The position numbers and the translations under genes were made by a program. Positions 1 to 64,000 of a DNA stretch of 64,000 nt are shown one piece after another. The notes under the pieces are model-generated. The model saw nothing but the letters and a program-made list of their open reading frames with translations. It made no database searches and was not told the DNA's origin. The stretch's first letter is position 1; every line of letters begins with the position of its first letter. This stretch comes from a virus (lineage: Duplodnaviria > Heunggongvirae > Uroviricota > Caudoviricetes). The stretch is taken from IMG/VR virus record IMGVR_UViG_3300046533_001163; one strand, 5' to 3'.

Positions 1-363
1 CTTAGGGTAAAACTTACGCATTTCCTTCATACCCCATTTATCAACCCATCGCTCTGCTTTTAACGCTACTTTCTTGACAAGGTAATAACTTTCGTCTCGG
101 TGGTAATTATACCACAAATCATTAAAAATGCAATGCAAATGTCCAAGTTCATGGAAAAGAGTGGATATTAAAATAGATAGATGTTTACGGCGATTCTTCG
201 GATCAAAGAAGATATTGTCAACAAGCTTGGAATTGATTGTTATATGGCGAGTATGTCCATTTGCTTCAGCAGAAAAATCAATACTCTTATTAAAATTTAC
301 CCGACATGCCCCATACATTTTGGCAAGCCGCTTCATTTCCTGAATTAACTTTTTTCGGTCCAT
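1..363 (-). CDS. Zincin-like metallopeptidase (HExxH), partial; runs off the window start
   Basis: Not in the ORF track. Hand translation from ATG at 363 gives MDRKKLIQEMKRLAK...STLFHELGHLHC..., open to base 1. A TTAGTTATCCATA motif lies 10 nt upstream. Confidence 0.6.
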   Translation of the reverse strand, partial: MDRKKLIQEMKRLAKMYGACRVNFNKSIDFSAEANGHTRHITINSKLVDNIFFDPKNRRKHLSILISTLFHELGHLHCIFNDLWYNYHRDESYYLVKKVALKAERWVDKWGMKEMRKFYPK

Positions 364-373
364 GATAGGATTT

Positions 374-386
374 TATGGATAACTAA
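374..386 (-). promoter_or_regulatory. TTAGTTATCCATA motif copy
   Basis: Exact copy, 10 nt before ATG at 363. Confidence 0.75.
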
Positions 387-1470
387 GATATCATAGTGAC
401 CAAATGAGTATTCCGCCAATTGTTAGAGCGCTCATCTTCCAGGCGAAGCTAATAGTTCTAGAGAAACGCTGCTGATCGCTTACAGAAGGAACAAAGCGAA
501 GCAATAACCAATCAAAAGCGCATCCATACATTCCGCCCAATAAAACAAAAGAAAAGAACCATGTTACAATACATTGCATTGCCTCTAAAACAGTTGCCAT
601 GCATTCAATTATCATTAAAGCAACCAATACGCAAGATGGGCCAGTGGTGTTATTTTTAAGGAGAACTTCGCCATCCTTGCGATATGCTGTTCGTCCCACT
701 CTATCATACCTATCGATGATAAAAACATAGTTATCAACATTCCAAATAAGAATACATAACAGGCATAAACTCCTGTCATAAGTAAAAATTTTAAGAGCCA
801 TTCTATGGCTACGGCGTCAATCATAGTTGGCTCAAAATCCTACCAGTCATCCAAGCTACACACATATAAAAAATATGAACTCTTGGGTTTTCCTTGGCAT
901 CTTTATTGATAGTGAAGTAAACCAATAACACGCTCGTTAAAAGACCTGTAAGAAAAATTTCTTTACCCATGATTTCGCCTTTATTGGTCTAGTTCCAGAA
1001 TTTATGGCCGCAAACATCACACATATGCAAACTATAATAGATTTGTATATCTCCGAATGTTCCCGCCTTTGATTCTTGTCTATGTTTGATAATCGTTGTT
1101 GAATTGTGTGATATATGACACCAGATCGGCATCCATGTAATAGCCGAAATAACTCTCCAGATTGTCTTGAAAAGCTTGGTCATTTATTTCTAGTTCGGTT
1201 TTTGAATTTTCTAGTTCGGAACTCACCTTGGAAGAATAGCCATGTTAAATGATATGGCAGCAAATCCTTAACAACATGATAATCGTGAAGTAGATTGTCC
1301 TTCGGTGTATACCAGCACAGATGAGGCATCCATGAATTTTTAGGAAATAACAGCTTAAGCCTGCCGCAAAAACGGTGGCGAAACATGATAACAATTAAAC
1401 CAATTAAACAATTCCCGTACTTCATGGCATTTCTCCTTAATGCTCAATCGTTCCATCCATATTTAATTAA

Positions 1471-1869
1471 CTAATCATAATAAATTTCTGATACAATTTT
1501 CTCTTTGCCGTCATGATAATCTTCAATATAAATTTTGATAGAAACATCTTTAATCTCTAAAGAAAATATACGATGATATTTGCCTCTCTTTTCAGAATCA
1601 GTGGCATTCCTGTATTTATGCTGAAAATGGGTAAGGCAAGCGATTAAATCATGGTCAGAGCGAAGTGCGATACTATCATTATCTGGAAATGAATAATGGT
1701 CGCCGCTACCATATACTTGAAATTGATGGTCGTTTTTATTTTTAGGCCAATCTTTGTGCGTTCCCACCTTCCAGCATCTATTAGCCTTAAGCCATTCGGC
1801 CATCTCTTGGTTAATAGAGAATCCACCAAATTTAGTGTTGATAATTATTCTTGTTGAAAGGGATTCCAT
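1471..1869 (-). CDS. Conserved phage hypothetical protein (IIINxxFGGFS...RxDxDLI type)
   Basis: N-terminal FGGFS and later RSDHDLIACL resemble a recurrent phage family of unknown function. Confidence 0.5.
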   Translation of the reverse strand: MESLSTRIIINTKFGGFSINQEMAEWLKANRCWKVGTHKDWPKNKNDHQFQVYGSGDHYSFPDNDSIALRSDHDLIACLTHFQHKYRNATDSEKRGKYHRIFSLEIKDVSIKIYIEDYHDGKEKIVSEIYYD

Positions 1870-2413
1870 GATTACACCAGCACATAGTAATTTTTGGGGC
1901 GAACAGCAAAAACATAAGGCTCACTAAGAAAGTCATCTTGGTTTGCATTAAACAATGCTTCGGCAACTTTTTCTGCATCTTTTTTATTCTGGAACAAAAG
2001 CGGAATATCATCATCGAACATATCAGTATCTAAAAATTTAAATTTAAATTTTTTGGGACTTGTATACTTCATCAAGTATTCATGGGAACCGCCATCATAA
2101 ATTACATATTGATTCTTACTCGCCATAATCTTCCTCCGGTATATTCTGGGGACAACTTTTGTACTTACACTCATTGTTCTTATATTCCTTACTGCCGCAA
2201 TCGGGACACTCATCATCAAACAAAATCCCGCATTTCTCTTCAAGCAATTTCTCAAAACATTCCGCAATTACCTTGCGGGTTTCTTCTCGCTCTTGGCAAA
2301 AATGTGCTTCAATGTTATCGGGGATTGATGGAAAATCAATCGTTCCGGTGCAGCCAGAAAGGCCAACGGAGGAATCGCCGGAGGTATGAATGAATATTTT
2401 CATGTCAGCGCCT

Positions 2414-2426
2414 TATGGATAACTAA
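2414..2426 (-). promoter_or_regulatory. TTAGTTATCCATA motif copy
   Basis: Exact copy, 10 nt before ATG at 2403. Confidence 0.75.
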
Positions 2427-4059
2427 ATGGCTACAAAAATCAATCCAAAAATCACCAAGACCGTACCGACAACAAAACAGAAGTCTAAATCTCTTGTTCT
2501 ATACGCTGCTGATTTATAAAATGAATACGCTGCACCGAATAAGCATTTAATAAGAACTAGAAATGACATAGCAAATTCCTTTAGTTGTTTGGCATAGCGA
2601 CAAACAATTTTGCAAGTCCATCCATAAAAGTTTCGGTATACCTAGTAATATCCTCAGGAATACCTGCAAGAAGGCAATCTGTCTGGTGGTCTTGTGTATG
2701 ATAGTTGGTAAGTGCTTGATTAATAAAAGCATTGTGCTGCGCGAGAAGACGATTCACAATTTCAAGCTTTTGTTCAGTACTCATTTTTCACCACTTTAGG
2801 GAAATTTCTTTAACTTGAACCGTCTCAAGCCGGATGTCTTCAGTCGCGGTTGTTGCCAGTAAGGGATCAAGCAACAAATCATCGGCATCTTCTTTTTCGT
2901 CTAATCCGTAAGTTATCGGATTATTAACGCAGTGAAGGGGTTGCCATCCACTAGAAGTCCACACAACATTTTCTTGACTGTGCCCGGCGTCGGCAACAAT
3001 TATTAGTCTTTTTATTTGTGGCATTAGAACAAATCCTTCCAGCGAACATGGCGATTATGGTGCGTCATCATATGGCGGTCAAAACCGCTCACAAAAGAAA
3101 TTGCGAACATCGTTAGTCCTATAAAACAAATTCCTTGAATACCCATTAAGATCAGCATTTTTATTCCTTAAACGGCTACAGGCTCTTCGGAGGATTCTTC
3201 ATCTTCGCAGATAATACCATGGCAGGTTCCATCAGAAAAAAGTAAGAACAAACAGGACTGGTAACCAATTCCATCCGTGTAGATGGTAGTGCTTACAACA
3301 GCCTGAATGTTTTTTCCTACTGTCCTTGCCAACTTAATCTGCCTGTACTTCGGCAATTCCATTTTGCCAGAAACCAACTTCAGATCAGAGGAATTAATCT
3401 TATTCCCCTTGGCGTCTACGATGACGACAAGTTTCTTTTCTGGATTTGGCGTAATCCAAGTAGATTTATCCCAGCCCATCATTTGCTTTCGTTCTTAGAT
3501 CTTTTTTCGTACCACGAAACGACGCGAGGATCAACCCACTCAACCTTCTTCCGCAACTGCTTCAATGCATCCTTAGCTGTAATCTCGCCAAGTCGCACAG
3601 CAGAACGAAAGCCAGTAGACTTGGCCTTCGGCGCTTCCTTCACCACTTCGGTAACGGGTTCAGCAGTAGTAACAACGTCAGACTTTTTTGCTTTTCGGGG
3701 CATTGTATGCTTTCAGGTGGTCAGATGGAACTCGTATCGAGACAAATTTTGCTTTTTTTCTAAATTCTACAAGACTCCAAGAAATACCTTTTCTCCATTC
3801 CTGCCTCATAACCACACCGTTCATTCCCCATAGTGATGGGTACTGAAGTGCTACTTTTACCTTAACCCCTTTGCCTATCATAAACGGATGTTGCGGAAGA
3901 GCATTAACGACCTTTTGAAACTCTCCGTTTTTCACACAAGAAACACAACCGAATAATGGTCTACTACGCTTGTCTGGTCTATTGTCGCGTTTAAACGCAA
4001 CTGCTGCATTTTTCGCTAAAACTCTTTCGCCACATGATGCACACTTTGCCATATAACCC

Positions 4060-4072
4060 TATGGATAACTAA
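4060..4072 (-). promoter_or_regulatory. TTAGTTATCCATA motif copy
   Basis: Exact copy overlapping the upstream stop, 7 nt before ATG at 4052. Confidence 0.75.
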
Positions 4073-5012
4073 AGACTCTCTTGGTATTCACGCAAGGCAT
4101 TTCTGAAAAGAACAAATCTCTCATACATGATTATCAAAGACTGTTTAGGCATCCATTGCAGTCTTTTCTTCTTGTCATAATAAGAGTGAATAAGATGTTC
4201 TGTTTCTTGGATTTGCGTTAAATAAGTGCCGCATCTTGCCTTGATCGGCCAGATCGGATGGTTCATCGCGGCATCTACCTCTAAATTAATCAATAAATTA
4301 GACAAGCGATTCTTTTGTTCGACGGCTGCGAAAACGACTAACTGAAAGTCCTCCTTGCCAGGCAAATAGTGTATTAAGGTATGCAGATTAGCATCAATAA
4401 TTGCAAGTTCATGCGCACCCTTCCAGTAAAAGGCGCGAGTTTTATCAATGACTTCTTCTTGTTTTTTAGACATGGTTGCCGACTAGCGCCACAAAAAATT
4501 GACAATTATCTCGGGCCATGTACTCATGTATGTATCATAAATCCATATCGCACCACATACGCCGACACAAGCGCACATCAAGAATAAACGAGGCATTTTT
4601 TTAGCCTGTTCGTCAAAGGTTAATGACATACAAGCAATAAAGCAATACGCAATAACGGCAAACATTTGCTGAAATGTGCTACTCATCTGTTGGCCTATCT
4701 ACAAAAAAGGATTTTCCGCTTTCACAGACATAAATCTTTTGCTGATTAAAAACCTTACAAGCATCCGTCAACAAACTTTTAAATGCCTTAAGTTTTGATT
4801 TCACGATACTCACATACAACACTCTACTGACATCCCATATCACAGACCCCGCGTCAGATTTCCAGGTTCCCCGAACTTTGCCGGCGTAGGTTTCGCCTCC
4901 AGCTATATCCCTAAGCTTACCGCGAAACCGATCAAAATCGCTTTCATCGTCCAGCGAATTTTTGCTACCGTTTATCGGAATTAGTATTCTATATTCGGTC
5001 ATGGTGAGTGAT

Positions 5013-5025
5013 AAGGGATAACTAA
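5013..5025 (-). promoter_or_regulatory. Degenerate motif copy TTAGTTATCCCTT
   Basis: 11/13 match, overlaps the upstream stop, 10 nt before ATG at 5002. Confidence 0.55.
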
Positions 5026-5514
5026 CGCCCCTCAATTTTCTCCGCGATTACTGACATCCACATAATAAGACACTGGCACAAATACCCAACTCCTGCAAGA
5101 GGCCAGCCAAAAATAGACCTGATGCACTTAAGCATCCATTGTGTATCTTTCGGATAATTGACTAACCATCCACCAGAACCAACGAAAATCCCACCAGTGA
5201 ATAGAAATAAAATCATGAGAATATAAAATGGAAGAGCTAGTGCTTTTCTTACGTATTGCATTTTTTAGCTCGTCAGTTTGTAGCCATTTTTTTCAAGAAG
5301 CCATTTCAGATCATACGAATCAACCGACTGCTCCGCTGCATAGGTTTTAACCGTTAACTTATTGTCGTAATCCCAAAAATCCTTCATGAACCCAAGCTCA
5401 ATACCATTGAGTTCAATAGTTGTGTATTTTGCCCAACCACCGAAAGGAAGCTTTCTTTTCGCTCCTTCTCGGATATGCAATTCGGTAAGTTTAATTGGTT
5501 TCATGATGGGTCTT

Positions 5515-5527
5515 TATGGATAACTAA
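5515..5527 (-). promoter_or_regulatory. TTAGTTATCCATA motif copy
   Basis: Exact copy, 10 nt before ATG at 5504. Confidence 0.75.
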
Positions 5528-5958
5528 TTTGGGGTCTGGTTCTCTAACCCACTCTATGGCTATTCGTCCTCACAGAGAATTTCACCATCCATAATTTCTA
5601 TTTTTTCGTTACAAAAACAACATTCGCAAGTATACAAAACAGATACATTGTTTTCATAAATTGATATCTTATTTAATGTCCCACCATTATGCGGGCATTT
5701 ATGAGACTTAAGCCAACCTCGTATCATGTCCTGCTCTTTTTCAGGAAATAAATTATTGGTGCTCATTCGGCACTTCCAGTTAGAATAGAGAAGTCTTTAG
5801 GCAGATTAAATTCTTCTGCCGTATCTTTGCTTGGCGATGTTATGCCGGAAATGTTAACGAGTAATCCATGATCGGCAAACGCGCTAGGAAGCACGTAGAG
5901 AATCGCCGGACCATCCAGATTAGCATCTGGAATCGCATTGGCCGCGTCCCGCAGTTGC

Positions 5959-6564
5959 CTAAGAGTGATATTTTTTAACATATATCGCGGCCTTAATATG
6001 TGCTCGCTGTAGTTCAGTTAATTGATGCTGCGTATCAAGAATGGCCTGTAAATGATCTATATCACAGTCCACCAATCGCTTCCATCGGAAGTGCTCTTTG
6101 CCGCTCTTTCCGTAGGTTCCCCACAATTTAAACCCATTTTCATCTACGTAAAATCCATCTACAACACGAAAAGGTTGCGCGGAATCATCTTCCTCTATTT
6201 CTTTAACTGGCGACTCTATTTTCACGCTAAGATGTTCAGGAAGTTCTGGAAACTTAATTGGTTGCCAGCAAATAACCGATCCATCTGGAAACGAACCCCA
6301 TGACGACGAACGCCAGTGCATATTTTCATAACGTCCTTTACGAACATATGGTAAGTCTACATTTTCCGTATTGTGTTTAACAACTATAAAGCACTCTTCT
6401 TTATTGTCTGGCAATTCATCCTTGCAATAAATCCAGTCATCATTGCTAATTTCTGGAATATCCACTTTTACTTTAGGAGTATCGGCATTATTAGCCTTGC
6501 AGCCCCCAATAAATGGAAGCAGACCAGCCAACGGAAGCGATGATAGAAAATTTCTGCGTTTCAT
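5959..6564 (-). CDS. Tat-leader protein with DUF551-like domain and a C-terminal phage domain
   Basis: MKRRNFLSSLPLAGLLPF twin-arginine leader; DWIYCKDELPD...WQPIKFPELP resembles DUF551. Confidence 0.55.
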   Translation of the reverse strand: MKRRNFLSSLPLAGLLPFIGGCKANNADTPKVKVDIPEISNDDWIYCKDELPDNKEECFIVVKHNTENVDLPYVRKGRYENMHWRSSSWGSFPDGSVICWQPIKFPELPEHLSVKIESPVKEIEEDDSAQPFRVVDGFYVDENGFKLWGTYGKSGKEHFRWKRLVDCDIDHLQAILDTQHQLTELQRAHIKAAIYVKKYHS

Positions 6565-7496
6565 GATTTCTTGACATCCTTAACGAGTTCAGCCGCCTTC
6601 TCAATCAAGAAGACGTTTGGAGCTACGTAAGCTTTAAGCGCTGCCTTAGACGAAGAAAGGCCATTGGTTATGCAGATGGGGAATACTGCGGCAAAACTAA
6701 TAACAAGAATTACAACAGAAATAATACCCTTTGCAAATCCAGTATCGCTTACCCATTCGGACAACCATGCTTTTTTAACAATAAAATAAATCGCTACAAC
6801 AGCAGCGGTAAAAAAGAATAAACAAAAACTTGCCTGCAAACAATTTGACCATATTTCCCAAGTAATAAACTGTTGGACGGTTTCTGGGATTTTATCCTCA
6901 GCGAACTCCGCTCCTTTCTTGCCGATAACTTCAAGATAGTCCAGATACTTAACAAGCCGAACCTTAATTTCCTCGTTCATAGTACTCCTCAATTTTCTTG
7001 TTAGAAAGATTGTCTGCGATTGACCTTAATAATTCTTTTTCAGATGTTAATATCAAAATTTTATCACCGTCAATTAAACGATAGAACACGAAGCTCTCTT
7101 CGCCTATATTAACGCCAGGAAAAACTCTCTTAGACTGCATCTTTTCAACGGCTTCAATAATCAAATGATTAAGAGCAAACTTACCATATCCAATAGTGGA
7201 TAGATGGAGAGTTTCCTTAAAAATAGTAGGCAGTAATTCAAGGACTGCCTTATGTACTTTTTCAATCGGCGTCATGTTTTACTTTAAAGAAGAGCAGCAA
7301 GCTTTTTAAGCTGGGAAACAGTGATATATGAATCGTTATCATCCGGTTCGATATAACATTTATCACCGACTTTAACCTCAGAAAAAGAATCGTCGGCATC
7401 TTTCCAAATAAATGATTCGTCAATCAAATAAATTCTTTGACCATGCTTAACAGCATATGTTAAGCCGAATCTAGCTATAGCGGTGCCATTCATTTT

Positions 7497-7739
7497 TCAC
7501 CAAGAGATTGAGTAAACTTGCGTCTGGCTTTCGTCATCAGGCGTTTTATATACATGCAAACCATTGTCTTTAAGCATCTTCACTACAGCATCATTATAAA
7601 GATAAAAACCACTCACAGAATTCTCTTGTGTTATGGCATAATCTATAAGATTAGAAATAATTCCAATACACAGTTTGGTATCATCATCTTCTGGAAGAAC
7701 AGAGATATTTGTAAGTAAATCAGCTAAATTCATGACCAC
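7497..7739 (-). CDS. Small paralog family B member (MNLADLL...YSISW)
   Basis: Similar ends and length to the two neighbouring ORFs. Confidence 0.55.
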   Translation of the reverse strand: MVMNLADLLTNISVLPEDDDTKLCIGIISNLIDYAITQENSVSGFYLYNDAVVKMLKDNGLHVYKTPDDESQTQVYSISW

Positions 7740-7954
7740 TTAACCATTGTGCCGTATTTTTTAACATTAATAACAAGACCCTCAAACTGGAGAGAGTTTG
7801 TTTCTTTGTCTCCAATTTTTTGCTCTAGCTCAGTGAAATTCTGTCCAGTAGATGCACAAGAAAACAAAATAGACACTGTGCCAAGCAAGGACTTCAAGTC
7901 CGGGTTGTCCTTTGATTCTTTGCTTATTTTTCGGAGTAAATCGGCCAAATTCAT
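7730..7954 (-). CDS. Small paralog family B member
   Basis: MNLADLL...MVKWS. Confidence 0.55.
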   Translation of the reverse strand: MNLADLLRKISKESKDNPDLKSLLGTVSILFSCASTGQNFTELEQKIGDKETNSLQFEGLVINVKKYGTMVKWS

Positions 7955-7987
7955 AGTTCGGCAATTATAGCAGAATAAATGGTTCTG

Positions 7988-8224
7988 TCAATCCCAAGAA
8001 AGAGTGTATGACTGTTTATTTTCATCAAATACCGGCGGGGAAATTCTAACTCCTTCGTCAACTAACATATCATATACTTTACGGGATGCGATATACATAT
8101 CTGTAGCAAGCATGCCATTTGCAGAATACTGAATAAGCACGCCAGCAATTTTATTGAACACTTGAATATCCTTTTCATCTTCGTGAAGATGACTCAATTT
8201 TTTTAAATAGTCTGCCATCTTCAT
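7988..8224 (-). CDS. Small paralog family B member
   Basis: MKMADYLK...YTLSWD. Confidence 0.5.
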   Translation of the reverse strand: MKMADYLKKLSHLHEDEKDIQVFNKIAGVLIQYSANGMLATDMYIASRKVYDMLVDEGVRISPPVFDENKQSYTLSWD

Positions 8225-8666
8225 GGTCAGCCTCGTTTGCTATTCTGTATTTCGGCAACAGCCCTTTTGTAAACATCTGTATTATGGTCAATAGGATGCT
8301 TTTTGTGTCCATGAACGTCCAGGGACACAAACGCCAGTGTTCCCACCACTAAAATCAAACAGCAAATGAAAAAAGTGATTGCCATGATGGTCCTTTATGA
8401 GGATTTTCTGCCGATATAGGTATAAGAAAAAAATGCATAGATGAATATAGCCAGCAAAACGTCCTTCCATGGATGAAAGAAGAACGCCGCAGCGAAATCA
8501 CCAACAACAAATAATCCTAAAATAATAGAAATAAAGAATCCTGACGGATTACACCCCGGCTCCAAACCGCCCTTCATAAGCGAAGGGTAAAAAACTCCCA
8601 AAAAGGCAGTAGGGAGTAATCCAATCATAGAAAGAGCCAACAAAATTTGCATAGCTATTGGTCCCA

Positions 8667-9290
8667 TCATTCATCTCCTTCAACTGAAGCAAGTTCTTCC
8701 TCGGCAGTTGCTTTTTCCATGAATTTTTCGTCTTCCGCTACAACGTCTTCGTCGGTCTTGACGTTTTGGTATGGTCTAGACAACCACCAAGCACAACTCA
8801 AATCGCTGCATTTTCTAACTTCTTGAGTCTGAAAACTTGTACACATAAGACAATTCAGTTTCTTAGAAGCATTTGTGCTGCCTTTAACAACAAGATCAAC
8901 AAGAGGCAAGTACTGTTGCTTGTTATGCGAAACACAAACCTGCTTCATTGCACTGACGGCGGCATTGTATTTCGGATTTTTCTTAAACTTTTCGCCTCTA
9001 CTTTTACGGTCTTTCCTTCCGTCAAGCATCGCCTGCTTATGCTCTGGCGACATTTTCACGCCAGCAGCACGACCACGCTTACCGGGAACCGTCTTTACCA
9101 CAATCTTCCAATCACGGATTCGCAGCAACACAACCGAAAAAGTAATCGGCTTAGGAGGCGACATTTTATTATAAATGTCGGCCACCTTTGTGGCCAAAAT
9201 ACTGTTATTCGCAAGACCACCATTTGCTTCAGCAGAAGTAATGGCAGCTTCAAATTTCTTTCGATCAACAGGGATTACGGCTCGGCTCAT
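8667..9290 (-). CDS. Basic hypothetical protein with C-terminal Cys4 zinc-finger-like motif and acidic tail
   Basis: CLMC...C...C-AWW..RPY motif; K/R-rich middle; good SD (AGGA). Confidence 0.5.
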   Translation of the reverse strand: MSRAVIPVDRKKFEAAITSAEANGGLANNSILATKVADIYNKMSPPKPITFSVVLLRIRDWKIVVKTVPGKRGRAAGVKMSPEHKQAMLDGRKDRKSRGEKFKKNPKYNAAVSAMKQVCVSHNKQQYLPLVDLVVKGSTNASKKLNCLMCTSFQTQEVRKCSDLSCAWWLSRPYQNVKTDEDVVAEDEKFMEKATAEEELASVEGDE

Positions 9291-9322
9291 GATTGTTCCT
9301 TTATTGGAAGATTATGCCGTGA

Positions 9323-9335
9323 TATGGATAACTAT
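9323..9335 (-). promoter_or_regulatory. ATAGTTATCCATA motif copy
   Basis: 12/13 match, intergenic, 32 nt before ATG at 9290. Confidence 0.7.
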
Positions 9336-9535
9336 TATTACATCCAATACCAGCAAGCACCACAGACAACTAAAATAGTTGTAATCAGTCCAATCAATGC
9401 ACAGGTAGCCAGTCCGCATCCATCCCGACTCTCAATCGGAACAAATACGCTTATCAACATTGTTGGTAGAAAACCAACGGCTAGGAAAAAATACCACAAC
9501 GGTGTCAAGATAAAATTAGCGATGAATCCCATGAT

Positions 9536-10054
9536 TTACTCCAAGTTGATTGTTAGCCCCATTGATTGCATTTTAAGCAACGCCTCCGCATTACCCATTG
9601 CATCATCAACGGGATGATGCGTATGTTTGGTTTTTCGTAAATGCTTGCAGTTAACAAACATGCTCTTGGCCATTCCCTTATAAAGAGAATTAAGGTTGGT
9701 TGACGAATGGCCGAATGGATTGCTTCCAAGAATATCATGAAAATAATAATTAACAAACTGCCAGTCAAATCCGTTGTTATCAGAAATAAATCTCGGATGC
9801 TCTTTATTGTGGGCCTTGATCCATTCTGCAAATGCCTTCATACCAAAAACCGCACCAGGGAAAGTCAGCGTTTTCTCTCTGGTTAAGCCACTAACGGCCA
9901 ATGCTTCTGGAACAAACTTATCTGAAATTGGACAAAACTCAGCATAAAAAGTTTTGTCCAACTTTGAATCAACTAAAACCGCACCAAGTTGCACCATGGA
10001 GTATAATCCAGGTGCCGGGCCGTCTGATTCAATGTCAACCATTATCCAAGACAT
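9536..10054 (-). CDS. DEDD-family 3'-5' exo(ribo)nuclease (RNase AS/DUF5051-like)
   Basis: VDIESDGP (ExoI), SDNNGFDWQF (ExoII), HHPVDDA (ExoIII). Confidence 0.85.
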   Translation of the reverse strand: MSWIMVDIESDGPAPGLYSMVQLGAVLVDSKLDKTFYAEFCPISDKFVPEALAVSGLTREKTLTFPGAVFGMKAFAEWIKAHNKEHPRFISDNNGFDWQFVNYYFHDILGSNPFGHSSTNLNSLYKGMAKSMFVNCKHLRKTKHTHHPVDDAMGNAEALLKMQSMGLTINLE

Positions 10055-10240
10055 TTTCTACATCCTTATCATGTATGTGAGTGTTAGAAACAGTATCAAG
10101 AATCCCACAAACCCAGATGCAATAACATCATTATTTTCCACGGTCTGAATTCGGAACAAAGTGAAAAACAAATGCACCGGCAATAGTCCCACAAGAATGC
10201 ACGGCAATACCAAGCATGTTATTAAATACACTAAAAACTC

Positions 10241-10996
10241 CTAAACAAAAACCAAACGGCTAATCCAAAAACAATGATACAATAAAACATAAATTCGGGA
10301 GAGAATCTTTGTGCAATCCACATTGCGATGATTGAAAGTTTTTTTAGCATGATTTCGTTCCCAAAATTGAGTCCATTGATCCGTATAAACTCGTTTTAAT
10401 TCTTCTCTATAAGCTTGAGTTTTAATTTTAAACATCTTAAGATGATGGCCAGAACCAATCTTGGCTACAATGCCTTCGGGAATTCTTGTTTTAACCGGAT
10501 ACTTTGACTCAATACTGAACGTTCCATCTTGAACTGATTTAATAAATTCTTGATTTAGATTGCCGACATAAACCAATTCCGCTACAGGCATTCCTCCGAA
10601 TACATCGTGAAACTCTTTCGGGGAAACAAAACCCTTTTTGTGAACATTAACATCAAACATAACCACATCATACTTCTTATCAGGCAGATGACTACCGGCA
10701 AAAGAACCATCACCAAAAAACTCTCCATAAACGGTTATACTTTGTGCTCCACGAAATAGTTTTTCTTTCTTAAAAATACGGTGTAATTCATCTGCATGTT
10801 TATTAAGAAATAAGGGAATCGCTGGACCATAAATCGGTTCATTTTCATCCATAAGACGATGTCTTAAACCAAATTTATAAAAACCATTTCTTGGCGACCA
10901 TTCATATCTGGTTGAACTACCGTCCATTTTAATCGTCGCGTAGCAAAAAGCATGCTCGGCCTTAGACGAACCAGCGATAGACGGGTACTCTTTCAC
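10241..10996 (-). CDS. ATP-dependent RNA ligase-like nucleotidyltransferase (Rnl2-type)
   Basis: KMDG motif I, YGEFFG, MFDV, EGIVAK, FKIK motifs in order. Confidence 0.75.
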   Translation of the reverse strand: MKEYPSIAGSSKAEHAFCYATIKMDGSSTRYEWSPRNGFYKFGLRHRLMDENEPIYGPAIPLFLNKHADELHRIFKKEKLFRGAQSITVYGEFFGDGSFAGSHLPDKKYDVVMFDVNVHKKGFVSPKEFHDVFGGMPVAELVYVGNLNQEFIKSVQDGTFSIESKYPVKTRIPEGIVAKIGSGHHLKMFKIKTQAYREELKRVYTDQWTQFWERNHAKKTFNHRNVDCTKILSRIYVLLYHCFWISRLVFV

Positions 10997-11240
10997 GGCT
11001 TCACATCCGAATTTGCATCGGGCGATGTTCTGGCTTCATGGCTTTCTTTATTCTTCCAAATGTATTTGGCGCGCTTTAAATCACGCAGCAATTGTTTGGC
11101 GATTGTCTTTTCATCCTTAGTATAAAAATGTTCGTTATACATCAGCATATCTTTCAGCGCCCTTTTAATAATGTTCTTTTCGATATTATAGATATACTGA
11201 AATCTAGATAACCGAGGACGGCGGGGTTTGCTTTCAGGGG

Positions 11241-11516
11241 TCATTCTATGTTCGCTTCTTTAACGGCAAGTAGCAATGTTTCTGATTCATTGATCCAGGA
11301 TATTTTTAATTTCTTAATCTCTTCCTTTAAACAATATTTTAAAGAGGCCGTACGATCAATGAACCCGCTTAATGATGAACGCTGGCAATCTAATCCTATA
11401 GAAATAAATTGACTGCTGTATCTTAAATTAATGTATAATTTGCCAAGCATGTAAGTATATTCGCCAATATTTTTGAACCCGATTGAAATAAGATAATTTT
11501 TATTATGCTTTTCCAT
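11241..11516 (-). CDS. Small paralog family A member
   Basis: N-terminal YLxxxGF signature, about 90 aa. Confidence 0.55.
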   Translation of the reverse strand: MEKHNKNYLISIGFKNIGEYTYMLGKLYINLRYSSQFISIGLDCQRSSLSGFIDRTASLKYCLKEEIKKLKISWINESETLLLAVKEANIE

Positions 11517-11518
11517 AA

Positions 11519-11800
11519 CTACACTTTCGGTATTTGACTAATGGCACTAACTAAATCATCTATGCTAGCCAAAATTCTAATGCGTAAATTTTTAACAGTA
11601 TCTTTAACAAATGTCGGACTAATTGGTTCCTTAGTAGAAAAAGCGCCACTTTGAACTGGTTTATCCCCCGCAAATAGATAAACATACCCGAAGTTTAATG
11701 TATGAGTTGCCAGATCAAACCGAACACTATTCTTAGTATAACAAAGAGTCCCTGTTTTTTTAAACCCTAAGTCTATTAACTGCTTTACTATTTCTTCCAT
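11519..11800 (-). CDS. Small paralog family A member
   Basis: MEEIVKQLIDLGFKKTG. Confidence 0.6.
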   Translation of the reverse strand: MEEIVKQLIDLGFKKTGTLCYTKNSVRFDLATHTLNFGYVYLFAGDKPVQSGAFSTKEPISPTFVKDTVKNLRIRILASIDDLVSAISQIPKV

Positions 11801-11934
11801 TACAATTTTGCCTCACTAATAGCATCAACTACTGTGCCAAATTCACTGACATGCACATTAATATGATTACGATGATAGGACTTCCAAGCAGGCAAAAACC
11901 CAAGCCCTACTAAATAATCATTAATTTCTTTCAT
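11800..11934 (-). CDS. Truncated family A member (44 aa)
   Basis: Not in the ORF track. Hand translation MKEINDYLVGLGF...EAKL; stop overlaps the next ATG. Confidence 0.5.
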   Translation of the reverse strand: MKEINDYLVGLGFLPAWKSYHRNHINVHVSEFGTVVDAISEAKL

Positions 11935-11941
11935 TATAACC

Positions 11942-12220
11942 TCAAAACGACGGAGAGTTCTGAATAGTCTCTATAGTTTTAGCAACAGAGTTTAACGTTT
12001 CTAATTTTATTTTTTTAATAAACTCCGGAAGCATTTCACGAAATACGCTTTTGCAGTTAATTACTCTTGAAGCCGTGATCACTCCAACGCCATCTTTTAA
12101 ATAAATCATTCCTTCATCTTTACCCCACCCGAGGTTAACAAGCATGCTTCCTTTTTGGAACGAATAGGTGCCCGTTTTAGTAAAACCCACTTCAATTAAA
12201 TATTGGATGTTATCTTCCAC
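11942..12220 (-). CDS. Small paralog family A member
   Basis: MEDNIQYLIEVGFTKTG. Confidence 0.6.
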   Translation of the reverse strand: MEDNIQYLIEVGFTKTGTYSFQKGSMLVNLGWGKDEGMIYLKDGVGVITASRVINCKSVFREMLPEFIKKIKLETLNSVAKTIETIQNSPSF

Positions 12221-12759
12221 AATTACCTCACATAAGAATCAAAAATTTGCCATTTACCATTTATAAACTTGCCGTATATCGCTTTTTCATCTGTTCCTTC
12301 GCACTCAGCAAAAAATCTAGGACAATCAGCAGCATACAAAGTTTTGTTTAAGACCTTAAAAGGACGTAAACCAAGACAAGATGTATTGCGCTTATCATCC
12401 ACCCATATAATATCACCTACGTTTACTTTTGTGATTAACTCCCTTTCAAGAGAATATTTAAATATCATAATTAGACAATCGCATTAAGTGCCGCAAGTTT
12501 AGATTTATGAGTGCTTAACTTTTTTTCGTGATCGGCTATAAGTGCGTCAAAGTCCTTGAGATAGATACATGACATTTCCGATTCTGTTCCATCTATAAAC
12601 TTCACAAGAACATTTCTGGTAGGATAACGCGATTCGCTAATGGAAAGTTCTTTTATAATTTTACCAGGACATTGTGCTCTAAATGCCGTATAAACCAATT
12701 TTCCGATTAAATTAGATGTGCCACTGTAGTCAATGCATTTAGCCATGATTATTTCCCTG

Positions 12760-13044
12760 TTAAAATACCGGTGACCTTCGGACCATTTCCACAATTTTTG
12801 CAGATTCACCAAGACATCGCAACTTTACCTGTTTGTACCACACGGCAAAATATGCCCGCAAACTATCTTCTGATGAAAATGTTATCATTCCCATTCGCCG
12901 ATTATCTTCAGTGTAAAGATACATACATCCAGTATATTCTCCCCAATGCAAAGTAACAGATAAATTATCTAGTTGGTAAGTACCACTAGATCCGGGCACC
13001 AATTTAAATCCTAATTCCTTCAAATACGCAATATTGTCTTCCAT
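12760..13044 (-). CDS. Small paralog family A member (start re-called at 13044)
   Basis: MEDNIAYLKELGF matches the paralog starts; the track's upstream extension overlaps another small ORF. Confidence 0.6.
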   Translation of the reverse strand: MEDNIAYLKELGFKLVPGSSGTYQLDNLSVTLHWGEYTGCMYLYTEDNRRMGMITFSSEDSLRAYFAVWYKQVKLRCLGESAKIVEMVRRSPVF

Positions 13045-13795
13045 ATTATTTCTTAGAAAGCTGCTGAATTCCTTCGGTCTGCATCTGGATTTGCTGTTGT
13101 TTTTCAGCAAAATCTCGTTCCTTCTTAGCATCAGCCCATAAAATCAATGTCATCAAAGACGCCAGCATAGCGAATATTACGATGCTATCAAAGATGCTTT
13201 TCTTGATTTCAGTCATTTCTTCTATCTCTAGCTATTTTAGAGTTAGGAAAACACGAGTCCAAATGTTCATTAATAGCCTTTTCATAATCATTGACAGCAA
13301 CAGTCAGTTTGTACACCAAGTTACCAGTTTTTTCCTCCGCAATTTCCGCCGCACGATCTTCAACTTGCCGATCAAAATCACTATGAATACGATGCAATAA
13401 TTCTTTAAAAGAAAATTCCAGTCCATTGATTTTTAAACTGACTTCCAACGGTTCGCCAGGAACATGGTTCAGGCTTTTATTCAAGCCATCTGATGTTCTT
13501 TGTGCAAGTATAGCACACAAAGCCCATTCTGTCAATGGATCTGCCGTCGCAGCGGCACGGTCAAATTTTATTTGTTCTGACATGATTTTACCAATTAACC
13601 AAAATTGTTATATGCTGGAAAAGCCATATTAGGCCACCAAGAGCGACAGGAATTGCTCCCAAGCTACAGAAAACCTCTAAGAAAAACTCTCCGTCAAACG
13701 ATTCTGGACAACGACGATATTGGTATAATGCAACCAATCCGCCAATCACCCATAAACAAATAGATGCCATAAGAAACCAGTTCATTTTCACATCC

Positions 13796-14173
13796 CTAGT
13801 AGAGTTTTAAATGCTTTGTGAACGGGTCAATTTTCTCTGCATAGTCTGGCCCGATAGCCAAACAAGTTTTTGTAGGAACTCCATGAAATTCAGTCAACCC
13901 GCTGTCAGTAATAAGATAAACTTCAATTCCGGCATCCTTTACTTTCTGATACAACTCTAACATCTCTTGTTCGGAATCTATCTGTAAAACAATTTTGGGG
14001 AAATGGTTCTCCAGCCAAAACTTCTGAACATCGGTATAACTGGACGTATTATTTTTAAAATCAGAATGCGCTCGGATAAACGCCATTACTGCATGGGACA
14101 ATTGTGCAAATTCTTTTCCTTTACGTACCTTCAGATCATTACGGATAACTATACTTTGTTTTATTTTTGACAT
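13796..14173 (-). CDS. pth2: Peptidyl-tRNA hydrolase II (archaeal/eukaryotic-type Pth2)
   Basis: KQxIVIRNDLK..KGK..AQ..HA; KIVL; ITDSGLTEF..PTKTCLAIGP; D..T.HLKLY. Confidence 0.93.
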   Translation of the reverse strand: MSKIKQSIVIRNDLKVRKGKEFAQLSHAVMAFIRAHSDFKNNTSSYTDVQKFWLENHFPKIVLQIDSEQEMLELYQKVKDAGIEVYLITDSGLTEFHGVPTKTCLAIGPDYAEKIDPFTKHLKLY

Positions 14174-14180
14174 TTTTTTC

Positions 14181-14193
14181 TATGGATAACTAA
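14181..14193 (-). promoter_or_regulatory. TTAGTTATCCATA motif copy
   Basis: Exact copy, 7 nt before the pth2 ATG. A second variant lies at 14140-14152 inside pth2. Confidence 0.75.
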
Positions 14194-14242
14194 AAACGAC
14201 ACTATCTTATGTTTAACCTAGTTTATATAATAAGGAAATACA

Positions 14243-14542
14243 ATGGCAATTACAGCAATCAAGCCGTGCGGAAACCAAATTTTGATCGAACTTCTAACTG
14301 AAAACGAACTAATGAATACCACTCTATTCGTTCCAGAAGGCTCCCAGGGCGCTGGTTCGGCTCCACAGGGAGTTGTCCTAGACTTTGGTCCACAGTTTGA
14401 CGGAGCAAAGTGGGGCGTTCAGAAGGGCGATAGAGTTATTGTGCAGGGAACTTTTATTCCAGTGCCCAAGGTAGGGAACGGCCACCGGGCCATGGGATTA
14501 ACCGAGTTTCAGCACATCAAGGCTGTTCTAGTTGAAGGCTAA
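14243..14542 (+). CDS. groES: Co-chaperonin GroES/Cpn10-like
   Basis: IKPxGNQILIE, mobile-loop TTLFVPE, GVVLDFGP, VQKGDRVI; strong SD AAGGA; one of only two credible plus-strand genes. Confidence 0.8.
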   Translation: MAITAIKPCGNQILIELLTENELMNTTLFVPEGSQGAGSAPQGVVLDFGPQFDGAKWGVQKGDRVIVQGTFIPVPKVGNGHRAMGLTEFQHIKAVLVEG

Positions 14543-15094
14543 CGCTCTTTGCACTTCAGAAGCAAAAAATCTGGTCATATGTTTACGGACTTTTATATGA
14601 TCCATGCCTACATCACTGCATAGCATGATGTAGGCAATTGCTTTTTCTATGTCGTCGTTATACTTTTTACAAGCATCATACATAATCTTCGCCGTATCTT
14701 CGTCTAAATCATCTTTTGCATGATTGCACAGAGCACACATTGTCTGCATGTTAGAAAGATCGTCTTTTCCGCCGCAACTGGCTGGAAGTATATGATCTTT
14801 CGTTATTAAAATATATTTATCCTTCGGTGTTTTATGATATAAGTTAAAATGTGCTCGGCCAGTTGATTCATATGGGCGCTGAAGAATAAAAATATTACCA
14901 ACTACTCCGCATCGCACGCAAGATAGGCTTTTAATAAAGGTTCGATATCTCATTGAGAACATTTTAACTTTAAACGTTTGCTCTCCTACTTTATACTCTT
15001 TATCCGTATCCGAAACGTACGGCAAAACAGCATCAATGGCAAATTCGCCAAAGGTTTGATTAGATTGCCAAGTGTCTATCAATGACATCCCCAT
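14528..15094 (-). CDS. HNH endonuclease
   Basis: CVRC; TKDHILPASCGG..D.SNMQTMCALCNHAK. Confidence 0.8.
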   Translation of the reverse strand: MGMSLIDTWQSNQTFGEFAIDAVLPYVSDTDKEYKVGEQTFKVKMFSMRYRTFIKSLSCVRCGVVGNIFILQRPYESTGRAHFNLYHKTPKDKYILITKDHILPASCGGKDDLSNMQTMCALCNHAKDDLDEDTAKIMYDACKKYNDDIEKAIAYIMLCSDVGMDHIKVRKHMTRFFASEVQRALAFN

Positions 15095-15534
15095 TATCGC
15101 ATCCTGAAATCAAAATAAAAGATAGCGGTGTAGTAGAGACAAAGGAAGTGAATAAATTGATCAAACCCAACCGTGGTAAAGAACCAATATTTATTATCGC
15201 TTTGCCACAACTTGGCAGTTAGCCTACTGGTAATAGCATCAGTGATAAAGTGTAATATCCAGTTTGCTATACAAAAAGCCAGTAACATACGCGAATCAAG
15301 CTCCTCCGCATAGGAAAACTGTCTTATAATAAAAAGTCCTACGCCTAAGATACACGTATAAATAGAAACATGAGCGCACAAAGTCGCCAGCCCCTTGCTT
15401 TTATTCTCTGCCAGATACCGTCCTTGACACACAAAATCTCCGATAAAGTGGAGTAGCATAATTAAAGCAAATCCACCATTGAAGATATACAGCATATCTT
15501 CCAGGTGAAATTTCCAAAGGTCAATTATTGACAT
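15094..15534 (-). CDS. DUF3307-like membrane protein
   Basis: LHFIGDF..Q, HVSIY, LHFITD, GFDQFIH with hydrophobic segments. Confidence 0.75.
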   Translation of the reverse strand: MSIIDLWKFHLEDMLYIFNGGFALIMLLHFIGDFVCQGRYLAENKSKGLATLCAHVSIYTCILGVGLFIIRQFSYAEELDSRMLLAFCIANWILHFITDAITSRLTAKLWQSDNKYWFFTTVGFDQFIHFLCLYYTAIFYFDFRMR

Positions 15535-15583
15535 TATGATAGCTCCTGTTTATTATTATTTAAGTACATTCTAGCTTTTCCTT

Positions 15584-15596
15584 TACGGATAACTAA
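15584..15596 (-). promoter_or_regulatory. TTAGTTATCCGTA motif variant inside an ORF
   Basis: 12/13 match within coding sequence, 49 nt before the next ATG; may be coincidental (encodes LVIR). Confidence 0.4.
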
Positions 15597-16158
15597 ATCT
15601 TTATCCCAGATATTGCCCATATAAATTCCTGGTAAATCTTTCTTAAATGCTGTTAATAAGTATCCATAATTATTAATGCCAGTAATTCTTGCGCGGATGT
15701 AATGACCAAACGTCATTGCATAATTATGATCCACATGAACATGATCGCCTACTTTAAAATTAGCCGTTGTCTTATCCATTACCTTATCGCCTGTTTGGTT
15801 CCAACGCTTATGAATGGATACCCGCCCATAATATAAACATAGCCAACTTCATCATGAGTTAACTGAGTAATCTGCGTACCATAAGCAACGTCAGCATCAA
15901 CAATGGTATCATTAGTTAACTTGGCTTTATTAATTTTCTTTTCATCTGCCGGAATGACAAGCCGTATATGAAACCAATAACCATACATAGTTGAATGTTT
16001 TAATTCAATAGATTGAAGTTCATAATGTCCGTCGTCTATTAAGATGTTTTCTCCCCTGGTGTTTACATATACTTTCCCTGGAGCATCATGGTGGAATCTC
16101 CAAAAAATAAACGTAAGAATAAAAACGGCAATGAATAGTTTTTTCATGATGATTTTCC

Positions 16159-17229
16159 TTAGTTACTCCAGTTAGATGGGACACTACTCTTAACTGCTTC
16201 AATCAAAAATGGAGTAGGGTCCAAAAGATTATCTGGCTGATCTTCATCTAATCCCCAACTAATGCTCTTAGTGGTTCCGTGAGCATACAGTTCTATATGA
16301 AGCATTGATGTAGAATGATACGGAATATCGCTTCTTTTTTTACTATCTTTAAGTACTGGTTTAACAAAGCCAATCATTTCGTTCTTCTGAACTACTCGTC
16401 CGACCGTAATACCTGGGTTTTCTGTTATTTCACCATAATTGATAACACCAGTTGCGCCAGCAACCAACACAGATCGGGTATTATTCCACCATGGCGACCC
16501 CGCTTTCTCGCCTGTGAAATCTTCAACGGCAACCACAACGCCTCTCTCCATAGCAAAAACGTGCGCATCCTTACTGCAATAAAGATCAACTCCAGTATGA
16601 TGGTCATATTTACGAGCTACACCGAATGCGCCTGGATGTTTGCCTGTCGGGATAAATTTACTTTTAAGTATAGAGTAATGATATACTGGATATCTCCATA
16701 CAAAGAATCGCTTAACAGAATCAACAATGTCAGAAATTTCTGTCATTCCTCCCACGCCAACATCGCCACAAACCAATTCTTTAAGAACTGGTTGCCAAAT
16801 GGTCAAATGAGGAACGTGGCGCTGTACGATGCTGATATGCTCCATGGTAATAGGATGTTCCCACATTGCGGTATTAGCCGCAGGAGCAAGTACGATAGGC
16901 TTAGTGCGGTCCCATGCCCTATAGATACTGGTCAGAAGATTATCGCAGATACCATTAGCAAATTTAGCCAAGGTATTCATGCTAAGCGGAGCTATAACCA
17001 GCACATCCGCTTTTCTTCTAAGATCTATATGGAGTACGCTTTGATGAGAATTCCAACAATCCCATTCAGAAGCATCATCAAAAATCGTGCCGAAATATTC
17101 AGGCAGAGTAAACCGCTTCGCGGATTCTGTGAAGACAACGTCAACATGGCCAATTTCTGAAAGTTCTCTCTTGATTTTTGGACCAAGAGTTGCTGCCACA
17201 CTGCCAGTTATGCCAAGGAGGATATTCAT
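16159..17229 (-). CDS. coaC: Phosphopantothenoylcysteine decarboxylase (CoaC/HAL3 flavoprotein) fused to an M23/LytM-like domain
   Basis: ILLGITGSVAA, HIDLR, APLSMNTLAK..NGICDNLLT, PAANTAMWEH, LVCGDVGVG; then HTGVDL...VV.NEMIG.V...LHIEL. Confidence 0.88.
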   Translation of the reverse strand: MNILLGITGSVAATLGPKIKRELSEIGHVDVVFTESAKRFTLPEYFGTIFDDASEWDCWNSHQSVLHIDLRRKADVLVIAPLSMNTLAKFANGICDNLLTSIYRAWDRTKPIVLAPAANTAMWEHPITMEHISIVQRHVPHLTIWQPVLKELVCGDVGVGGMTEISDIVDSVKRFFVWRYPVYHYSILKSKFIPTGKHPGAFGVARKYDHHTGVDLYCSKDAHVFAMERGVVVAVEDFTGEKAGSPWWNNTRSVLVAGATGVINYGEITENPGITVGRVVQKNEMIGFVKPVLKDSKKRSDIPYHSTSMLHIELYAHGTTKSISWGLDEDQPDNLLDPTPFLIEAVKSSVPSNWSN

Positions 17230-17231
17230 GA

Positions 17232-17948
17232 TTAGTAGTATCCTTCAATGATATCAATTAAGCCTGCTGCATTATAAATGGGTAAAGAGTGCTTCAGAAA
17301 AAACGGCTCTTTATTCGGCCTAACAACCGTCAAATTATGATTTCCACTTTTTATTTCATTAAGGAGATTACCAACACACATATCGGCATTAGTAGATTGG
17401 ATCTGTTTTTCACAAGCTTCAATCAGATACTTCTGCGAAACATCCGTCAGAAGTTTAAATCCGACAAGCAATGCAAACGGACACCATTTTTTAACCAGCT
17501 TAATAATCTTGGTTGTCTTCTTAAGACTTATAATTAACTCCTCTTCATTGGAGCTAATCTTCCCATTGGATGGAACGGGCGCATAATCACTGACTGCCGC
17601 AGCCAGTATGATTACATCTGGTTCGTATTCGCCACAAGAATATCCTTTAACCTTATCAAAGTAATCGTTGTAGTCTACGTACTCAACACCATCGTATTGC
17701 TTAGAATAGCTGTTATAATTCTCAAGCATTTCATATACATTATCTTCTGCTTCAATTCCTTTTGTAGCATCAATGCGTTTAGAGAATGGAGTATCGGAGC
17801 CTTTGGCATAAATGAAAACAACTTCATGGCCAGCTTTCATAGCGGCCAGAGCAAGGATAGAGCCAAATCGGCCAGTAGAATTGTTGCCGATATGACGCAC
17901 ATCATCAATGGGCGCTTTGGTGCCACCGGAGGTTATGAGAAATTTCAT
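17232..17948 (-). CDS. coaB: Phosphopantothenate-cysteine ligase (CoaB, stand-alone)
   Basis: LITSGGT.APID.VRHIGN.STGRFG; AAAVSDY; LVGFKL. Confidence 0.9.
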   Translation of the reverse strand: MKFLITSGGTKAPIDDVRHIGNNSTGRFGSILALAAMKAGHEVVFIYAKGSDTPFSKRIDATKGIEAEDNVYEMLENYNSYSKQYDGVEYVDYNDYFDKVKGYSCGEYEPDVIILAAAVSDYAPVPSNGKISSNEEELIISLKKTTKIIKLVKKWCPFALLVGFKLLTDVSQKYLIEACEKQIQSTNADMCVGNLLNEIKSGNHNLTVVRPNKEPFFLKHSLPIYNAAGLIDIIEGYY

Positions 17949-18155
17949 GATTTTGGCCTAGCTTTCAGACATGCTTTTACAGCATCAGGACGAACGTAAT
18001 CATAATGCACAGATTTACCCATTATGTTTTTTGACGGATCAGTACCTTCACGATGGCACTCCCAATCCCACAATCGTTCTGATCGCCGACTATAAAAAAT
18101 TATCCAATGATATGGGGTGTCAACAAATTCTTGTGCTGGACGCATGATGCTCTCT

Positions 18156-18168
18156 TATGGATAACTAA
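18156..18168 (-). promoter_or_regulatory. TTAGTTATCCATA motif copy
   Basis: Exact copy overlapping the upstream stop, 10 nt before ATG at 18145. Confidence 0.75.
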
Positions 18169-18693
18169 AACCATCCTACTTCTTCGTCTTCTGGTACTTG
18201 GAAATGACAAAACTGACTTGGCATACCATTCTTATAAACTTGAAGCACCATTGCCGCCCATCTATGATAATCTTGGCTGGACTTAAGCCATTTATGGATA
18301 GTTTTATAATCCATATTTAGATCGTCATCTTTCGCTTGCTCCAATAACTCTATGCATCTATTATACTGATCGATAAAAGCCGGCTTGAAATATTCTCTAG
18401 CGGCTTCTATTTCTTCTGGCGTCCAGTTAGGCATTATTTTTTAATTTTAATAATCCTTTTTCGGTAATGACAAAATCCCCGCGACAACCACAAGGGCATC
18501 CATCAACTAGCCCTCTTTTTATCATAGATTTCATTTTGGCTAAGACAAGTTTTCCAGAGGCGTCAACCGGCATTGCATGCGAAACAGAATCGGGAAACTG
18601 CATGCCAAACCAATTGTGCCATTTAGTAGGGTTCTTGGCCAAGAATTGTAAGATAGGAAGATCAGGAATATCTTTACATTGCATAATAAACCC

Positions 18694-18706
18694 TACGGAT
18701 AACTAA
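18694..18706 (-). promoter_or_regulatory. TTAGTTATCCGTA motif copy
   Basis: 12/13 match overlapping the upstream stop, 9 nt before ATG at 18684. Confidence 0.7.
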
Positions 18707-20338
18707 ATCCCCTTCATTAACAGGCTGGCGTCTTCGCCGCGCTCCATTAATTCTTGTCTTACCCCGTTGCGAAATTTAACTCTGGATGGGATTTTAGATT
18801 TGATTGGGTATATGGCGGATAGGTAGCCGACAAGTTCATCGGTATCGGTTCTTGATATATCAATGTCTGATATGAAATGGTCTAAAGATTCCATGTCATT
18901 GCTTTTTATAAAACCGGCAACAAAATTAATAATCTTGCTCGTTTTAGGACTAACTGCTTTTTTAATGCGTATAAGACTTACACACTGTACAAAGCCTCTA
19001 ATAATTAAAAAGGAAATAGTTAAGATAAACGTAATGGCACTAGTAATTTCCCATGACTTTGTCCATTTATTCAGCGCTAATATCAGTACGCAAATAAATG
19101 TTATTAGTACGATCAGATCATCAATCTTGATCTTTTTCATTCTTTTCTTTGATAAATATAGTTTTTATGCGGATCATATTCCCCGATAACATCATCCCAG
19201 TTGTATTTCCAGAACTGAGCGGCCATAACCATAATGTTTAACTTGGCGTATCCTAATAATGCATAATTAAGATAATTCGTGGTGTTATCTTTTTCCATCA
19301 GATTAAGAATATATCCACTAGCCATCCAAAATCGGTGAAGAATAAAATAAACACTAAGAATGATTAAAAATACCATTTCATTGTCCCAGGTAAAGTTCAG
19401 AGGATGGAAAGTAATTCTTAGCGACAGCAAATAAAATCACTATCGCAATAACAATTAAAACTGCCGGGAAAAGGCAGCAAGACAAATCAGACAGGATAGA
19501 TTTAATAAGTTTCATTTGAATTTTTTACTTCCAGTTTAAAAGAACTCAGCCACATTGGCTCAGATGCAAATTTAAGATAACAAAAATAAAGCAAACACAA
19601 AACTTTAAAATTAGAACTATAAAGTATCTGGGTGCTTCCTTTTATTGGTGCCCATCCTAGATATTCGGCTGTTACAGAATACATTAGTCTTTATACATGC
19701 CTGTTTTTAGATACGTGTGAGTCGGAATATTAGAATCAACCAAAGTATACATCGTCGGTGGATTACCTTGAAATTCCCCTACTTTGGCCGCATCCCATAA
19801 AAGAGACGATGTATCACCGCCAGAGATTTTAACATCAAATTTAATGTCGTTTTTCTTGATCAACTCAGTCTTACATCCATGTTTTGCGCATAGCTTCACA
19901 AATTCATTCAAGGCATCTTGTAAGGGCATATTATAACGACCGACCTCAATTGGGTCGGAATTGTGGTGATTGTATGTGTATACTGAAATCATTTAATTAT
20001 ACCATTTATTCCTTGATCGTGACCTGATTGCCGGTAAACGAAAGGTTAAGGTCTGTAGGAGATTGACCATTTGGATTATAGTGTAATCGCCACGTAAAAT
20101 CATTTTGTAAATTTGGTTTGTCAAAAAGTTGCTGTGAGCTAAGCTGACCTATCGCATTAATAATATTTAATTTAAAATCCCTTGCTCTATTGGTAGGATC
20201 ATCAAAGTAAAAAACTACGCTATCAGCATATCTGGCAACTTGCGTAACATGAATATTATGAACCCTGCACAATTCCCCGAATAATTGTTCGGCATGACTT
20301 AAGTTAGCGCTCATCTTTATCTTTCTTAATGAGAAAAT

Positions 20339-20632
20339 CTATTTCAATAAGTTTTGAGGAATTTCCATATCAAAACTAAATTGTTCCACTAGCAGTCCTT
20401 TGTCAAATGCTAGCGCAAATCGGGCTGCTGTACCTGGTAGAGAAAGACAAGCTAAAGTACGACCATCAACATCGTCAACTAAGATAGTGGCTACAGCAAC
20501 CAAAACATGCAAGTTTGGTTTTAGAATACTATTAAGCGCTAATGCGATAGGACACTTATCACACTTTTTTTGCTCACCATTGCTGATATGCTCATGAGAA
20601 ACCTTGACATTTGTCATTTTGATAGAACTCAT
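20339..20632 (-). CDS. Hypothetical protein, paralog of 33567-33833
   Basis: EHISNG...CPIALAL resembles KHIAKG...CPTALAI. Confidence 0.55.
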   Translation of the reverse strand: MSSIKMTNVKVSHEHISNGEQKKCDKCPIALALNSILKPNLHVLVAVATILVDDVDGRTLACLSLPGTAARFALAFDKGLLVEQFSFDMEIPQNLLK

Positions 20633-20658
20633 TTTTAATCTTTCTAAAATTTAAGACC

Positions 20659-20705
20659 TAGATGCATCTGCTCAGAAAGGAGGTTTGGATTGCTGTAAGC
20701 ATCTA
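20659..20705 (-). ncRNA. CAGCAA-loop hairpin element, copy 1
   Basis: TAGATGC-TTACAGCAATCCAAACCTCCTTTCTGAGCAGAT-GCATCTA; 7-bp stem; intergenic. Confidence 0.65.
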
Positions 20706-20713
20706 TTGTTTCG

Positions 20714-20896
20714 TTAGTTAGCCATCTGAATGATGGCTTCTCTTAATTCTTTTGCCCTAAGATTAGCTAAATCTCTATCTTCGGCACAAGAACAATCATT
20801 TCCCATATCTCTTAGTAATTCTATTACATCATCTGACCTGATGTATGCAGAACCACCAATTTCACGCATTCTAAATGTCCAATTGACTAATGGCAT
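20714..20896 (-). CDS. Small hypothetical protein between DUF2828 and hairpin copy 1
   Basis: 60 aa with SD AAGGA. Confidence 0.5.
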   Translation of the reverse strand: MPLVNWTFRMREIGGSAYIRSDDVIELLRDMGNDCSCAEDRDLANLRAKELREAIIQMAN

Positions 20897-20908
20897 GATT
20901 CTTTTCCT

Positions 20909-22378
20909 TTACGCCGAAATTTCGGCGTACCTTTCATTGTTAAGAACTTCCAGCATAGACTCATACGGAGTCACGGAAATTCCGCCAAGCAAATACTTCA
21001 AAATGACTGGCGAACAGCCGCTCACAAGATAAGTTCCACGCTCGTCCTTCTTCACCGGAACGCCCTTCTCCGGAGTTGCATTCACGTTCCAGAAAACAAG
21101 CTTCGGCATTTCATAACCGCTTTGCTCGTACTTCTGCTTAATAACTTCAAAATTAGTTTTATCATTATCTCTGCATGCAACATCAAACTGCATGTCGGAA
21201 ATAATGTAAAGCACATTCGGCATTTGATGCAAAGGAACATTATTCTCCACCGCAGTAGAGAGAACCACATCAAACACCGCTTGCAGGTTAGTGTTCTGAT
21301 TCCAGTCAGCACGACGCAAGTTAGCGTCCTTTTCCTTCAACGTCTTGCCCTTCAACTTCTGCAAAGACGGTCGGTTAGAAAAAGTAATGAAAGCATCCTT
21401 GAATGCACCCTGATTGCGCTCCGCAAAGTAGATTGCCAGTGAAGTGCAAACATCCAAAGGATTTCCGTTCATGCTACCGCTAACGTCAGCGATAACAAGA
21501 CCATTATGCGGATTATCCTTAAGATAATCAGGAAGCGCCTTCCACTGCAACTCTAAGGACCGAGCCTGTTGCTCATCGGAATATCTAATGGCCTTTATAA
21601 TATCATAAGGATAAAGAGTTCCTGCCTTAATTTCAGCTTCGCCCTTTTCCACTTTTTCCAAGTATTCGGTATATCTCTCACCGTCATGCTTATGAAATGC
21701 CGTTCGGTAAATCATGCTTGCACGACTAGGAACACGCTCATAGTTAATGGCGTCCCATTTTCCTGCACACATATTCTTCTCAACAATATTAATGCGGGTT
21801 CGCAGACCAACCAGCATCTTGCGGTATTCCTTCGCAGAATATCCAAGGCGATTTGACAGGAAATTCGCCAGTTGAACCGTCTTTTTGCTGCTGGTGTTGT
21901 TGGACGGCATCCACTTACCAAGCAACGAAACTTCTCCGCTGCTGGAAAGGTCGGCATTCAACTGCTTAGAAATAAATTCAAGTACCGCCTGTTCACATGG
22001 CGTACCAATCAAACAAAACAAGTCATCCCATCGTCCGAAATGAGGAATGTGCTTGATGTTTTTAAGAACAGCTTCCTTATGATTATTAGCAAGGAACGTC
22101 AAAAGACGACGAACTACATCGCGTTCGCCTTGCCCACCACGAATATCGCGGAAGTGAAGCAGACATCGCAATGCTAGAGTATTGTCCTCTGAAAATGCTC
22201 TACCGAACAGATGTTCAACACTTTCCCAATTACCTTTTAGGGAAGAACGACAAGCCGCACCCATCGCATAGAAGTCTAGCAAATCAGACTTCGTAGACTT
22301 GAGCGTCTTGGCTCCGTTCGCAGTTTCAGTGGTATTGAGGCTATCCTCAAGGTTATTTACGAATGTATTTTCGTCCAT
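20909..22378 (-). CDS. DUF2828-family protein (TROVE/Ro60-like helical domain + C-terminal vWA)
   Basis: T.T.NGA, SDLLDFY, RDIRGGQGER, GRWDDL, GKWMPS, VPSRAS, AGTLYPYDI, vWA MIDAS DVSGSM, ISDMQFD, LVFWNV, VSG.SP. Confidence 0.88.
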   Translation of the reverse strand: MDENTFVNNLEDSLNTTETANGAKTLKSTKSDLLDFYAMGAACRSSLKGNWESVEHLFGRAFSEDNTLALRCLLHFRDIRGGQGERDVVRRLLTFLANNHKEAVLKNIKHIPHFGRWDDLFCLIGTPCEQAVLEFISKQLNADLSSSGEVSLLGKWMPSNNTSSKKTVQLANFLSNRLGYSAKEYRKMLVGLRTRINIVEKNMCAGKWDAINYERVPSRASMIYRTAFHKHDGERYTEYLEKVEKGEAEIKAGTLYPYDIIKAIRYSDEQQARSLELQWKALPDYLKDNPHNGLVIADVSGSMNGNPLDVCTSLAIYFAERNQGAFKDAFITFSNRPSLQKLKGKTLKEKDANLRRADWNQNTNLQAVFDVVLSTAVENNVPLHQMPNVLYIISDMQFDVACRDNDKTNFEVIKQKYEQSGYEMPKLVFWNVNATPEKGVPVKKDERGTYLVSGCSPVILKYLLGGISVTPYESMLEVLNNERYAEISA

Positions 22379-22411
22379 CGTATGCCCTTTCTATGTTTTG
22401 AGATTTTGTAA

Positions 22412-22424
22412 TATGGGTAACTAA
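22412..22424 (-). promoter_or_regulatory. TTAGTTACCCATA motif variant upstream of DUF2828
   Basis: 12/13 match overlapping the upstream stop, 33 nt before the DUF2828 ATG. Confidence 0.7.
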
Positions 22425-22819
22425 GAATGATGAAGGTTGTTAAATTCTTCTTCGGTAATGTGCCTTGTAACTGGATAGGCGTTTACGTAAAGTGGTTGCC
22501 CAAGAAAATTTTGGTAGTAAGATTTATACCCTATGCCATTATAATACCATCGTTGAACACCGCCACACGCAGAAGAATAAATAGCAGGCAAATCATCATC
22601 ACAATGAATTTGGCCTTCTTTGTTAAAATAAGTCTTTTCCACCGAGCATTTTTGCCAAACTACAATTCCATCACGAACGCAATAAGTCATTTCCCCTCTT
22701 TTAAACTTAATAAACTTAGATTTCTTGGCAAGAATCTCTGGCTTACTTTCCGCCTTTGCAAATGGCAAGAAAGAAAGCAATCCAGCAGGAATGAATGCAA
22801 GGAAATTACGTCGCAGCAT
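22421..22819 (-). CDS. Tat-leader HRxDGPA-repeat family protein (single degenerate repeat)
   Basis: MLRRNFLAFIPAGLLSFLPFAKA leader; HCDDDLPAIY...RWYYNG. Confidence 0.65.
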   Translation of the reverse strand: MLRRNFLAFIPAGLLSFLPFAKAESKPEILAKKSKFIKFKRGEMTYCVRDGIVVWQKCSVEKTYFNKEGQIHCDDDLPAIYSSACGGVQRWYYNGIGYKSYYQNFLGQPLYVNAYPVTRHITEEEFNNLHHS

Positions 22820-22841
22820 TTGATTGTTCCTGAAAATTAAC

Positions 22842-22883
22842 GAGATTCATTTTTGCGTAAAGCTTTGTTGCTGTTAGAATCTC
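22842..22883 (-). ncRNA. CAGCAA-loop hairpin element, copy 2
   Basis: GAGATTC-TAACAGCAACAAAGCTTTACGCAAAAAT-GAATCTC; perfect 7-bp stem with compensatory changes; starts 3 nt after the tRNA. Confidence 0.6.
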
Positions 22884-22886
22884 AAA

Positions 22887-22961
22887 TGGCTGTGGTCAGA
22901 TTTGAACTGACGATCTCAAGGTTATGGGCCTCGCGGGGACTCCAGGCTCCCCCACACAGCG
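22887..22961 (-). tRNA. tRNA-Met(CAT), initiator-like, CCA not encoded
   Basis: Full cloverleaf: acceptor G2-G7/C66-C71 with C1xC72 mismatch, D-stem GGGG/CCCC, anticodon stem CGAGG/CCTTG with loop CCCATAA, T-arm GTCAG-TTCAAAT-CTGAC, A73. Confidence 0.88.
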
Positions 22962-22997
22962 GCATGCTTACTTTTTTTCTAAAAAGTAAGAAAAATC

Positions 22998-23046
22998 AAG
23001 ATGCATCTTCTTCACCAATGGAATTTTGGATTGCTGCAAGCACCTT
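22998..23046 (-). ncRNA. CAGCAA-loop hairpin element, copy 3
   Basis: AAGGTGC-TTGCAGCAATCCAAAATTCCATTGGTGAAGAAGAT-GCATCTT; 7-bp stem with one G.U. Confidence 0.65.
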
Positions 23047-23087
23047 TGTGAACACATATATAGCAAAAAAGTAGAAAAAAGTCAAGA

Positions 23088-23660
23088 CTAAATCGGCGGT
23101 CCAGAATTAGCGTAATAGTAACTCAAAGCCGCTTGGTAAGTAGTGCTCGCATCTTGATAGCGGGCCTGAGCCGTATCATAATCTGGTACAGCGGTGACGG
23201 TCCATAGGTCGGTGGCATTGTTAAAGTAAATTACTGCATCAGCATACTGAGGAGTATTCGGATACTGCGGAAACCACAGTCCATTACCGGCAATATAATT
23301 TCCATCGCCACGTAATTTATAATACTCTCCGAGATCCCAAAAAGTATCTCCGGTTTGAAAATATCCGTTGCCACTAGCGATTAAGTTATTATAAGTAGCC
23401 TTCATATCATCCGACCATCTAGTCGGGGCCGATGGCAATGCTGCCTTATCATTCAAGGCGTCTTGCCAGGCATAACCAGCCTCGCCTCTCGCTGCTGCAA
23501 CTGCCATTGATGCATTATTTGCAGCAGACAATGCCTGAGTTTGGGCTGTGGTCGGTTGATTCGGTTGCCCGCCACCCGGAGGACCGCCGCCATACTGAGC
23601 AAATGCGCTTGTCTGAGCCAACATCAAAACAACAAACGCCATCAGTTTTGTTTTCATCAT
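23088..23660 (-). CDS. Secreted Ala/Tyr/Gly-rich helical protein, paralog 1 (start re-called at 23660)
   Basis: Sec-type signal MMKTKLMAFVVLMLAQTSAFA, SD AAGGA; the track's longer start runs through hairpin copy 4. Confidence 0.65.
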   Translation of the reverse strand: MMKTKLMAFVVLMLAQTSAFAQYGGGPPGGGQPNQPTTAQTQALSAANNASMAVAAARGEAGYAWQDALNDKAALPSAPTRWSDDMKATYNNLIASGNGYFQTGDTFWDLGEYYKLRGDGNYIAGNGLWFPQYPNTPQYADAVIYFNNATDLWTVTAVPDYDTAQARYQDASTTYQAALSYYYANSGPPI

Positions 23661-23686
23661 TTTCCTTCTCAGGTTAGAATTTAAAA

Positions 23687-23755
23687 TAAAAAACAAAAGA
23701 CGCATCCTCTTCGCCAATGGAATTTTGGATTGCTGTAAGCATCTTTTGTTTTTTA
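23687..23755 (-). ncRNA. CAGCAA-loop hairpin element, copy 4
   Basis: TAAAAAACAAAAGATGC-TTACAGCAATCCAAAATTCCATTGGCGAAGAGGAT-GCGTCTTTTGTTTTTTA; 17-bp stem with one U.G. Confidence 0.7.
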
Positions 23756-23780
23756 GAAAATCATTTCAAATCTACGGCGA

Positions 23781-24302
23781 TTAGTTATAGCTATAAAAGT
23801 ACCAAGCGTACCAGTATGCCATATATGCGCTGGTATAATTGCCTTTAGCTGCTTGCCAGTAGCTTTTAGCATTATTGGTATTATTAACGAAATACCCACT
23901 GGCCAAATTAGCGTCCGCTTTACACGCCGCCCAAAGCTGGAAGTTATACTCGCTAACGGCTTGGTTGTACCAAGTAAGACCTGAATCGTACTCCGTTCCT
24001 GCATCTACATCATTAAAAACGCCGTCTACAACCAGAGAATCTCCCGTAGCGATATACCCGTTATAGGCATCAATTTGCCACTGCTGCCAACCACTTTTAA
24101 TTCCCGGAAGACCAGCCTTAAATTCGGTAGCTGCTGTGGCTTCGGCGGCGGAATCAGCCTCGGCCGTTTCGGCTTGTCCCTTCAAAATTTCAGCGGTAGT
24201 TTTTGCAACACCAGCATCGTACTGGTCATCCGCTACTACATAACTACACATTCCCAACGCCAAGACTAACGTTGCCAAAACTCCAGCCATTTTGTTCATC
24301 AT
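23781..24302 (-). CDS. Secreted Ala/Tyr/Gly-rich helical protein, paralog 2 (start re-called at 24302)
   Basis: Signal MMNKMAGVLATLVLALGMCSYVVA, SD AAGGAG; W...YN..IA.G...GD pattern shared with paralog 1. Confidence 0.65.
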   Translation of the reverse strand: MMNKMAGVLATLVLALGMCSYVVADDQYDAGVAKTTAEILKGQAETAEADSAAEATAATEFKAGLPGIKSGWQQWQIDAYNGYIATGDSLVVDGVFNDVDAGTEYDSGLTWYNQAVSEYNFQLWAACKADANLASGYFVNNTNNAKSYWQAAKGNYTSAYMAYWYAWYFYSYN

Positions 24303-24691
24303 CTCAATTCTCCTTGTGAAGTGGGTAAAATTTACGACCGTTTTTATAACAAAAAAGTAATCGGCTGTCAATAAGTCTAGGCAGATTTCTTGGCAGGACT
24401 TGAATCGTGCCATTTTATGATGGCTTTGACAGCAGCATTAATCATATCTTTTTTACTACTAAAATCTTTTTCCCAAAACATTCCGATGAAAAGTTTCCCG
24501 GGGGAATTCTTTTGAATTACATAGGCATTAAACGGGTTGACATCTGCTTTGAGCGATTCATGCTCAATGCTACCGATCAAAACGCTGTCGCGGTAAACCT
24601 GTTCAATATAAGATGTGCCTTCTTGCGTCCCTTGAACATTAACGGCTGGCATGGCGTTTTCCTTTGAGGAAAGATGGTTTTCTAACTCGCT

Positions 24692-24704
24692 TATGGATAA
24701 CTAA
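24692..24704 (-). promoter_or_regulatory. TTAGTTATCCATA motif copy
   Basis: Exact copy, 39 nt before ATG at 24652. Confidence 0.75.
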
Positions 24705-24707
24705 ATT

Positions 24708-25310
24708 TTAAACAAAACCTCGCGCCTTGCACGGTGCAATCAATTCGCGAAATGATTCAAGATCACACACAAAAAACCTATGACCTTTATAAAACCACTG
24801 TGTAAACGCCGGAAACTTATCGTCTTCTATTGCAGGCCCATCTTCACGATGTCTGTTGCCATTGAAATACCATTCTCTTACTCCACATGGGTCAACAATC
24901 GCTGGCCCATCTTCACGATGACATATGCCATTTTTGAGCCACTCTTTCCTGCCGTCAGAATGAATAACGGCCGGGCCATTATCTCGGTGGCACACTCCAT
25001 TTTTAAACCATGAACAATAACCGTCACGCCTCATTATTGCAGGCAAATCACCGTCTCTGTGAATTTGTCCTTTTTTATTATAAAAAGTAATTTCGCCCCT
25101 AACGGTGCTTTCTATGGTCTTATAAACCACTCCATCTACCGCACATAAAATTAAATCGCCAAGCATAACTGAATCTGGAATAGCAGAAACAGCATCAAGC
25201 GCAACATTCATTTCGCCAAATTCAACGTGAGCATCTTCTGCCTTAACCTTAAAAGACAGCATGCCAATCAACGCCGAGGGTATAAAGGAAAGTAGAGTTC
25301 TTCTCTTCAT
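24708..25310 (-). CDS. Tat-leader HRxDGPA-repeat protein
   Basis: MKRRTLLSFIPSALIGMLSFKVKA; 4 repeats HRDGDLPA/HRDNGPA/HREDGPA/HREDGPA. Confidence 0.75.
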   Translation of the reverse strand: MKRRTLLSFIPSALIGMLSFKVKAEDAHVEFGEMNVALDAVSAIPDSVMLGDLILCAVDGVVYKTIESTVRGEITFYNKKGQIHRDGDLPAIMRRDGYCSWFKNGVCHRDNGPAVIHSDGRKEWLKNGICHREDGPAIVDPCGVREWYFNGNRHREDGPAIEDDKFPAFTQWFYKGHRFFVCDLESFRELIAPCKARGFV

Positions 25311-25686
25311 GATTTTGCTCCTTATGCCACTTCGGCAGATTTTTTGACGATCTTGTTCTTGCGACCAGACTGCTTGAAACTCTTGGACGCCTTCAACTGT
25401 TTTTCAAGTTGCTTGGCAAAAGCAAATACAGACGGAGGCAACTTGCCGCCTACCGTACTATTCGGATCGTCATAGCCGTCAAAGGCTATGCTCATTAATT
25501 CCAGCGCTTCTGGATGATCGGCCAAATCAAGAATTAAATTTGTAAGTAATTCTGCTTGTTCAGAATTCATTACACAGGTAATGTCAAAGCCAACGCTTAC
25601 GTTAAATGCAGGAGTTCTCATTTTCTATCCTCTAGTTGCCTTATGAAGTTTGCGTGAAGTTATGTTAAGATGGGTTATATAAGCAC

Positions 25687-25699
25687 TATGGATAACTAA
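25687..25699 (-). promoter_or_regulatory. TTAGTTATCCATA motif copy
   Basis: Exact copy, 65 nt before ATG at 25621. Confidence 0.7.
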
Positions 25700-25737
25700 G
25701 AAAATTGATGCATCATAGATGCGACAATTGCTTCATG

Positions 25738-26364
25738 TTACTTAACATCTTGCAAATAACGCTGAGTTTCAGCATCAATTCTTCCTTGTCTTGGAGTATT
25801 ATCTTTATGATCCCATAACCATTTATGAGCAGGAATTCTAAAATCATACTGTTCTTCATTTATTCCATATCCATAAAGATACCATGCCCGCCAGCCGGTT
25901 GTTGGGCTTGTAATGGCCGGGCCATCTTCACGATGACGCTCGCCGTTCTGATACCAAAATTCATCGCCACAGCTATAATAATGAGCGGGTCCACCATCAC
26001 GATGCCTCTCGCCATTTTTATACCACACAAACTCGCCCCATCCAAATTCAATAGCCGGACCATCTTCCCTGTGTCGTATTCCGTTAATAAACCATTCTTT
26101 GCTACCTTGCCAACCCTCTACCGCCGGACCATCATTTCTGTGAAGTTCTCCGGAAGAATTATAGTAACGCTTTGTACCGTAACGGTCAGTGCGACAACCA
26201 CTCCCCCATCCAGGTGGTATTTCAGAATGAGTTAATTTAATAACGAAATTATCCGCCTTAGTAATTGATTCCGGCGCAACTTCAGTTGCTTTAGTTTCTT
26301 TCACAGAGAAGAAACCGGCAAACAGGCCAGCAGGAATTAATCCAAGGAAATTTCTACGCTTCAT
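25738..26364 (-). CDS. Tat-leader HRxDGPA-repeat protein
   Basis: MKRRNFLGLIPAGLFAGFFSVKETKA; 4 repeats. Confidence 0.75.
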   Translation of the reverse strand: MKRRNFLGLIPAGLFAGFFSVKETKATEVAPESITKADNFVIKLTHSEIPPGWGSGCRTDRYGTKRYYNSSGELHRNDGPAVEGWQGSKEWFINGIRHREDGPAIEFGWGEFVWYKNGERHRDGGPAHYYSCGDEFWYQNGERHREDGPAITSPTTGWRAWYLYGYGINEEQYDFRIPAHKWLWDHKDNTPRQGRIDAETQRYLQDVK

Positions 26365-26847
26365 TTTAGCACCAAAGCCAGGTCAAATGTCCGAAATCAA
26401 CTACTGGATCGGCTCCAGCTTCTTGTAGTTTTTTAATATCGTCCGCAAATGTAGCTCTAAAAATTTCAATTTCATCTGTCATATTAATGTCTGTCAAAGA
26501 CTTGTATTTGATATCATAATTTCCAACATTACGAGCACTCCATGCATTCTTTTTATTGTAAAGAGCAAAAGATACCTTATTGCGATTATCTTCTACAAAA
26601 TAGAATTTATCTACTCCTAGCAATTCATTAAAATTAATAAGCACCATTTCTTCAACGGCAATAGCAATAATTAAACTACCGCAACTCCGACAAAATTTAC
26701 CAACATCTTCTCCCCAATGATGAAGAGATGGTTGTTTTTTATACTTATCGCACACTGCATTATTACAAGCATTAATTTGCCTTAGTGATGGACGCACCAC
26801 CTGTTTAAGCTTAATATATGGACCAACGTATGAAAAGTAATCAGCGC

Positions 26848-27234
26848 TCATTTCATCTCCTTCAGTTTTTCTGCTGCCGCTTGATCAAATGAATAATAAT
26901 TACAAGTTAATTCTTCTCCTGCCTTGATATCTCTTGCAGCAATTCCTAGTATGGAATCAAACGAATAAAGAATATTAGGATCATCTGAATGATTGCAGAA
27001 CTTATCATTATCTCCCGGAAGATAATAAACGTCATCATGTAAAAATGCATATGCTCTTACATGATCCGAAGCCGCAGGCGGGACAAACTCCGTATCCAAC
27101 TCAATTTTAGGAATCATATTATCAAACTTAGTATCTAATTTAGATACAACTGTATCCTTAGGAATATCATGAACCGCAAACAATCCAAGTCCATGAATTT
27201 TGGATGCGGCTATATGCGTATCAACTAACAGCAT
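26848..27234 (-). CDS. SET-domain protein (putative lysine methyltransferase)
   Basis: SKIHGLGLFA..DI; FCNHSDDPN; AARDIKAGEELTCNY. Confidence 0.88.
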   Translation of the reverse strand: MLLVDTHIAASKIHGLGLFAVHDIPKDTVVSKLDTKFDNMIPKIELDTEFVPPAASDHVRAYAFLHDDVYYLPGDNDKFCNHSDDPNILYSFDSILGIAARDIKAGEELTCNYYSFDQAAAEKLKEMK

Positions 27235-27745
27235 TATTGTAATTCCTTTTTAAGGAGTTCGGCAACATCATATAAATCAGGTATTTCCATGCCGTCTTTT
27301 ACCTGAACCGTATGTACTGCGATATAATAATTAACATTTTGAGTGTACCAGATATTATGGTCTGGACTTTCAGCTTCCATTAAATGTTCGTCTGATAACT
27401 CTACGCCAGTATTCTCTTTAATAAATGCAAAAGCATCTTTTAATTTAATAAAGAATCTAATGGCATGACCTTCAACCCCGTTGATCGTCCGTGGTGAATA
27501 CAATGCGCCATAAATATTCATGGTGATTTCGCCTTTACTTCTTTTGCCTGTACTTCGGCCCAATACATCTGACTATTAGTGCTCCAAGACTTTAGCTCAG
27601 AACTACTTGAATTTATATCATACGATGAAATATCAACATCTGTATTTTGATTTATAAAATCCAAAGCATCCTGCAAATCTTCAAACAACCCTGTATCCAT
27701 TGGACCATCATGAATCTGACCATATTGGGCCATAAGAACAATCAT
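27234..27745 (-). CDS. Two tandem paralogous hypothetical proteins (27518-27745 and about 27234-27521)
   Basis: LFEDLQDALDFINQNTDV resembles FFIKLKDAFAFIKENTGV. Confidence 0.45.
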
Positions 27746-28148
27746 GGAACACTTTCAAAGTAAGTGGGGTTAATCGGATGATATGAAGTAACCAGTCGTC
27801 TTAAGTTTCTTAAAATACGATCTATGTCGGGCTGGGAGCCGCCGGCTTTTTGTATGTTTGCTCCGATGATATCTGTTATCTGATCGATACTAAAGCCATA
27901 ACTGTACAAAATCCGGCAGTCGCTCTCAACATTTGCCAAAAAACGCTTAGTCTTGCGTTCGTCAAGTTTGTTTTTAATCCAAGAAATCATCTATTTATTT
28001 CCGTGTTATTGCCAATGCTAGTGCTATGAACACTCCAAGTCCAGCGCCCCAATATGCCATTCCAAATAAATCGCCAAATACACTAAACATAGAAACACAT
28101 CCCAGTAAAACTGCTAAATTTACAATTAATTTGTCGTCGTTGCTCATT

Positions 28149-28472
28149 TTAGAAATCCGTAGGGATAGTAGAAATACTTGCTAGCCTATTCTCAATATCT
28201 GCTAGTAGATGTTTTTTGAATACCTTAACAATTTGAAGAAAATCACTTTTATTAAACTGTTGAGCTACATTAACTTTCTGTCCATGTAGCGTATTTCCAT
28301 TATTAACAAAATATAAATACCAATACATTGCAGAAGTAGGCTTGTATATTTTAAAACTTTTGCACACGCTAGAATACATTGCGCATGCGGTAGACGAAAT
28401 CTTTGCAGTTTCGTCTACCTCAAACCCAACGCTTTTTAAAAATTCAATTTCATTTTCCATAAAACCCTTCAA
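28149..28472 (-). CDS. Small paralog family A member
   Basis: MENEIEFLKSVGF...IPTDF. Confidence 0.55.
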   Translation of the reverse strand: MKGFMENEIEFLKSVGFEVDETAKISSTACAMYSSVCKSFKIYKPTSAMYWYLYFVNNGNTLHGQKVNVAQQFNKSDFLQIVKVFKKHLLADIENRLASISTIPTDF

Positions 28473-28758
28473 TCGTCAAACTTAATAAGGTAATCGCCGG
28501 CCTTCAGCTTACCTCTGAAACACAGGTCGTTCAACAAGTCCTCAAAAATATCACGAACATTATCCATTTCTTCGCCCTTTGCCTGAAGCTCAGCCACAAT
28601 AGCATCGTCTAATTTCTCTGACGAAACAGACTCCTCTATCATGTTATCGTCTTGCATAATCATATATGGAATATTAAAATCTACTCCATAAACTTCTTCA
28701 AAAAGTCTGCTCAAATTACAGGCATCGTATCTGATGAGCTTGGCCATTTTGGGTTCCT

Positions 28759-29061
28759 TTATCTTGGGATTAGAGTAATCAGACCGATTAAATCATCAGT
28801 AAATTCTAACAAATCAATAATTATTTGTTTAACGATTGGGGAAAATTCATTTCTTAAACTGGCAATCGGCAACTCACGCTTGAAATCTCTCATAAGTGCT
28901 GCATGTTTAAACCGCAAAACCCATCTATGATAGCTGCCGTCATCCAACTTCCAAGTATGGATGTTTATATTTTTACATGCTCCACTCTGAAAAGACTCAA
29001 ATATTCCCTCGGAATTATCAACCATCCCAATTTCTTTTAAATATAAAATGTCGTCTTCCAT
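28759..29061 (-). CDS. Small paralog family A member
   Basis: MEDDILYLKEIGM...LIPR. Confidence 0.55.
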   Translation of the reverse strand: MEDDILYLKEIGMVDNSEGIFESFQSGACKNINIHTWKLDDGSYHRWVLRFKHAALMRDFKRELPIASLRNEFSPIVKQIIIDLLEFTDDLIGLITLIPR

Positions 29062-29064
29062 GAG

Positions 29065-29886
29065 TCAAACCTTATGCACTTTATTTTCGTATAGGTAGTA
29101 TACAGGAACTGGGAACTTCTGTCTAGACAGAAATTGATGAATTTCGTCCAAAGCATACCTGATTGAAATATGGTACAGGAACAAAGCATCAATCCTTTTA
29201 TTTTTAATAACTTCCATTACACCATCAAAAGACGAATGAACATCGTATTTGATATCGTTTTTGTTTAAAAACGTACATTCATGGCAGAAAATACCACCGT
29301 CATACTCACCGTACTTGTCCAACGGAACCGTATCGCCTGAATACGTAAGCAATCCATGCTTGTAATCATTCGTAATCGGCGTTCCAGACTGCTTAAGTCT
29401 AATGATTTCGTCTACAGGAGCACAGCTATATTCTTCCTTTAACTTTCTGCGAACCTCGAATAACTGAAATCCAAGCGTAAGCGCGCCTTCAATATGCCTG
29501 CCTGGGAAACAATATACATATAGGTTTCTTCCTACTTCAACAACCTGATGTGCATCTACGGCAATCCACTCAATCTGGAATTGCGTATTATTGATTTCCT
29601 GCTCAAGATAAACCTTCATCTTAATAACACCCAAACTGCCCTTGGGATAAATAATTCTAAGAGGCTTATTGTTGTGGCCCTTACCAAATTCTCTTGCGTG
29701 AAAGAAACTTGGAAGACCAGATATATGATCTAAGTGACCATGAGACAGCAGAATCGTTTCAACAGCGAAAATGCGTTCTTTAAGATTAAATGCGCACCCT
29801 TCGCCGCAATCAAAGAGGATACGGCTTGGCTGATGAAAAAGCCACGTAGCATAGCCAGCCAATGAGCAACCTTCAAGATTCAGCAT
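29065..29886 (-). CDS. rnz: RNase Z-like metallo-beta-lactamase (tRNA 3' endonuclease, short form)
   Basis: LFDCGEG, LSHGHLDHISG (HxHxDH), YSGDT, HECTF, H, LYHIS.RY. Confidence 0.82.
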   Translation of the reverse strand: MLNLEGCSLAGYATWLFHQPSRILFDCGEGCAFNLKERIFAVETILLSHGHLDHISGLPSFFHAREFGKGHNNKPLRIIYPKGSLGVIKMKVYLEQEINNTQFQIEWIAVDAHQVVEVGRNLYVYCFPGRHIEGALTLGFQLFEVRRKLKEEYSCAPVDEIIRLKQSGTPITNDYKHGLLTYSGDTVPLDKYGEYDGGIFCHECTFLNKNDIKYDVHSSFDGVMEVIKNKRIDALFLYHISIRYALDEIHQFLSRQKFPVPVYYLYENKVHKV

Positions 29887-30833
29887 TTGTTTTTATGGAT
29901 AACTATTTTGTTAGTTTTTAAATCCATGCTCATTAAGGATGTGCATGGACCAACTATTTTCACTTTAGGATTATATACAATGCCTTTGCATTGTGTATAT
30001 AAAAGCTTATCGTTCTCCCAATATTCCTTAACACCATTACTCCACTCTACTGCCGGACCACCCACTCTATGCTGCAATCCATGTTTATGCCATGCCTTAT
30101 ATCCGCCCCTCATAATTACGGCAGGGCCGTCTTCTCGGTGTAAATTACCATGAAAATACCATTCTTTCGTTCCATTGGTGTATTCGCAAGCCGGACCGGC
30201 TGCTCTATGTGGTTTATTATTAAAATACCAAATATTAGTTCCGTTTTCTTCCTCAATCGCCGGACCATCCTCACGATGAAGCATTCCGAGCTGCATCCAC
30301 CTTTTTTGTCCGGATGCATATATTATGGCTGGACCTCCTATCCGATGACACTGCCCATGATTCATCCAAGTAGTAGAAGATGGATTGATACGAGCAGGCC
30401 CATCTTCCCGATGGTATCTGCCATCTTCATCAAACCAAGACTCTTCATCATAATGTCCGCTTAACTTAAAATACCTTTTCTTTCCATTTATAAAACCGAT
30501 TTTAATATCTTGACGACTTGAATCAGAATATTCTACATACTCCATATATTCTTTTTGTTCAGGCAATCCAAGCTTCTCTACATTAATGCCGCAAGTATAG
30601 ATGAAATTTATAAGTTTATTTCTAAAGAAAGCCGAATCCTTAATATCAAACTGTTCTTCGGCAGATTTCATAAACTCTTCATCGCACTCCTGTTTTTGAG
30701 TAAAAGCATAAACATTCTTAATATAAGAAATATAAAGCTTATCCTTCTTCGTGAAAGATTCCTTATCCACTCCTGTAGAAAGGAATGAAAGAAAGCCGGT
30801 CGGCAACAGTGAGAGGAAACTTCTTCGTAGCAT
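29880..30833 (-). CDS. Tat-leader HRxDGPA-repeat protein (start re-called at MLRRSFL)
   Basis: MLRRSFLSLLPTGFLSFL; 6 repeats (HREDGPA, HRIGGPA, HREDGPA, HRAAGPA, HREDGPA, HRVGGPA). Confidence 0.78.
   Translation of the reverse strand: MLRRSFLSLLPTGFLSFLSTGVDKESFTKKDKLYISYIKNVYAFTQKQECDEEFMKSAEEQFDIKDSAFFRNKLINFIYTCGINVEKLGLPEQKEYMEYVEYSDSSRQDIKIGFINGKKRYFKLSGHYDEESWFDEDGRYHREDGPARINPSSTTWMNHGQCHRIGGPAIIYASGQKRWMQLGMLHREDGPAIEEENGTNIWYFNNKPHRAAGPACEYTNGTKEWYFHGNLHREDGPAVIMRGGYKAWHKHGLQHRVGGPAVEWSNGVKEYWENDKLLYTQCKGIVYNPKVKIVGPCTSLMSMDLKTNKIVIHKNKC
29894..29906 (-). promoter_or_regulatory. ATAGTTATCCATA motif copy
   Basis: Within the 3' end of the upstream gene, 7 nt before the RNase Z ATG. 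Confidence 0.7.
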
Positions 30834-31004
30834 GATTAGCCTTTGTCTAGAATCCCGCAAGCATTAGATTCATAACCACAACATAAAAATCATTGTTAGC
30901 AGGTTGACAATCTGGATTGTCCGGACGAGCAAATGGATTATCCCAATCGCGCACGATCAATGTGCAGTCTGCACCAGTAATCGGTTCGCCAAAAAGTATG
31001 ATGC

Positions 31005-31904
31005 TCATGCGGGGACTTCGCTGGTTTTTCTTTTTAACAAAGCATGAAACAAAAAAGCCGTCCTATTACTAATAGACTTTCTTGCTTCCTTGCTCATAAC
31101 AATTTCGCCTTCGGCCTCCCTGGATACATCTTCCAACATAGCTTTGACTACATCTGCTGTTCCAGAAACCCCTATATCCTGGGGCAGCTTATCAAGCACA
31201 TGACGCAATCTTTCCTCTACTACCCATTCTTCCGCTATAGCTCTTGCGTCATCAAGAACTTGAACATCGGCATCATTTACTTCACGAGGAGTTTTAGTTT
31301 CCATAAACTCTTTGCGCTTATGCTTACAAATAATTCTACCGCCATTATTAAGAGTGCATTCCACGATGGGTCGTAAGACAACTCCCTCTCTGATATGATT
31401 GTCTCCCATGCCATTTTTAATAGCCTGAGTAGACGGCCTATCGCGTTCCGCGTCTATAGCTTCAAGAGTAGCCGGAATCTTCGCATAATCAACAAAATCT
31501 AATCCTAGTTTGCTACAAACATCATGAGCGTTAACAACAGACAGCCAAACTTCATCGTGTTGGCCATCGGCAGTGAAGGAAACCTTAACGTCAAATCCAG
31601 CAAACCTAAGATGCGGCCCATACCAAGCAGACATGCCCATCAGCTTTCCGCCATATGCTTCCCCAAAAACAGTACAGTCTCGGTCGGGAAACATTTCCAA
31701 AAACTTAGCGAGCAAGGTTGGCTGGTCAAATAATTTTAAGAAATTAACATGATTCGCACCACCAGAAGAAAAATGAATTTTCTTTTCAGCGAATTTCCAA
31801 GATAAATGACTCGAAGTCCCGTGAATTTTTTCGAGTGAAAATAATTCCTTAAACATAAGGACGGTTGTGTCCTTATAAAGGTTAGAAATATGCATGAACC
31901 CCAT
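31005..31904 (-). CDS. RNA ligase, Rnl2 family
   Basis: LEKIHGTSS (motif I), VFGEAYG, GFDVKV, REGVVLRP, CKHKRKEF, plus a C-terminal helical domain. Confidence 0.85.
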   Translation of the reverse strand: MGFMHISNLYKDTTVLMFKELFSLEKIHGTSSHLSWKFAEKKIHFSSGGANHVNFLKLFDQPTLLAKFLEMFPDRDCTVFGEAYGGKLMGMSAWYGPHLRFAGFDVKVSFTADGQHDEVWLSVVNAHDVCSKLGLDFVDYAKIPATLEAIDAERDRPSTQAIKNGMGDNHIREGVVLRPIVECTLNNGGRIICKHKRKEFMETKTPREVNDADVQVLDDARAIAEEWVVEERLRHVLDKLPQDIGVSGTADVVKAMLEDVSREAEGEIVMSKEARKSISNRTAFLFHALLKRKTSEVPA

Positions 31905-32835
31905 GGATTATTCTCTCAAGTATAGTAAAGTTCGTTCAGTCTGTCATATACTTCTTTTTCTTGATATACTTCATCATGAATAGAATCTTCATCCTCATAC
32001 ACACCATCTTCTGTTTCGTCTTCATCTTCATTTTCTAAGAGAGCTTCATATTTTTGTTTAATTTCCTGCTGAAGCTTCTCAAGACCAAGCAAATACTCAA
32101 GCTCAGCCTGCAAAAGAAGACGGCAGTTATGTTCAGTCTGGCCACGACAATAGCCACGATCAATGCCAACTACTTCATCGTCTCTGGCGTCAATCAATCC
32201 GAAATGAATTTTAGGCTTATCGCTCATGATTTGATCCTTTGTAATGGCGCACCGCAATTTTTGCATCTAAGATTTAAAAAATCCATCGTTCGTAATTGCT
32301 GTCTGCAATATGGGCAAAGAATGGCTTTTTTCGTGAAGGTTACTGGCTTTAATGTAGTTCTACCCATTGTTATACCTTATTAAAAGTAATTTGAAAATGT
32401 GTGAGATACCGATCTGCTGGCATACAAGTTTTCCACCCTACATTCTTGAATTGTTCTAGGGCTAATCTAACAGTATCATAATCATAATTACGTGTACGCA
32501 TAATATATGGCGGCTGCTGCGATGCAGGAAACGACCGCAGCCGTGCATCTATCTCGCTCACAAGCCTTCTAATAAGCCATTCACGATGAGCATTATCGCC
32601 CATATACTTGGTTCCCCACTCATACGGCTGAGTGCCCATTTCAGATGGCTTAATAAGATTCATACTTTTTCTTTCAGCATTTTTAGTTTAAATTTAGCCT
32701 TATCATACTTTGCCTTTGTCCCGGCATACTCTTCGGCAGAAACATTAGCTTTATAATTAACTGAATCAAGCCGCTTCTTGAGGAAGGCGACATATCCTTC
32801 CTCCAATTCAACAGCGGATTTATGATGTTCTTTTT

Positions 32836-33027
32836 TCATTGCATTTCACTAAGAGTAAAAAATGCATCGCCAACTTTGCTGATGAGATAATGAGCTAATT
32901 GTTTTCGTTGCCAGATACTCATACCGGCAATTTCATCCCCTAATTTTTGAATATCATCGCCGTCAAAAGACGTTCCAATGACAGGATTATTAGGAGGAGG
33001 ATTGAGCGCCTCTAATGTTTCAGGCAT
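32836..33027 (-). CDS. Protein resembling the ribosomal bL12 N-terminal dimerisation domain only
   Basis: IQKLGDEIAGMSIWQRKQLAHYLISKVG resembles recalled bL12 N-termini (LGD.I..xT/S..Q.K.L..YL); no bL12 C-terminal domain. Confidence 0.5.
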   Translation of the reverse strand: MPETLEALNPPPNNPVIGTSFDGDDIQKLGDEIAGMSIWQRKQLAHYLISKVGDAFFTLSEMQ

Positions 33028-33343
33028 TGCCAAACTCAGAATCATCTTTGTCATCGGGACCATAGGTATTTCTAAACTTGCATAATTTAGTAATCACTTT
33101 TGCACACGACATATAGGCCAATGCCGTTAGAACAATTATCCACAAACAAGCAGAAGGAATGAAAGTAATAGGAGAAATAATCCAAAGAAAAATCAACATC
33201 CCCCGACGCTTAAGGCATTCTTCATTCTTGTCTATAAAGTAATTATAGAAATACAGCATTCCTAACAACAGATAGGAAATGATGACGTATTTCATCACAA
33301 AATCGGCACTAATGTACATGATTGTTCCTTTAGGGTGATGCTT

Positions 33344-33356
33344 TATGGATAACTAT
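33344..33356 (-). promoter_or_regulatory. ATAGTTATCCATA motif copy
   Basis: 12/13 match, 24 nt before ATG at 33319. Confidence 0.7.
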
Positions 33357-33566
33357 TATTGCTTGGAATGCTCAAAATGCTTATCGTGTGATTCAAAGCA
33401 ATGAAAAACGTAAGGTAGATTTGTATTTTCATTTAATTGATCGAAATGAATCTCGTTGAGATTTTCCAGTCTGATTCTTCGCATGATAGGCTACATTCAT
33501 CTTGATGTTCGCATTCTTTGCTTAATTTTTAAAAGCCGTCCAGTTTTTAGACTAGCTTACGTTGTT

Positions 33567-33833
33567 TTAGATTAGCTCAACTTCTATCGGCTGAACTTCG
33601 ATTCTATTTTCAAAATCAGCCATAAACCTTCTAAGAACTCTGGGTGTCACGAATTGCTTTTCGTCTATCTGAATATAAAATCCACCAGCGAAAATCTTAG
33701 TCCCTTTCGGAACTACGTCCTTAATTGCCAAGGCAGTAGGACAAGTACTGGTCCCTCTTCTGCTGCCTTTAGCGATATGTTTTTCTGTGATGGAGAATTT
33801 CATGCTTGTCGCCATGCCCGAAAATGAATCCAA
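33567..33833 (-). CDS. Hypothetical protein, paralog of 20339-20632
   Basis: ITEKHIAKG...CPTALAI. Confidence 0.5.
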   Translation of the reverse strand: MDSFSGMATSMKFSITEKHIAKGSRRGTSTCPTALAIKDVVPKGTKIFAGGFYIQIDEKQFVTPRVLRRFMADFENRIEVQPIEVELI

Positions 33834-34027
33834 CTAGCCATTCTAAAAATGGCATACGGCAGGATAAACGGAAACGTAACAGGCGAAAGAATAAAAAATC
33901 TAGCCCATTGATCTTCATTTTTGGCACAGCCACTTCTGTAGGCCGAAAGCCAAATTAAGCCGCATACAATGTAAGAAATAACAAAGTAGTATGGATCGCA
34001 GTAGACCTCAATTTTCGGCATCATGAT

Positions 34028-34396
34028 TTACTCCTTATCTCTCAAGGCTTCTACAAGGCATTTTGCTGTTGCTTGATTAGTGGCGCATGGCAAATTAGAG
34101 ATATCCACGATTCTTAAAAAAGCGCTTACGTCATGTTCGTGAGGCTGAGGCGACATATGGTCCCGGAAAAAAAATACAGCATCTAGCTCTTTACGACTAG
34201 CCATTGCAGCCAAAACAATATCCCCTCCCAATGGACCATGCTCCACTTTTTCACAGCTAATACCATATCGGACTAAAACATCGCCGGTGCTCCTAGTTGC
34301 AATAAGTTGATGCTTTGCAAAAAATGGACTGTGAAACATAACAAATTGCAACAATGCCTCTTTCATTCCATCATGAGCAACAACTGCGATTTTCAT
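34028..34396 (-). CDS. mgsA: Methylglyoxal synthase (start re-called at MKIAVVAHD)
   Basis: IAVVAHD.MK, LIATRSTG, GPLGGD, FFFRD...PHEHDV..FLR..DI.N.PCATN.ATA. Confidence 0.92.
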   Translation of the reverse strand: MKIAVVAHDGMKEALLQFVMFHSPFFAKHQLIATRSTGDVLVRYGISCEKVEHGPLGGDIVLAAMASRKELDAVFFFRDHMSPQPHEHDVSAFLRIVDISNLPCATNQATAKCLVEALRDKE

Positions 34397-34914
34397 ATCC
34401 CTTCTCCGAAATGAATTTGCTGCGCAATTAAATTTTTTCTTCCCTCGTTTCGCAAATCCATCCACATACAACCTACAACATTTTTGCCGAACCATTCACC
34501 ATTAATAAATGCAGCTCCCCAAAACAAGCCTCTTCCACATTTTTGAATATTCTTTACTCTATTTGTACAATCTTCGATAATTATGGAATCGCCGGTTGCT
34601 TCCAGCCATTCATTTAAGTGATGGTGTTGACTTAATTTTAATCTCATCCCTAATTTCATATTCCATAAATCTACAGCGCCCATCGGCTCAACAACCATTT
34701 TGTCCGCATTGCGTTTGGCTACAAACTTAACGGCCATTGGCGAACGCTGTGCAACTATCTCTTTTTTAATATTTTCGTCAGCGAAACGAAGCCACTGAAA
34801 CAAATGCTCATTCGTTCTGAAAGTGATGCCTTCATGAACAATCGGGAAGCCAGACATATTCCCCAACCAACCATTGGGAAGCTTGGATTTCGTAAATGTG
34901 GTGAAGGTTGGCAT
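34393..34914 (-). CDS. NADAR (YbiA-like) ADP-ribosyl/N-glycosidase
   Basis: WLGNM, F.T.EHLFQ..RF, LK..QH, L.ATGD..IIE, FWG, G.N.VG...M.LR. Confidence 0.85.
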   Translation of the reverse strand: MPTFTTFTKSKLPNGWLGNMSGFPIVHEGITFRTNEHLFQWLRFADENIKKEIVAQRSPMAVKFVAKRNADKMVVEPMGAVDLWNMKLGMRLKLSQHHHLNEWLEATGDSIIIEDCTNRVKNIQKCGRGLFWGAAFINGEWFGKNVVGCMWMDLRNEGRKNLIAQQIHFGEGI

Positions 34915-34921
34915 GGATTCC

Positions 34922-34934
34922 TATGGATAACTAA
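34922..34934 (-). promoter_or_regulatory. TTAGTTATCCATA motif copy
   Basis: Exact copy, 7 nt before the NADAR ATG. Confidence 0.75.
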
Positions 34935-36031
34935 TTATTTCTTAGCAGTAGGAATTTCAATCAGCCGAACGCTGTCCCACGAATCAGGAACAAACCAAGA
35001 AATGAAAAATCGCTTGTTGTTGATGTGATATGTTGCGATTTCCTGATTTTTCTCAGCCACCTTTCCAAGAATACTGGACGCGGCAGGAGAAGTTGGATCA
35101 ACTTTACTTAAATCAGAGCGAAGCTGTTCAATAGCGGCTTGTTCGCCCGTAAAATTAATCTGTTCCACACCGCCTATTATACAGGCAAAAAACAATACAA
35201 GGCATATAACACAAGTGAAAAGAATTTCGCCTTCTGTGAAGTCTTTCATGGTTTCACTTTCTGATTGATTGGTCTATGATTGTTTGGATGAATTTATATA
35301 AGCAAATACAAAAACCAGCAAACCAAATCATGGCTATAATACCCTCCAGACAAAACCATCCCATCTCTTCTGCTAAAATAAAACTCATAACTTTTACCTT
35401 TCCTTTACCGGAGTATCTTTGACCTTGCTGATTTCCAAGTCAAGCAAATCCGCAAGCTTCCTTAAATGATCCGATGACATTATGGCCCCAGACAACTGGA
35501 ATGTTGCCGAATTAGTGTAGGAACACAAGGTTAATTCTTGCGTAATAAAAACATCACGGTCACCGTCTATCAGCGGAAGAGTCTCGTGAATATCGGTAGT
35601 TAAAATTAACTGTTCCCCCCCGTTTGATGTTTTATTAAAGGCATAAGACAATCTTTTTTTTACTACTGATGGCATTTTTTACCTTTCGCTCCAAGGTGAT
35701 GGATGAACACAATCATTGCAACCGGCGCAATAAACGCCATTTTTATTGTTCCCGCCAAAATAACCGCAATCATCAAACTGAAGATTAATCTTCCCGCAAT
35801 GACCGCAAGGCGTTAGATTCGCATCATATTCGCACGCTCTAACTAAATAATATATCTCGCCATTAACTGCATAATCTCCAACATATCCTAATAAAAAATC
35901 TGGACTTACATTTGTGTTAAAGTTTTTTTCTACACATTGAATTGAGCGTTCTCTAATTAAGTTCCTAAGCTGATATACTGTCATCCCCCAATACCTAGCA
36001 ATAGAATCAAAGCATTTCTTATCTTTTTTAC

Positions 36032-36823
36032 TTAACTTATTGAAGTGCATATGAATTCCCTACGCAATTCTAGAACTACATCTTTGACTTCTTGACCATT
36101 GATAATAATTAATTGCTTTCTGAAAAACTCAACTGCTGCACCAATCGCTGGCCCTACGCGGTCAATTAATATCTTGTCTAAAATTGAAGACTTAATCTGT
36201 TCTTTAATTTGCTCTTTTGCTATACTTGTTTTCGGAATAAACTGCTCTAAAAAAGTTCTTTCGTTCTTTAATCTTATCAGATTATATCTACCCAAATATT
36301 TTCTCGGCACTAATGATGCTTCTCTATTTAAGCCTATATGCTTTTTCACAACTTCAATAACGACTTCATCTGTAATTGGATGTATATTTTGTTGCTGGCA
36401 ATCCGATAATATCAACCTAAGTAATCCAAGACAACTCGCCCTATGCATCATTGCGTCTTGTATTATAATTCTTATCTTTTCTATAAGAGATAAGTCTTTT
36501 CCTATACACTCCAATAATTGCCCGCCGAATGATCGTAAATTTTTAATATAGTAGCTTAACTTCTCGTCTTCCTCTTCCGCCCTACGTGAGTTACACTTTC
36601 TACAAGATAATACTGTTCTAGGCTCCCATGTCGGATTTGGCTTTAAGCGCTTGGCAAAGTTTAATCTTGAATTCAAGTGGTCAATAGTAGCGTCCTGCTC
36701 TTGTCTATTAATTTCTTTTGCGAGACTTGGCCTTAATGTGGTTGGCTTTTCACACCAATGACAACGCGGATCTAGTCGGTGTAAGCGCTCTAAACGCCTG
36801 CGGAGTCGGCGACTTTGGTGCAT
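36032..36823 (-). CDS. HNH-like nuclease domain fused to a GatB/YqeY-like domain
   Basis: CHWC...ATIDHL...SCRKCN; then LSLIEKI...DAM...LRLILSD...ITDEVVIEVVKK...E..FLEQFIPK. Confidence 0.55.
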   Translation of the reverse strand: MHQSRRLRRRLERLHRLDPRCHWCEKPTTLRPSLAKEINRQEQDATIDHLNSRLNFAKRLKPNPTWEPRTVLSCRKCNSRRAEEEDEKLSYYIKNLRSFGGQLLECIGKDLSLIEKIRIIIQDAMMHRASCLGLLRLILSDCQQQNIHPITDEVVIEVVKKHIGLNREASLVPRKYLGRYNLIRLKNERTFLEQFIPKTSIAKEQIKEQIKSSILDKILIDRVGPAIGAAVEFFRKQLIIINGQEVKDVVLELRREFICTSIS

Positions 36824-37986
36824 TCTGCTGGTTCCGGTATATCAATGCTTTCATCCGTAAAATCTTCTATGTCAAAGTCAGCCTTCAACGCCTTGCCTCT
36901 TGATGACAACCATACTACCACATCTTTGTTATCTTGTGGATTTTTTTTAGTGTTATAAAACCTCATCCAAAATCTATCCTTGCCCATTCGCTCCATGTGA
37001 AACGAACATCTAGAAGCAGAATCAGATACAACAATTTCGTCTAAATCACCGTGCTTATCAAGACGGATTAATAGATTACCGACCCTTATTTCTTTTGTCA
37101 TTATTTTTCTTACCTTTAATTGGTTTTTTAACGGGCGGCTTTCTAGGGGCTGCCGGCCTTCTAGACCCACCATGAAACATATTAAATAAATCATTATAAG
37201 TCATATACGTTATTCCTTCTGACTGACGGGGAGCCTCAGCCTGCTGTACTCCTCCTTCGCCAGACTCGCGCTCTTCTGCTGCTTGCATGCCCCGCTCAAA
37301 ATCGGAAGCTTGCTGTGCTGGAGCTGATCTACGTTGGTCGGTCTTCTTTGGTGTATTCCCATTAATCATGACATTTACATACTCTGTTGATAACTTCTTA
37401 ACGTCAATTACGCGAGTGTCAACCGAAAACACCCAAGGCTCATTGTAGTATTGCCCTCCACCATTAACATGCAATCGCACTGCAATGAAAGGCAGTTCAA
37501 TCGCCTTAATTTCCATTACAGATCCATATAATCCAGTATCGTTGTTGGTAGCAGTAATAAACATGCCAACGTCTAAATCGTCGGCGCGAGTGATGAACGG
37601 ACTTGACATTATTCTCTCCTCAGGAGCAATGATTCTACCTTGCACTTCAAGGCATCAACCTCTTCCACATGCTCAAGATGATACTTCTTCATCAAGTGAG
37701 AAATCTGGTTGACGGCCGCAGTGTTATGGCAGTTTCTTTCAAGAAATTCCAATGCAACTAAGGCAAGGGAAACTTCTTTTCTATTGAACTTCATTATTAG
37801 TGCCTGAGTTCCTCAAAGGAAATATAAAGTGCAGCAATAATGCAGGAAATAGCCGGGATAAGACATTCGGTATTTCCACTGCTAACCATAATCATACATC
37901 TCGTAAACGAGATGCCTAAAAAAACTAAAAGTAAAGTGCGGAAAAAGGCATGCGAAAGTCGTAGAAAGGTTTTCATGATGGTTCCT

Positions 37987-37999
37987 TATGGATAACTAA
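37987..37999 (-). promoter_or_regulatory. TTAGTTATCCATA motif copy
   Basis: Exact copy in the 3' end of the upstream gene, 10 nt before ATG at 37976. Confidence 0.75.
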
Positions 38000-40521
38000 G
38001 TTTCGAAAGGATGTTAAAATTTGATCATATTCATACGTAGCCGAATTTCTTTCACTGTTTACCCATTCCGTAACCCACTGAATGGCCTTCGCCATATTCT
38101 CTTCTGTGATTGCGTCATAAGTCACCCAGCCATACTCGTCATCTATCGTATAGCCAAACTCATGCCCATAATACGTTCTGCAAAATTTAAACTCAGCAAT
38201 ACTGTTATGGTGATACAAGCCTTTTTGATGCTTATCAGGAGTAAACCCCCACTTAGTTAAGAAATCATGATCTGCTTGTGAAATGCCTTCTGGTAGATTC
38301 ATGATTTCGCATTCCACAAAGAATTTTCAATGCAGGCTAATTCTTCGACGGCTCTTTTATGATGTAGAAGAATTTCATTAGTATCATAAAGGCAGGATTT
38401 CATGATTTGCCTGATTGCCCAAGCTACGGTGCGACTGGTAATTTTTCTTATAAAAGTATTTACTTTGGGAAATTCTGGTGAATAATAATCAAGACAAAAG
38501 TATTCTTCTTCCCAATGCTGGCACGCAAAATGCATGCCTTTAATAGTTTTATGTCTGATGTTTATAACCTTAATGTCAGCATCAGGCAGGCCGACCTCAT
38601 CATTCTTATAAAGATAAATTGGATCACCAAATCCAAACTTATGCAGAATAGCAATTTGTCTGCTGGTAAGCTTCTTCACTGTATCTCTACCCCGTTACGG
38701 AGCCACAAATTCCACTGAATCATTTCTAATCGTCTTTTGCGGATACGACGATATTCTTCTCTGGTAATCAGATCATCGCTTTTCATAAAACGATGAACAT
38801 AACAATCTCGTAGCACGGTTCTATCCGCTATATCAAGACGGGTGTCATTTAATAAATCAACAACTTCTTCATACTCTTGCTCTGTTATCTCACCTGAATC
38901 ATTTAACTTGATTGCTGCTAAAAAAGCAAGAAAGCACAAAATTAAAAATGCCGAAATTATATAACAAGCCTTATTTGAATCAGACATTTTTGTTTCCTTA
39001 AGCGACAAAGAATCCGAAAAAGTCAATAGCATCAGACAAAACAAGAGTTTGCTTTGGAATCATTTCATCCAGATACTCTTTCGCTTGCTTTTTAATTAAT
39101 GAAAATCCTTTTTCCACATTCTCTTTAGTCAGTTCATGAAAATGATCGGGCCAGCCGTCTGGCCCAAGCTTAATACCGCCAGCTATGGAAAGCCAAACTG
39201 ACCAGCCAGTTGCAGATGTATGCCTAATTAAAAGACCATCAAGACTCTTGTGCCTGGATTCATCGCTTAACCATCCGATGGGACGCTCAATGCGATTAAA
39301 GCCGAAGTCCGATAATACCTGCTGCTCTTGATCGGTCAAAATCCTTTCATTAACCTTCATCATTTTTCACCCATGCCCTAGAAGCAAAACGGAAATAAGG
39401 CCACATCCTACCATGATAAGAAGAAGAAAAACGCGAATAAAAAATTCTCTTTTCAACTGCTTGCTCATGATTGATCCCCGTTGCTAGTGGAAAAACAAAC
39501 TTGCAACGGTTATTGTATCAGTTTTTTACAGTAAAAGTCAAGAGTAGGTTGGAACTATCTTGAGTTGTTTCATGATGCTCTTCAGAATGAGTTATCGGTT
39601 GCAAAGATTCGGCCCAAGCGATCAGTTCTTTTTCTTGTTTCTTAGCAATCTTATATTGCGTTTTCATATCTTCTTTATAAGCGACTTTGTGTCCAGGATA
39701 AGTCATTACAGCTAAAACCGGGTAACTGCAAGCAAAAATTTTACCGAATGTAATCCAATTTTCATAACTTGCTTCAGCAATAAAGCAAGCGACAAAAGGC
39801 ATTCCTAATATGCATACTGTCCCCCACCAGAATAATGGGAACAGCAAGGCGCAGATTATCGGCGGGAAAGGTTTCACGATCAAATTATCCTAGGAAGTCT
39901 ACCGGCGATGAGCCTTTCGATCCAAATCCTCAACAGAAACCAAATCCCCTTTGAGCGTAGATTTAGGCTCTTCGTGGCCATTGAAGAATCGGATCATGCC
40001 TTCGTATTCTCGAACGATAACCCATTCTTCCGAGGGCCATGTAAAACGATACCACCAGTAACGAACTACGCCAGTCATCATATCCCTTTTTCATCGTGGA
40101 AATTTGATTATGGCTGCACAGATCGCCAATGGCATTGTTTCTTCTTCTGATAAAACTTCAGTACCACCATCATCATAATTATTTATTACTCTCCATCCAT
40201 CAAATTTGGAACTAACAGCAAGATATGCCGCTCTTTTTGTAGCCGCAATCCAATCAACAATAATCTTCTGTGCAGCATTTGCATCCGACGAAAACTTAGG
40301 CAAAGCATCAAGTGCGGCTTGCTCTGATCGGAAGAATTTGCCTCCTAACGGAAGATTATCCCAGCTAGTACTTTTGATAGGCTTATTATCCTTCCAAGCC
40401 CAATAAGGATAATCTTGTGGCCACATTGAACGTGCAGGATTATATTCAACACATTCCAACCGCCATCCAATGGCTTTGGCAACTTCACGATCAATTTCAG
40501 GTGATGCAATCATGTTGGTCC

Positions 40522-40534
40522 TATGGATAACTAT
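40522..40534 (-). promoter_or_regulatory. ATAGTTATCCATA motif copy
   Basis: Directly after the NAMPT stop, 8 nt before ATG at 40513; flank identical to the copy at 45388. Confidence 0.75.
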
Positions 40535-41979
40535 TAAAGATAGCTCTTAACTCTTTCTCTGATTTCAGAGAGAGTATATTCTTTAGTTATCTTACCATCG
40601 CGGAACACGGTTTCCAGATATCCGCCAGCCGCTTCTTCCTTAGTGGCGTTATCCTTAGTAAAGAATTGACCATTCTCATCCTTGTCAAGTCGCATCAATC
40701 CCTTATGCGATTTTTTCTTGTGGTCTGTAATTGGGTCTTTTTCAATATCTCTAGATTCACCATTAACAACAACATTGGTTGCCTTGATGGCAAATCCGAA
40801 AGTGTCTCTGGAGTGATTGCGGAGGATACCGCCGACGCCGATAGTGAGGTTAGATGCGGCATAACCCATGTTCTTGAGACGAGACAGCGTTCGCTCATAT
40901 CGCTCATAGTACATTCCATCACCGTAAATCAATCCAATTTTAGGATTGAGAATTCGGTATCCCTTCTTATTAATAGTGCTGCCAAATTTCATGTCAAGAA
41001 GACGGATAGCTCCAAGGAATTCAGGTGTGCCGAACTTGGCTGACGGATCGCCACAGATAATATATTCTGGATTTCCACTATCGGGACGGAATACAACTTT
41101 ACCGTCTCTGGAGAGGATGCGTGATTTAAGTTTTTCGGCGAAATCGGTTAATACAGTCCAGACGTTGTAGGTGTCTGAAACCACGGAACAGATTCCAGTC
41201 GGATAAAGATCAAGCATGTGATTAAATGCAGCCAATTCATCTTCTCTTCCGAAACTACACATTACAGAATGTTCAGATGCATTAGCGCTTAACATAATTG
41301 GACTATTTAAATCAGCATTATAATACCTGTTTAAAAAATCAAACGATAACATCGTATCACTTCCAAGGTGATTAATCAAATGTGCTCCACCAGAAACATA
41401 TGCGCTTTCTTCGGTATCGCAACCACGATATCCAAAGTCTACTGCGGTTAAATCCTTAAGAAAATACATGTCCTCATCAACCGTCTCGTTAAAGTATTGC
41501 TCAATTAAAGTTCTATACTTAAAACTATGAGTCGCTACAGTAGTTAAAAACCAAATCTTAAGCAGCAAGCTTTCCACAAATCCTACTGCCCAATGGAAAT
41601 CATCTTTTGTATTAGCGACAGTCATTAAGGCATTTCTAATACTTATCACAGAGCCTTCTACAGGCGCTTTAATTTCCAAAGGCCAGTAACCTAACTTACA
41701 CAAATCTCTAATTTTATTTTCAACAGTTCTACTGTTGCTTCCAAGAATATGTTTTCTAATAAAAAGAAACTCTTCTCCCATTTCTGGAGTAATAGGTTTC
41801 ACAAGATACTTTTTAAGGTAATACTGAAGACCAAAAAACAATGTCCTATCCCACAGACGATCATTGTTTCTGGCAGTTAGATAAGAATAAACGTATGATG
41901 TTCCTGGGCAATATTGCTCTAGATGACCTGTCTTATAGATGTCAGTTCTTCGGAGAATGTTCTCTTCAAGTAGTTCCAT
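40534..41979 (-). CDS. nadV: Nicotinamide phosphoribosyltransferase family (NAMPT/NadV; possibly NARP1 Namat)
   Basis: TDIYKTGH, FFGLQYY, DFGYRG, SEHSVM, SVVSDTYN, RPDSG, IYGDG, GVGG, RDTFGFAIKAT, KDPITD..KKSHKG. Confidence 0.93.
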   Translation of the reverse strand: MELLEENILRRTDIYKTGHLEQYCPGTSYVYSYLTARNNDRLWDRTLFFGLQYYLKKYLVKPITPEMGEEFLFIRKHILGSNSRTVENKIRDLCKLGYWPLEIKAPVEGSVISIRNALMTVANTKDDFHWAVGFVESLLLKIWFLTTVATHSFKYRTLIEQYFNETVDEDMYFLKDLTAVDFGYRGCDTEESAYVSGGAHLINHLGSDTMLSFDFLNRYYNADLNSPIMLSANASEHSVMCSFGREDELAAFNHMLDLYPTGICSVVSDTYNVWTVLTDFAEKLKSRILSRDGKVVFRPDSGNPEYIICGDPSAKFGTPEFLGAIRLLDMKFGSTINKKGYRILNPKIGLIYGDGMYYERYERTLSRLKNMGYAASNLTIGVGGILRNHSRDTFGFAIKATNVVVNGESRDIEKDPITDHKKKSHKGLMRLDKDENGQFFTKDNATKEEAAGGYLETVFRDGKITKEYTLSEIRERVKSYL

Positions 41980-41991
41980 GATTTTTCCTTT

Positions 41992-42807
41992 TTAGGTTAG
42001 TGATTCAGCATTATACGGCCACTGCTTCTTATAATACTCTTCTTTGCTATAATATTTTCCATTAATATAATATTCACAATACCCGTTCATCTGATTTATA
42101 AAAGCAGGACCGTCCAAACGATGTAATACTCCATTCCGATACCACTGACTAATTTTTCCCTTAAGAACAGCAGGGCCAGCAAGCCTGTGTCGGCGGCCAT
42201 CAACCCACCACTCCATATCGCTATTCGGATAAATAATAGCAGGTCCATTTTCCCGATGCAACTGCATCTTGTTATTAGACCAAGTTTGAACTCCGTCAGA
42301 ATCAACATGAGGAGAAACTATTTTATTAAACTCTTCCTCGGTATACCTCTGCCCTCTTACTCCCCATATCTTAGTGCCGTTGGAGATTTCAATAGCTGGA
42401 CCGTCTAACCGATGCAGCATGTTATTCTGAAACCAATACTTATCTCCATTGGTGTAAATAATAGCTGGCCCACTTTCGCAGTGAAGATCGCCATTAGCCT
42501 TTGTATGGTAAATAGGGTTTTGTAACGGTAGAGCTAATTGCTTCTTGTATTGCCCCCATTCTTCGTCTCCTGCATAAACATAATCGTAAATTGATGTATC
42601 AACTCCATTTTCAAGCCTTTGCTCAACTTTTTTACAAACTTCTGCGCCTATACTCTCAATCTTTTTCCATGCTTCATCACCTAAAGCATAAGAATCTTTA
42701 TTAGGCAAAACAACAGGCTGCGCAACTTCCGCCTTCGCTTCATCCGCTCGGATGAACGGCAAAGCAAAAACAGCAGAGATTGATTTCAGGAAGCTTCTAC
42801 GGAACAT
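41992..42807 (-). CDS. Tat-leader HRxDGPA-repeat protein
   Basis: MFRRSFLKSISAVFALPFIRADEAKA; 5 repeats. Confidence 0.78.
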   Translation of the reverse strand: MFRRSFLKSISAVFALPFIRADEAKAEVAQPVVLPNKDSYALGDEAWKKIESIGAEVCKKVEQRLENGVDTSIYDYVYAGDEEWGQYKKQLALPLQNPIYHTKANGDLHCESGPAIIYTNGDKYWFQNNMLHRLDGPAIEISNGTKIWGVRGQRYTEEEFNKIVSPHVDSDGVQTWSNNKMQLHRENGPAIIYPNSDMEWWVDGRRHRLAGPAVLKGKISQWYRNGVLHRLDGPAFINQMNGYCEYYINGKYYSKEEYYKKQWPYNAESLT

Positions 42808-42995
42808 TTTTCTTGACCCTCGGTTTCTTTTCTTCCAGATCGCAAAGAGCTACCGTCATGTAATCGCCAAATCGGGACTCTACAACAGCTTCATCGCCTT
42901 CAATGCGAGTCAGCTTCACGAAATTACCATTGAAGTCATATTCTTTATTAATTTCATACTTTCTCTTTACTTTTAAATCAAATTTCATGATCGGC

Positions 42996-43460
42996 TCACA
43001 GATAATAAACAGTTACCGGAATTCCCGCCTTGACCCAACAATCATTAATTAGTTCTTTGATAAACTCCCAGTTGCCGCCAGCTAGTCCAGCACCAAATCT
43101 CGGGCAAACGATTTCAAATTTCCACGGAAGCCTGGCAACTCCAGTCATGCAATAAACCAAATGGTTATAATACAAGTCTCGTACATGTGGTCTTTTTCCG
43201 CTTAACGTTTGGCCAACCATATGGGCAATCGCTATATTTTTATCAACTTGAGTTCTCCATAACTGACCCATCTCAAGACAACCGCTACTTGACCACCCAA
43301 GATAATCTTGCTTCGCTTGTGGAAACGACTTAGCCAATGGTAAAACAAATCCACTTGCCCACTTGCCTTTATCGTTAACCACATGAGGGATTACAACATG
43401 CCCCTTTTCGGTATGCTTTGGCAAATGCTCAAACAAATCGCCTTGAATTTCATTAAACAT
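42996..43460 (-). CDS. Macrodomain (Poa1p/DarG-like ADP-ribose processing)
   Basis: EIQGDLF, IPHVVND.G.W.SGF, IAHMVGQ, CPRFGAGLAGGNW. Confidence 0.85.
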   Translation of the reverse strand: MFNEIQGDLFEHLPKHTEKGHVVIPHVVNDKGKWASGFVLPLAKSFPQAKQDYLGWSSSGCLEMGQLWRTQVDKNIAIAHMVGQTLSGKRPHVRDLYYNHLVYCMTGVARLPWKFEIVCPRFGAGLAGGNWEFIKELINDCWVKAGIPVTVYYL

Positions 43461-43655
43461 TTGGCTTATCCTTTTTGCCTAATTCAAGTGCGCTACTAAG
43501 AACCTTTTGCCTTCTCTTACGATAATCATCGCATCCAAACTCCCACCCCAATGCCTTTGTCATGCGGGTGCATGTCGGGCATGGTCTATAGCCGTATAGA
43601 TGGCCGTCAATTGATAATGCCTCAATCGCAAATTGTAATTCTAGTTTAGGCGTCA

Positions 43656-44546
43656 TCATATGACCTTAGTTTGATGAACGAATGGATCAGTAATGTCACA
43701 GAATGAATTAGTGGTATAAATCTTATCAAAGTAAAGCTTGAGTTCGTCCAGTCCCTTGCTGAAAATGCCATGAGGGATACAGAGAAATACTTTTCCGCAG
43801 TTCCGCGCCTTAAGAAGCTTGCCGATTTCTGTGAACGTGCGACCGCCATCACAGATGTCGTCTACAAGGAATACATCCACTTGCTTAAAATCATCACATG
43901 AAATTGAAGTATGGGTAATCTTACCAGTAGCAACGTCACGATGCTTATTACAACTCACCAGGTCCACACAGACAGATCCAAGCTGTTCGGTTGCAGAATA
44001 CGCTCGCTTCAGCGCACCGCCGTCAGGAGCAATAACTACGACTTTCTTTAAATTATATTGTTCAACAGCATGCATTCCAATAAACTTCATTTTACGAATA
44101 AGAGAACGATTGATTAACGCCGGGGATACATCTGAGTGTTGCTCAAGTAATTCAACTGAATTATATCCTTGTGCATTGATAATAGGAGCAATTATATCTT
44201 TAAAATAACTGGTTCCACCTGAAACAAACTGACGATCAGATCTCGCTCCAAGCAAATATGGGAGATACAAAGAAATATCAGAACCCGCATGATCATTAGG
44301 AGCGAATTCAGTTTCTAAATTCTTAATAGCTGCCGTGGCACAAAGAATTAGCTCTAAATCTCTAAATGATGTAAACCTTGAAGATATCCTCCAAGAACTT
44401 TTTGTAGGGTAAGGAAAACCTTCTTTGCTTCCATGATTTTGAGGGAGGACAACAACGTCCTGCTGCCCATCGGGAAACTTGATAACTTTGTAATCAACAT
44501 TATTATCATTGCTCGTTTGATGAGCAAGATTAATTTCTTTTGGCAT
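43656..44546 (-). CDS. prs: Ribose-phosphate pyrophosphokinase family (PRS; possibly NARP1 Adps)
   Basis: KFPDGQ, LPYLLGARSDR, IAPDGGA.KRA, KHRD..TGKI, LVDDICDGGRTF, HGIFSKG. Confidence 0.9.
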   Translation of the reverse strand: MPKEINLAHQTSNDNNVDYKVIKFPDGQQDVVVLPQNHGSKEGFPYPTKSSWRISSRFTSFRDLELILCATAAIKNLETEFAPNDHAGSDISLYLPYLLGARSDRQFVSGGTSYFKDIIAPIINAQGYNSVELLEQHSDVSPALINRSLIRKMKFIGMHAVEQYNLKKVVVIAPDGGALKRAYSATEQLGSVCVDLVSCNKHRDVATGKITHTSISCDDFKQVDVFLVDDICDGGRTFTEIGKLLKARNCGKVFLCIPHGIFSKGLDELKLYFDKIYTTNSFCDITDPFVHQTKVI

Positions 44547-45387
44547 TATTTATTCCTATTACGGCCTACCAAGGCTGACCCATTTTTTATACAAGTCATC
44601 CATTTGTTTTCTAGTTTGAGACTTACCTTCGCATCCTATTAACTCAAGCGTTTCAAGAATTTTACTAATATGCTTCCACATTAAATGTTTTTGATCACCG
44701 AACATAAATTTTGGCGTAAGATTAGTTCTAATACATTTACTTTTCTTTTTCCCCCTGTACGCATAATCAATGCTAACTCCGTGGTCCGTAATAACGACTG
44801 CGGCTGGGGTTTTGTCTACCAACACATAGCACTCATAATAATAATCATTAACTTCACCGCTGTCTTGGGACCAATAATGAACAACGTCCTTGCCAAATTT
44901 ACTTTTGGCAAAGTATGGATTTTTCGGTTCGTAGTAAGGTCTAATCTTCATTGCCATCCTGCTTCGGGCAAAGCAGCAGTAGTCCTACAAGTATTTGCTA
45001 AACGAAGTAACGCCATTTCCTCACCGTCAGCGTCAATATTATCTCTCATAACACCCATAATATCAGCCAACTCATTTCCAGTTAAAACAATTAGTCCGCC
45101 TGGACCTGGCTTCGTAATAGTAATTATAGAAAAATCATCAGAAAAGTTAACAAGCATATTCTTTCGCTTATGCAAACCATCAAAAATTGGATTGTTCATG
45201 CGTATATCCAATCGCAAGGTGGTGGAGTTCTTCTAGCTACTGGTGCTCCGCATGTTTGGCATCTCTCCGCACGATAATCTTTTGAATCTAGACGACGAGC
45301 GCAATATTTGCAAGCACTACTCTTAAGGAGCGAAGTCTTTTCTGTTTTATCTATTAAATTCGCCATTTGGATTATTCATGTTGGTCC

Positions 45388-45400
45388 TATGGATAACTAA
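45388..45400 (-). promoter_or_regulatory. TTAGTTATCCATA motif copy
   Basis: Exact copy overlapping the upstream stop, 8 nt before ATG at 45379. Confidence 0.75.
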
Positions 45401-45681
45401 CTTTTAGAAATGACATCTATCATTTCTTGAATTTTTCTTAAAGCAATCAGCTTAGTACTTTTAATAATTTCATCTAAAATTTCTTGAGTCAAATCATTTG
45501 GCACATCAACGGTTGCCGATATCCTAATGCCTCTATCATCAAATTCAAATCTAGACACGTTGCCGAAAGTTCCATTAAAGTGAATGGCAATACCACTCCT
45601 ACAAAAGAAACCGTAAAGCTCGTTAAACTCAAATCCGTTTTGAATGAGTAATTCGGCGGTTGATTTTTGAATGTATGGCAT
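45397..45681 (-). CDS. Small paralog family A-like member
   Basis: LLIQNGF...ALRKIQEMIDVISK. Confidence 0.5.
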   Translation of the reverse strand: MPYIQKSTAELLIQNGFEFNELYGFFCRSGIAIHFNGTFGNVSRFEFDDRGIRISATVDVPNDLTQEILDEIIKSTKLIALRKIQEMIDVISKS

Positions 45682-45693
45682 ATGGATAACTAA
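45681..45693 (-). promoter_or_regulatory. TTAGTTATCCATA motif copy whose last A is the A of the next ATG
   Basis: Minus strand TTAGTTATCCATATG; also overlaps the upstream stop. Confidence 0.7.
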
Positions 45694-45980
45694 GCCTTTG
45701 GGAGGACTTTCAATATATCTTCAATTTGATTTAAAGCACCTTTTTTCAATGCGTTGATAATTTCGTTTAGATCGTCTTGCGACAATTCATTCTTCTCAAA
45801 GTGATGATTTACTTTTACAGCTATATCCCCTGATTTAATTTTTAATGTCGCCAGATTTCCTTTACCAGACCAAGGGAATCTAATAAACACATAGCCTTTC
45901 CGGTAGGCTTCATCTGGGTTGATGTTTATTACGTGCTTATAACCGTTTTGCGAGAGCAAATCATGTGTTTCAGGGTTCAC
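45690..45980 (-). CDS. Small paralog family A-like member
   Basis: LLSQNGY...ALNQIEDILKVLPK; tandem paralog of 45397-45681. Confidence 0.5.
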   Translation of the reverse strand: MNPETHDLLSQNGYKHVININPDEAYRKGYVFIRFPWSGKGNLATLKIKSGDIAVKVNHHFEKNELSQDDLNEIINALKKGALNQIEDILKVLPKA

Positions 45981-46315
45981 CAGACGTACTCCCTATAAAT
46001 TAATTCATATGGATTCTGAATAACTTTTCGGCCAAACAATTTCAACATAGCTATTTGATCTTCTGGGTCAACACCTTCTTTTTCTACAATATCCTTAATT
46101 TCTTGCCGCTTTGTACTTGGAATGCGTGTAGAGAAAAATGCCCACAAAGTTTTTGAGAAATAAGCTTTGTGGAAATCTGAAAACTCGGGACCGATTGCGG
46201 TAAGGCCAAGTTTATAAAAACCTTGATCGTAATCAAAAAACCAAGCGCCATCAAAAGGAGTAAGCCATCCTACAATATGCTCGTTGTATTTAAGAGTAAA
46301 TTCATAACGCTGCAT
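45977..46315 (-). CDS. HipA N-terminal (HipS-like) stand-alone domain
   Basis: VG.L......W.F.YD, FS..LWAFF..RIP...R. Confidence 0.65.
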   Translation of the reverse strand: MQRYEFTLKYNEHIVGWLTPFDGAWFFDYDQGFYKLGLTAIGPEFSDFHKAYFSKTLWAFFSTRIPSTKRQEIKDIVEKEGVDPEDQIAMLKLFGRKVIQNPYELIYREYVW

Positions 46316-46960
46316 GATTATTCACCGTTCAACTTACGAAGTGCTTTATTAATTAATTCTGCTCCATCAGCATTCGGTCCAGCATGTCTAGCAGCTTCCA
46401 TTAACCTATCTACTTCACTCATTTTAGCGCGTTGTGCAGTCACCCATTCTTTTGTTATCGGAACTAAGCGACCCGTTCTGCCGGGTTCATACTCGTCAGT
46501 TTGACGATATCCCATATCCTTTAGTCCTTGATAATATTCATTAATCTTCTGGATGTAAGCATGGCCAGCATCTGGGAATTTACGTAACGTGGCATTCCAT
46601 CTTGCGTTGTCTAATATCCTCTTATACTTCTTGCGCCACTTACGGGCATCTTCAATGGTTCCCATATATCACCAGTTGTTTTCTTTAGCAACGATAGCGT
46701 ACATTTTATCCATTTCAATCATTAATAATGCTGCTTTAGCGTTAGCGGCGATATTCGGATATTGCTCTAAATCATCCATAAAAAAAGCACCCCAAAACCA
46801 TCCATATGCAATAAAGATGAAAGGGTCTTTTTTTGTCGGAGATGATGAATAAAAATAATCTTCGCATAGCCTTCGCATAATGGATTCTGATTTTCTATTA
46901 CGCCATCCTAAAGACTTAGCGTAAGAAACAAGGAATGCTTTAATCCATTGATCCATGATT

Positions 46961-47449
46961 TTATCTCAGTAGGAAGTTGCTGACACGGACAAATAACTCA
47001 TCAAAGCTATTCGCAACCGTCACATCTGGTCGCTCTAATCTCATCTGATGGAATACATCAAATTTTCTTTTATAATCAGGATGACAACCTACAAATAAAT
47101 AACGGCTTCTGTCAGTACAGCATTTCCCTAACTCAAATAAGGTAATCGGACATAATGTTTCGCCGCAGAACCAAAATAATCTAGCAAAAGAAGTACCGAT
47201 TCTCTCATACTCCCATTCAATCTGTTTACGCGAAATCTCTGGATCGTGAATATTCCAATCCGGCCTGCGCGGGTTAATTAAAGATAATTTAAAGTGAGGA
47301 TTACTCTTATGTTTTTCATCACATGAAGGACTAAGCTTTGAAATGAATTCGCTTTGCCAATCACCACATCCAGTAATTCCGCCACCTAAGAAAAGGCAAC
47401 GATGATTCAAGTATTCTTGATCGTTATCGGGTGATGTAAAGACTTTCAT
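46961..47449 (-). CDS. Nucleoside 2-deoxyribosyltransferase-like protein
   Basis: LFLGGGI.G..DWQ, INPRR.DW, QIEWE, LFWF...T.CPITLFELG. Confidence 0.82.
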   Translation of the reverse strand: MKVFTSPDNDQEYLNHRCLFLGGGITGCGDWQSEFISKLSPSCDEKHKSNPHFKLSLINPRRPDWNIHDPEISRKQIEWEYERIGTSFARLFWFCGETLCPITLFELGKCCTDRSRYLFVGCHPDYKRKFDVFHQMRLERPDVTVANSFDELFVRVSNFLLR

Positions 47450-47457
47450 TGCTCACC

Positions 47458-48009
47458 TTATGCTATCAGGGCCTCTTCACATTCGCGGCGGTCATACTCT
47501 ATACGCTCATATGTCCAGCTACCAAACATCTCTATAATTTCTTCTCTTCTATTCTTAAACGCAACAAATAAAGAATCGGCCTTATACCAATACTTTAGAG
47601 CATAATTTGATGTTTCTTTAACATATCGAAAATCATAGGTGTTCCGAATACGATCCGCCATTTTAATAACAATCGCCCGGACAGACTTGGTTGCAAAACT
47701 AGCGATATATTCTGCTTTTTGTTGTGGAACCGACTTATCACTGCTCAAATCTGGAATGAATGTAATTTCATTTAAAACTAACATTCCAGTATCCCCTAAT
47801 ATGGTCTTTAATCTAGCCGTATAAATCCCAGGCTTGCTTTCTTCAACGTCATGTAGAGGCGATACGCTCAACGTAATTGTATCTGTAACTCCCCACCGGC
47901 GAAGCAAAGCTGCGACTTCATAACAATGACTGACATAAGGAATTTCGCTTCCTGAGCGAAATTCTCCTTCGTGTGCTTCAAAAGCAAGTTTAAATTCTTC
48001 TTGTAGCAT
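47458..48009 (-). CDS. HD-domain small alarmone hydrolase-like protein (Mesh1/RelA-SpoT HD)
   Basis: AF.AH.G..R.G..IPY..H..EVA, LHDVEE, IKMADR..N. Confidence 0.78.
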   Translation of the reverse strand: MLQEEFKLAFEAHEGEFRSGSEIPYVSHCYEVAALLRRWGVTDTITLSVSPLHDVEESKPGIYTARLKTILGDTGMLVLNEITFIPDLSSDKSVPQQKAEYIASFATKSVRAIVIKMADRIRNTYDFRYVKETSNYALKYWYKADSLFVAFKNRREEIIEMFGSWTYERIEYDRRECEEALIA

Positions 48010-48362
48010 TATTGTCCTATCCACACCGCACAACCAGCATAAATATCATCATCTGTTCCAAAAATCTTATCAGGACCAGCCGATATGACTTCGCAATGTC
48101 TTAGAGCAGAACCATCAAGTTTAATTTTGAAAAAAGTACCCCAAGGATCATGCTGTTTTAAATCCATAAGAACGCTTTCATTCTTGCCATTAAATGAAAG
48201 AGCGATATACTGAGTTAATTCCTTAGTAGCCTCAATCTGCACCTGTTCCCGTCTTTGCAACTGGATACTAAGACAAACATAAACGCCGGAAAGACCTGCT
48301 GTAATAAAAAATGCTGCACCTAAAAGGACACATAACATTTCATGTTTACCGAGATTCATCAT
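48009..48362 (-). CDS. Membrane-anchored protein with a GspG (T2SS pseudopilin)-like C-terminal motif
   Basis: N-terminal TM helix; DPWG...ISAGPDKIFGTDDDI. Confidence 0.6.
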   Translation of the reverse strand: MMNLGKHEMLCVLLGAAFFITAGLSGVYVCLSIQLQRREQVQIEATKELTQYIALSFNGKNESVLMDLKQHDPWGTFFKIKLDGSALRHCEVISAGPDKIFGTDDDIYAGCAVWIGQ

Positions 48363-48370
48363 TTTACTCC

Positions 48371-48383
48371 TATGGATAACTAT
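48371..48383 (-). promoter_or_regulatory. ATAGTTATCCATA motif copy
   Basis: Abuts SD AGGAG, 8 nt before ATG at 48362. Confidence 0.75.
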
Positions 48384-49279
48384 ACTTTGTTCTCAAGCAC
48401 CATTTTTTTAATTTTAAACCAAAGGCGTCTTGGCCACGACCATTCATACTGAAACATATCATGACATTGATAATGAGATTTTTCACCGTTTGCGAATGTA
48501 AATACAAACATTGTATCTTTATATCTGATCGTCTTACCACAATACTGGCAAACTGCTGCATTATGGTTAGTAACAATAAACTTGACTTTGCCTACTCGCA
48601 TGGTAATCGCTTATAATGTTGATCTATATTTTTCTAAAAAAGCCTTACCGAAACATGTCAATCTGTAGGTCTGCACATAGTTAGCAAACTCGCCAACATT
48701 CGAATAAATTTTATCCGGAACAACAAGCGGATCAGGATCTGCTGTAGCCCGCAGATTGGCCTTCGGTCGTAACCCGATGACCCGATGCCTCTTGCCACCA
48801 CATGTTATGGTCTTTGGACATTTATCATCAGAACGACGAATATAAAAAAGAACGGCTGGACCCTTTTCAAACTGCTCAAGCGCTTCAATGAGTTTTGGCT
48901 TTTTTATCGTTTTCATTTTTGACAAACTCTTCGTTTTTTGCATGTTGTTTTTTAAAAAACTCTTCGTGCTGCTTAATGAAATCTGGATTCGGCAGAAGTT
49001 TCTGAATATCTGTCCATTCTGGAGGAACTCCTTTATCTCGCATATAGACCATAGTCCCCCAAGCAGCAGCGTGAATTCTAAGCCAAGTTTCTTCAGAATG
49101 CTGGTTCCGGATTGACTCTTTTCTGTTATCTGAAATTCCTAGTTGTCTTGCAGCTTCATGGCAAAGAATGGTCCACGCTGGATTCTCTAACCTACGAACG
49201 AGAAATAAACAAATTCCCGGCTTTTCATCCATTAATTTTAAGAAAGCTTCTCGTTCGGTATAGTGATTAGGGATGGTCA

Positions 49280-50608
49280 TTATACCGAACCACCATTCTT
49301 TTGTCCAGCCAGTTTTTCTTGAAAATCTCTCTTGAGTTGCTTAAATTTTTCTGGATTGGTTTCGCCGGAATCTCGCAATTGTTCAGCTAACTTACGGATT
49401 GTTATGGCGTCTTGTTTGTTTTTGTAATGGCCAAGATTAATATTGGTATAATATACTTGAATTCTAGAACGCCATAAACCATTCTTATACTCAGATACTC
49501 CGCTAAATCCAGAATTATTATTATAAGGTATATCTTGATCCTTTTTAAGATTTAAATTAAGACATCCCCAATTCTTGCCATTATAAATATCTCCAATTGT
49601 TGTAGGCGAAACATTATATTCAGACGCTATTTCTGCAATCGGCCTTTTGTTAGTCAAATGTTTGGCAATTTCAAGAACTTGGCTCTCGTTCAACAATGAT
49701 AATGGATGGGTTTCTCCAAACATTTTAATAGGATGAATATAATGACTAATATCTACTTTGTATAATACATCTTGCGTTGGTATAAACTCACGAATCATGT
49801 CTAAAAAATAAAGATAAGAAGAAGAGCCAATGCGAATAGCAGGACATTCTTTTGTTTTAAATGCACCTTTTTTATGATAAACATTACAATTTGTAATACC
49901 CATCTTTTTTAATTTATTGACAAGTATTTCAACTTCCGTAAAACTAAAACCATCTGTATGAAGTTTGGCATATCGTTGCTCTGAATTGTTTTCGCCATCA
50001 TCACAAAACCATACGGCAACAATTCTAGGATTAAGCACTAAATTGTCGGGAACTATTTTAATTCTTCTCCCAATAGCGTTAAAAACATAGGAGTCATGGC
50101 CATCTCTTTGGTACCATGCTCGTTCTATGGCTGAAAATAATGGATGATTTATTGTATGTATCGTACACGTTCCATTATCATAAATTGCTCTGCCATTTAT
50201 GAAATGTGGCTTTGCAGCTAAACTTACCATCGTAAATTTTGATGAAAATGGCATTAAAGCATCAAATTTCCACTTTAAATAGTGTTGTTGTAGTAATCCA
50301 TGCCTTTCGCAAAAATGAGAATTACAGCTTGTATGCTGTAACTTAGCACATGTTCCGTCTCCTAACATAGAGCCAGTAAGAATATCTGCTTGCAATTCTG
50401 AAAACTTATTAGGAATATCAACATTCTTCCATCTGGCACACTTAAGCGGTAATATTACACTATTTTCACTATCTCTAATTTTGTTAATTCTACCTAGTAG
50501 GTTAGCAAAAGTAATGCCAAAATAATCGGCAGATTGCTGCCTTGTATGATTTAAGTAATAACTTGCAAATATTTCGTCACTGATTTCGGCAGATAATGAT
50601 TTATCCAT
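49280..50608 (-). mobile_element. Free-standing LAGLIDADG homing endonuclease with HTH-like and C-terminal AP2-like domains
   Basis: ILTGSMLGDG and VAVWFCDDG; NNNSGFSGVS...WRSRI...LGHY...AI..R..AE; AT-rich. Confidence 0.8.
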
Positions 50609-50622
50609 ATAAAATACACATT

Positions 50623-51087
50623 CTAATTACTCTGTCCATCAATAATTTCTTTAATCCTTGGACCGACAAATCCAGGCGGTTTAATCAATTTCCCGTCGCT
50701 ACGACGAGAACTGCCTTCGCTGAATTTCGATAAATTATTAGAATCCACTTCGTCAACAATACTCTGATCAGCCAACCCAAAGCTAGATAACATACCTGTA
50801 TTCACAACCCCGATGTCTGCAAAACCATCGGCCACTTGCTCTATGTCTGGCTCTGATGCAATCTCAAACCCGAGGTTTTCAATACGCAATTCTACTTTAT
50901 TACCTCTGTCAAATACGACTACACCAAGACCGCGCCGGACAGTTTCGAGCAATTCTTCAAGTAATAAATTTGCCCTTAATAAAACTGTTTCAGAATTTGG
51001 TATACTAGGACTGAGTGGCACATCCTGTCCAGCTAAAGCCATAAACTTTTCTACTTGAACTTGATGATATGATTTAACTCTGCTCAT
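50623..51087 (-). CDS. MazG-like / PRA-PH NTP pyrophosphohydrolase
   Basis: LR..LL.EEL.E, ADGFADI, EVD.NN.SK, R.DGKLIKP. Confidence 0.82.
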   Translation of the reverse strand: MSRVKSYHQVQVEKFMALAGQDVPLSPSIPNSETVLLRANLLLEELLETVRRGLGVVVFDRGNKVELRIENLGFEIASEPDIEQVADGFADIGVVNTGMLSSFGLADQSIVDEVDSNNLSKFSEGSSRRSDGKLIKPPGFVGPRIKEIIDGQSN

Positions 51088-51131
51088 TAAAATAATCTCC
51101 TTAAACTATAATAGTATATCGGATAAAATAC

Positions 51132-51569
51132 ATGACATCTTTAAACAATATTTCAAATTTAGAATTTATACCAAAAGGATGGGGCAGTGAACAAATAGTC
51201 ACTAACACAAATCTCTATTGTCAAAAAATATTAACTATTAATCAAGACAAAAAAATATCAACCCACTTCCATCGATTGAAAACGGAGCATTTTTTATTGG
51301 TGTCCGATAGCGAAGTAGAGCTAATAATATATGAAAACGAAGATATCGATAAGTATCTTTTAAACTGGGAAACTCTCTATAACGGCCTGCCAAATCTTCC
51401 AAGTCAATATGAAAAACCAAAAATTATTACAATGAAACAATGGGATAGTATCCTGATACCTATCGGACTAAGACATACGGCAAAATCATTAATTAATAAT
51501 GCGGTAATTATCGAATGCTCTACATTCCACCAGGACTCAGACTCATATCGGATTTTAAAAGGAGATTAG
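51132..51569 (+). CDS. Cupin (sugar isomerase-like)
   Basis: PKGWG.E, STHFH..K.EHF, IP.GLRH, IIECST.H..SDSYR; plus strand. Confidence 0.78.
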   Translation: MTSLNNISNLEFIPKGWGSEQIVTNTNLYCQKILTINQDKKISTHFHRLKTEHFLLVSDSEVELIIYENEDIDKYLLNWETLYNGLPNLPSQYEKPKIITMKQWDSILIPIGLRHTAKSLINNAVIIECSTFHQDSDSYRILKGD

Positions 51570-51871
51570 CTCAATTTAATATGGCCTACACCAGTAATTA
51601 TTTTGCCAAATTTTTGGCAATACCCATTCTTAAGACTTTCATCTGGCTCAAAAATCGCTATTACGTGACTTTTACTAATCTTTAACTCAGTTGGATCTTC
51701 GCCAGCAAGCAAGCAAACCGGAACAAAGCTGATTCCCATACCCCCGGGCGCTTCGGCGATCAACGGCCTAATAGGGTTCTTTAAAACCCATGCATTAGAA
51801 TCCAACAAATCTTCTTCGACATCTGCAAGCCATTCATTACCACTTACTAAATGCAGTATCTTCACGCTCAT
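51566..51871 (-). CDS. Phage Sm-like fold protein (tentative)
   Basis: VKIL.LVSG.E.LA....LKNP...F.P...I.K..VI...P...L..Y...F pattern seen in T4-like phage hypotheticals. Confidence 0.45.
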   Translation of the reverse strand: MSVKILHLVSGNEWLADVEEDLLDSNAWVLKNPIRPLIAEAPGGMGISFVPVCLLAGEDPTELKISKSHVIAIFEPDESLKNGYCQKFGKIITGVGHIKLS

Positions 51872-52677
51872 ATTATATCTCCTTTTTGTTTAATTTTACA
51901 GAACTTCTACTTTAACCCCGATTGCTTCTAGCGCCCCCATCAGACGAACCATTATGTCTTTATAATAGTTCCTTCCGGTACCATGTTCATAGTCAATCTC
52001 AAAAATAACTTTAAATTTATAATCTTCTTGAGCAATTTCAATGTTGATCCAATGAAAATAGTCGCCAACACAGAACGATTCGGCCTTTTCTTGTCGGACT
52101 CCACCAGGATAGCAAACAGACGTTTCTTCAATCGTTCTGTAAAGATCAGTATGCTCAAGCGCAATCTTCATCGCAGCTTGATATGTGTCATCATCGCTAC
52201 ATTTGACAATGTACTCACATTGCTTCATGATCTTTTCCTTAAATTACCTTGTTGCCCGTTTGTGGCGGTATCATCACCTGAATTTCTCTATCCAGCTTAT
52301 CAAATTCATCCATTAATTTATCTTGCTGTATGGCAATATGCCTTAACTCTAAAGACTCGTAATCACCCAAAGGGGGCAAGCGCAATCCCCTTCTTCGTAA
52401 TCGCCACGCTATTTCTGCCGTAATCATTTTTAGCTTCCTTCTACTTCTTTCCTTGCGTTTTCGTACCCCGTTCTCCATAATACATGCTGCATATTTGTTA
52501 ACGGAGCGTTCTGAATATTGTTATACGGATGAAATTTATAAGGATTATCTTTTAATTCCAACTCATTCCAATACGCTTCAACACCATCTAACGTTTGTTG
52601 CTCAACCCATAAATCGTACATTTTCACGGTAGTAAAAACTTGTCCATTCATTTCATTATTAACATGAGGCAACATAA

Positions 52678-53217
52678 TTACACCATAGGTATCAAATATG
52701 CGGCAGGAACAGCATCCGTAAGCCAAACATTGTTAGTAGATAAATAAAACTTAAAACCATCATCAAACATTCGCTCTGCTTGTACTTCAAAGATAAATAC
52801 AGCGCCGCCGTGTCTTTTGCCTACAGCAGTAGCGGTTTCGATAGTTTCAGATAAATGAACATATTGTCTTGATTGCTTTAATAATCCAAGTCTAAAAATA
52901 GAGCCAACAGATAGATCACTTGTGCCATGATACAAAACTTCCGGCGGCTGAATAGCAGTTAACTGTAAATCAACAGGCAAAGAATGGCCTTGCCGCGCCC
53001 TAATTTTTGTTCTACTTGCATTTAATTCATAGCGATTTTTAGTATCCTTCTCAACGATATGCATCAATAAACTTTGAGATATGCTAGTTTTTTTAACTAA
53101 CTCTTCGACAAACGCCCATCCATTTTCATCTAGTGTAAGGCCAACTTTACCTGGATTATGCCTAAGAATAAGGCACAGGTATTTCCCTAAGCTAGTAGAT
53201 GATAGTCCTGCTGCCAT
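52678..53217 (-). CDS. kptA: RNA 2'-phosphotransferase (Tpt1/KptA)
   Basis: LILRH.P, D.NGW, RYEL, IRARQGHS, LYHGT, RQYVHLS, VG.RHG, N.VWLT..VP. Confidence 0.93.
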   Translation of the reverse strand: MAAGLSSTSLGKYLCLILRHNPGKVGLTLDENGWAFVEELVKKTSISQSLLMHIVEKDTKNRYELNASRTKIRARQGHSLPVDLQLTAIQPPEVLYHGTSDLSVGSIFRLGLLKQSRQYVHLSETIETATAVGKRHGGAVFIFEVQAERMFDDGFKFYLSTNNVWLTDAVPAAYLIPMV

Positions 53218-53724
53218 TTAACTTCCTTTAAATATGATTCAGAAGAAATCCCGGAACAGCCCCGCGAGTAAGCATAATCTTAGATTCTCCATCCACATCA
53301 TACTCATTAGCGCAACAATTGCCCAGTTCAGGATAATCGTTGACAATTTTCCATATTTTAGTTCCTAAATCGCTCTGCGGAAGCGAAAGATTAATCTTGC
53401 AAAGCCTACTGGAAAAATATCCATTACAAACAAAGATATATGGAACAATATAATCGCCATCATCATCACTGATAGTTATCGCAGCAAAACGATTGGGTTT
53501 ATCGTGGCATATCACTTCTTGAACATAATGCAAATATTTTAAAGAACCATAAATCAATAATTCATTAACATCGCCATATTCCTCCAAGAACTCAATTTCA
53601 CTATACTGCGAGTATAGCGGAACTTCGTCAAAGTAATTACGGATGAAGCGTGTAATCGGCCAATCTAAACCATTGGCGGCTATAACGTCTGTAAATTTAT
53701 TGCGGCATTCGGGAATCATCATAA

Positions 53725-54093
53725 TTAACTTCCTTTATATAAAGTGGCCATGAACTCTTCAAGGCTCATATCACTTTTTGTGTTATTACACTTTTTACAA
53801 GCCAGCACAATGTTCTTAACGGCATTAGTCCCGCCCTTGCTTAACGGAACAACATGATCTTTTGTAAGTTGATTAATCCCAAATTTTTTCAGGCAGTAAT
53901 AGCATAACCCATTTTGATTTTTATAAACTCGTCTCTTGAACCGATCTGCCTTATGTTTTTGTGCTCTACGCTTTTCTTGATTTTTCTTTTTCTTATCCGC
54001 GATCTTCTCAAATAAAGCAGCTATATCATCCATTTCCATTACTGGATGATATTCCGAATCATATACTCCTGTATAGATCGGTTCAGGAAGCAT
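53725..54093 (-). CDS. HNH endonuclease
   Basis: CYYC, TKDHVVPLSKGG.N...NIVLACKKCN..K. Confidence 0.88.
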   Translation of the reverse strand: MLPEPIYTGVYDSEYHPVMEMDDIAALFEKIADKKKKNQEKRRAQKHKADRFKRRVYKNQNGLCYYCLKKFGINQLTKDHVVPLSKGGTNAVKNIVLACKKCNNTKSDMSLEEFMATLYKGS

Positions 54094-54811
54094 TTCACAT
54101 TAAGTTAGGTCAATTTGATCGAGGATGTGGGCCGGGAGCCGTAACCATTCCTCCAACGAAAAACTAGTTTTCAAATTGTGAACCAGCCGACACTTCCCGC
54201 CACGATACCTCAAGCAAAATCCATCGGGAATTTCTTTGAACTTGTCCAGCCATATTTTTTCCGCAGAATGTTGGTCTGCAATGAACAAGTACGCAATTAA
54301 AACAATAGCTGGCCAGAAAACAGATGACAGTATAATAATAGGCAATACCATTATCCACCACCCTTTACTCTACGTAAATAAGAAATGAAAACCATTTCCA
54401 TATATCTCAATAACTTATGCACTTCTTCATTATTAAGATCTGATGGAAGCCGCAAAGCACCCTCAATAGAATTGCAACTCTTGGTATCGCTAATCATAAT
54501 AGACGTATACCCTGAGTGCGGGGCTGGCGTACCAATCCGGCAATAAATGTCGTCAATTTGTTTTTCAATTCTCGTTTGATCATCTAGTGTTTGCATCTAC
54601 GTCTCCTAAGTAAAATTGTTATTCGGGATAATCCTGTGCCTGTTCATCAAGAGACTCTGCATTATAAGTAAGAATCTCTTGAATTTCCGCTCTTAGCTTT
54701 TTTGATACCTTCTTAACTGCTCCAATACGGAGCAAATAATCTTCAAACGCGGAGACAACGATTTTCCCGCCAATAAACTCTGCCAAGTAGTTTACGGTGC
54801 TTCTTTTCATT

Positions 54812-55099
54812 TCATTGGTCCTTAACATGTTGGATCAAGCTCTCAATGTACTGCAAACCAGATAATTTAACCTCTTTAATGGCATTACTTAATGAGGGTA
54901 AATTTGCACCATAAGGAGCATTCTGTATTAGGTTAAAAGTACACACGGCCATTATACGAGAATTCGGGGATGGACTATAAAGCTGCATCTCATAAGTAGC
55001 AGGAACTGATGTAACAGGACGAACAAAAAGATTCTTTCTTTTATAATAATTATCAACTTTATTAAAACCATTTCCTGAAAAAAATTGGTCAATTGTCAT
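54812..55099 (-). CDS. Small paralog family A-like member (tentative)
   Basis: FFSGNGF...KLSGLQYIESLIQ. Confidence 0.4.
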   Translation of the reverse strand: MTIDQFFSGNGFNKVDNYYKRKNLFVRPVTSVPATYEMQLYSPSPNSRIMAVCTFNLIQNAPYGANLPSLSNAIKEVKLSGLQYIESLIQHVKDQ

Positions 55100-55587
55100 G
55101 GTCCTAAAATATCCTGTGGTAAATCTACTGAATCTGGAACAAATTCTCTTGTGTCTTTTTTATGAACTAACCGATAGTATGGACTTGAGAATGGCCAAGA
55201 ATAAATTCCGCAATACCATTGCTTATACGTAATACGCTCTAGTAATAAATGTTCTACGCTGACAAAAGACTTACTCTGCTTAACTCCCCCGCCATCCGCA
55301 TAGGGAATTTCCATTTCATAAACATCTATTGCTTCATCTTGAAAAACTGCCCGGTAATCAATATTCAATGACTGAGTATTTCGAACTTTTGCAATATTAA
55401 CAACATCAACGTTGCTTATCTCACGCTTACAAGACATCCAACAACCAACCCAAATAGAAAAAATAAATGCAACAAATGCAACAGAACCCCACTCATCTAT
55501 GGGATTTTCTTCTATCGCCAATGCTGCTGAAATGAGGAATAAAAGCACTATTATGAAAAACAATAGAAAAAGCATCGATGGTTTCCA

Positions 55588-55600
55588 AATGGATAACTAG
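55588..55600 (-). promoter_or_regulatory. CTAGTTATCCATT motif variant
   Basis: 11/13 match, 12 nt before ATG at 55575. Confidence 0.55.
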
Positions 55601-55641
55601 GTTCCTAAAGAATCCGACCGCTGATTATACCATAAATAGAA

Positions 55642-56331
55642 TCAGCCGTCAATCAATTTTATTGATAAATCCTCGGAGATATCAAAAACAAACGGCTTAT
55701 TCATAGGCGTATATCTCTCATTTACAAGAGACGCATTAACGACAATGGTTTTGCCGCGCAGCCTAAGTCCCCTTCCAGAGTGGATATGACCGTTCACGGC
55801 CACTAATGGCTGTATCTCATCAATTTTTTTCAGCAAAGACTTACTGCCTACTTGCTCGGGAACCGAACCCTCGTCATGTGCAATAGTCGTATCGCCATAA
55901 CCGTAAGGAGGGCCATGCGTGACCAGAATATGGCAATCTGGAATCTGATTATATTTTTTATCTAAATCAGGCTCATCAAGATTAAACGCCCAATCGTAGA
56001 ATCTTCTCTGCCATGGCGAGAAGTAAAATACGATCCCGTCAATTTCGCACCAGTTATCAGTGTAAAATTTACACTTAATGTCCGTTGGAACTAGATGAGG
56101 CGCAATCTCACCAATGAAGTCGTGATTTCCCCAGCAGGCGACTGCTCGTTTAACTGGCTGAGCATCCAGCCAATCCCTAAAGTCGCTATTCAGCCACGCC
56201 ATTTGCTTGTGTATATCATGCATCCCGCGCGGCACTATATCACCTGCGATTACCAAAACATCGCATTCTGGAATATTAATAAGGTATCCATGAATATCAG
56301 ATATAAATGCAATTCTAATCATTTTTTCCAT
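55642..56331 (-). CDS. Calcineurin-like metallophosphoesterase
   Basis: ISDIHG, AGD, GNHD, THGPP, GHIH. Confidence 0.9.
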   Translation of the reverse strand: MEKMIRIAFISDIHGYLINIPECDVLVIAGDIVPRGMHDIHKQMAWLNSDFRDWLDAQPVKRAVACWGNHDFIGEIAPHLVPTDIKCKFYTDNWCEIDGIVFYFSPWQRRFYDWAFNLDEPDLDKKYNQIPDCHILVTHGPPYGYGDTTIAHDEGSVPEQVGSKSLLKKIDEIQPLVAVNGHIHSGRGLRLRGKTIVVNASLVNERYTPMNKPFVFDISEDLSIKLIDG

Positions 56332-58743
56332 TTCTCAATGTACGATTCTGCATCTTCCATAGTTTTAAATATATGATCATTTATCAAATCGGCAGATGGA
56401 ACCACAATACTTATATGCTTCCTCCGTTCACCATAACCGGATACATATAGCCTACCAGGCAGTTCAAATATCTGCATATCAGATATAATAAAAGGTCTAG
56501 GTTTTATCCTACGTGTAATTTGCCAAACTTTTGATCCTAGCTTAATATAATCAGGTAAATGAAGCTGGTTTACTATCTCCTTACAGTACTTGCCGATATC
56601 GATATAATCATTAAGAATATCTAAAGCAAATTGCTCTTCATCGATATGAGTACCATTAATCAATTTAAGATCACTCTCAATAGAATTAAAATTATCAAAA
56701 ATGCTACACCCAGGATCATATCCTATTTCTTGAGCACTCCAACTTACTATCTGATGCACTAATGTAACCGCCTTATTCGTCGGATATCTTTTTTGTAAAA
56801 AATAACAACCAACAATCAAAGATTCATAATCTCTATCACTGGAATAATGTAGTTTATTGTTATTAATATAAAAAGATTGATTTTTCACGTTAAATACTCC
56901 TGGTTTAAAATGATCAAAGTGGCTAAATCTATGCTTCCCTTAACCTCGCATACTTCATGAATTTTATTTAATAAACGCGCATGGCTTGTTAGCGTGCGCC
57001 TAAGATATCTTATTTCTATGAGATTGTCAATCTCATTCATAATACTTTCTTCTGTTTCACGTATCATCTGTTAATATACCATGTTCGCTTAAAAGCGTAA
57101 TCAAAAGGCTGGCGGTTATAACGCCATCATTCTGAAGAATATTAATCAACTTAGTTATTAACTGAAGATAATTAAGGTGAACTACTTCTGTGATTTCTGC
57201 CTCTTCGGTCAATTCATTTATCTGTGTATAGGCCCTTATTAGTCTATCATTAAGATAGACTCTATCCTGCCCAATATCATTGAGCCGGGACTTCAGCCTT
57301 TTTAAAACAGCCTGATTAGTAGCCGTCATTAGATTCTCTTGAGTTCTTCCACTATGTTCCATAGCTTGGGGCCATAATTAATAAGTCCCTCCCATTGGCA
57401 ATATTCTGAAAACATTTTTCTAATATCCATCTGAAGAATATCTTCATCAGAATGACTGCGCTCATGTAGAGCGTCTAGGACTTCTTCAGGAATGTCTGAA
57501 AGCTTCATGGTTTTATTTTCAGCAACAGGACCAAGGAATGAGATTAAAAAATACCTTCCTATCGCACATCAAAACATAATGATTAATTCATTCGCCAGTT
57601 ATATGATCAAAAGTTGTTCTGCCGTCAAAAACTTCAACTAGTGGCGATCCACAAAGAACGCAAAACTTAGCGCCTTCTTTATGTGGCGAATAATAATGCA
57701 GGACTTTTTCAATCTTTTGCATGATTAAAAGTAATCTCGTAGATTGTCAACAATAGGAAGGTATCCATTAAGTCGCAATAGTTTTTTAACCGCGTTATAA
57801 GCATCGTGAACATCTTCATTATCGCTACAGCATCCGCCGCCGGAATCACTATGCTGATTCCTTAACTCAAAAGCTTCACATAACGCATCATCCTTGTCCC
57901 GCAACGGATTCGCTGAATTGAAGCCGCAAAGGTGGATTGAATCATCAACCCCTGGAACTTTCAGAATCACCAACGATGTATCGTAATCACCGCCAGCTTC
58001 ATCAGAAGTTATTACAAGATGAGGCAGGGCATCCTGCAACCACTTCTTAATTCCATCTGTGTTCCAATGAACCATATTCTTGTTCCTTAGAGAAGGATGG
58101 ATTCCACGGCAGAAACCTTGCTTTCCTGCTTCGTCTTTTCGGCCTTTGCCATGTTCCAAACCTGAAGGATCTGGGAAACGCGATGAGGAGCAAACCCGTA
58201 AACTTCAACATGATCCGTCTTGAAGTAGAGAGCTGAGCGAACGATGAACTTAGCCATCACTTCTTCCATGGACTGCGGCAGTTCATGCTCCTGATGATGA
58301 ATATCCAGATCATGATTCAATCGACGACCGCGAGTCTTCAGTCCGTTTGCACGGCCAGCAGCACGCTTCGCACCTTCAATCGGATCAAACTTATCCATCT
58401 TGTACTTGCACTTGGTCCAGCCGATTCGGACCTTATTGTCCCCTTCGTCACCAATGGCGACCATCGTACCAACTCTGAGAGGCGTGCCGGTGCGCTTCCT
58501 CACATGTTCTGCGATTGACTTCATGATTTCTCCTTGTTTGTAGAATGCTTGCTGCTAGGTCTTGGTGTCCAAATGTCAATACCTTGTTCATAGCAAAAAA
58601 CTCGCCACTCTAAAACTTCTGGTGGAACATGATTTATTTCAAAATCTTCTAATGTTGTATTTAGCGGGACAACATTAATGCTAATGTTTTCTTCTTGCTC
58701 GCACCAAAATAGGTTCTCTTCATCATAAAGGTTCATAAATCTT

Positions 58744-58756
58744 TATGGATAACTAA
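58744..58756 (-). promoter_or_regulatory. TTAGTTATCCATA motif copy
   Basis: Exact copy, 7 nt before ATG at 58736. Confidence 0.75.
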
Positions 58757-59260
58757 CTATTCCCAGTCGTCCTCATACTCAAAATCAATACTATTGTTCG
58801 TTCGCTCTTCCTCAGGAAAATCATGGGGGAATACTCTACCGCGAACTATATCGTTAACGCCAGGAAAATGCTTCTCTAATTCACCAGAAAAGAACTTAGC
58901 CTTGCCTACACCGCATTGATAGATCAATATCCCTAAACAATTCGGATGATAACTCTTAAAATGCTTCAGGTAGTCATACTTAGTGGGACTTGGAGTTACG
59001 GCGATAGTGTTAATCCCGCCAAATGTCTTATCAAGTAAACCAAGCAGCTTTGCAGTCGTCCAACGAGGCTCTCCCTTACGGAAGGTCGGAAACCCATCAA
59101 TCAAAAAGCGCAAAAAGAAATTGCCAATTTCAATTGCCGAAGAACTGCCGATAGCATGAAAGAAATTCTCTGTAGGATATAAAGTAATAGCGCACGGAGC
59201 ACCTTCCACATAAATGATTACCGGCTTTGTCATGCATTTTTCCTTCGGGGCAATGATTGT

Positions 59261-59273
59261 TATGGATAACTAA
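59261..59273 (-). promoter_or_regulatory. TTAGTTATCCATA motif copy
   Basis: Exact copy overlapping the upstream stop, 27 nt before ATG at 59233. Confidence 0.75.
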
Positions 59274-59650
59274 TAATCAAAAGTTTGCACAACTTCATCA
59301 TCTTCAATCGCGTCGGTAAATCCCCAATCATCCAAAAAATCTTGCAGGTCTTGTTTCTTATCTGCGCAAAACGTAGTAGTTTCTCCGTTGCCCGCGACAT
59401 ACTCATCTTCGTTAATATAAACAACCCTTTTTTTGCCTTTAATTAAAGGGATTCCGCCTAGCTTCTTTTTCTTCCCTATATCAGCGCAACCATTCTCAAG
59501 ATCATAGACCCATCCGTGAATGGTATGCGATGTACCATAAAACTGATCGTCAAGGAATTCACGTAGATTAACATTCAAATTCGGCGGAAGACGATCCCTA
59601 TCGCCGCCCGCAAAAACAGTTGCTTTAAATGGAACTACGTCTGCACTCAT
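59270..59650 (-). CDS. Acidic hypothetical protein, tandem paralog 1
   Basis: DVVPFK...NVNL..FLD...Y.NE.EY....ET.TFC...L.DF..DWGF.D. Confidence 0.6.
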   Translation of the reverse strand: MSADVVPFKATVFAGGDRDRLPPNLNVNLREFLDDQFYGTSHTIHGWVYDLENGCADIGKKKKLGGIPLIKGKKRVVYINEDEYVAGNGETTTFCADKKQDLQDFLDDWGFTDAIEDDEVVQTFDY

Positions 59651-59660
59651 GTTCTGCTCC

Positions 59661-60050
59661 TTAATCGGTCATGTGAACTTTTTTATTACGCTCAATAATG
59701 TCATCAAAACCCCAATCATTACAAAACTCTATTAACGACTCTTCGTTATTAGAGCAAAAAGTACTAGTTTCTCCACCCACATTAGAATACTCATGCTCAT
59801 TAACATAATAAACAGTTTTATCTCCCTTTACGAAAGGTGTGCCATGTAATCTTTTATTTTTCCCAAGCATAGGAAATTTATTATAATCAAACTTCCACTC
59901 TTTTATCGCCCCTACATACTCATCCTCGCATATCAAATCCAAAAATACCTTAAGGTTAACGTTTGCGGTATCCGGCGGATGATTCGTATCTCCATCAACC
60001 AATGGCGTTATTTTAAATGGAACAACGTCTGAAGTGGCATGTCTTCCCAT
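59661..60050 (-). CDS. Acidic hypothetical protein, tandem paralog 2 (start re-called at MGRHAT)
   Basis: Same motif pattern as the neighbouring gene. Confidence 0.6.
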   Translation of the reverse strand: MGRHATSDVVPFKITPLVDGDTNHPPDTANVNLKVFLDLICEDEYVGAIKEWKFDYNKFPMLGKNKRLHGTPFVKGDKTVYYVNEHEYSNVGGETSTFCSNNEESLIEFCNDWGFDDIIERNKKVHMTD

Positions 60051-60051
60051 T

Positions 60052-61059
60052 TTAGCACCTTGCGAGAAATTGCTGTTTGACATCATCGATAGAATTATCA
60101 AAAACAAAATCCAAATATTCGTTCTTATTGCTAAAGGACTTAATAAACTTCTCTATGGCATCGCCTAAATCTTTACCGTTCTTTCCACTCCATTGTGAAG
60201 CTAGCTCGCCATTAAACTTAGATTTAATCAATTTGCTTCTTTCATAACCTATCTTGGCTAACTCCAATTCGCCTTTAAGGTGAGGAAAAGCAACTATGAT
60301 CATCGGCAGATAAGAATTTTTCTTATCATCAAACTGATACTGAGAATACTTATGTTTATTAACTTCCAGCCATTCCAAGAAATACTTGTACGTATTTCTC
60401 TTTTTATTTCTGGTTCTGTTGGCCGTGTTCAGATTTTCATACTTGAACTTGTCCGCGTTAAAATGCCTGCCACGACAAACCCAATCAAACATTTCTTCCA
60501 AGGTATCAAAACCATTCTGGAAATGCTTATAGTCAAACCCGCAAAAATTCAATATCTCTTCTGGGTTTTTACTCAGGCAAACATCCCGCAAGATATGCGT
60601 ATTATTAGCGCCATCTTCAATATGCTCTGGCCTAATGGTAAAAAATAGCCCCATGTGACCATATTTCAGGCCGATAGAGTGGAAAGACCTGCCGCAAAGA
60701 TTTCCAGCATCGTTCCAAGAGTAATACGCCAAAGCAATATCAAAATCATCTGGACGAACGTAAATAAAATCTATCTGGAAGTCTTTATATGGGAAAGAGT
60801 AGCATTCCCCATTATGGATTGGGTCTACATTGAAAAGTTTTTGTATAACTTCTCTAGGATTAACATCATCATAAGATTTAATTAAAATATCGGCATCGCC
60901 AAAATCTGGCTTGCTGCGATATGATGGAATTACAATATAATCGTCTTTATGATACCGTAGTTGTAAACCATACTCAATTTCAGAAGTAATCTGCCTATAT
61001 TCTTCGGCGGATATACGTCTAGGCTCAATGCCGAAAGCACGAATTGCACGACCGCCCAT
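60052..61059 (-). CDS. Pol-beta-superfamily nucleotidyltransferase (phage family)
   Basis: SY..K.DFGDADIL (G-DxD) and FQIDF third Asp. Confidence 0.65.
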   Translation of the reverse strand: MGGRAIRAFGIEPRRISAEEYRQITSEIEYGLQLRYHKDDYIVIPSYRSKPDFGDADILIKSYDDVNPREVIQKLFNVDPIHNGECYSFPYKDFQIDFIYVRPDDFDIALAYYSWNDAGNLCGRSFHSIGLKYGHMGLFFTIRPEHIEDGANNTHILRDVCLSKNPEEILNFCGFDYKHFQNGFDTLEEMFDWVCRGRHFNADKFKYENLNTANRTRNKKRNTYKYFLEWLEVNKHKYSQYQFDDKKNSYLPMIIVAFPHLKGELELAKIGYERSKLIKSKFNGELASQWSGKNGKDLGDAIEKFIKSFSNKNEYLDFVFDNSIDDVKQQFLARC

Positions 61060-61677
61060 GGCTATTCAATCCCTAGAAGTTCGTCCTTAACTCGTTCTTT
61101 CCTAGTTTTCGTATGGGTAGCGGTACACTTAGAAACAATATTCAAACAGTATCCAAGTCCAAGAAGGGTATCATGAACGCGATTATAATCTTTGCTCACA
61201 GCAATTTTAGTTTTATGAGATAGATCAGTATAATCTACAGAACCAAACCGAGAAAGACTGGAATAACACTTGCAAAATTTCCCAGAAATATCCGTAGGCA
61301 CTTCAGGAAAAACTGCAACTATTTCTCCAGTCTTTCTGCTAATTCGGTAAATCACATCCAACGACATTATTACGCCACCTTTTGGTTAATAATGTCGTAG
61401 TAGGTGTGAAAGCAGGATTCGTGAGTACAATACACCCGACTCTTCTCACGATACCGCTTGAAGCGATGCGTGCGACGAATGTGTGTATGGCACAGGAGGC
61501 ACTCAGCAGTGTCCCCTTTAGATTTCATGGTGGGAAGGTGCTCCCACTTGTACATCAGGTCGCCTCTACTGAGTCCGGCAGGCCCGGCTACAGTAATAGA
61601 ATCAGCAGTTCGCTTGTTTCTAAGACCATCTGAATCTTCAGTACCAAACATCATCGCACCACATTTCCAATTATTTG

Positions 61678-61884
61678 TTACTCGTCGTCATCTTCCTCGT
61701 CTAAGGTATCAACCTCAAACTCGTCTTCGTCGTCAATGTCAAGTTCATCAAACTCTTCGTCAAATTCGTCTTCATCAAAATCGTCGTCTTCAACTTCTTC
61801 ATCGTCGTCAAAGTCGTCTAACTCTGAATCGGTTCCGTTGCCCCATCCATCTTCGTCTTCAATTTCTTCTTTGTCGTTCAGCAT
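61678..61884 (-). CDS. Extremely acidic D/E-rich small protein
   Basis: 68 aa, mostly Asp/Glu with periodic F/L; SD AGGA; motif copy upstream. Confidence 0.65.
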   Translation of the reverse strand: MLNDKEEIEDEDGWGNGTDSELDDFDDDEEVEDDDFDEDEFDEEFDELDIDDEDEFEVDTLDEEDDDE

Positions 61885-61921
61885 GATTGCGTTCCTGTTT
61901 AATGAACCATCAATGATTTGT

Positions 61922-61934
61922 CATGGATAACTAA
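61922..61934 (-). promoter_or_regulatory. TTAGTTATCCATG motif copy
   Basis: 12/13 match just after the map stop, 37 nt before ATG at 61884. Confidence 0.7.
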
Positions 61935-61936
61935 CA

Positions 61937-62683
61937 TTATAGCCAAATCTCACTGTCTGTCAAGATTTCTGCATGGTTTTTACATACTAAAATTGTATGC
62001 TCAAATTGCGCAGACATTCCACCATCCTTTGTTCGCGCAGGCCATCCTTCCATAATAATCTCTGAACTACCTGTGTTGATAATCGGTTCAATGGTAAAAG
62101 TCATACCCTCATCAATAATCTGACCGCTGTCCTTTTCTGCTTCATGATAAATGGTCGGGGATTCATGAAACTCTAGGCCAACTCCATGCCCTGTAAAAGA
62201 GCTACAAACAGAAAAACCACATCGGTTAACATACCGACTTATTTCATACCCAATGTTGCCTAAGTAATTGCCATTCTTTACTTGCTTTATTCCGATATAC
62301 AAAGAGTTTTTTGCTACCTGTAACAGCTTTGCCGCATTATGGCTTACTTCGCCTACTGGATAGGTAAAACAGGTATCTCCATAATATCCGTCAACTATAG
62401 TCGCAACATCAATGCCAACTATGTCACCGTTTTTAATTACAGTGCCGTCTGGTATACCATGACAAACAAAATTATTAACGGATATACATGTCGCAGCAGG
62501 AAAACTTTTATAGTTCAAAGGCGCAGGTATACCGCCATTTTTTCTTATAAAATCTTCTATTAGATTGTTCAGCTCTAGTGTAGTTACGCCTGCTTTAACG
62601 AACGGCTTAATAAAAACTAAAACATCAGCAGATAGCTTGCTGCTTTTTCTAATACCGGCGATTTCGCTATCTGTTTTAATCAA
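61937..62683 (-). CDS. map: Methionine aminopeptidase type I
   Basis: CISVN..VCHGIP, D...IVDGYYGDT, GHGVG..FHE.P, FTIEPI, SAQFEHT. Confidence 0.95.
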   Translation of the reverse strand: MIKTDSEIAGIRKSSKLSADVLVFIKPFVKAGVTTLELNNLIEDFIRKNGGIPAPLNYKSFPAATCISVNNFVCHGIPDGTVIKNGDIVGIDVATIVDGYYGDTCFTYPVGEVSHNAAKLLQVAKNSLYIGIKQVKNGNYLGNIGYEISRYVNRCGFSVCSSFTGHGVGLEFHESPTIYHEAEKDSGQIIDEGMTFTIEPIINTGSSEIIMEGWPARTKDGGMSAQFEHTILVCKNHAEILTDSEIWL

Positions 62684-63660
62684 GATGATCGGCTTCTTAT
62701 GAAAGAATTTTTACTTGTATTTACCATGCTTTTCAAACTGCCAAGATGAATGAACTTAATTTTATCTATTAATAAAACTTCTTTCCACTGCATTGTATTA
62801 TAATCGGCTGTTGCGTGCTTATACGAAAAGTAAATACCATCATCCTGAATAACTTGAAATTCAACTACGTCGCCAGCGTGCATCAGGTCAGTATTATGAG
62901 GATATCTGCCCTTGGATTTATTGCTTAATATTTTAAACTTATAAGTTCCAGGTACTTTTATTTTAGATTTCGGCATTTCTGGTTCTTACAAATGAAGGCG
63001 ATGGGCATCTGCACAAGCTAACTATCGCATTCAAAGATGCAAATTTTACCTTTTGATTACCCATAAACCTCACTTCGTCATAGCCAATTTGATGACTTTT
63101 ACAACTATTTTCGCCTGATAACTTATAATGAAAGATATTACGTTCAACCGCCACAACAAACAAATCAGCTAACTCTCCGATTTTCAAAAGCCTATTCTCT
63201 GTTGGATGGTTTGCATGAGAATAATTTCTTAAAACCTTCACTTTAACAATTTTTCCGGCTCTGATGTTTTGCACATTAGTACCCAGTACCATGCAAACGG
63301 AAAATTACCAAAGACCATATAACTTCTGCCATCGGCAACTTATACGGAAAATTCTTATGTAGCCATTGTACTAGCGTGCCCATGCCAAAAGCAGCATTCG
63401 TCTTATAAATCTCATAGAATTGATCGGCCAAATCAGAATCTGAATAAACAGAAATATTCTCCAGCAATATTTTCTCTGCTTCTTCTACCATCACTCTATG
63501 AATATCTCTTAAGGTTTTTTCTTTATACGCCGCCGACAAAACACGATTCGTATTCTTTCTGTTGCTGAAAAAATACTTTTCATAAACGTCAAGCGTTTGT
63601 AAGCCGATCCCTAATTTTCTTAGGGCAGGATACAATGTCGTATGATTAAAATCAACTTTA

Positions 63661-63990
63661 TCACTCTCCAATTTTCACTTCCTCTTCTTGAGGCGCTACT
63701 TGTGTAGCTTCTTCTTCTTTTTTCTTATACAGCAAGTGGCCTTTTGGCTCTAGCTTGGCGTAACTCTTAGGAAAGCACAATCTAAATAAATTGATGGACC
63801 AAGTACATGTTTTTACTTCGTTCTTTCCTAAGGCATGTCCGTATTCATGTAAGAACACTACCACTGAATATTTGCCGTCAGATTCTGGTTCCATAAATAT
63901 GGTCTTGGCCATCGGGAAATAACAGCTCGGAACACCTGGTTTAAAAATTAACGTAGGCACTGGAATATTGTAAATCGCAGACAAGGCCAC
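63661..63990 (-). CDS. Zincin-like (ImmA/IrrE-type HExxH) protein
   Basis: VVFLHEYGHA...NEVKT. Confidence 0.5.
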   Translation of the reverse strand: MALSAIYNIPVPTLIFKPGVPSCYFPMAKTIFMEPESDGKYSVVVFLHEYGHALGKNEVKTCTWSINLFRLCFPKSYAKLEPKGHLLYKKKEEEATQVAPQEEEVKIGE

Positions 63991-64000
63991 ATTTAGCTTT

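Follow-up and report, generated by a model that had tools for sequence, protein, structure and literature searches.

The minus strand of a soil phage with a complete genome of 511,233 bp carries four small hairpins, which flank on both sides the only DUF2828 gene of the whole genome. The question raised by this locus is what the hairpins are and whether they belong functionally to the protein encoded between them. DUF2828 is a large, mostly viral family with no published function: a single search gave scores for more than 7,000 relatives, and the family occurs in 694 cultured phage records, including Felix O1-like, P100/A511-like, Tsamsa-like and cluster L phages. An initial annotation of the 64,000-nucleotide stretch analyzed here (the window) read the hairpins and the protein as a Ro/Y-RNA-like module, and the enrichment, covariation, Ro60 fold and non-terminator character described below largely support that reading; binding, processing and cellular role are inferred from them. 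The four elements, named A to D, are in our estimation (a probability of about 65%) small structured RNAs and likely partners of the adjacent Ro60-like protein, as Y RNAs are of Ro60.

Four hairpins surround the DUF2828 gene

All four elements were present as annotated and shared one layout, consisting of a stem, the sequence T-W-R-CAGCAA, a variable loop (20–35 nt) and the second arm of the stem (Table 1). Every element is 3′ of a stop codon or a tRNA and 5′ of the next gene, no more than 1.4 kb from the DUF2828 gene and on its strand, so the earlier description of elements bracketing this gene held. They are spaced apart by protein genes and do not form a compact array. Hairpin D begins 8 nt past the stop codon of a 60-aa ORF, while the tRNA-Met follows hairpin B by 36 nt and is itself followed, 3 nt later, by hairpin C. 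The genome has four dispersed tRNAs, and the CAGCAA hairpin is absent from the other three.

Table 1. Features of the locus, in window coordinates. Layouts are read 5′ to 3′ along the minus strand; R1 scores of hairpins A to D are partly by construction, as all four belonged to the seed of the model.
Feature	Position	Strand	Layout	Remarks
Hairpin A	23687..23755	-	AAAAGATGC-TTA-CAGCAA-...-GAT-GCGTCTTTT	CAGCAA handle; R1 33 bits
Hairpin B	22998..23046	-	AGGTGC-TTG-CAGCAA-...-GAT-GCATCT	close paralogue of hairpin A; R1 37 bits
tRNA-Met (CAU)	22887..22961	-		no encoded CCA; Rfam tRNA 43.9 bits
Hairpin C	22842..22883	-	GAGATTC-TAA-CAGCAA-...-AAT-GAATCTC	divergent copy; R1 38 bits
Ro60-like protein gene	20909..22378	-		489 aa; DUF2828 + DUF7788/vWA; phrog_850, E 1.4e-151
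Hairpin D	20659..20705	-	AGATGC-TTA-CAGCAA-...-GAT-GCATCT	R1 35.8 bits
RNase Z-like metallo-beta-lactamase gene (context)	29065..29886	-		TIGR02650, E 6.5e-49, below curated cut-off
Rnl2-type RNA ligase gene (context)	31005..31904	-		same strand as hairpins

Judged by sequence, A, B and D are clearly homologous and C is divergent: at 0–1 mismatch, the 17-mer GCTTACAGCAATCCAAA was found in A, B and D only, both in the window and in the whole 511,233-bp genome. The stems of B (AAGGUGC/GCAUCUU, with one G.U pair), C (GAGAUUC/GAAUCUC) and D (UAGAUGC/GCAUCUA) are each followed by G. In C, UAA precedes CAGCAA, and one stem pair has changed in both arms, from G-C to U-A; A and B have G.U wobbles. The stem of A is extended to 17 bp and followed by the T-run TTTTTTATTTT, with T in place of the G, and encloses an inner hairpin (CCAA/TTGG). 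A and B resemble recent duplicates. Folding gave dG -21.7 and z -3.8 for A and z -1.6 for C, and the energies were unremarkable for B (z 0.76) and D (z 0.00); the significance of the hairpins comes from comparison across genomes, not from thermodynamics.

For that comparison, a covariance model (R1) built from CAGCAA hairpins defines the family, here named CAGCAA-handle RNAs. Only A to D were detected by R1, with scores of 33–38 bits that are partly by construction and lie inside the range of the relatives (23–54 bits); the next best scores were 14.8 bits in the window, where the annotation too had found no further intergenic copy, and 20.9 bits in the whole genome.

Conserved handle and covarying stem

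In the family, the lower stem is conserved (W-A-G-A-Y ... R-U-C-U-W) and is followed by an invariant G, while variation and covariation are seen in the upper 3–4 pairs. The 5′ arm runs straight into (A)CAGCAA, which is unpaired, and the 3′ arm is preceded by an A-rich stretch. Loops measure 20–130 nt, and no U-run is consistently present. Hairpins B, C and D have all of these features and lie on the gene strand, and hairpin A fails only on the 3′ G, a position with 100% conservation among 150 relatives.

The 150 matches contained 89 distinct stem sequences. Because the seed hairpins were picked for having stems, the covariation in alignments A2 and A3 is partly circular. Alignment A4, which is out-of-sample, had seven stem pairs that were paired in every sequence, and its covariation reached 0.628, compared with 0.248 after shuffling and at most 0.19 with the partners slid, which bears out the covariation proposed earlier from the four copies. 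Within the stems, G.U was more frequent (39) than A.C (16).

A canonical T-arm is present in about one in ten of the hairpins of other phages (20 of 186 unique ones). Several of these have a full permuted tRNA-like module (T-arm/acceptor/D-arm), and relatives L025, L099, L066 and L192 are among those with a tRNA-like module. Five hairpins score as full-length, sub-threshold YrlA (32–50 bits). None of the four window hairpins had a T-arm or an RF02553 match; the only tRNA among them is the true tRNA-Met between B and C.

Predicted Ro60-like fold of the DUF2828 protein

In the AF2 model of the protein (pLDDT 92.4), HEAT-like repeats make a closed ring and a vWA domain comes after them; its MIDAS residues D298, S300, S302, T363 and D395 are invariant in 31 homologues. 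By VIA-align, the model matched Ro60 (2i91_A) over its full length (Z 24.3, rmsd 3.7, 408 residues), the Ro60 of Thermus phage phiLo with Z 15 and the Deinococcus Rsr with Z 12.5, the bacterial and phage Ro60 proteins ranging from 12.5 to 15.6. All 13 top Foldseek matches were Ro60, and the Swiss-Prot models matched were those of Ro60, TEP1 and p80.

Sequence identity to Ro60 is 11–16%. Pfam TROVE (PF05731) gave no match at E ≤ 0.01 on the protein or anywhere in the genome, and a sequence profile of the DUF2828 family found no Ro60 chain in the PDB. The label TROVE-like, as first given to this gene, is thus right for the fold and not for the sequence. In one Atlas cluster of DUF2828 N-terminal fragments, TROVE was found on 16% of the members, which hints at a distant sequence link between DUF2828 and TROVE.

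Linkage of the family to DUF2828 genes

R1 matched 166 times among 83 viral DUF2828 loci and a further 83 times among 80 independent loci of bacterial and archaeal assemblies, and in both sets every match was on the strand of the gene (249 of 249), mostly less than 500 nt from it. Control DNA gave almost none (1 weak match in 145 kb). When CAGCAA with a closing stem of at least 7 bp was counted in 80 viral DUF2828 loci, 188 were on the gene strand and 31 on the opposite one, the control for this count, non-overlapping permuted hexamers, giving about 10–36. The hairpins peak 0–500 nt upstream (62) and 0–500 nt downstream (27) of the gene. They are present in 123 of the 160 DUF2828 loci, and 63 of these 123 have no tRNA within 4 kb; their link to the DUF2828 gene is independent of tRNAs. 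In about 23% of the loci, including that of Aeromonas phage Aeh1, no hairpin was found. The association extends across hundreds of phages unrelated to one another. Cultured phages with the family are the Felix O1-like wV8, Listeria P100, Bacillus Tsamsa and the cluster L mycobacteriophages. No Rfam 15 family was matched by the hairpins, and a literature search found no publication describing them.

Many DUF2828 genes sit within tRNA arrays, where the hairpins are packed as tRNA genes are, 0–6 nt after a tRNA, 4–5 nt before one and 5–15 nt from each other. Together with the position of each window hairpin between two genes and the RNase Z-like gene of the phage, this packing would also suit punctuation or stability elements of polycistronic transcripts, acted upon by RNase E, III, P or Z of host or phage, that protect or separate mRNAs and tRNAs and are not ligands of the DUF2828 protein. 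We consider this unlikely, since it is the DUF2828 gene that the hairpins accompany, and not tRNAs or gene borders as such: of 23 matches in five whole phage contigs (905 kb), 20 were within about 11 kb of a DUF2828 gene and 3 were away from it, the 63 loci just mentioned lack a nearby tRNA, and neither the other three tRNAs of the present genome nor its remaining gene junctions, more than 600, have such a hairpin. Moreover, that CAGCAA and the 3′ G are invariant points to a specific reader, itself conserved in hosts ranging from Actinobacteria to Cyanobacteria, for which the adjacent DUF2828 protein is the sole conserved candidate.

The hairpins might instead act in cis, as operators by which the DUF2828 protein or some other factor regulates the translation or decay of its own and neighboring mRNAs, and not be free small RNAs. 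This agrees with their commonest site, which is on the gene's strand and less than 500 nt upstream, and with the location of each window hairpin 20–30 nt upstream of the next start codon. Many copies, however, are downstream of the gene or between tRNAs, and they form arrays of up to 8; stable, processed RNAs are the better match for the tRNA-like modules and the tRNA-like spacing. In the cluster L mycobacteriophages, the three RNAs have the gene's own terminator-like hairpin on one side and a strong terminator on the other. Operators are therefore, in our view, quite unlikely.

It is very improbable that these are ordinary intrinsic terminators or attenuators, even though all four are 3′ of a stop codon or tRNA and hairpin A, with its long stem and T-run, is terminator-like. 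A terminator loop has 3–8 nt, far fewer than the loops of the window hairpins or their relatives; the stems of B, C and D are of 6–7 bp, modestly stable and without a U-run; a terminator scan detected none of the four; the loop sequence is conserved across phyla, which is not terminator-like; and the tandem arrays found directly upstream of DUF2828 genes, on the gene's strand, would block their expression. Equally remote is a role as DNA (inverted-repeat binding sites, promoters or mobile-element relics), for which the conserved inverted repeat AGAY...RTCT of the lower stem and the apparent duplication of A and B could be cited, as each of the 249 matches keeps to one strand relative to the gene, G.U exceeds A.C in the stems, the arms covary rather than hold one sequence, promoter-like hexamers are not enriched, and there are no transposase genes or flanking target duplications.

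Relation to the Ro60/Y RNA particle

Ro60 (Rsr, TROVE) and its Y RNAs are known from bacteria and mycobacteriophages (YrlA/YrlB, Rfam RF02553; Chen et al. 2014, PMC4201824) and from Thermus phage phiLo (Yrl1/Yrl2, PDB 9KOP and 9L5Y; PMC12135203). In these loci the Y RNAs lie within a few kb of the protein gene and on the same strand (PMC4201824; PMC12135203), as do the several small RNAs described here. The two systems also share a ring-shaped HEAT-repeat domain with a vWA domain and MIDAS, in our case as modeled, and RNAs in which the 5′ and 3′ ends form a terminal stem, a short conserved motif stands beside the 5′ strand and the distal module is variable or tRNA-like; relatives of the window hairpins even score as sub-threshold YrlA. 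In contrast, the present protein belongs to Pfam DUF2828/DUF7788 and not to TROVE, and sequence profiles do not reach Ro60. The handle is CAGCAA with AGAY/RUCU-G, instead of the Ro60-binding motifs GGUCCGA, GNCGAAN0-1G and CGAA (PMC4201824; PMC12135203). Most members have 45–70 nt and no tRNA-like part, whereas Y RNAs have 80–130 nt, and up to 8 copies occur per array; the present system is known from sequence and predicted structure. The CAGCAA hairpins and the DUF2828 protein are probably an undescribed cousin of the Ro60/Y RNA particle.

Proposed mechanism and significance

According to our proposal, A to D would be genes, or modules embedded in transcripts, of a widespread RNA family. The terminal stem would be formed by the 5′ and 3′ ends of the RNA, and the conserved lower stem, CAGCAA and the A-rich stretch would make up a constant handle recognized by the ring protein. 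The apical part would be free to vary, as a small hairpin here and, in some relatives, as a tRNA-like T-arm/acceptor/D-arm module. The RNAs would be transcribed with the neighboring minus-strand genes and then excised from the transcript, probably with the assistance of tRNA-processing enzymes; this help is proposed because hairpin C starts 3 nt behind a tRNA with no encoded CCA and because the RNase Z-like enzyme of the phage could process both that tRNA and hairpin C. The particle, by analogy with Ro60/Y RNA, may gate the ring protein or tether it to other RNA-handling factors during infection, with a putative role in RNA quality control, decay or repair.

If the hairpins are the RNA partners of DUF2828 proteins, phages would have a second, far more widespread Ro/Y-type particle, and many unexplained "spacers" of phage tRNA arrays would be small-RNA genes. 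The handle is short and well defined, and so can readily be mutated, and the existence of culturable phage–host pairs makes Ro-type RNA surveillance during infection directly testable.

Other small RNA systems

The dictyostelid Class I RNAs (Rfam RF01414; Kjellin et al. 2021, PMC7919456) also resemble the hairpins. They are about 42–65 nt long, their two ends pair in a short covarying stem, and the 5′ arm leads straight into a conserved unpaired motif, the rest of the molecule being variable. Within the 11-nt Class I motif, the positions reported as near-invariant are T3, C6, C9, A10 and A11 (PMC7919456). The 11-mers after the 5′ arm (GCTTACAGCAA in A and D, GCTTGCAGCAA in B and TCTAACAGCAA in C) all fit these positions (xxTxxCAGCAA), a comparison made at the reported positions. 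Unlike the hairpins, Class I RNAs come from eukaryotic genes that possess a DUSE promoter of their own, have a conserved 5′-most G and CUGU tail where AGAY/RUCU-G is found here, and are bound by an RRM protein (Rnp1A/CIBP). The RF01414 model had no match in 20300–24000 at E ≤ 5 or in 22830–23060 at E ≤ 10. A broader conjecture, tentative and on the unlikely side, is that DUF2828 proteins and CAGCAA-handle RNAs are an ancient RNP, distinct from yet structurally related to Ro60/Y RNA and common to tailed phages, giant viruses and eukaryotes, in which the abundant Class I RNAs would be the eukaryotic counterpart and a DUF2828-type protein their missing partner. For the orphan Class I RNAs of social amoebae, this is a concrete hypothesis.

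In the type III toxin–antitoxin system ToxI/ToxN, ToxI consists of near-identical 36-nt repeats processed by the toxin, an endoribonuclease. The likeness lies in tandem small structured RNA units adjoining the gene of a presumed binding protein; the units of the CAGCAA family, however, diverge and covary, and the protein has a predicted Ro60 fold, not the ToxN/Kid fold.

The four hairpins and their genomic setting

The virus record that contains the window is complete (511,233 bp, with direct terminal repeats), and the identical sequence was present in several soil and rhizosphere metagenome runs. No variants were observed in the window stretch across four DNA runs, all of which were identical, and no RNA run containing the stretch was listed. 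No close relatives of the source phage were found, as BLASTn against the phage collection returned only an 84-nt match, and the best protein relative was 55% identical. Nearly all genes around the hairpins are on the minus strand, and the four CAGCAA-loop hairpins reported on that strand by the initial annotation are indeed present, at the coordinates listed below. Each is composed of a 6–7-bp stem (17 bp in copy A), the sequence T-(T/A)-R-CAGCAA, a variable stretch of 20–27 nt, (G/A)AT, and the complementary arm. An extended sequence common to A, B, and D was found nowhere else in the 511 kb, and hairpin C stays paired through substitution of both partners in one base pair.

Features of the window around the DUF2828 gene
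Feature	Coordinates	Strand	Remarks
Hairpin A	23755–23687	minus	17-bp stem
Hairpin B	23046–22998	minus	
Hairpin C	22883–22842	minus	divergent copy
Hairpin D	20705–20659	minus	
DUF2828 gene	20909–22378	minus	single copy in genome
Two proteins between hairpins	23088–23660 and 23781–24413	minus	190–210 aa, rich in W, Y, A
tRNA-Met	22887–22961		no encoded CCA
RNase Z-like metallo-beta-lactamase gene	29065–29886	minus	TIGR02650, E 6.5e-49, below equivalog cut-off; upstream, same strand
Rnl2-type RNA ligase gene	31005–31904	minus	Pfam RNA_ligase, TIGR02307, phrog_548
Hairpin A loop stretch with GGCGAAG	23700–23712	minus	3' side of inner hairpin
A/T-rich stem	22967–22990	minus	between hairpin B and tRNA-Met
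SET-domain protein gene	26848–27234	minus	E 7.7e-13
NADAR-domain protein gene	34393–34914	minus	E 2.3e-13

All four hairpins bracket the DUF2828 gene inside 3.1 kb. The motif had been described as confined to this neighborhood, and a covariance model of the family (R1, see below) finds nothing else in the window or in the 511-kb genome; the genome's other three tRNAs have no such hairpin. A loose descriptor (6-bp stem, G·U allowed) proved non-specific, with 55 genome-wide matches, like control hexamers, and was replaced by stricter criteria and the covariance model. An exact scan of IMG/VR with the 17-mer shared by A, B, and D gave 20 matches, all due to chance and inside coding sequence. The loops of A and B are near-identical. 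A tandem gene duplication as the origin of these two copies is unsupported, the two upstream proteins being barely similar (a marginal E of 0.014); neither protein gave a family match, and at least the one encoded at 23088–23660 has a signal-peptide-like N-terminus. Because the thermodynamic stability of hairpins B and D is unremarkable, the case rests on the comparison with other genomes.

Recurrence beside DUF2828 genes in other genomes

The first two homologous loci inspected have the same hairpin design right beside the gene. In one (L023), AGATGC-ACA-CAGCAA-...-GCATCT precedes the gene, and in the other (L025) there are four copies ahead of it, with the stems AAGAT-NNN/NNN-ATCTT, in which NNN covaries. 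A further 80 viral loci contained CAGCAA closed by a stem of at least 7 bp 188 times on the gene strand versus 31 times on the other, and non-overlapping permuted hexamers, used as a control, gave about 10–36 in the same loci. By position, 62 of 197 hairpins were within 500 nt before the gene start and 27 within 500 nt after the gene end.

The model R1, built from 57 hairpins, gave 166 matches in 83 viral loci at E ≤ 0.1, and every one of them (166/166) was on the gene strand. Unrelated viral contigs totaling 145 kb, chosen for carrying the 17-mer, gave a single weak match, and 20 of the 23 matches in five whole phage contigs (905 kb) were within about 11 kb of a DUF2828 gene. A second, independent set comprised 80 loci taken from assemblies of bacteria and archaea, including Clostridia, Treponema, Selenomonas, Planctomycetales, and Gammaproteobacteria, and had no overlap with the R1 seed. 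It yielded 83 matches, distributed over 54 loci; every match was on the gene strand, and most lay just upstream of the gene. With the controls near nil, these matches confirm that the motif is enriched near DUF2828 elsewhere, a check proposed with the initial annotation.

The hairpins are also present in cultured phages, namely Bacillus phage Tsamsa, Synechococcus phage B23, Listeria phage P100, the Felix O1-like E. coli phage wV8, and the cluster L mycobacteriophages Faith1 and UPIE; no hairpin was found in Aeromonas phage Aeh1. In UPIE, the gene is followed, in order, by a hairpin, a YrlA-like RNA with the same handle (CAGCAA and terminal-stem features), a second hairpin, and a strong terminator. 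Two hairpins of B23 read CAGCCA, not CAGCAA, and at 5866–5975 of that locus (L191) a 110-nt "tRNA-Undet" whose anticodon region is expanded by a long insertion lies directly between two CAGCAA/CAGCCA hairpins. In the P100 locus, positions 2459–3010 (L187) match ROOL RNA (RF03087) with 86 bits, short of the 99.1-bit gathering score; the match is located among tRNAs, and the DUF2828 gene with its pair of CAGCAA hairpins lies about 1 kb downstream.

Structure and covariation of the RNA family

The family consensus was drawn from 150 matches. It begins with a lower stem, W-A-G-A-Y, whose G-C pair is about 95% conserved, followed by three to four covarying pairs, 0–2 nt, and (A)CAGCAA, conserved at 95–100%. 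Then come a G-poor tract, a variable apical part, an A-rich stretch, and the 3' arm R-U-C-U-W, directly after which a G was present in 150/150 matches. The stems comprise 89 different sequences among the 150 matches, with G·U outnumbering A·C (39 vs. 16). In an out-of-sample alignment, seven pairs were paired in 76/76 sequences, and the covariation suspected for the four copies was recovered for the family, with a score of 0.628 versus 0.248 for shuffled and ≤0.19 for slid partners. These values call for caution, since the presence of a stem was a selection criterion for the seed and alignments made with a model are biased in its favor; the evidence free of this circularity comes from the enrichment, strand bias, and position of the hairpins. 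The four hairpins belong to a widespread RNA family, conserved in structure and strand-specific, that accompanies the Ro60-like DUF2828 gene. Copies B, C, and D match the consensus in full. Copy A carries a T at the position of the invariant G, has a T-run and a stem of 17 bp, and for these reasons may double as a terminator.

The DUF2828 protein

The 489-aa product of the DUF2828 gene matched Pfam DUF2828 and DUF7788, VWA_2 weakly, and PHROG 850 ("RNA-binding protein") with an E of 1.4e-151. By sequence, no link to Ro60 was found: there was no TROVE match, and phmmer and a family profile reached no solved structure in the PDB. An AlphaFold2 model built on 31 homologs (pLDDT 92.4, pTM 0.91) was then compared with known structures. 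The 13 best Foldseek matches in the PDB were all Ro60, and VIA-align superposed the model on Xenopus Ro60 with a Z of 24.3 (rmsd 3.7 Å, 408 residues), followed by Thermus phage phiLo Ro60 (Z 15–16) and Deinococcus Rsr (Z 12.5); the next rows after the Ro60 proteins were isolated vWA domains (Z about 10). The Swiss-Prot models matched were Ro60, TEP1, and Tetrahymena p80, which are TROVE proteins, and the family shows no variation at the MIDAS residues (DxSxS, T, D). The modeled structure and the invariant MIDAS therefore indicate a Ro60 architecture in a protein that by sequence is no TROVE member, so that the former label "TROVE-like" is appropriate for the fold but not for the sequence. Some homologs, in cluster L mycobacteriophages, are already annotated as "Ro-like RNA binding protein", and our literature search found no paper on the function of the DUF2828 family.

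Comparison with Y RNAs and other small RNAs

The most likely role of the hairpins, to which we assign a probability of about 0.65, would be that of Y-RNA-like partners of the Ro60-like protein. According to Chen et al. 2014 (PMC4201824), YrlA RNAs are encoded on the strand of the TROVE-annotated Ro60 gene, no more than 4 kb away from it, and share GNCGAAN0-1G near the 5' end; simpler Y RNAs accompany them in each species. Similarly, the Ro60 of phage phiLo binds two upstream Yrl RNAs carrying a CGAA motif (PMC12135203). The proposed system would follow the same logic, but its protein belongs to another family and its RNAs carry another handle. A canonical T-arm occurs inside 20 of 186 unique hairpins, and in several a T-arm, a capped acceptor stem, and a D-arm follow one another in the permuted arrangement characteristic of YrlA. 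The hairpins include five sub-threshold YrlA matches. In L025, one copy encloses a permuted tRNA-like module that scored 43 bits against the whole Rfam YrlA model (E about 1e-6 to 1e-8), for which the gathering score is 69. The window itself gave no match to RF02553. The loop of hairpin A contains GGCGAAG, which fits the YrlA motif, where its near-twin B has GGTGAAG; the occurrence is probably due to chance. No Rfam 15 family matched the simple hairpins and no description of them was found by full-text search. The hairpin/DUF2828 system, best read as a variant of the Ro60/Y-RNA kind, is absent from Rfam 15 and from the searchable literature.

Dictyostelid Class I RNAs are 42–65 nt long; their ends are joined by a short covarying stem, and the 5' arm is followed by an 11-nt motif in which T, C, C, A, and A are nearly invariant at positions 3, 6, 9, 10, and 11 (PMC7919456). 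The window hairpins fit this motif pattern as described there (GCTTACAGCAA) but differ from Class I RNAs at the stem ends, and Rfam RF01414 gave no match to them even at E ≤ 10. We regard this likeness as a resemblance, not as evidence of family membership.

tRNAs, packing, and RNA-processing genes

The main alternatives to Y-RNA-like partners are that the hairpins act as processing signals or as cis-regulatory operators. Many DUF2828 genes sit in tRNA arrays. Among 160 loci, hairpins were found in 123 and tRNAs in 68, and 63 of the 160 had hairpins but no tRNA within 4 kb; the hairpins are not a by-product of tRNA arrays. Where both occur, 0–6 nt separate the tRNA 3' end from the hairpin and 4–5 nt the hairpin from the tRNA start, while successive hairpins are spaced by 5–15 nt. 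Such tRNA-gene-like packing is consistent with the hairpins being cut out as separate small RNAs. Hairpin C of the window begins 3 nt past the end of the tRNA-Met. Because this tRNA has no encoded CCA, RNase Z-type 3' processing would be needed, and that cleavage would at the same time generate the 5' end of hairpin C. The Rnl2-type ligase gene lies on the strand of the Ro60-like gene, about 9 kb upstream of it, and may point to an RNA-repair context. Also listed in the table are the SET-domain and NADAR-domain protein genes and a perfect 10-bp A/T-rich stem (CTTACTTTTT / AAAAAGTAAG) with the loop AGAA.

Follow-up and report, generated by a model that had tools for sequence, protein, structure and literature searches.

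Twin-arginine leaders on HRxDGPA-repeat proteins of a T4-like megaphage that encodes TatA: candidate cargo for Tat export

Extra copies of the translocase subunit TatA are found both apart from their cargo genes and linked to them, as illustrated by TatE of Escherichia coli and the phoD-tatAd-tatCd genes of Bacillus subtilis. TatA permeabilises the membrane (PMC11178869). MORN repeats are protein-interaction modules with a groove that binds peptides (PMC7725318), and among the proteins noted in huge phages are membrane or surface proteins with a possible effect on infection by other phages (PMC7162821). A literature search with partial coverage found no paper on phage-encoded TatA, phage Tat cargo or their combination with repeats.

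The stretch of DNA analysed here (the window; 64,000 nucleotides) corresponds to C1:335156-399155 of a 511,233-base virus record that has 127-base direct terminal repeats and is rated 100% complete. The virus is a T4-like megaphage with a T4 gp23-type capsid gene. The region is a minus-strand series of small accessory genes around repeat genes, beside which are encoded a nicotinamide phosphoribosyltransferase (NAMPT), a phosphoribosyltransferase, a metallo-beta-lactamase-fold protein and a DUF2828 protein. Six open reading frames of the window start with M-x-R-R-x-F/L-L followed by an uncharged run of 11-18 residues (Table 1). All six were recovered on the minus strand where the initial annotation had placed them, and its range of one to six HRxDGPA repeats per protein also held. 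The whole genome has 11 leader genes, five of them outside the window; eight of the 11 carry HRxDGPA repeats and nine fall within ~65 kb.

Table 1. Leader-bearing, repeat-encoding and neighbouring genes (window positions, unless a contig is named).
Location	Strand	Description
5959..6564	-	201-aa non-repeat protein: RR leader ending in lipobox-like IGGC (Cys22), weak DUF551-like domain
22421..22819	-	132-aa precursor: RR leader (22751-22819, AKA site), N-cap hairpin, one degenerate repeat (HCDDDLPA)
24708..25310	-	200-aa precursor: RR leader (25239-25310, VKA site), N-cap, 4 repeats
25738..26364	-	208-aa precursor: RR leader (26287-26364, TKA site), 4 repeats; predicted MORN-like beta-hairpin sheet
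29880..30833	-	317-aa precursor: RR leader without AxA site, ~120-aa N-terminal region, N-cap, 6 repeats
41992..42807	-	271-aa precursor: RRSFLK leader, AKA or IRA site, short h-region (11 uncharged), 5 repeats in two blocks
C1:144542, 314015, 323190, 324381, 412476 (stop ends)		Leader genes outside the window
L005:13477-14466		Non-repeat Tat-leader protein (329 aa); no match in Pfam, PHROG or NCBIfam
C1:144542-145006		Non-repeat Tat-leader protein (154 aa)
C1, three genes at 75-78 kb		Leaderless repeat genes, no hydrophobic N-terminus
C1, 251 kb		Leaderless repeat gene, Sec-type N-terminus
C1, 324 kb		Leaderless repeat gene, weak hydrophobic N-terminus
C1:322166-322336 (L003:16167-16337)		tatA, 13 kb before the window
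L003:6812-7525 (~C1 312.8-313.5 kb)		YccA/Bax inhibitor-1 family membrane protein, ~0.5 kb from leader-repeat gene 314015
23088-24413		Pair of Ala/Tyr-rich genes lying between two Tat genes, with Sec-type signal peptides; no family match
22991 and 23690		57-nt repeat (86% identical) downstream of each Ala/Tyr-rich gene
29065-29886		Metallo-beta-lactamase-fold gene, weak anti-Pycsar Apyc1 match, overlaps the end of 29880-30833
40534-44546		NAMPT and PRPP-synthetase-like genes on either side of the 41992 gene

The NAMPT and PRPP-synthetase-like pair resembles phage NAD-reconstitution genes. Close homologues of the YccA/Bax inhibitor-1 protein are encoded on phage-like contigs of ~600 kb; in two such contigs no leaders were found in the 20-kb flanks of the homologue.

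The megaphage tatA gene lies 0.85 kb downstream of the leader-repeat gene 323190, on the same strand. No tatC was found in the complete 511-kb genome. The predicted protein passes PF02416 (36 bits, gathering cut-off 21); it scores 37.4 bits with TIGR01411 (cut-off 53.9) and 25.1 with the TatB model. In an alignment with its relatives, it keeps the polar Glu before the transmembrane helix, the FG hinge and an amphipathic helix with G and F-K-K. Read from its ATG, the protein has 56 residues and is short of the 5-6 that normally open a TatA; initiation at an in-frame ATT, six codons further upstream, would supply the typical M-F-G start. An assembly error at this start was considered and rejected, as the identical sequence is found in two other assemblies. 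Promoter and terminator scans near tatA gave chance-level results only. No match to the protein was found in 50,697 GenBank phage records or in PHROGs. Among its best 80 GTDB matches, 78 are from Planctomycetota, and a two-residue hinge is common to the phage protein and these Planctomycetota matches. An Atlas feature search instead returned TatA clusters in which Bacteroidota is the commonest taxon, but these have 1-4 members and scores under 0.9 and were given no weight against the Planctomycetota matches. The host is likely to be a member of the Planctomycetota, a call made with TatA matches picked by likeness and with no outgroup. Viral TatAs are scattered among those of Planctomycetota on a short, poorly resolved tree without an outgroup, with at least two changes forced, and this scattering suggests several captures.

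Such a tatA is carried by 14 other distinct IMG/VR records. On L006, an unrelated contig encoding one of the leader-repeat proteins found outside this genome, tatA lies between two leader-repeat genes. At least one canonical leader gene is present in 11 of the 13 other tatA-bearing records read nearly whole (15 genes in ~1.15 Mb), whereas canonical leaders occur in just one record among the control loci, and tatA in none of 25 repeat-bearing control records; the control records come from other hosts, so that part of this leader enrichment could stem from a host lineage rich in Tat. A leader gene is found within 2.5 kb of tatA (a threshold chosen after looking at the data) in 5 of 12 records, the megaphage included (null 1.07, P 0.002). 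Around host tatA genes, by comparison, a leader gene lies within 3 kb at just 2 of 80 loci, and the tatA-leader link is therefore not inherited host gene order. None of the other tatA-bearing IMG/VR records read has HRxDGPA repeats, the cargo differing between phages, and a metagenome TatA scan yielded no further tatA-repeat locus. Relatives of the capsid protein on small fragments told nothing about tatA. A separate 105-kb IMG/VR record (G012) has both tatA and tatC (L140:7947-8666) among phage-like genes and possibly encodes a complete viral TatAC translocase; no canonical Tat leader was found in it.

The alternative that survives best, itself rather improbable, is that the leaders are exported by the host Tat system while the phage TatA has a separate job, such as handling other cargo or weakening the membrane for lysis, its proximity to the repeat genes being incidental. 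With nine of 11 leader genes crowded into ~65 kb, proximity to tatA in a single genome is weak evidence, and in the other phages with tatA the cargo is unrelated. G020, a fragment of a related megaphage, has leader-repeat genes, and no tatA was found in its record; that record, however, is 43% complete. The flanking of tatA by leader-repeat genes on both sides in L006 and the linkage of tatA to leaders across records also argue against a separate job.

The HRxDGPA repeat is 23 residues long (69-nt period), with fixed W, G, H-R and G-P-A positions and variable positions between them. Structure prediction, as proposed in the initial annotation, was carried out with AlphaFold2, which models the repeat block as stacked beta-hairpins (pLDDT ~90 or more over residues 61-140). 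The top Foldseek PDB matches are MORN1, MORN4 bound to myosin 3a and junctophilins (best E-value: 5e-4, TM ~0.33, rmsd 5-6 A), and the VIA Z reaches 7.8, a value that is not decisive alone. In the Atlas, the structure neighbours of the 24708 product are DUF6745 and YwqK/MORN_2 clusters (YwqK cluster TM 0.60). No solved-structure sequence relative was found for the 29880 product. In the predicted fold, the repeats build one MORN-like beta-sheet whose frame is fixed and whose faces vary. Because their consensus differs and no Pfam MORN model matches, they are MORN-like and not members of the MORN families (PF02493/PF07661); no Pfam or PHROG match of the repeat proteins reaches the cut-off. The proteins close to them in fold come from large phages and giant viruses and are uncharacterised. 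The wider HRxDGPA/HREDGPA family has weak DUF6745 matches and includes proteins of Agrobacterium phage Atu_ph07 and mimivirus (R871). Another phage has about 20 neighbouring leaderless HREDGPA-repeat genes (L137:1696-14772).

Every repeat protein had been said to carry a leader. This is true within the window, but genome-wide the figure is 8 of 13, the remaining five genes having no twin arginine (Table 1). The three leaderless repeat proteins at C1:74978-77848 are basic (pI 9.2-9.5), and, of the eight with a Tat leader, five are acidic (pI 5.7-6.0). A count of RR leaders among HRxDGPA proteins elsewhere, also proposed in the initial annotation, gave 3 of 261 proteins and 2 of 113 viral ORFs, the latter from 662 kb of repeat-selected viral loci. 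The leader share of the megaphage differs from that of other repeat proteins with a Fisher P of 3e-10, for which the paralogues are not independent observations.

Such a leaderless family could be read to mean that the leader serves just to tether the protein to the membrane or to dock it on TatC, with the repeat domain remaining on the cytoplasmic side like the rest of the family. The h-regions are short and the 29880 leader has no AxA site, as a tether would allow. This reading is nonetheless improbable: an AxA-type site, needless for a permanent tether, is present in seven of the eight leader-repeat proteins, and the phage encodes TatA. For the 29880 product itself, the missing AxA site means that it may stay membrane-anchored.

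The anatomy of the leaders bears on the translocase that would receive them. The leader rule matches 10 of 683 called genes, or 11 with 22421, which is absent from the gene calls. As it matches none of 1572 internal methionines and an average of 0.145 genes in 200 shuffles (maximum 2), this count is not attributable to chance. All 11 leader genes have a twin arginine with hydrophobic residues at +2/+3 near the N-terminus. The pair is written with six different codon pairs and is never KR, RK or KK; RR retained through such synonymous change has therefore been selected at the protein level. The uncharged h-region following RR is 15-21 residues long in 10 of the 11 leaders and 11 residues long in 41992. 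The leaders have Gly/Pro-rich, moderately hydrophobic h-regions and basic c-regions. Pattern matching finds AxA-type cleavage sites in nine leaders, a lipobox-like site in one and none in 29880, and the sites of the window's repeat proteins are, as first described, mostly of the (A/V/T)KA type. By this anatomy the leaders look like Tat signals. A TATFIND-type rule passes seven of the 11, the failures being due to L or F before RR and, in 41992, also to the short h-region. The PF10518 profile has no match anywhere in the genome, and no NCBIfam Tat-signal model (TIGR01409 included) matched the six leader-bearing proteins scanned, at an E-value of 0.5. Such short models may be poorly suited to leaders whose n-region is very short.

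The silence of the HMMs, together with the Sec-type N-terminus of one leaderless paralogue, is what would be seen if RR were the mere basic n-region of Sec signal peptides. That is very improbable given the invariant RR, the F/L at +2/+3, the character of the h- and c-regions and the linked tatA.

The leaders of 22421, 24708, 25738, 29880, 323190 and 314015 have in common an extra I-P-x-G-L-L pattern. Pairwise scores among these six are mostly 18-33, compared with a 95th percentile of 17 (maximum 20) against the leaders of other phages. Three leaders make up a 47-nt DNA repeat (64-79% identity), and an N-cap hairpin ahead of the first repeat is common to six leader-repeat proteins. On these comparisons five or six of the leaders are paralogous, and the shared pattern, scores, DNA repeat and hairpin read as one old leader-repeat fusion that later underwent duplication. 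In 41992, 324381 and 412476, the leader is not clearly nearer to the others than foreign leaders are. The DUF551-like protein (5959) had been described as bearing the same leader. An RR leader is indeed present, but its best scores against the other leaders (20-23) make a shared origin borderline, and the DUF551 match is under the Pfam cut-off (E-value: 0.0019). With a lipobox-like IGGC at Cys22 in place of AxA, this protein looks like a Tat lipoprotein. The suggestion that the leader is a portable module thus stands for the five or six paralogous leaders, but not for that of 41992, and the transfer to the DUF551-like protein is only borderline.

Leader-repeat genes were found in the megaphage, L006, L007, L180 and G020, the last of which has four such genes, whose leader and N-cap are of another type. 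This distribution suggests that the leader-repeat fusion arose more than once. A leader plus N-cap profile search, the output of which was dominated by multi-repeat proteins, added one new leader-repeat protein (P0214).

The proposed model for Tat export of the repeat proteins is as follows. The repeat family is normally leaderless and would fold in the cytoplasm; as Tat takes folded proteins, it would be an easy route for redirecting them. The leader would dock on host TatC, and the phage TatA would add a membrane-permeabilising subunit. Signal peptidase would then cut at AxA and free most of the cargo into the periplasm, with the 29880 product and the lipoprotein staying anchored. In the least certain step, the paralogues in the periplasm would form a set of protein binders for targets in the envelope; the likeliest of these would be receptors or entry machinery used by competing phages, or the host's own envelope defences. 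A binder family with a fixed frame and variable faces in the envelope would fit either phage exclusion or the neutralising of envelope defences.

Export of the leader-bearing proteins is likely. That the leaders are working Tat signal peptides for which the phage supplies extra TatA has a somewhat better than even chance. Should export occur, a role in exclusion or counter-defence is plausible, at rather less than even chances. The fullest version, in which planctomycete phages repeatedly captured TatA for their own cargo and the megaphage stocks the periplasm with a diversifying library of MORN-like binders that act as a panel in superinfection exclusion or counter-defence, is tentative and on the whole unlikely. 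The initial annotation had proposed export of a diversified repeat family, which might serve superinfection exclusion or envelope remodelling; the export part of this proposal gains from the TatA encoded inside the cluster and from the tatA-leader link in unrelated phages, but not from the Tat-signal HMMs. Its other proposal, that the precursors (with a dominant-negative TatA) are decoys that jam host Tat export, is the weakest reading: many simultaneous leaders could saturate TatC, which is an established Tat property, and the TatA N-terminus may be short, but most leaders have cleavage-like sites, the cargo consists of small, foldable, diversified proteins, TatA retains the landmark residues of its family, and tatA with tatC in G012 fits export more than blockade. 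Export is favoured over jamming because the phage encodes TatA and the tatA-leader link recurs. If the export model is true, a virus adds to its host's translocase in order to bring folded effectors into the periplasm, a very large unnamed family of viral repeat proteins gains its first localisation clue, and phages of Planctomycetota can be recognised by a gene-based marker.

Compared with known systems, the leaders resemble bacterial Tat signals (S/T-R-R-x-F-L-K; PF10518, TIGR01409) in their invariant RR, F/L-L at +2/+3, uncharged h-region, basic c-region and AxA or lipobox-like end. They differ in being phage-encoded, in their 2-3-residue n-region, in the L or F before RR in four of them and in having no HMM score. 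Like E. coli TatE and B. subtilis phoD-tatAd-tatCd, the phage TatA would be an extra copy within the TatA/TatE family (PF02416), but it is viral, has no accompanying tatC, is unmatched among GenBank phages and PHROGs, and has the Planctomycetota-type hinge. The repeats share a 23-residue length and a single beta-hairpin sheet with MORN proteins (MORN1, 6T68; MORN4-myosin 3a, 6JLE; junctophilins; YwqK/MORN_2), whereas their consensus is W-x3-G-x2-H-R-x-D-G-P-A and that of MORN is GxG...YEGEW. With the HRxDGPA/HREDGPA family of large phages and giant viruses, they have in common the repeat itself, its fold and multi-gene expansion; about 99% of that family elsewhere is without a Tat leader, in contrast to the majority that bear one in the megaphage.
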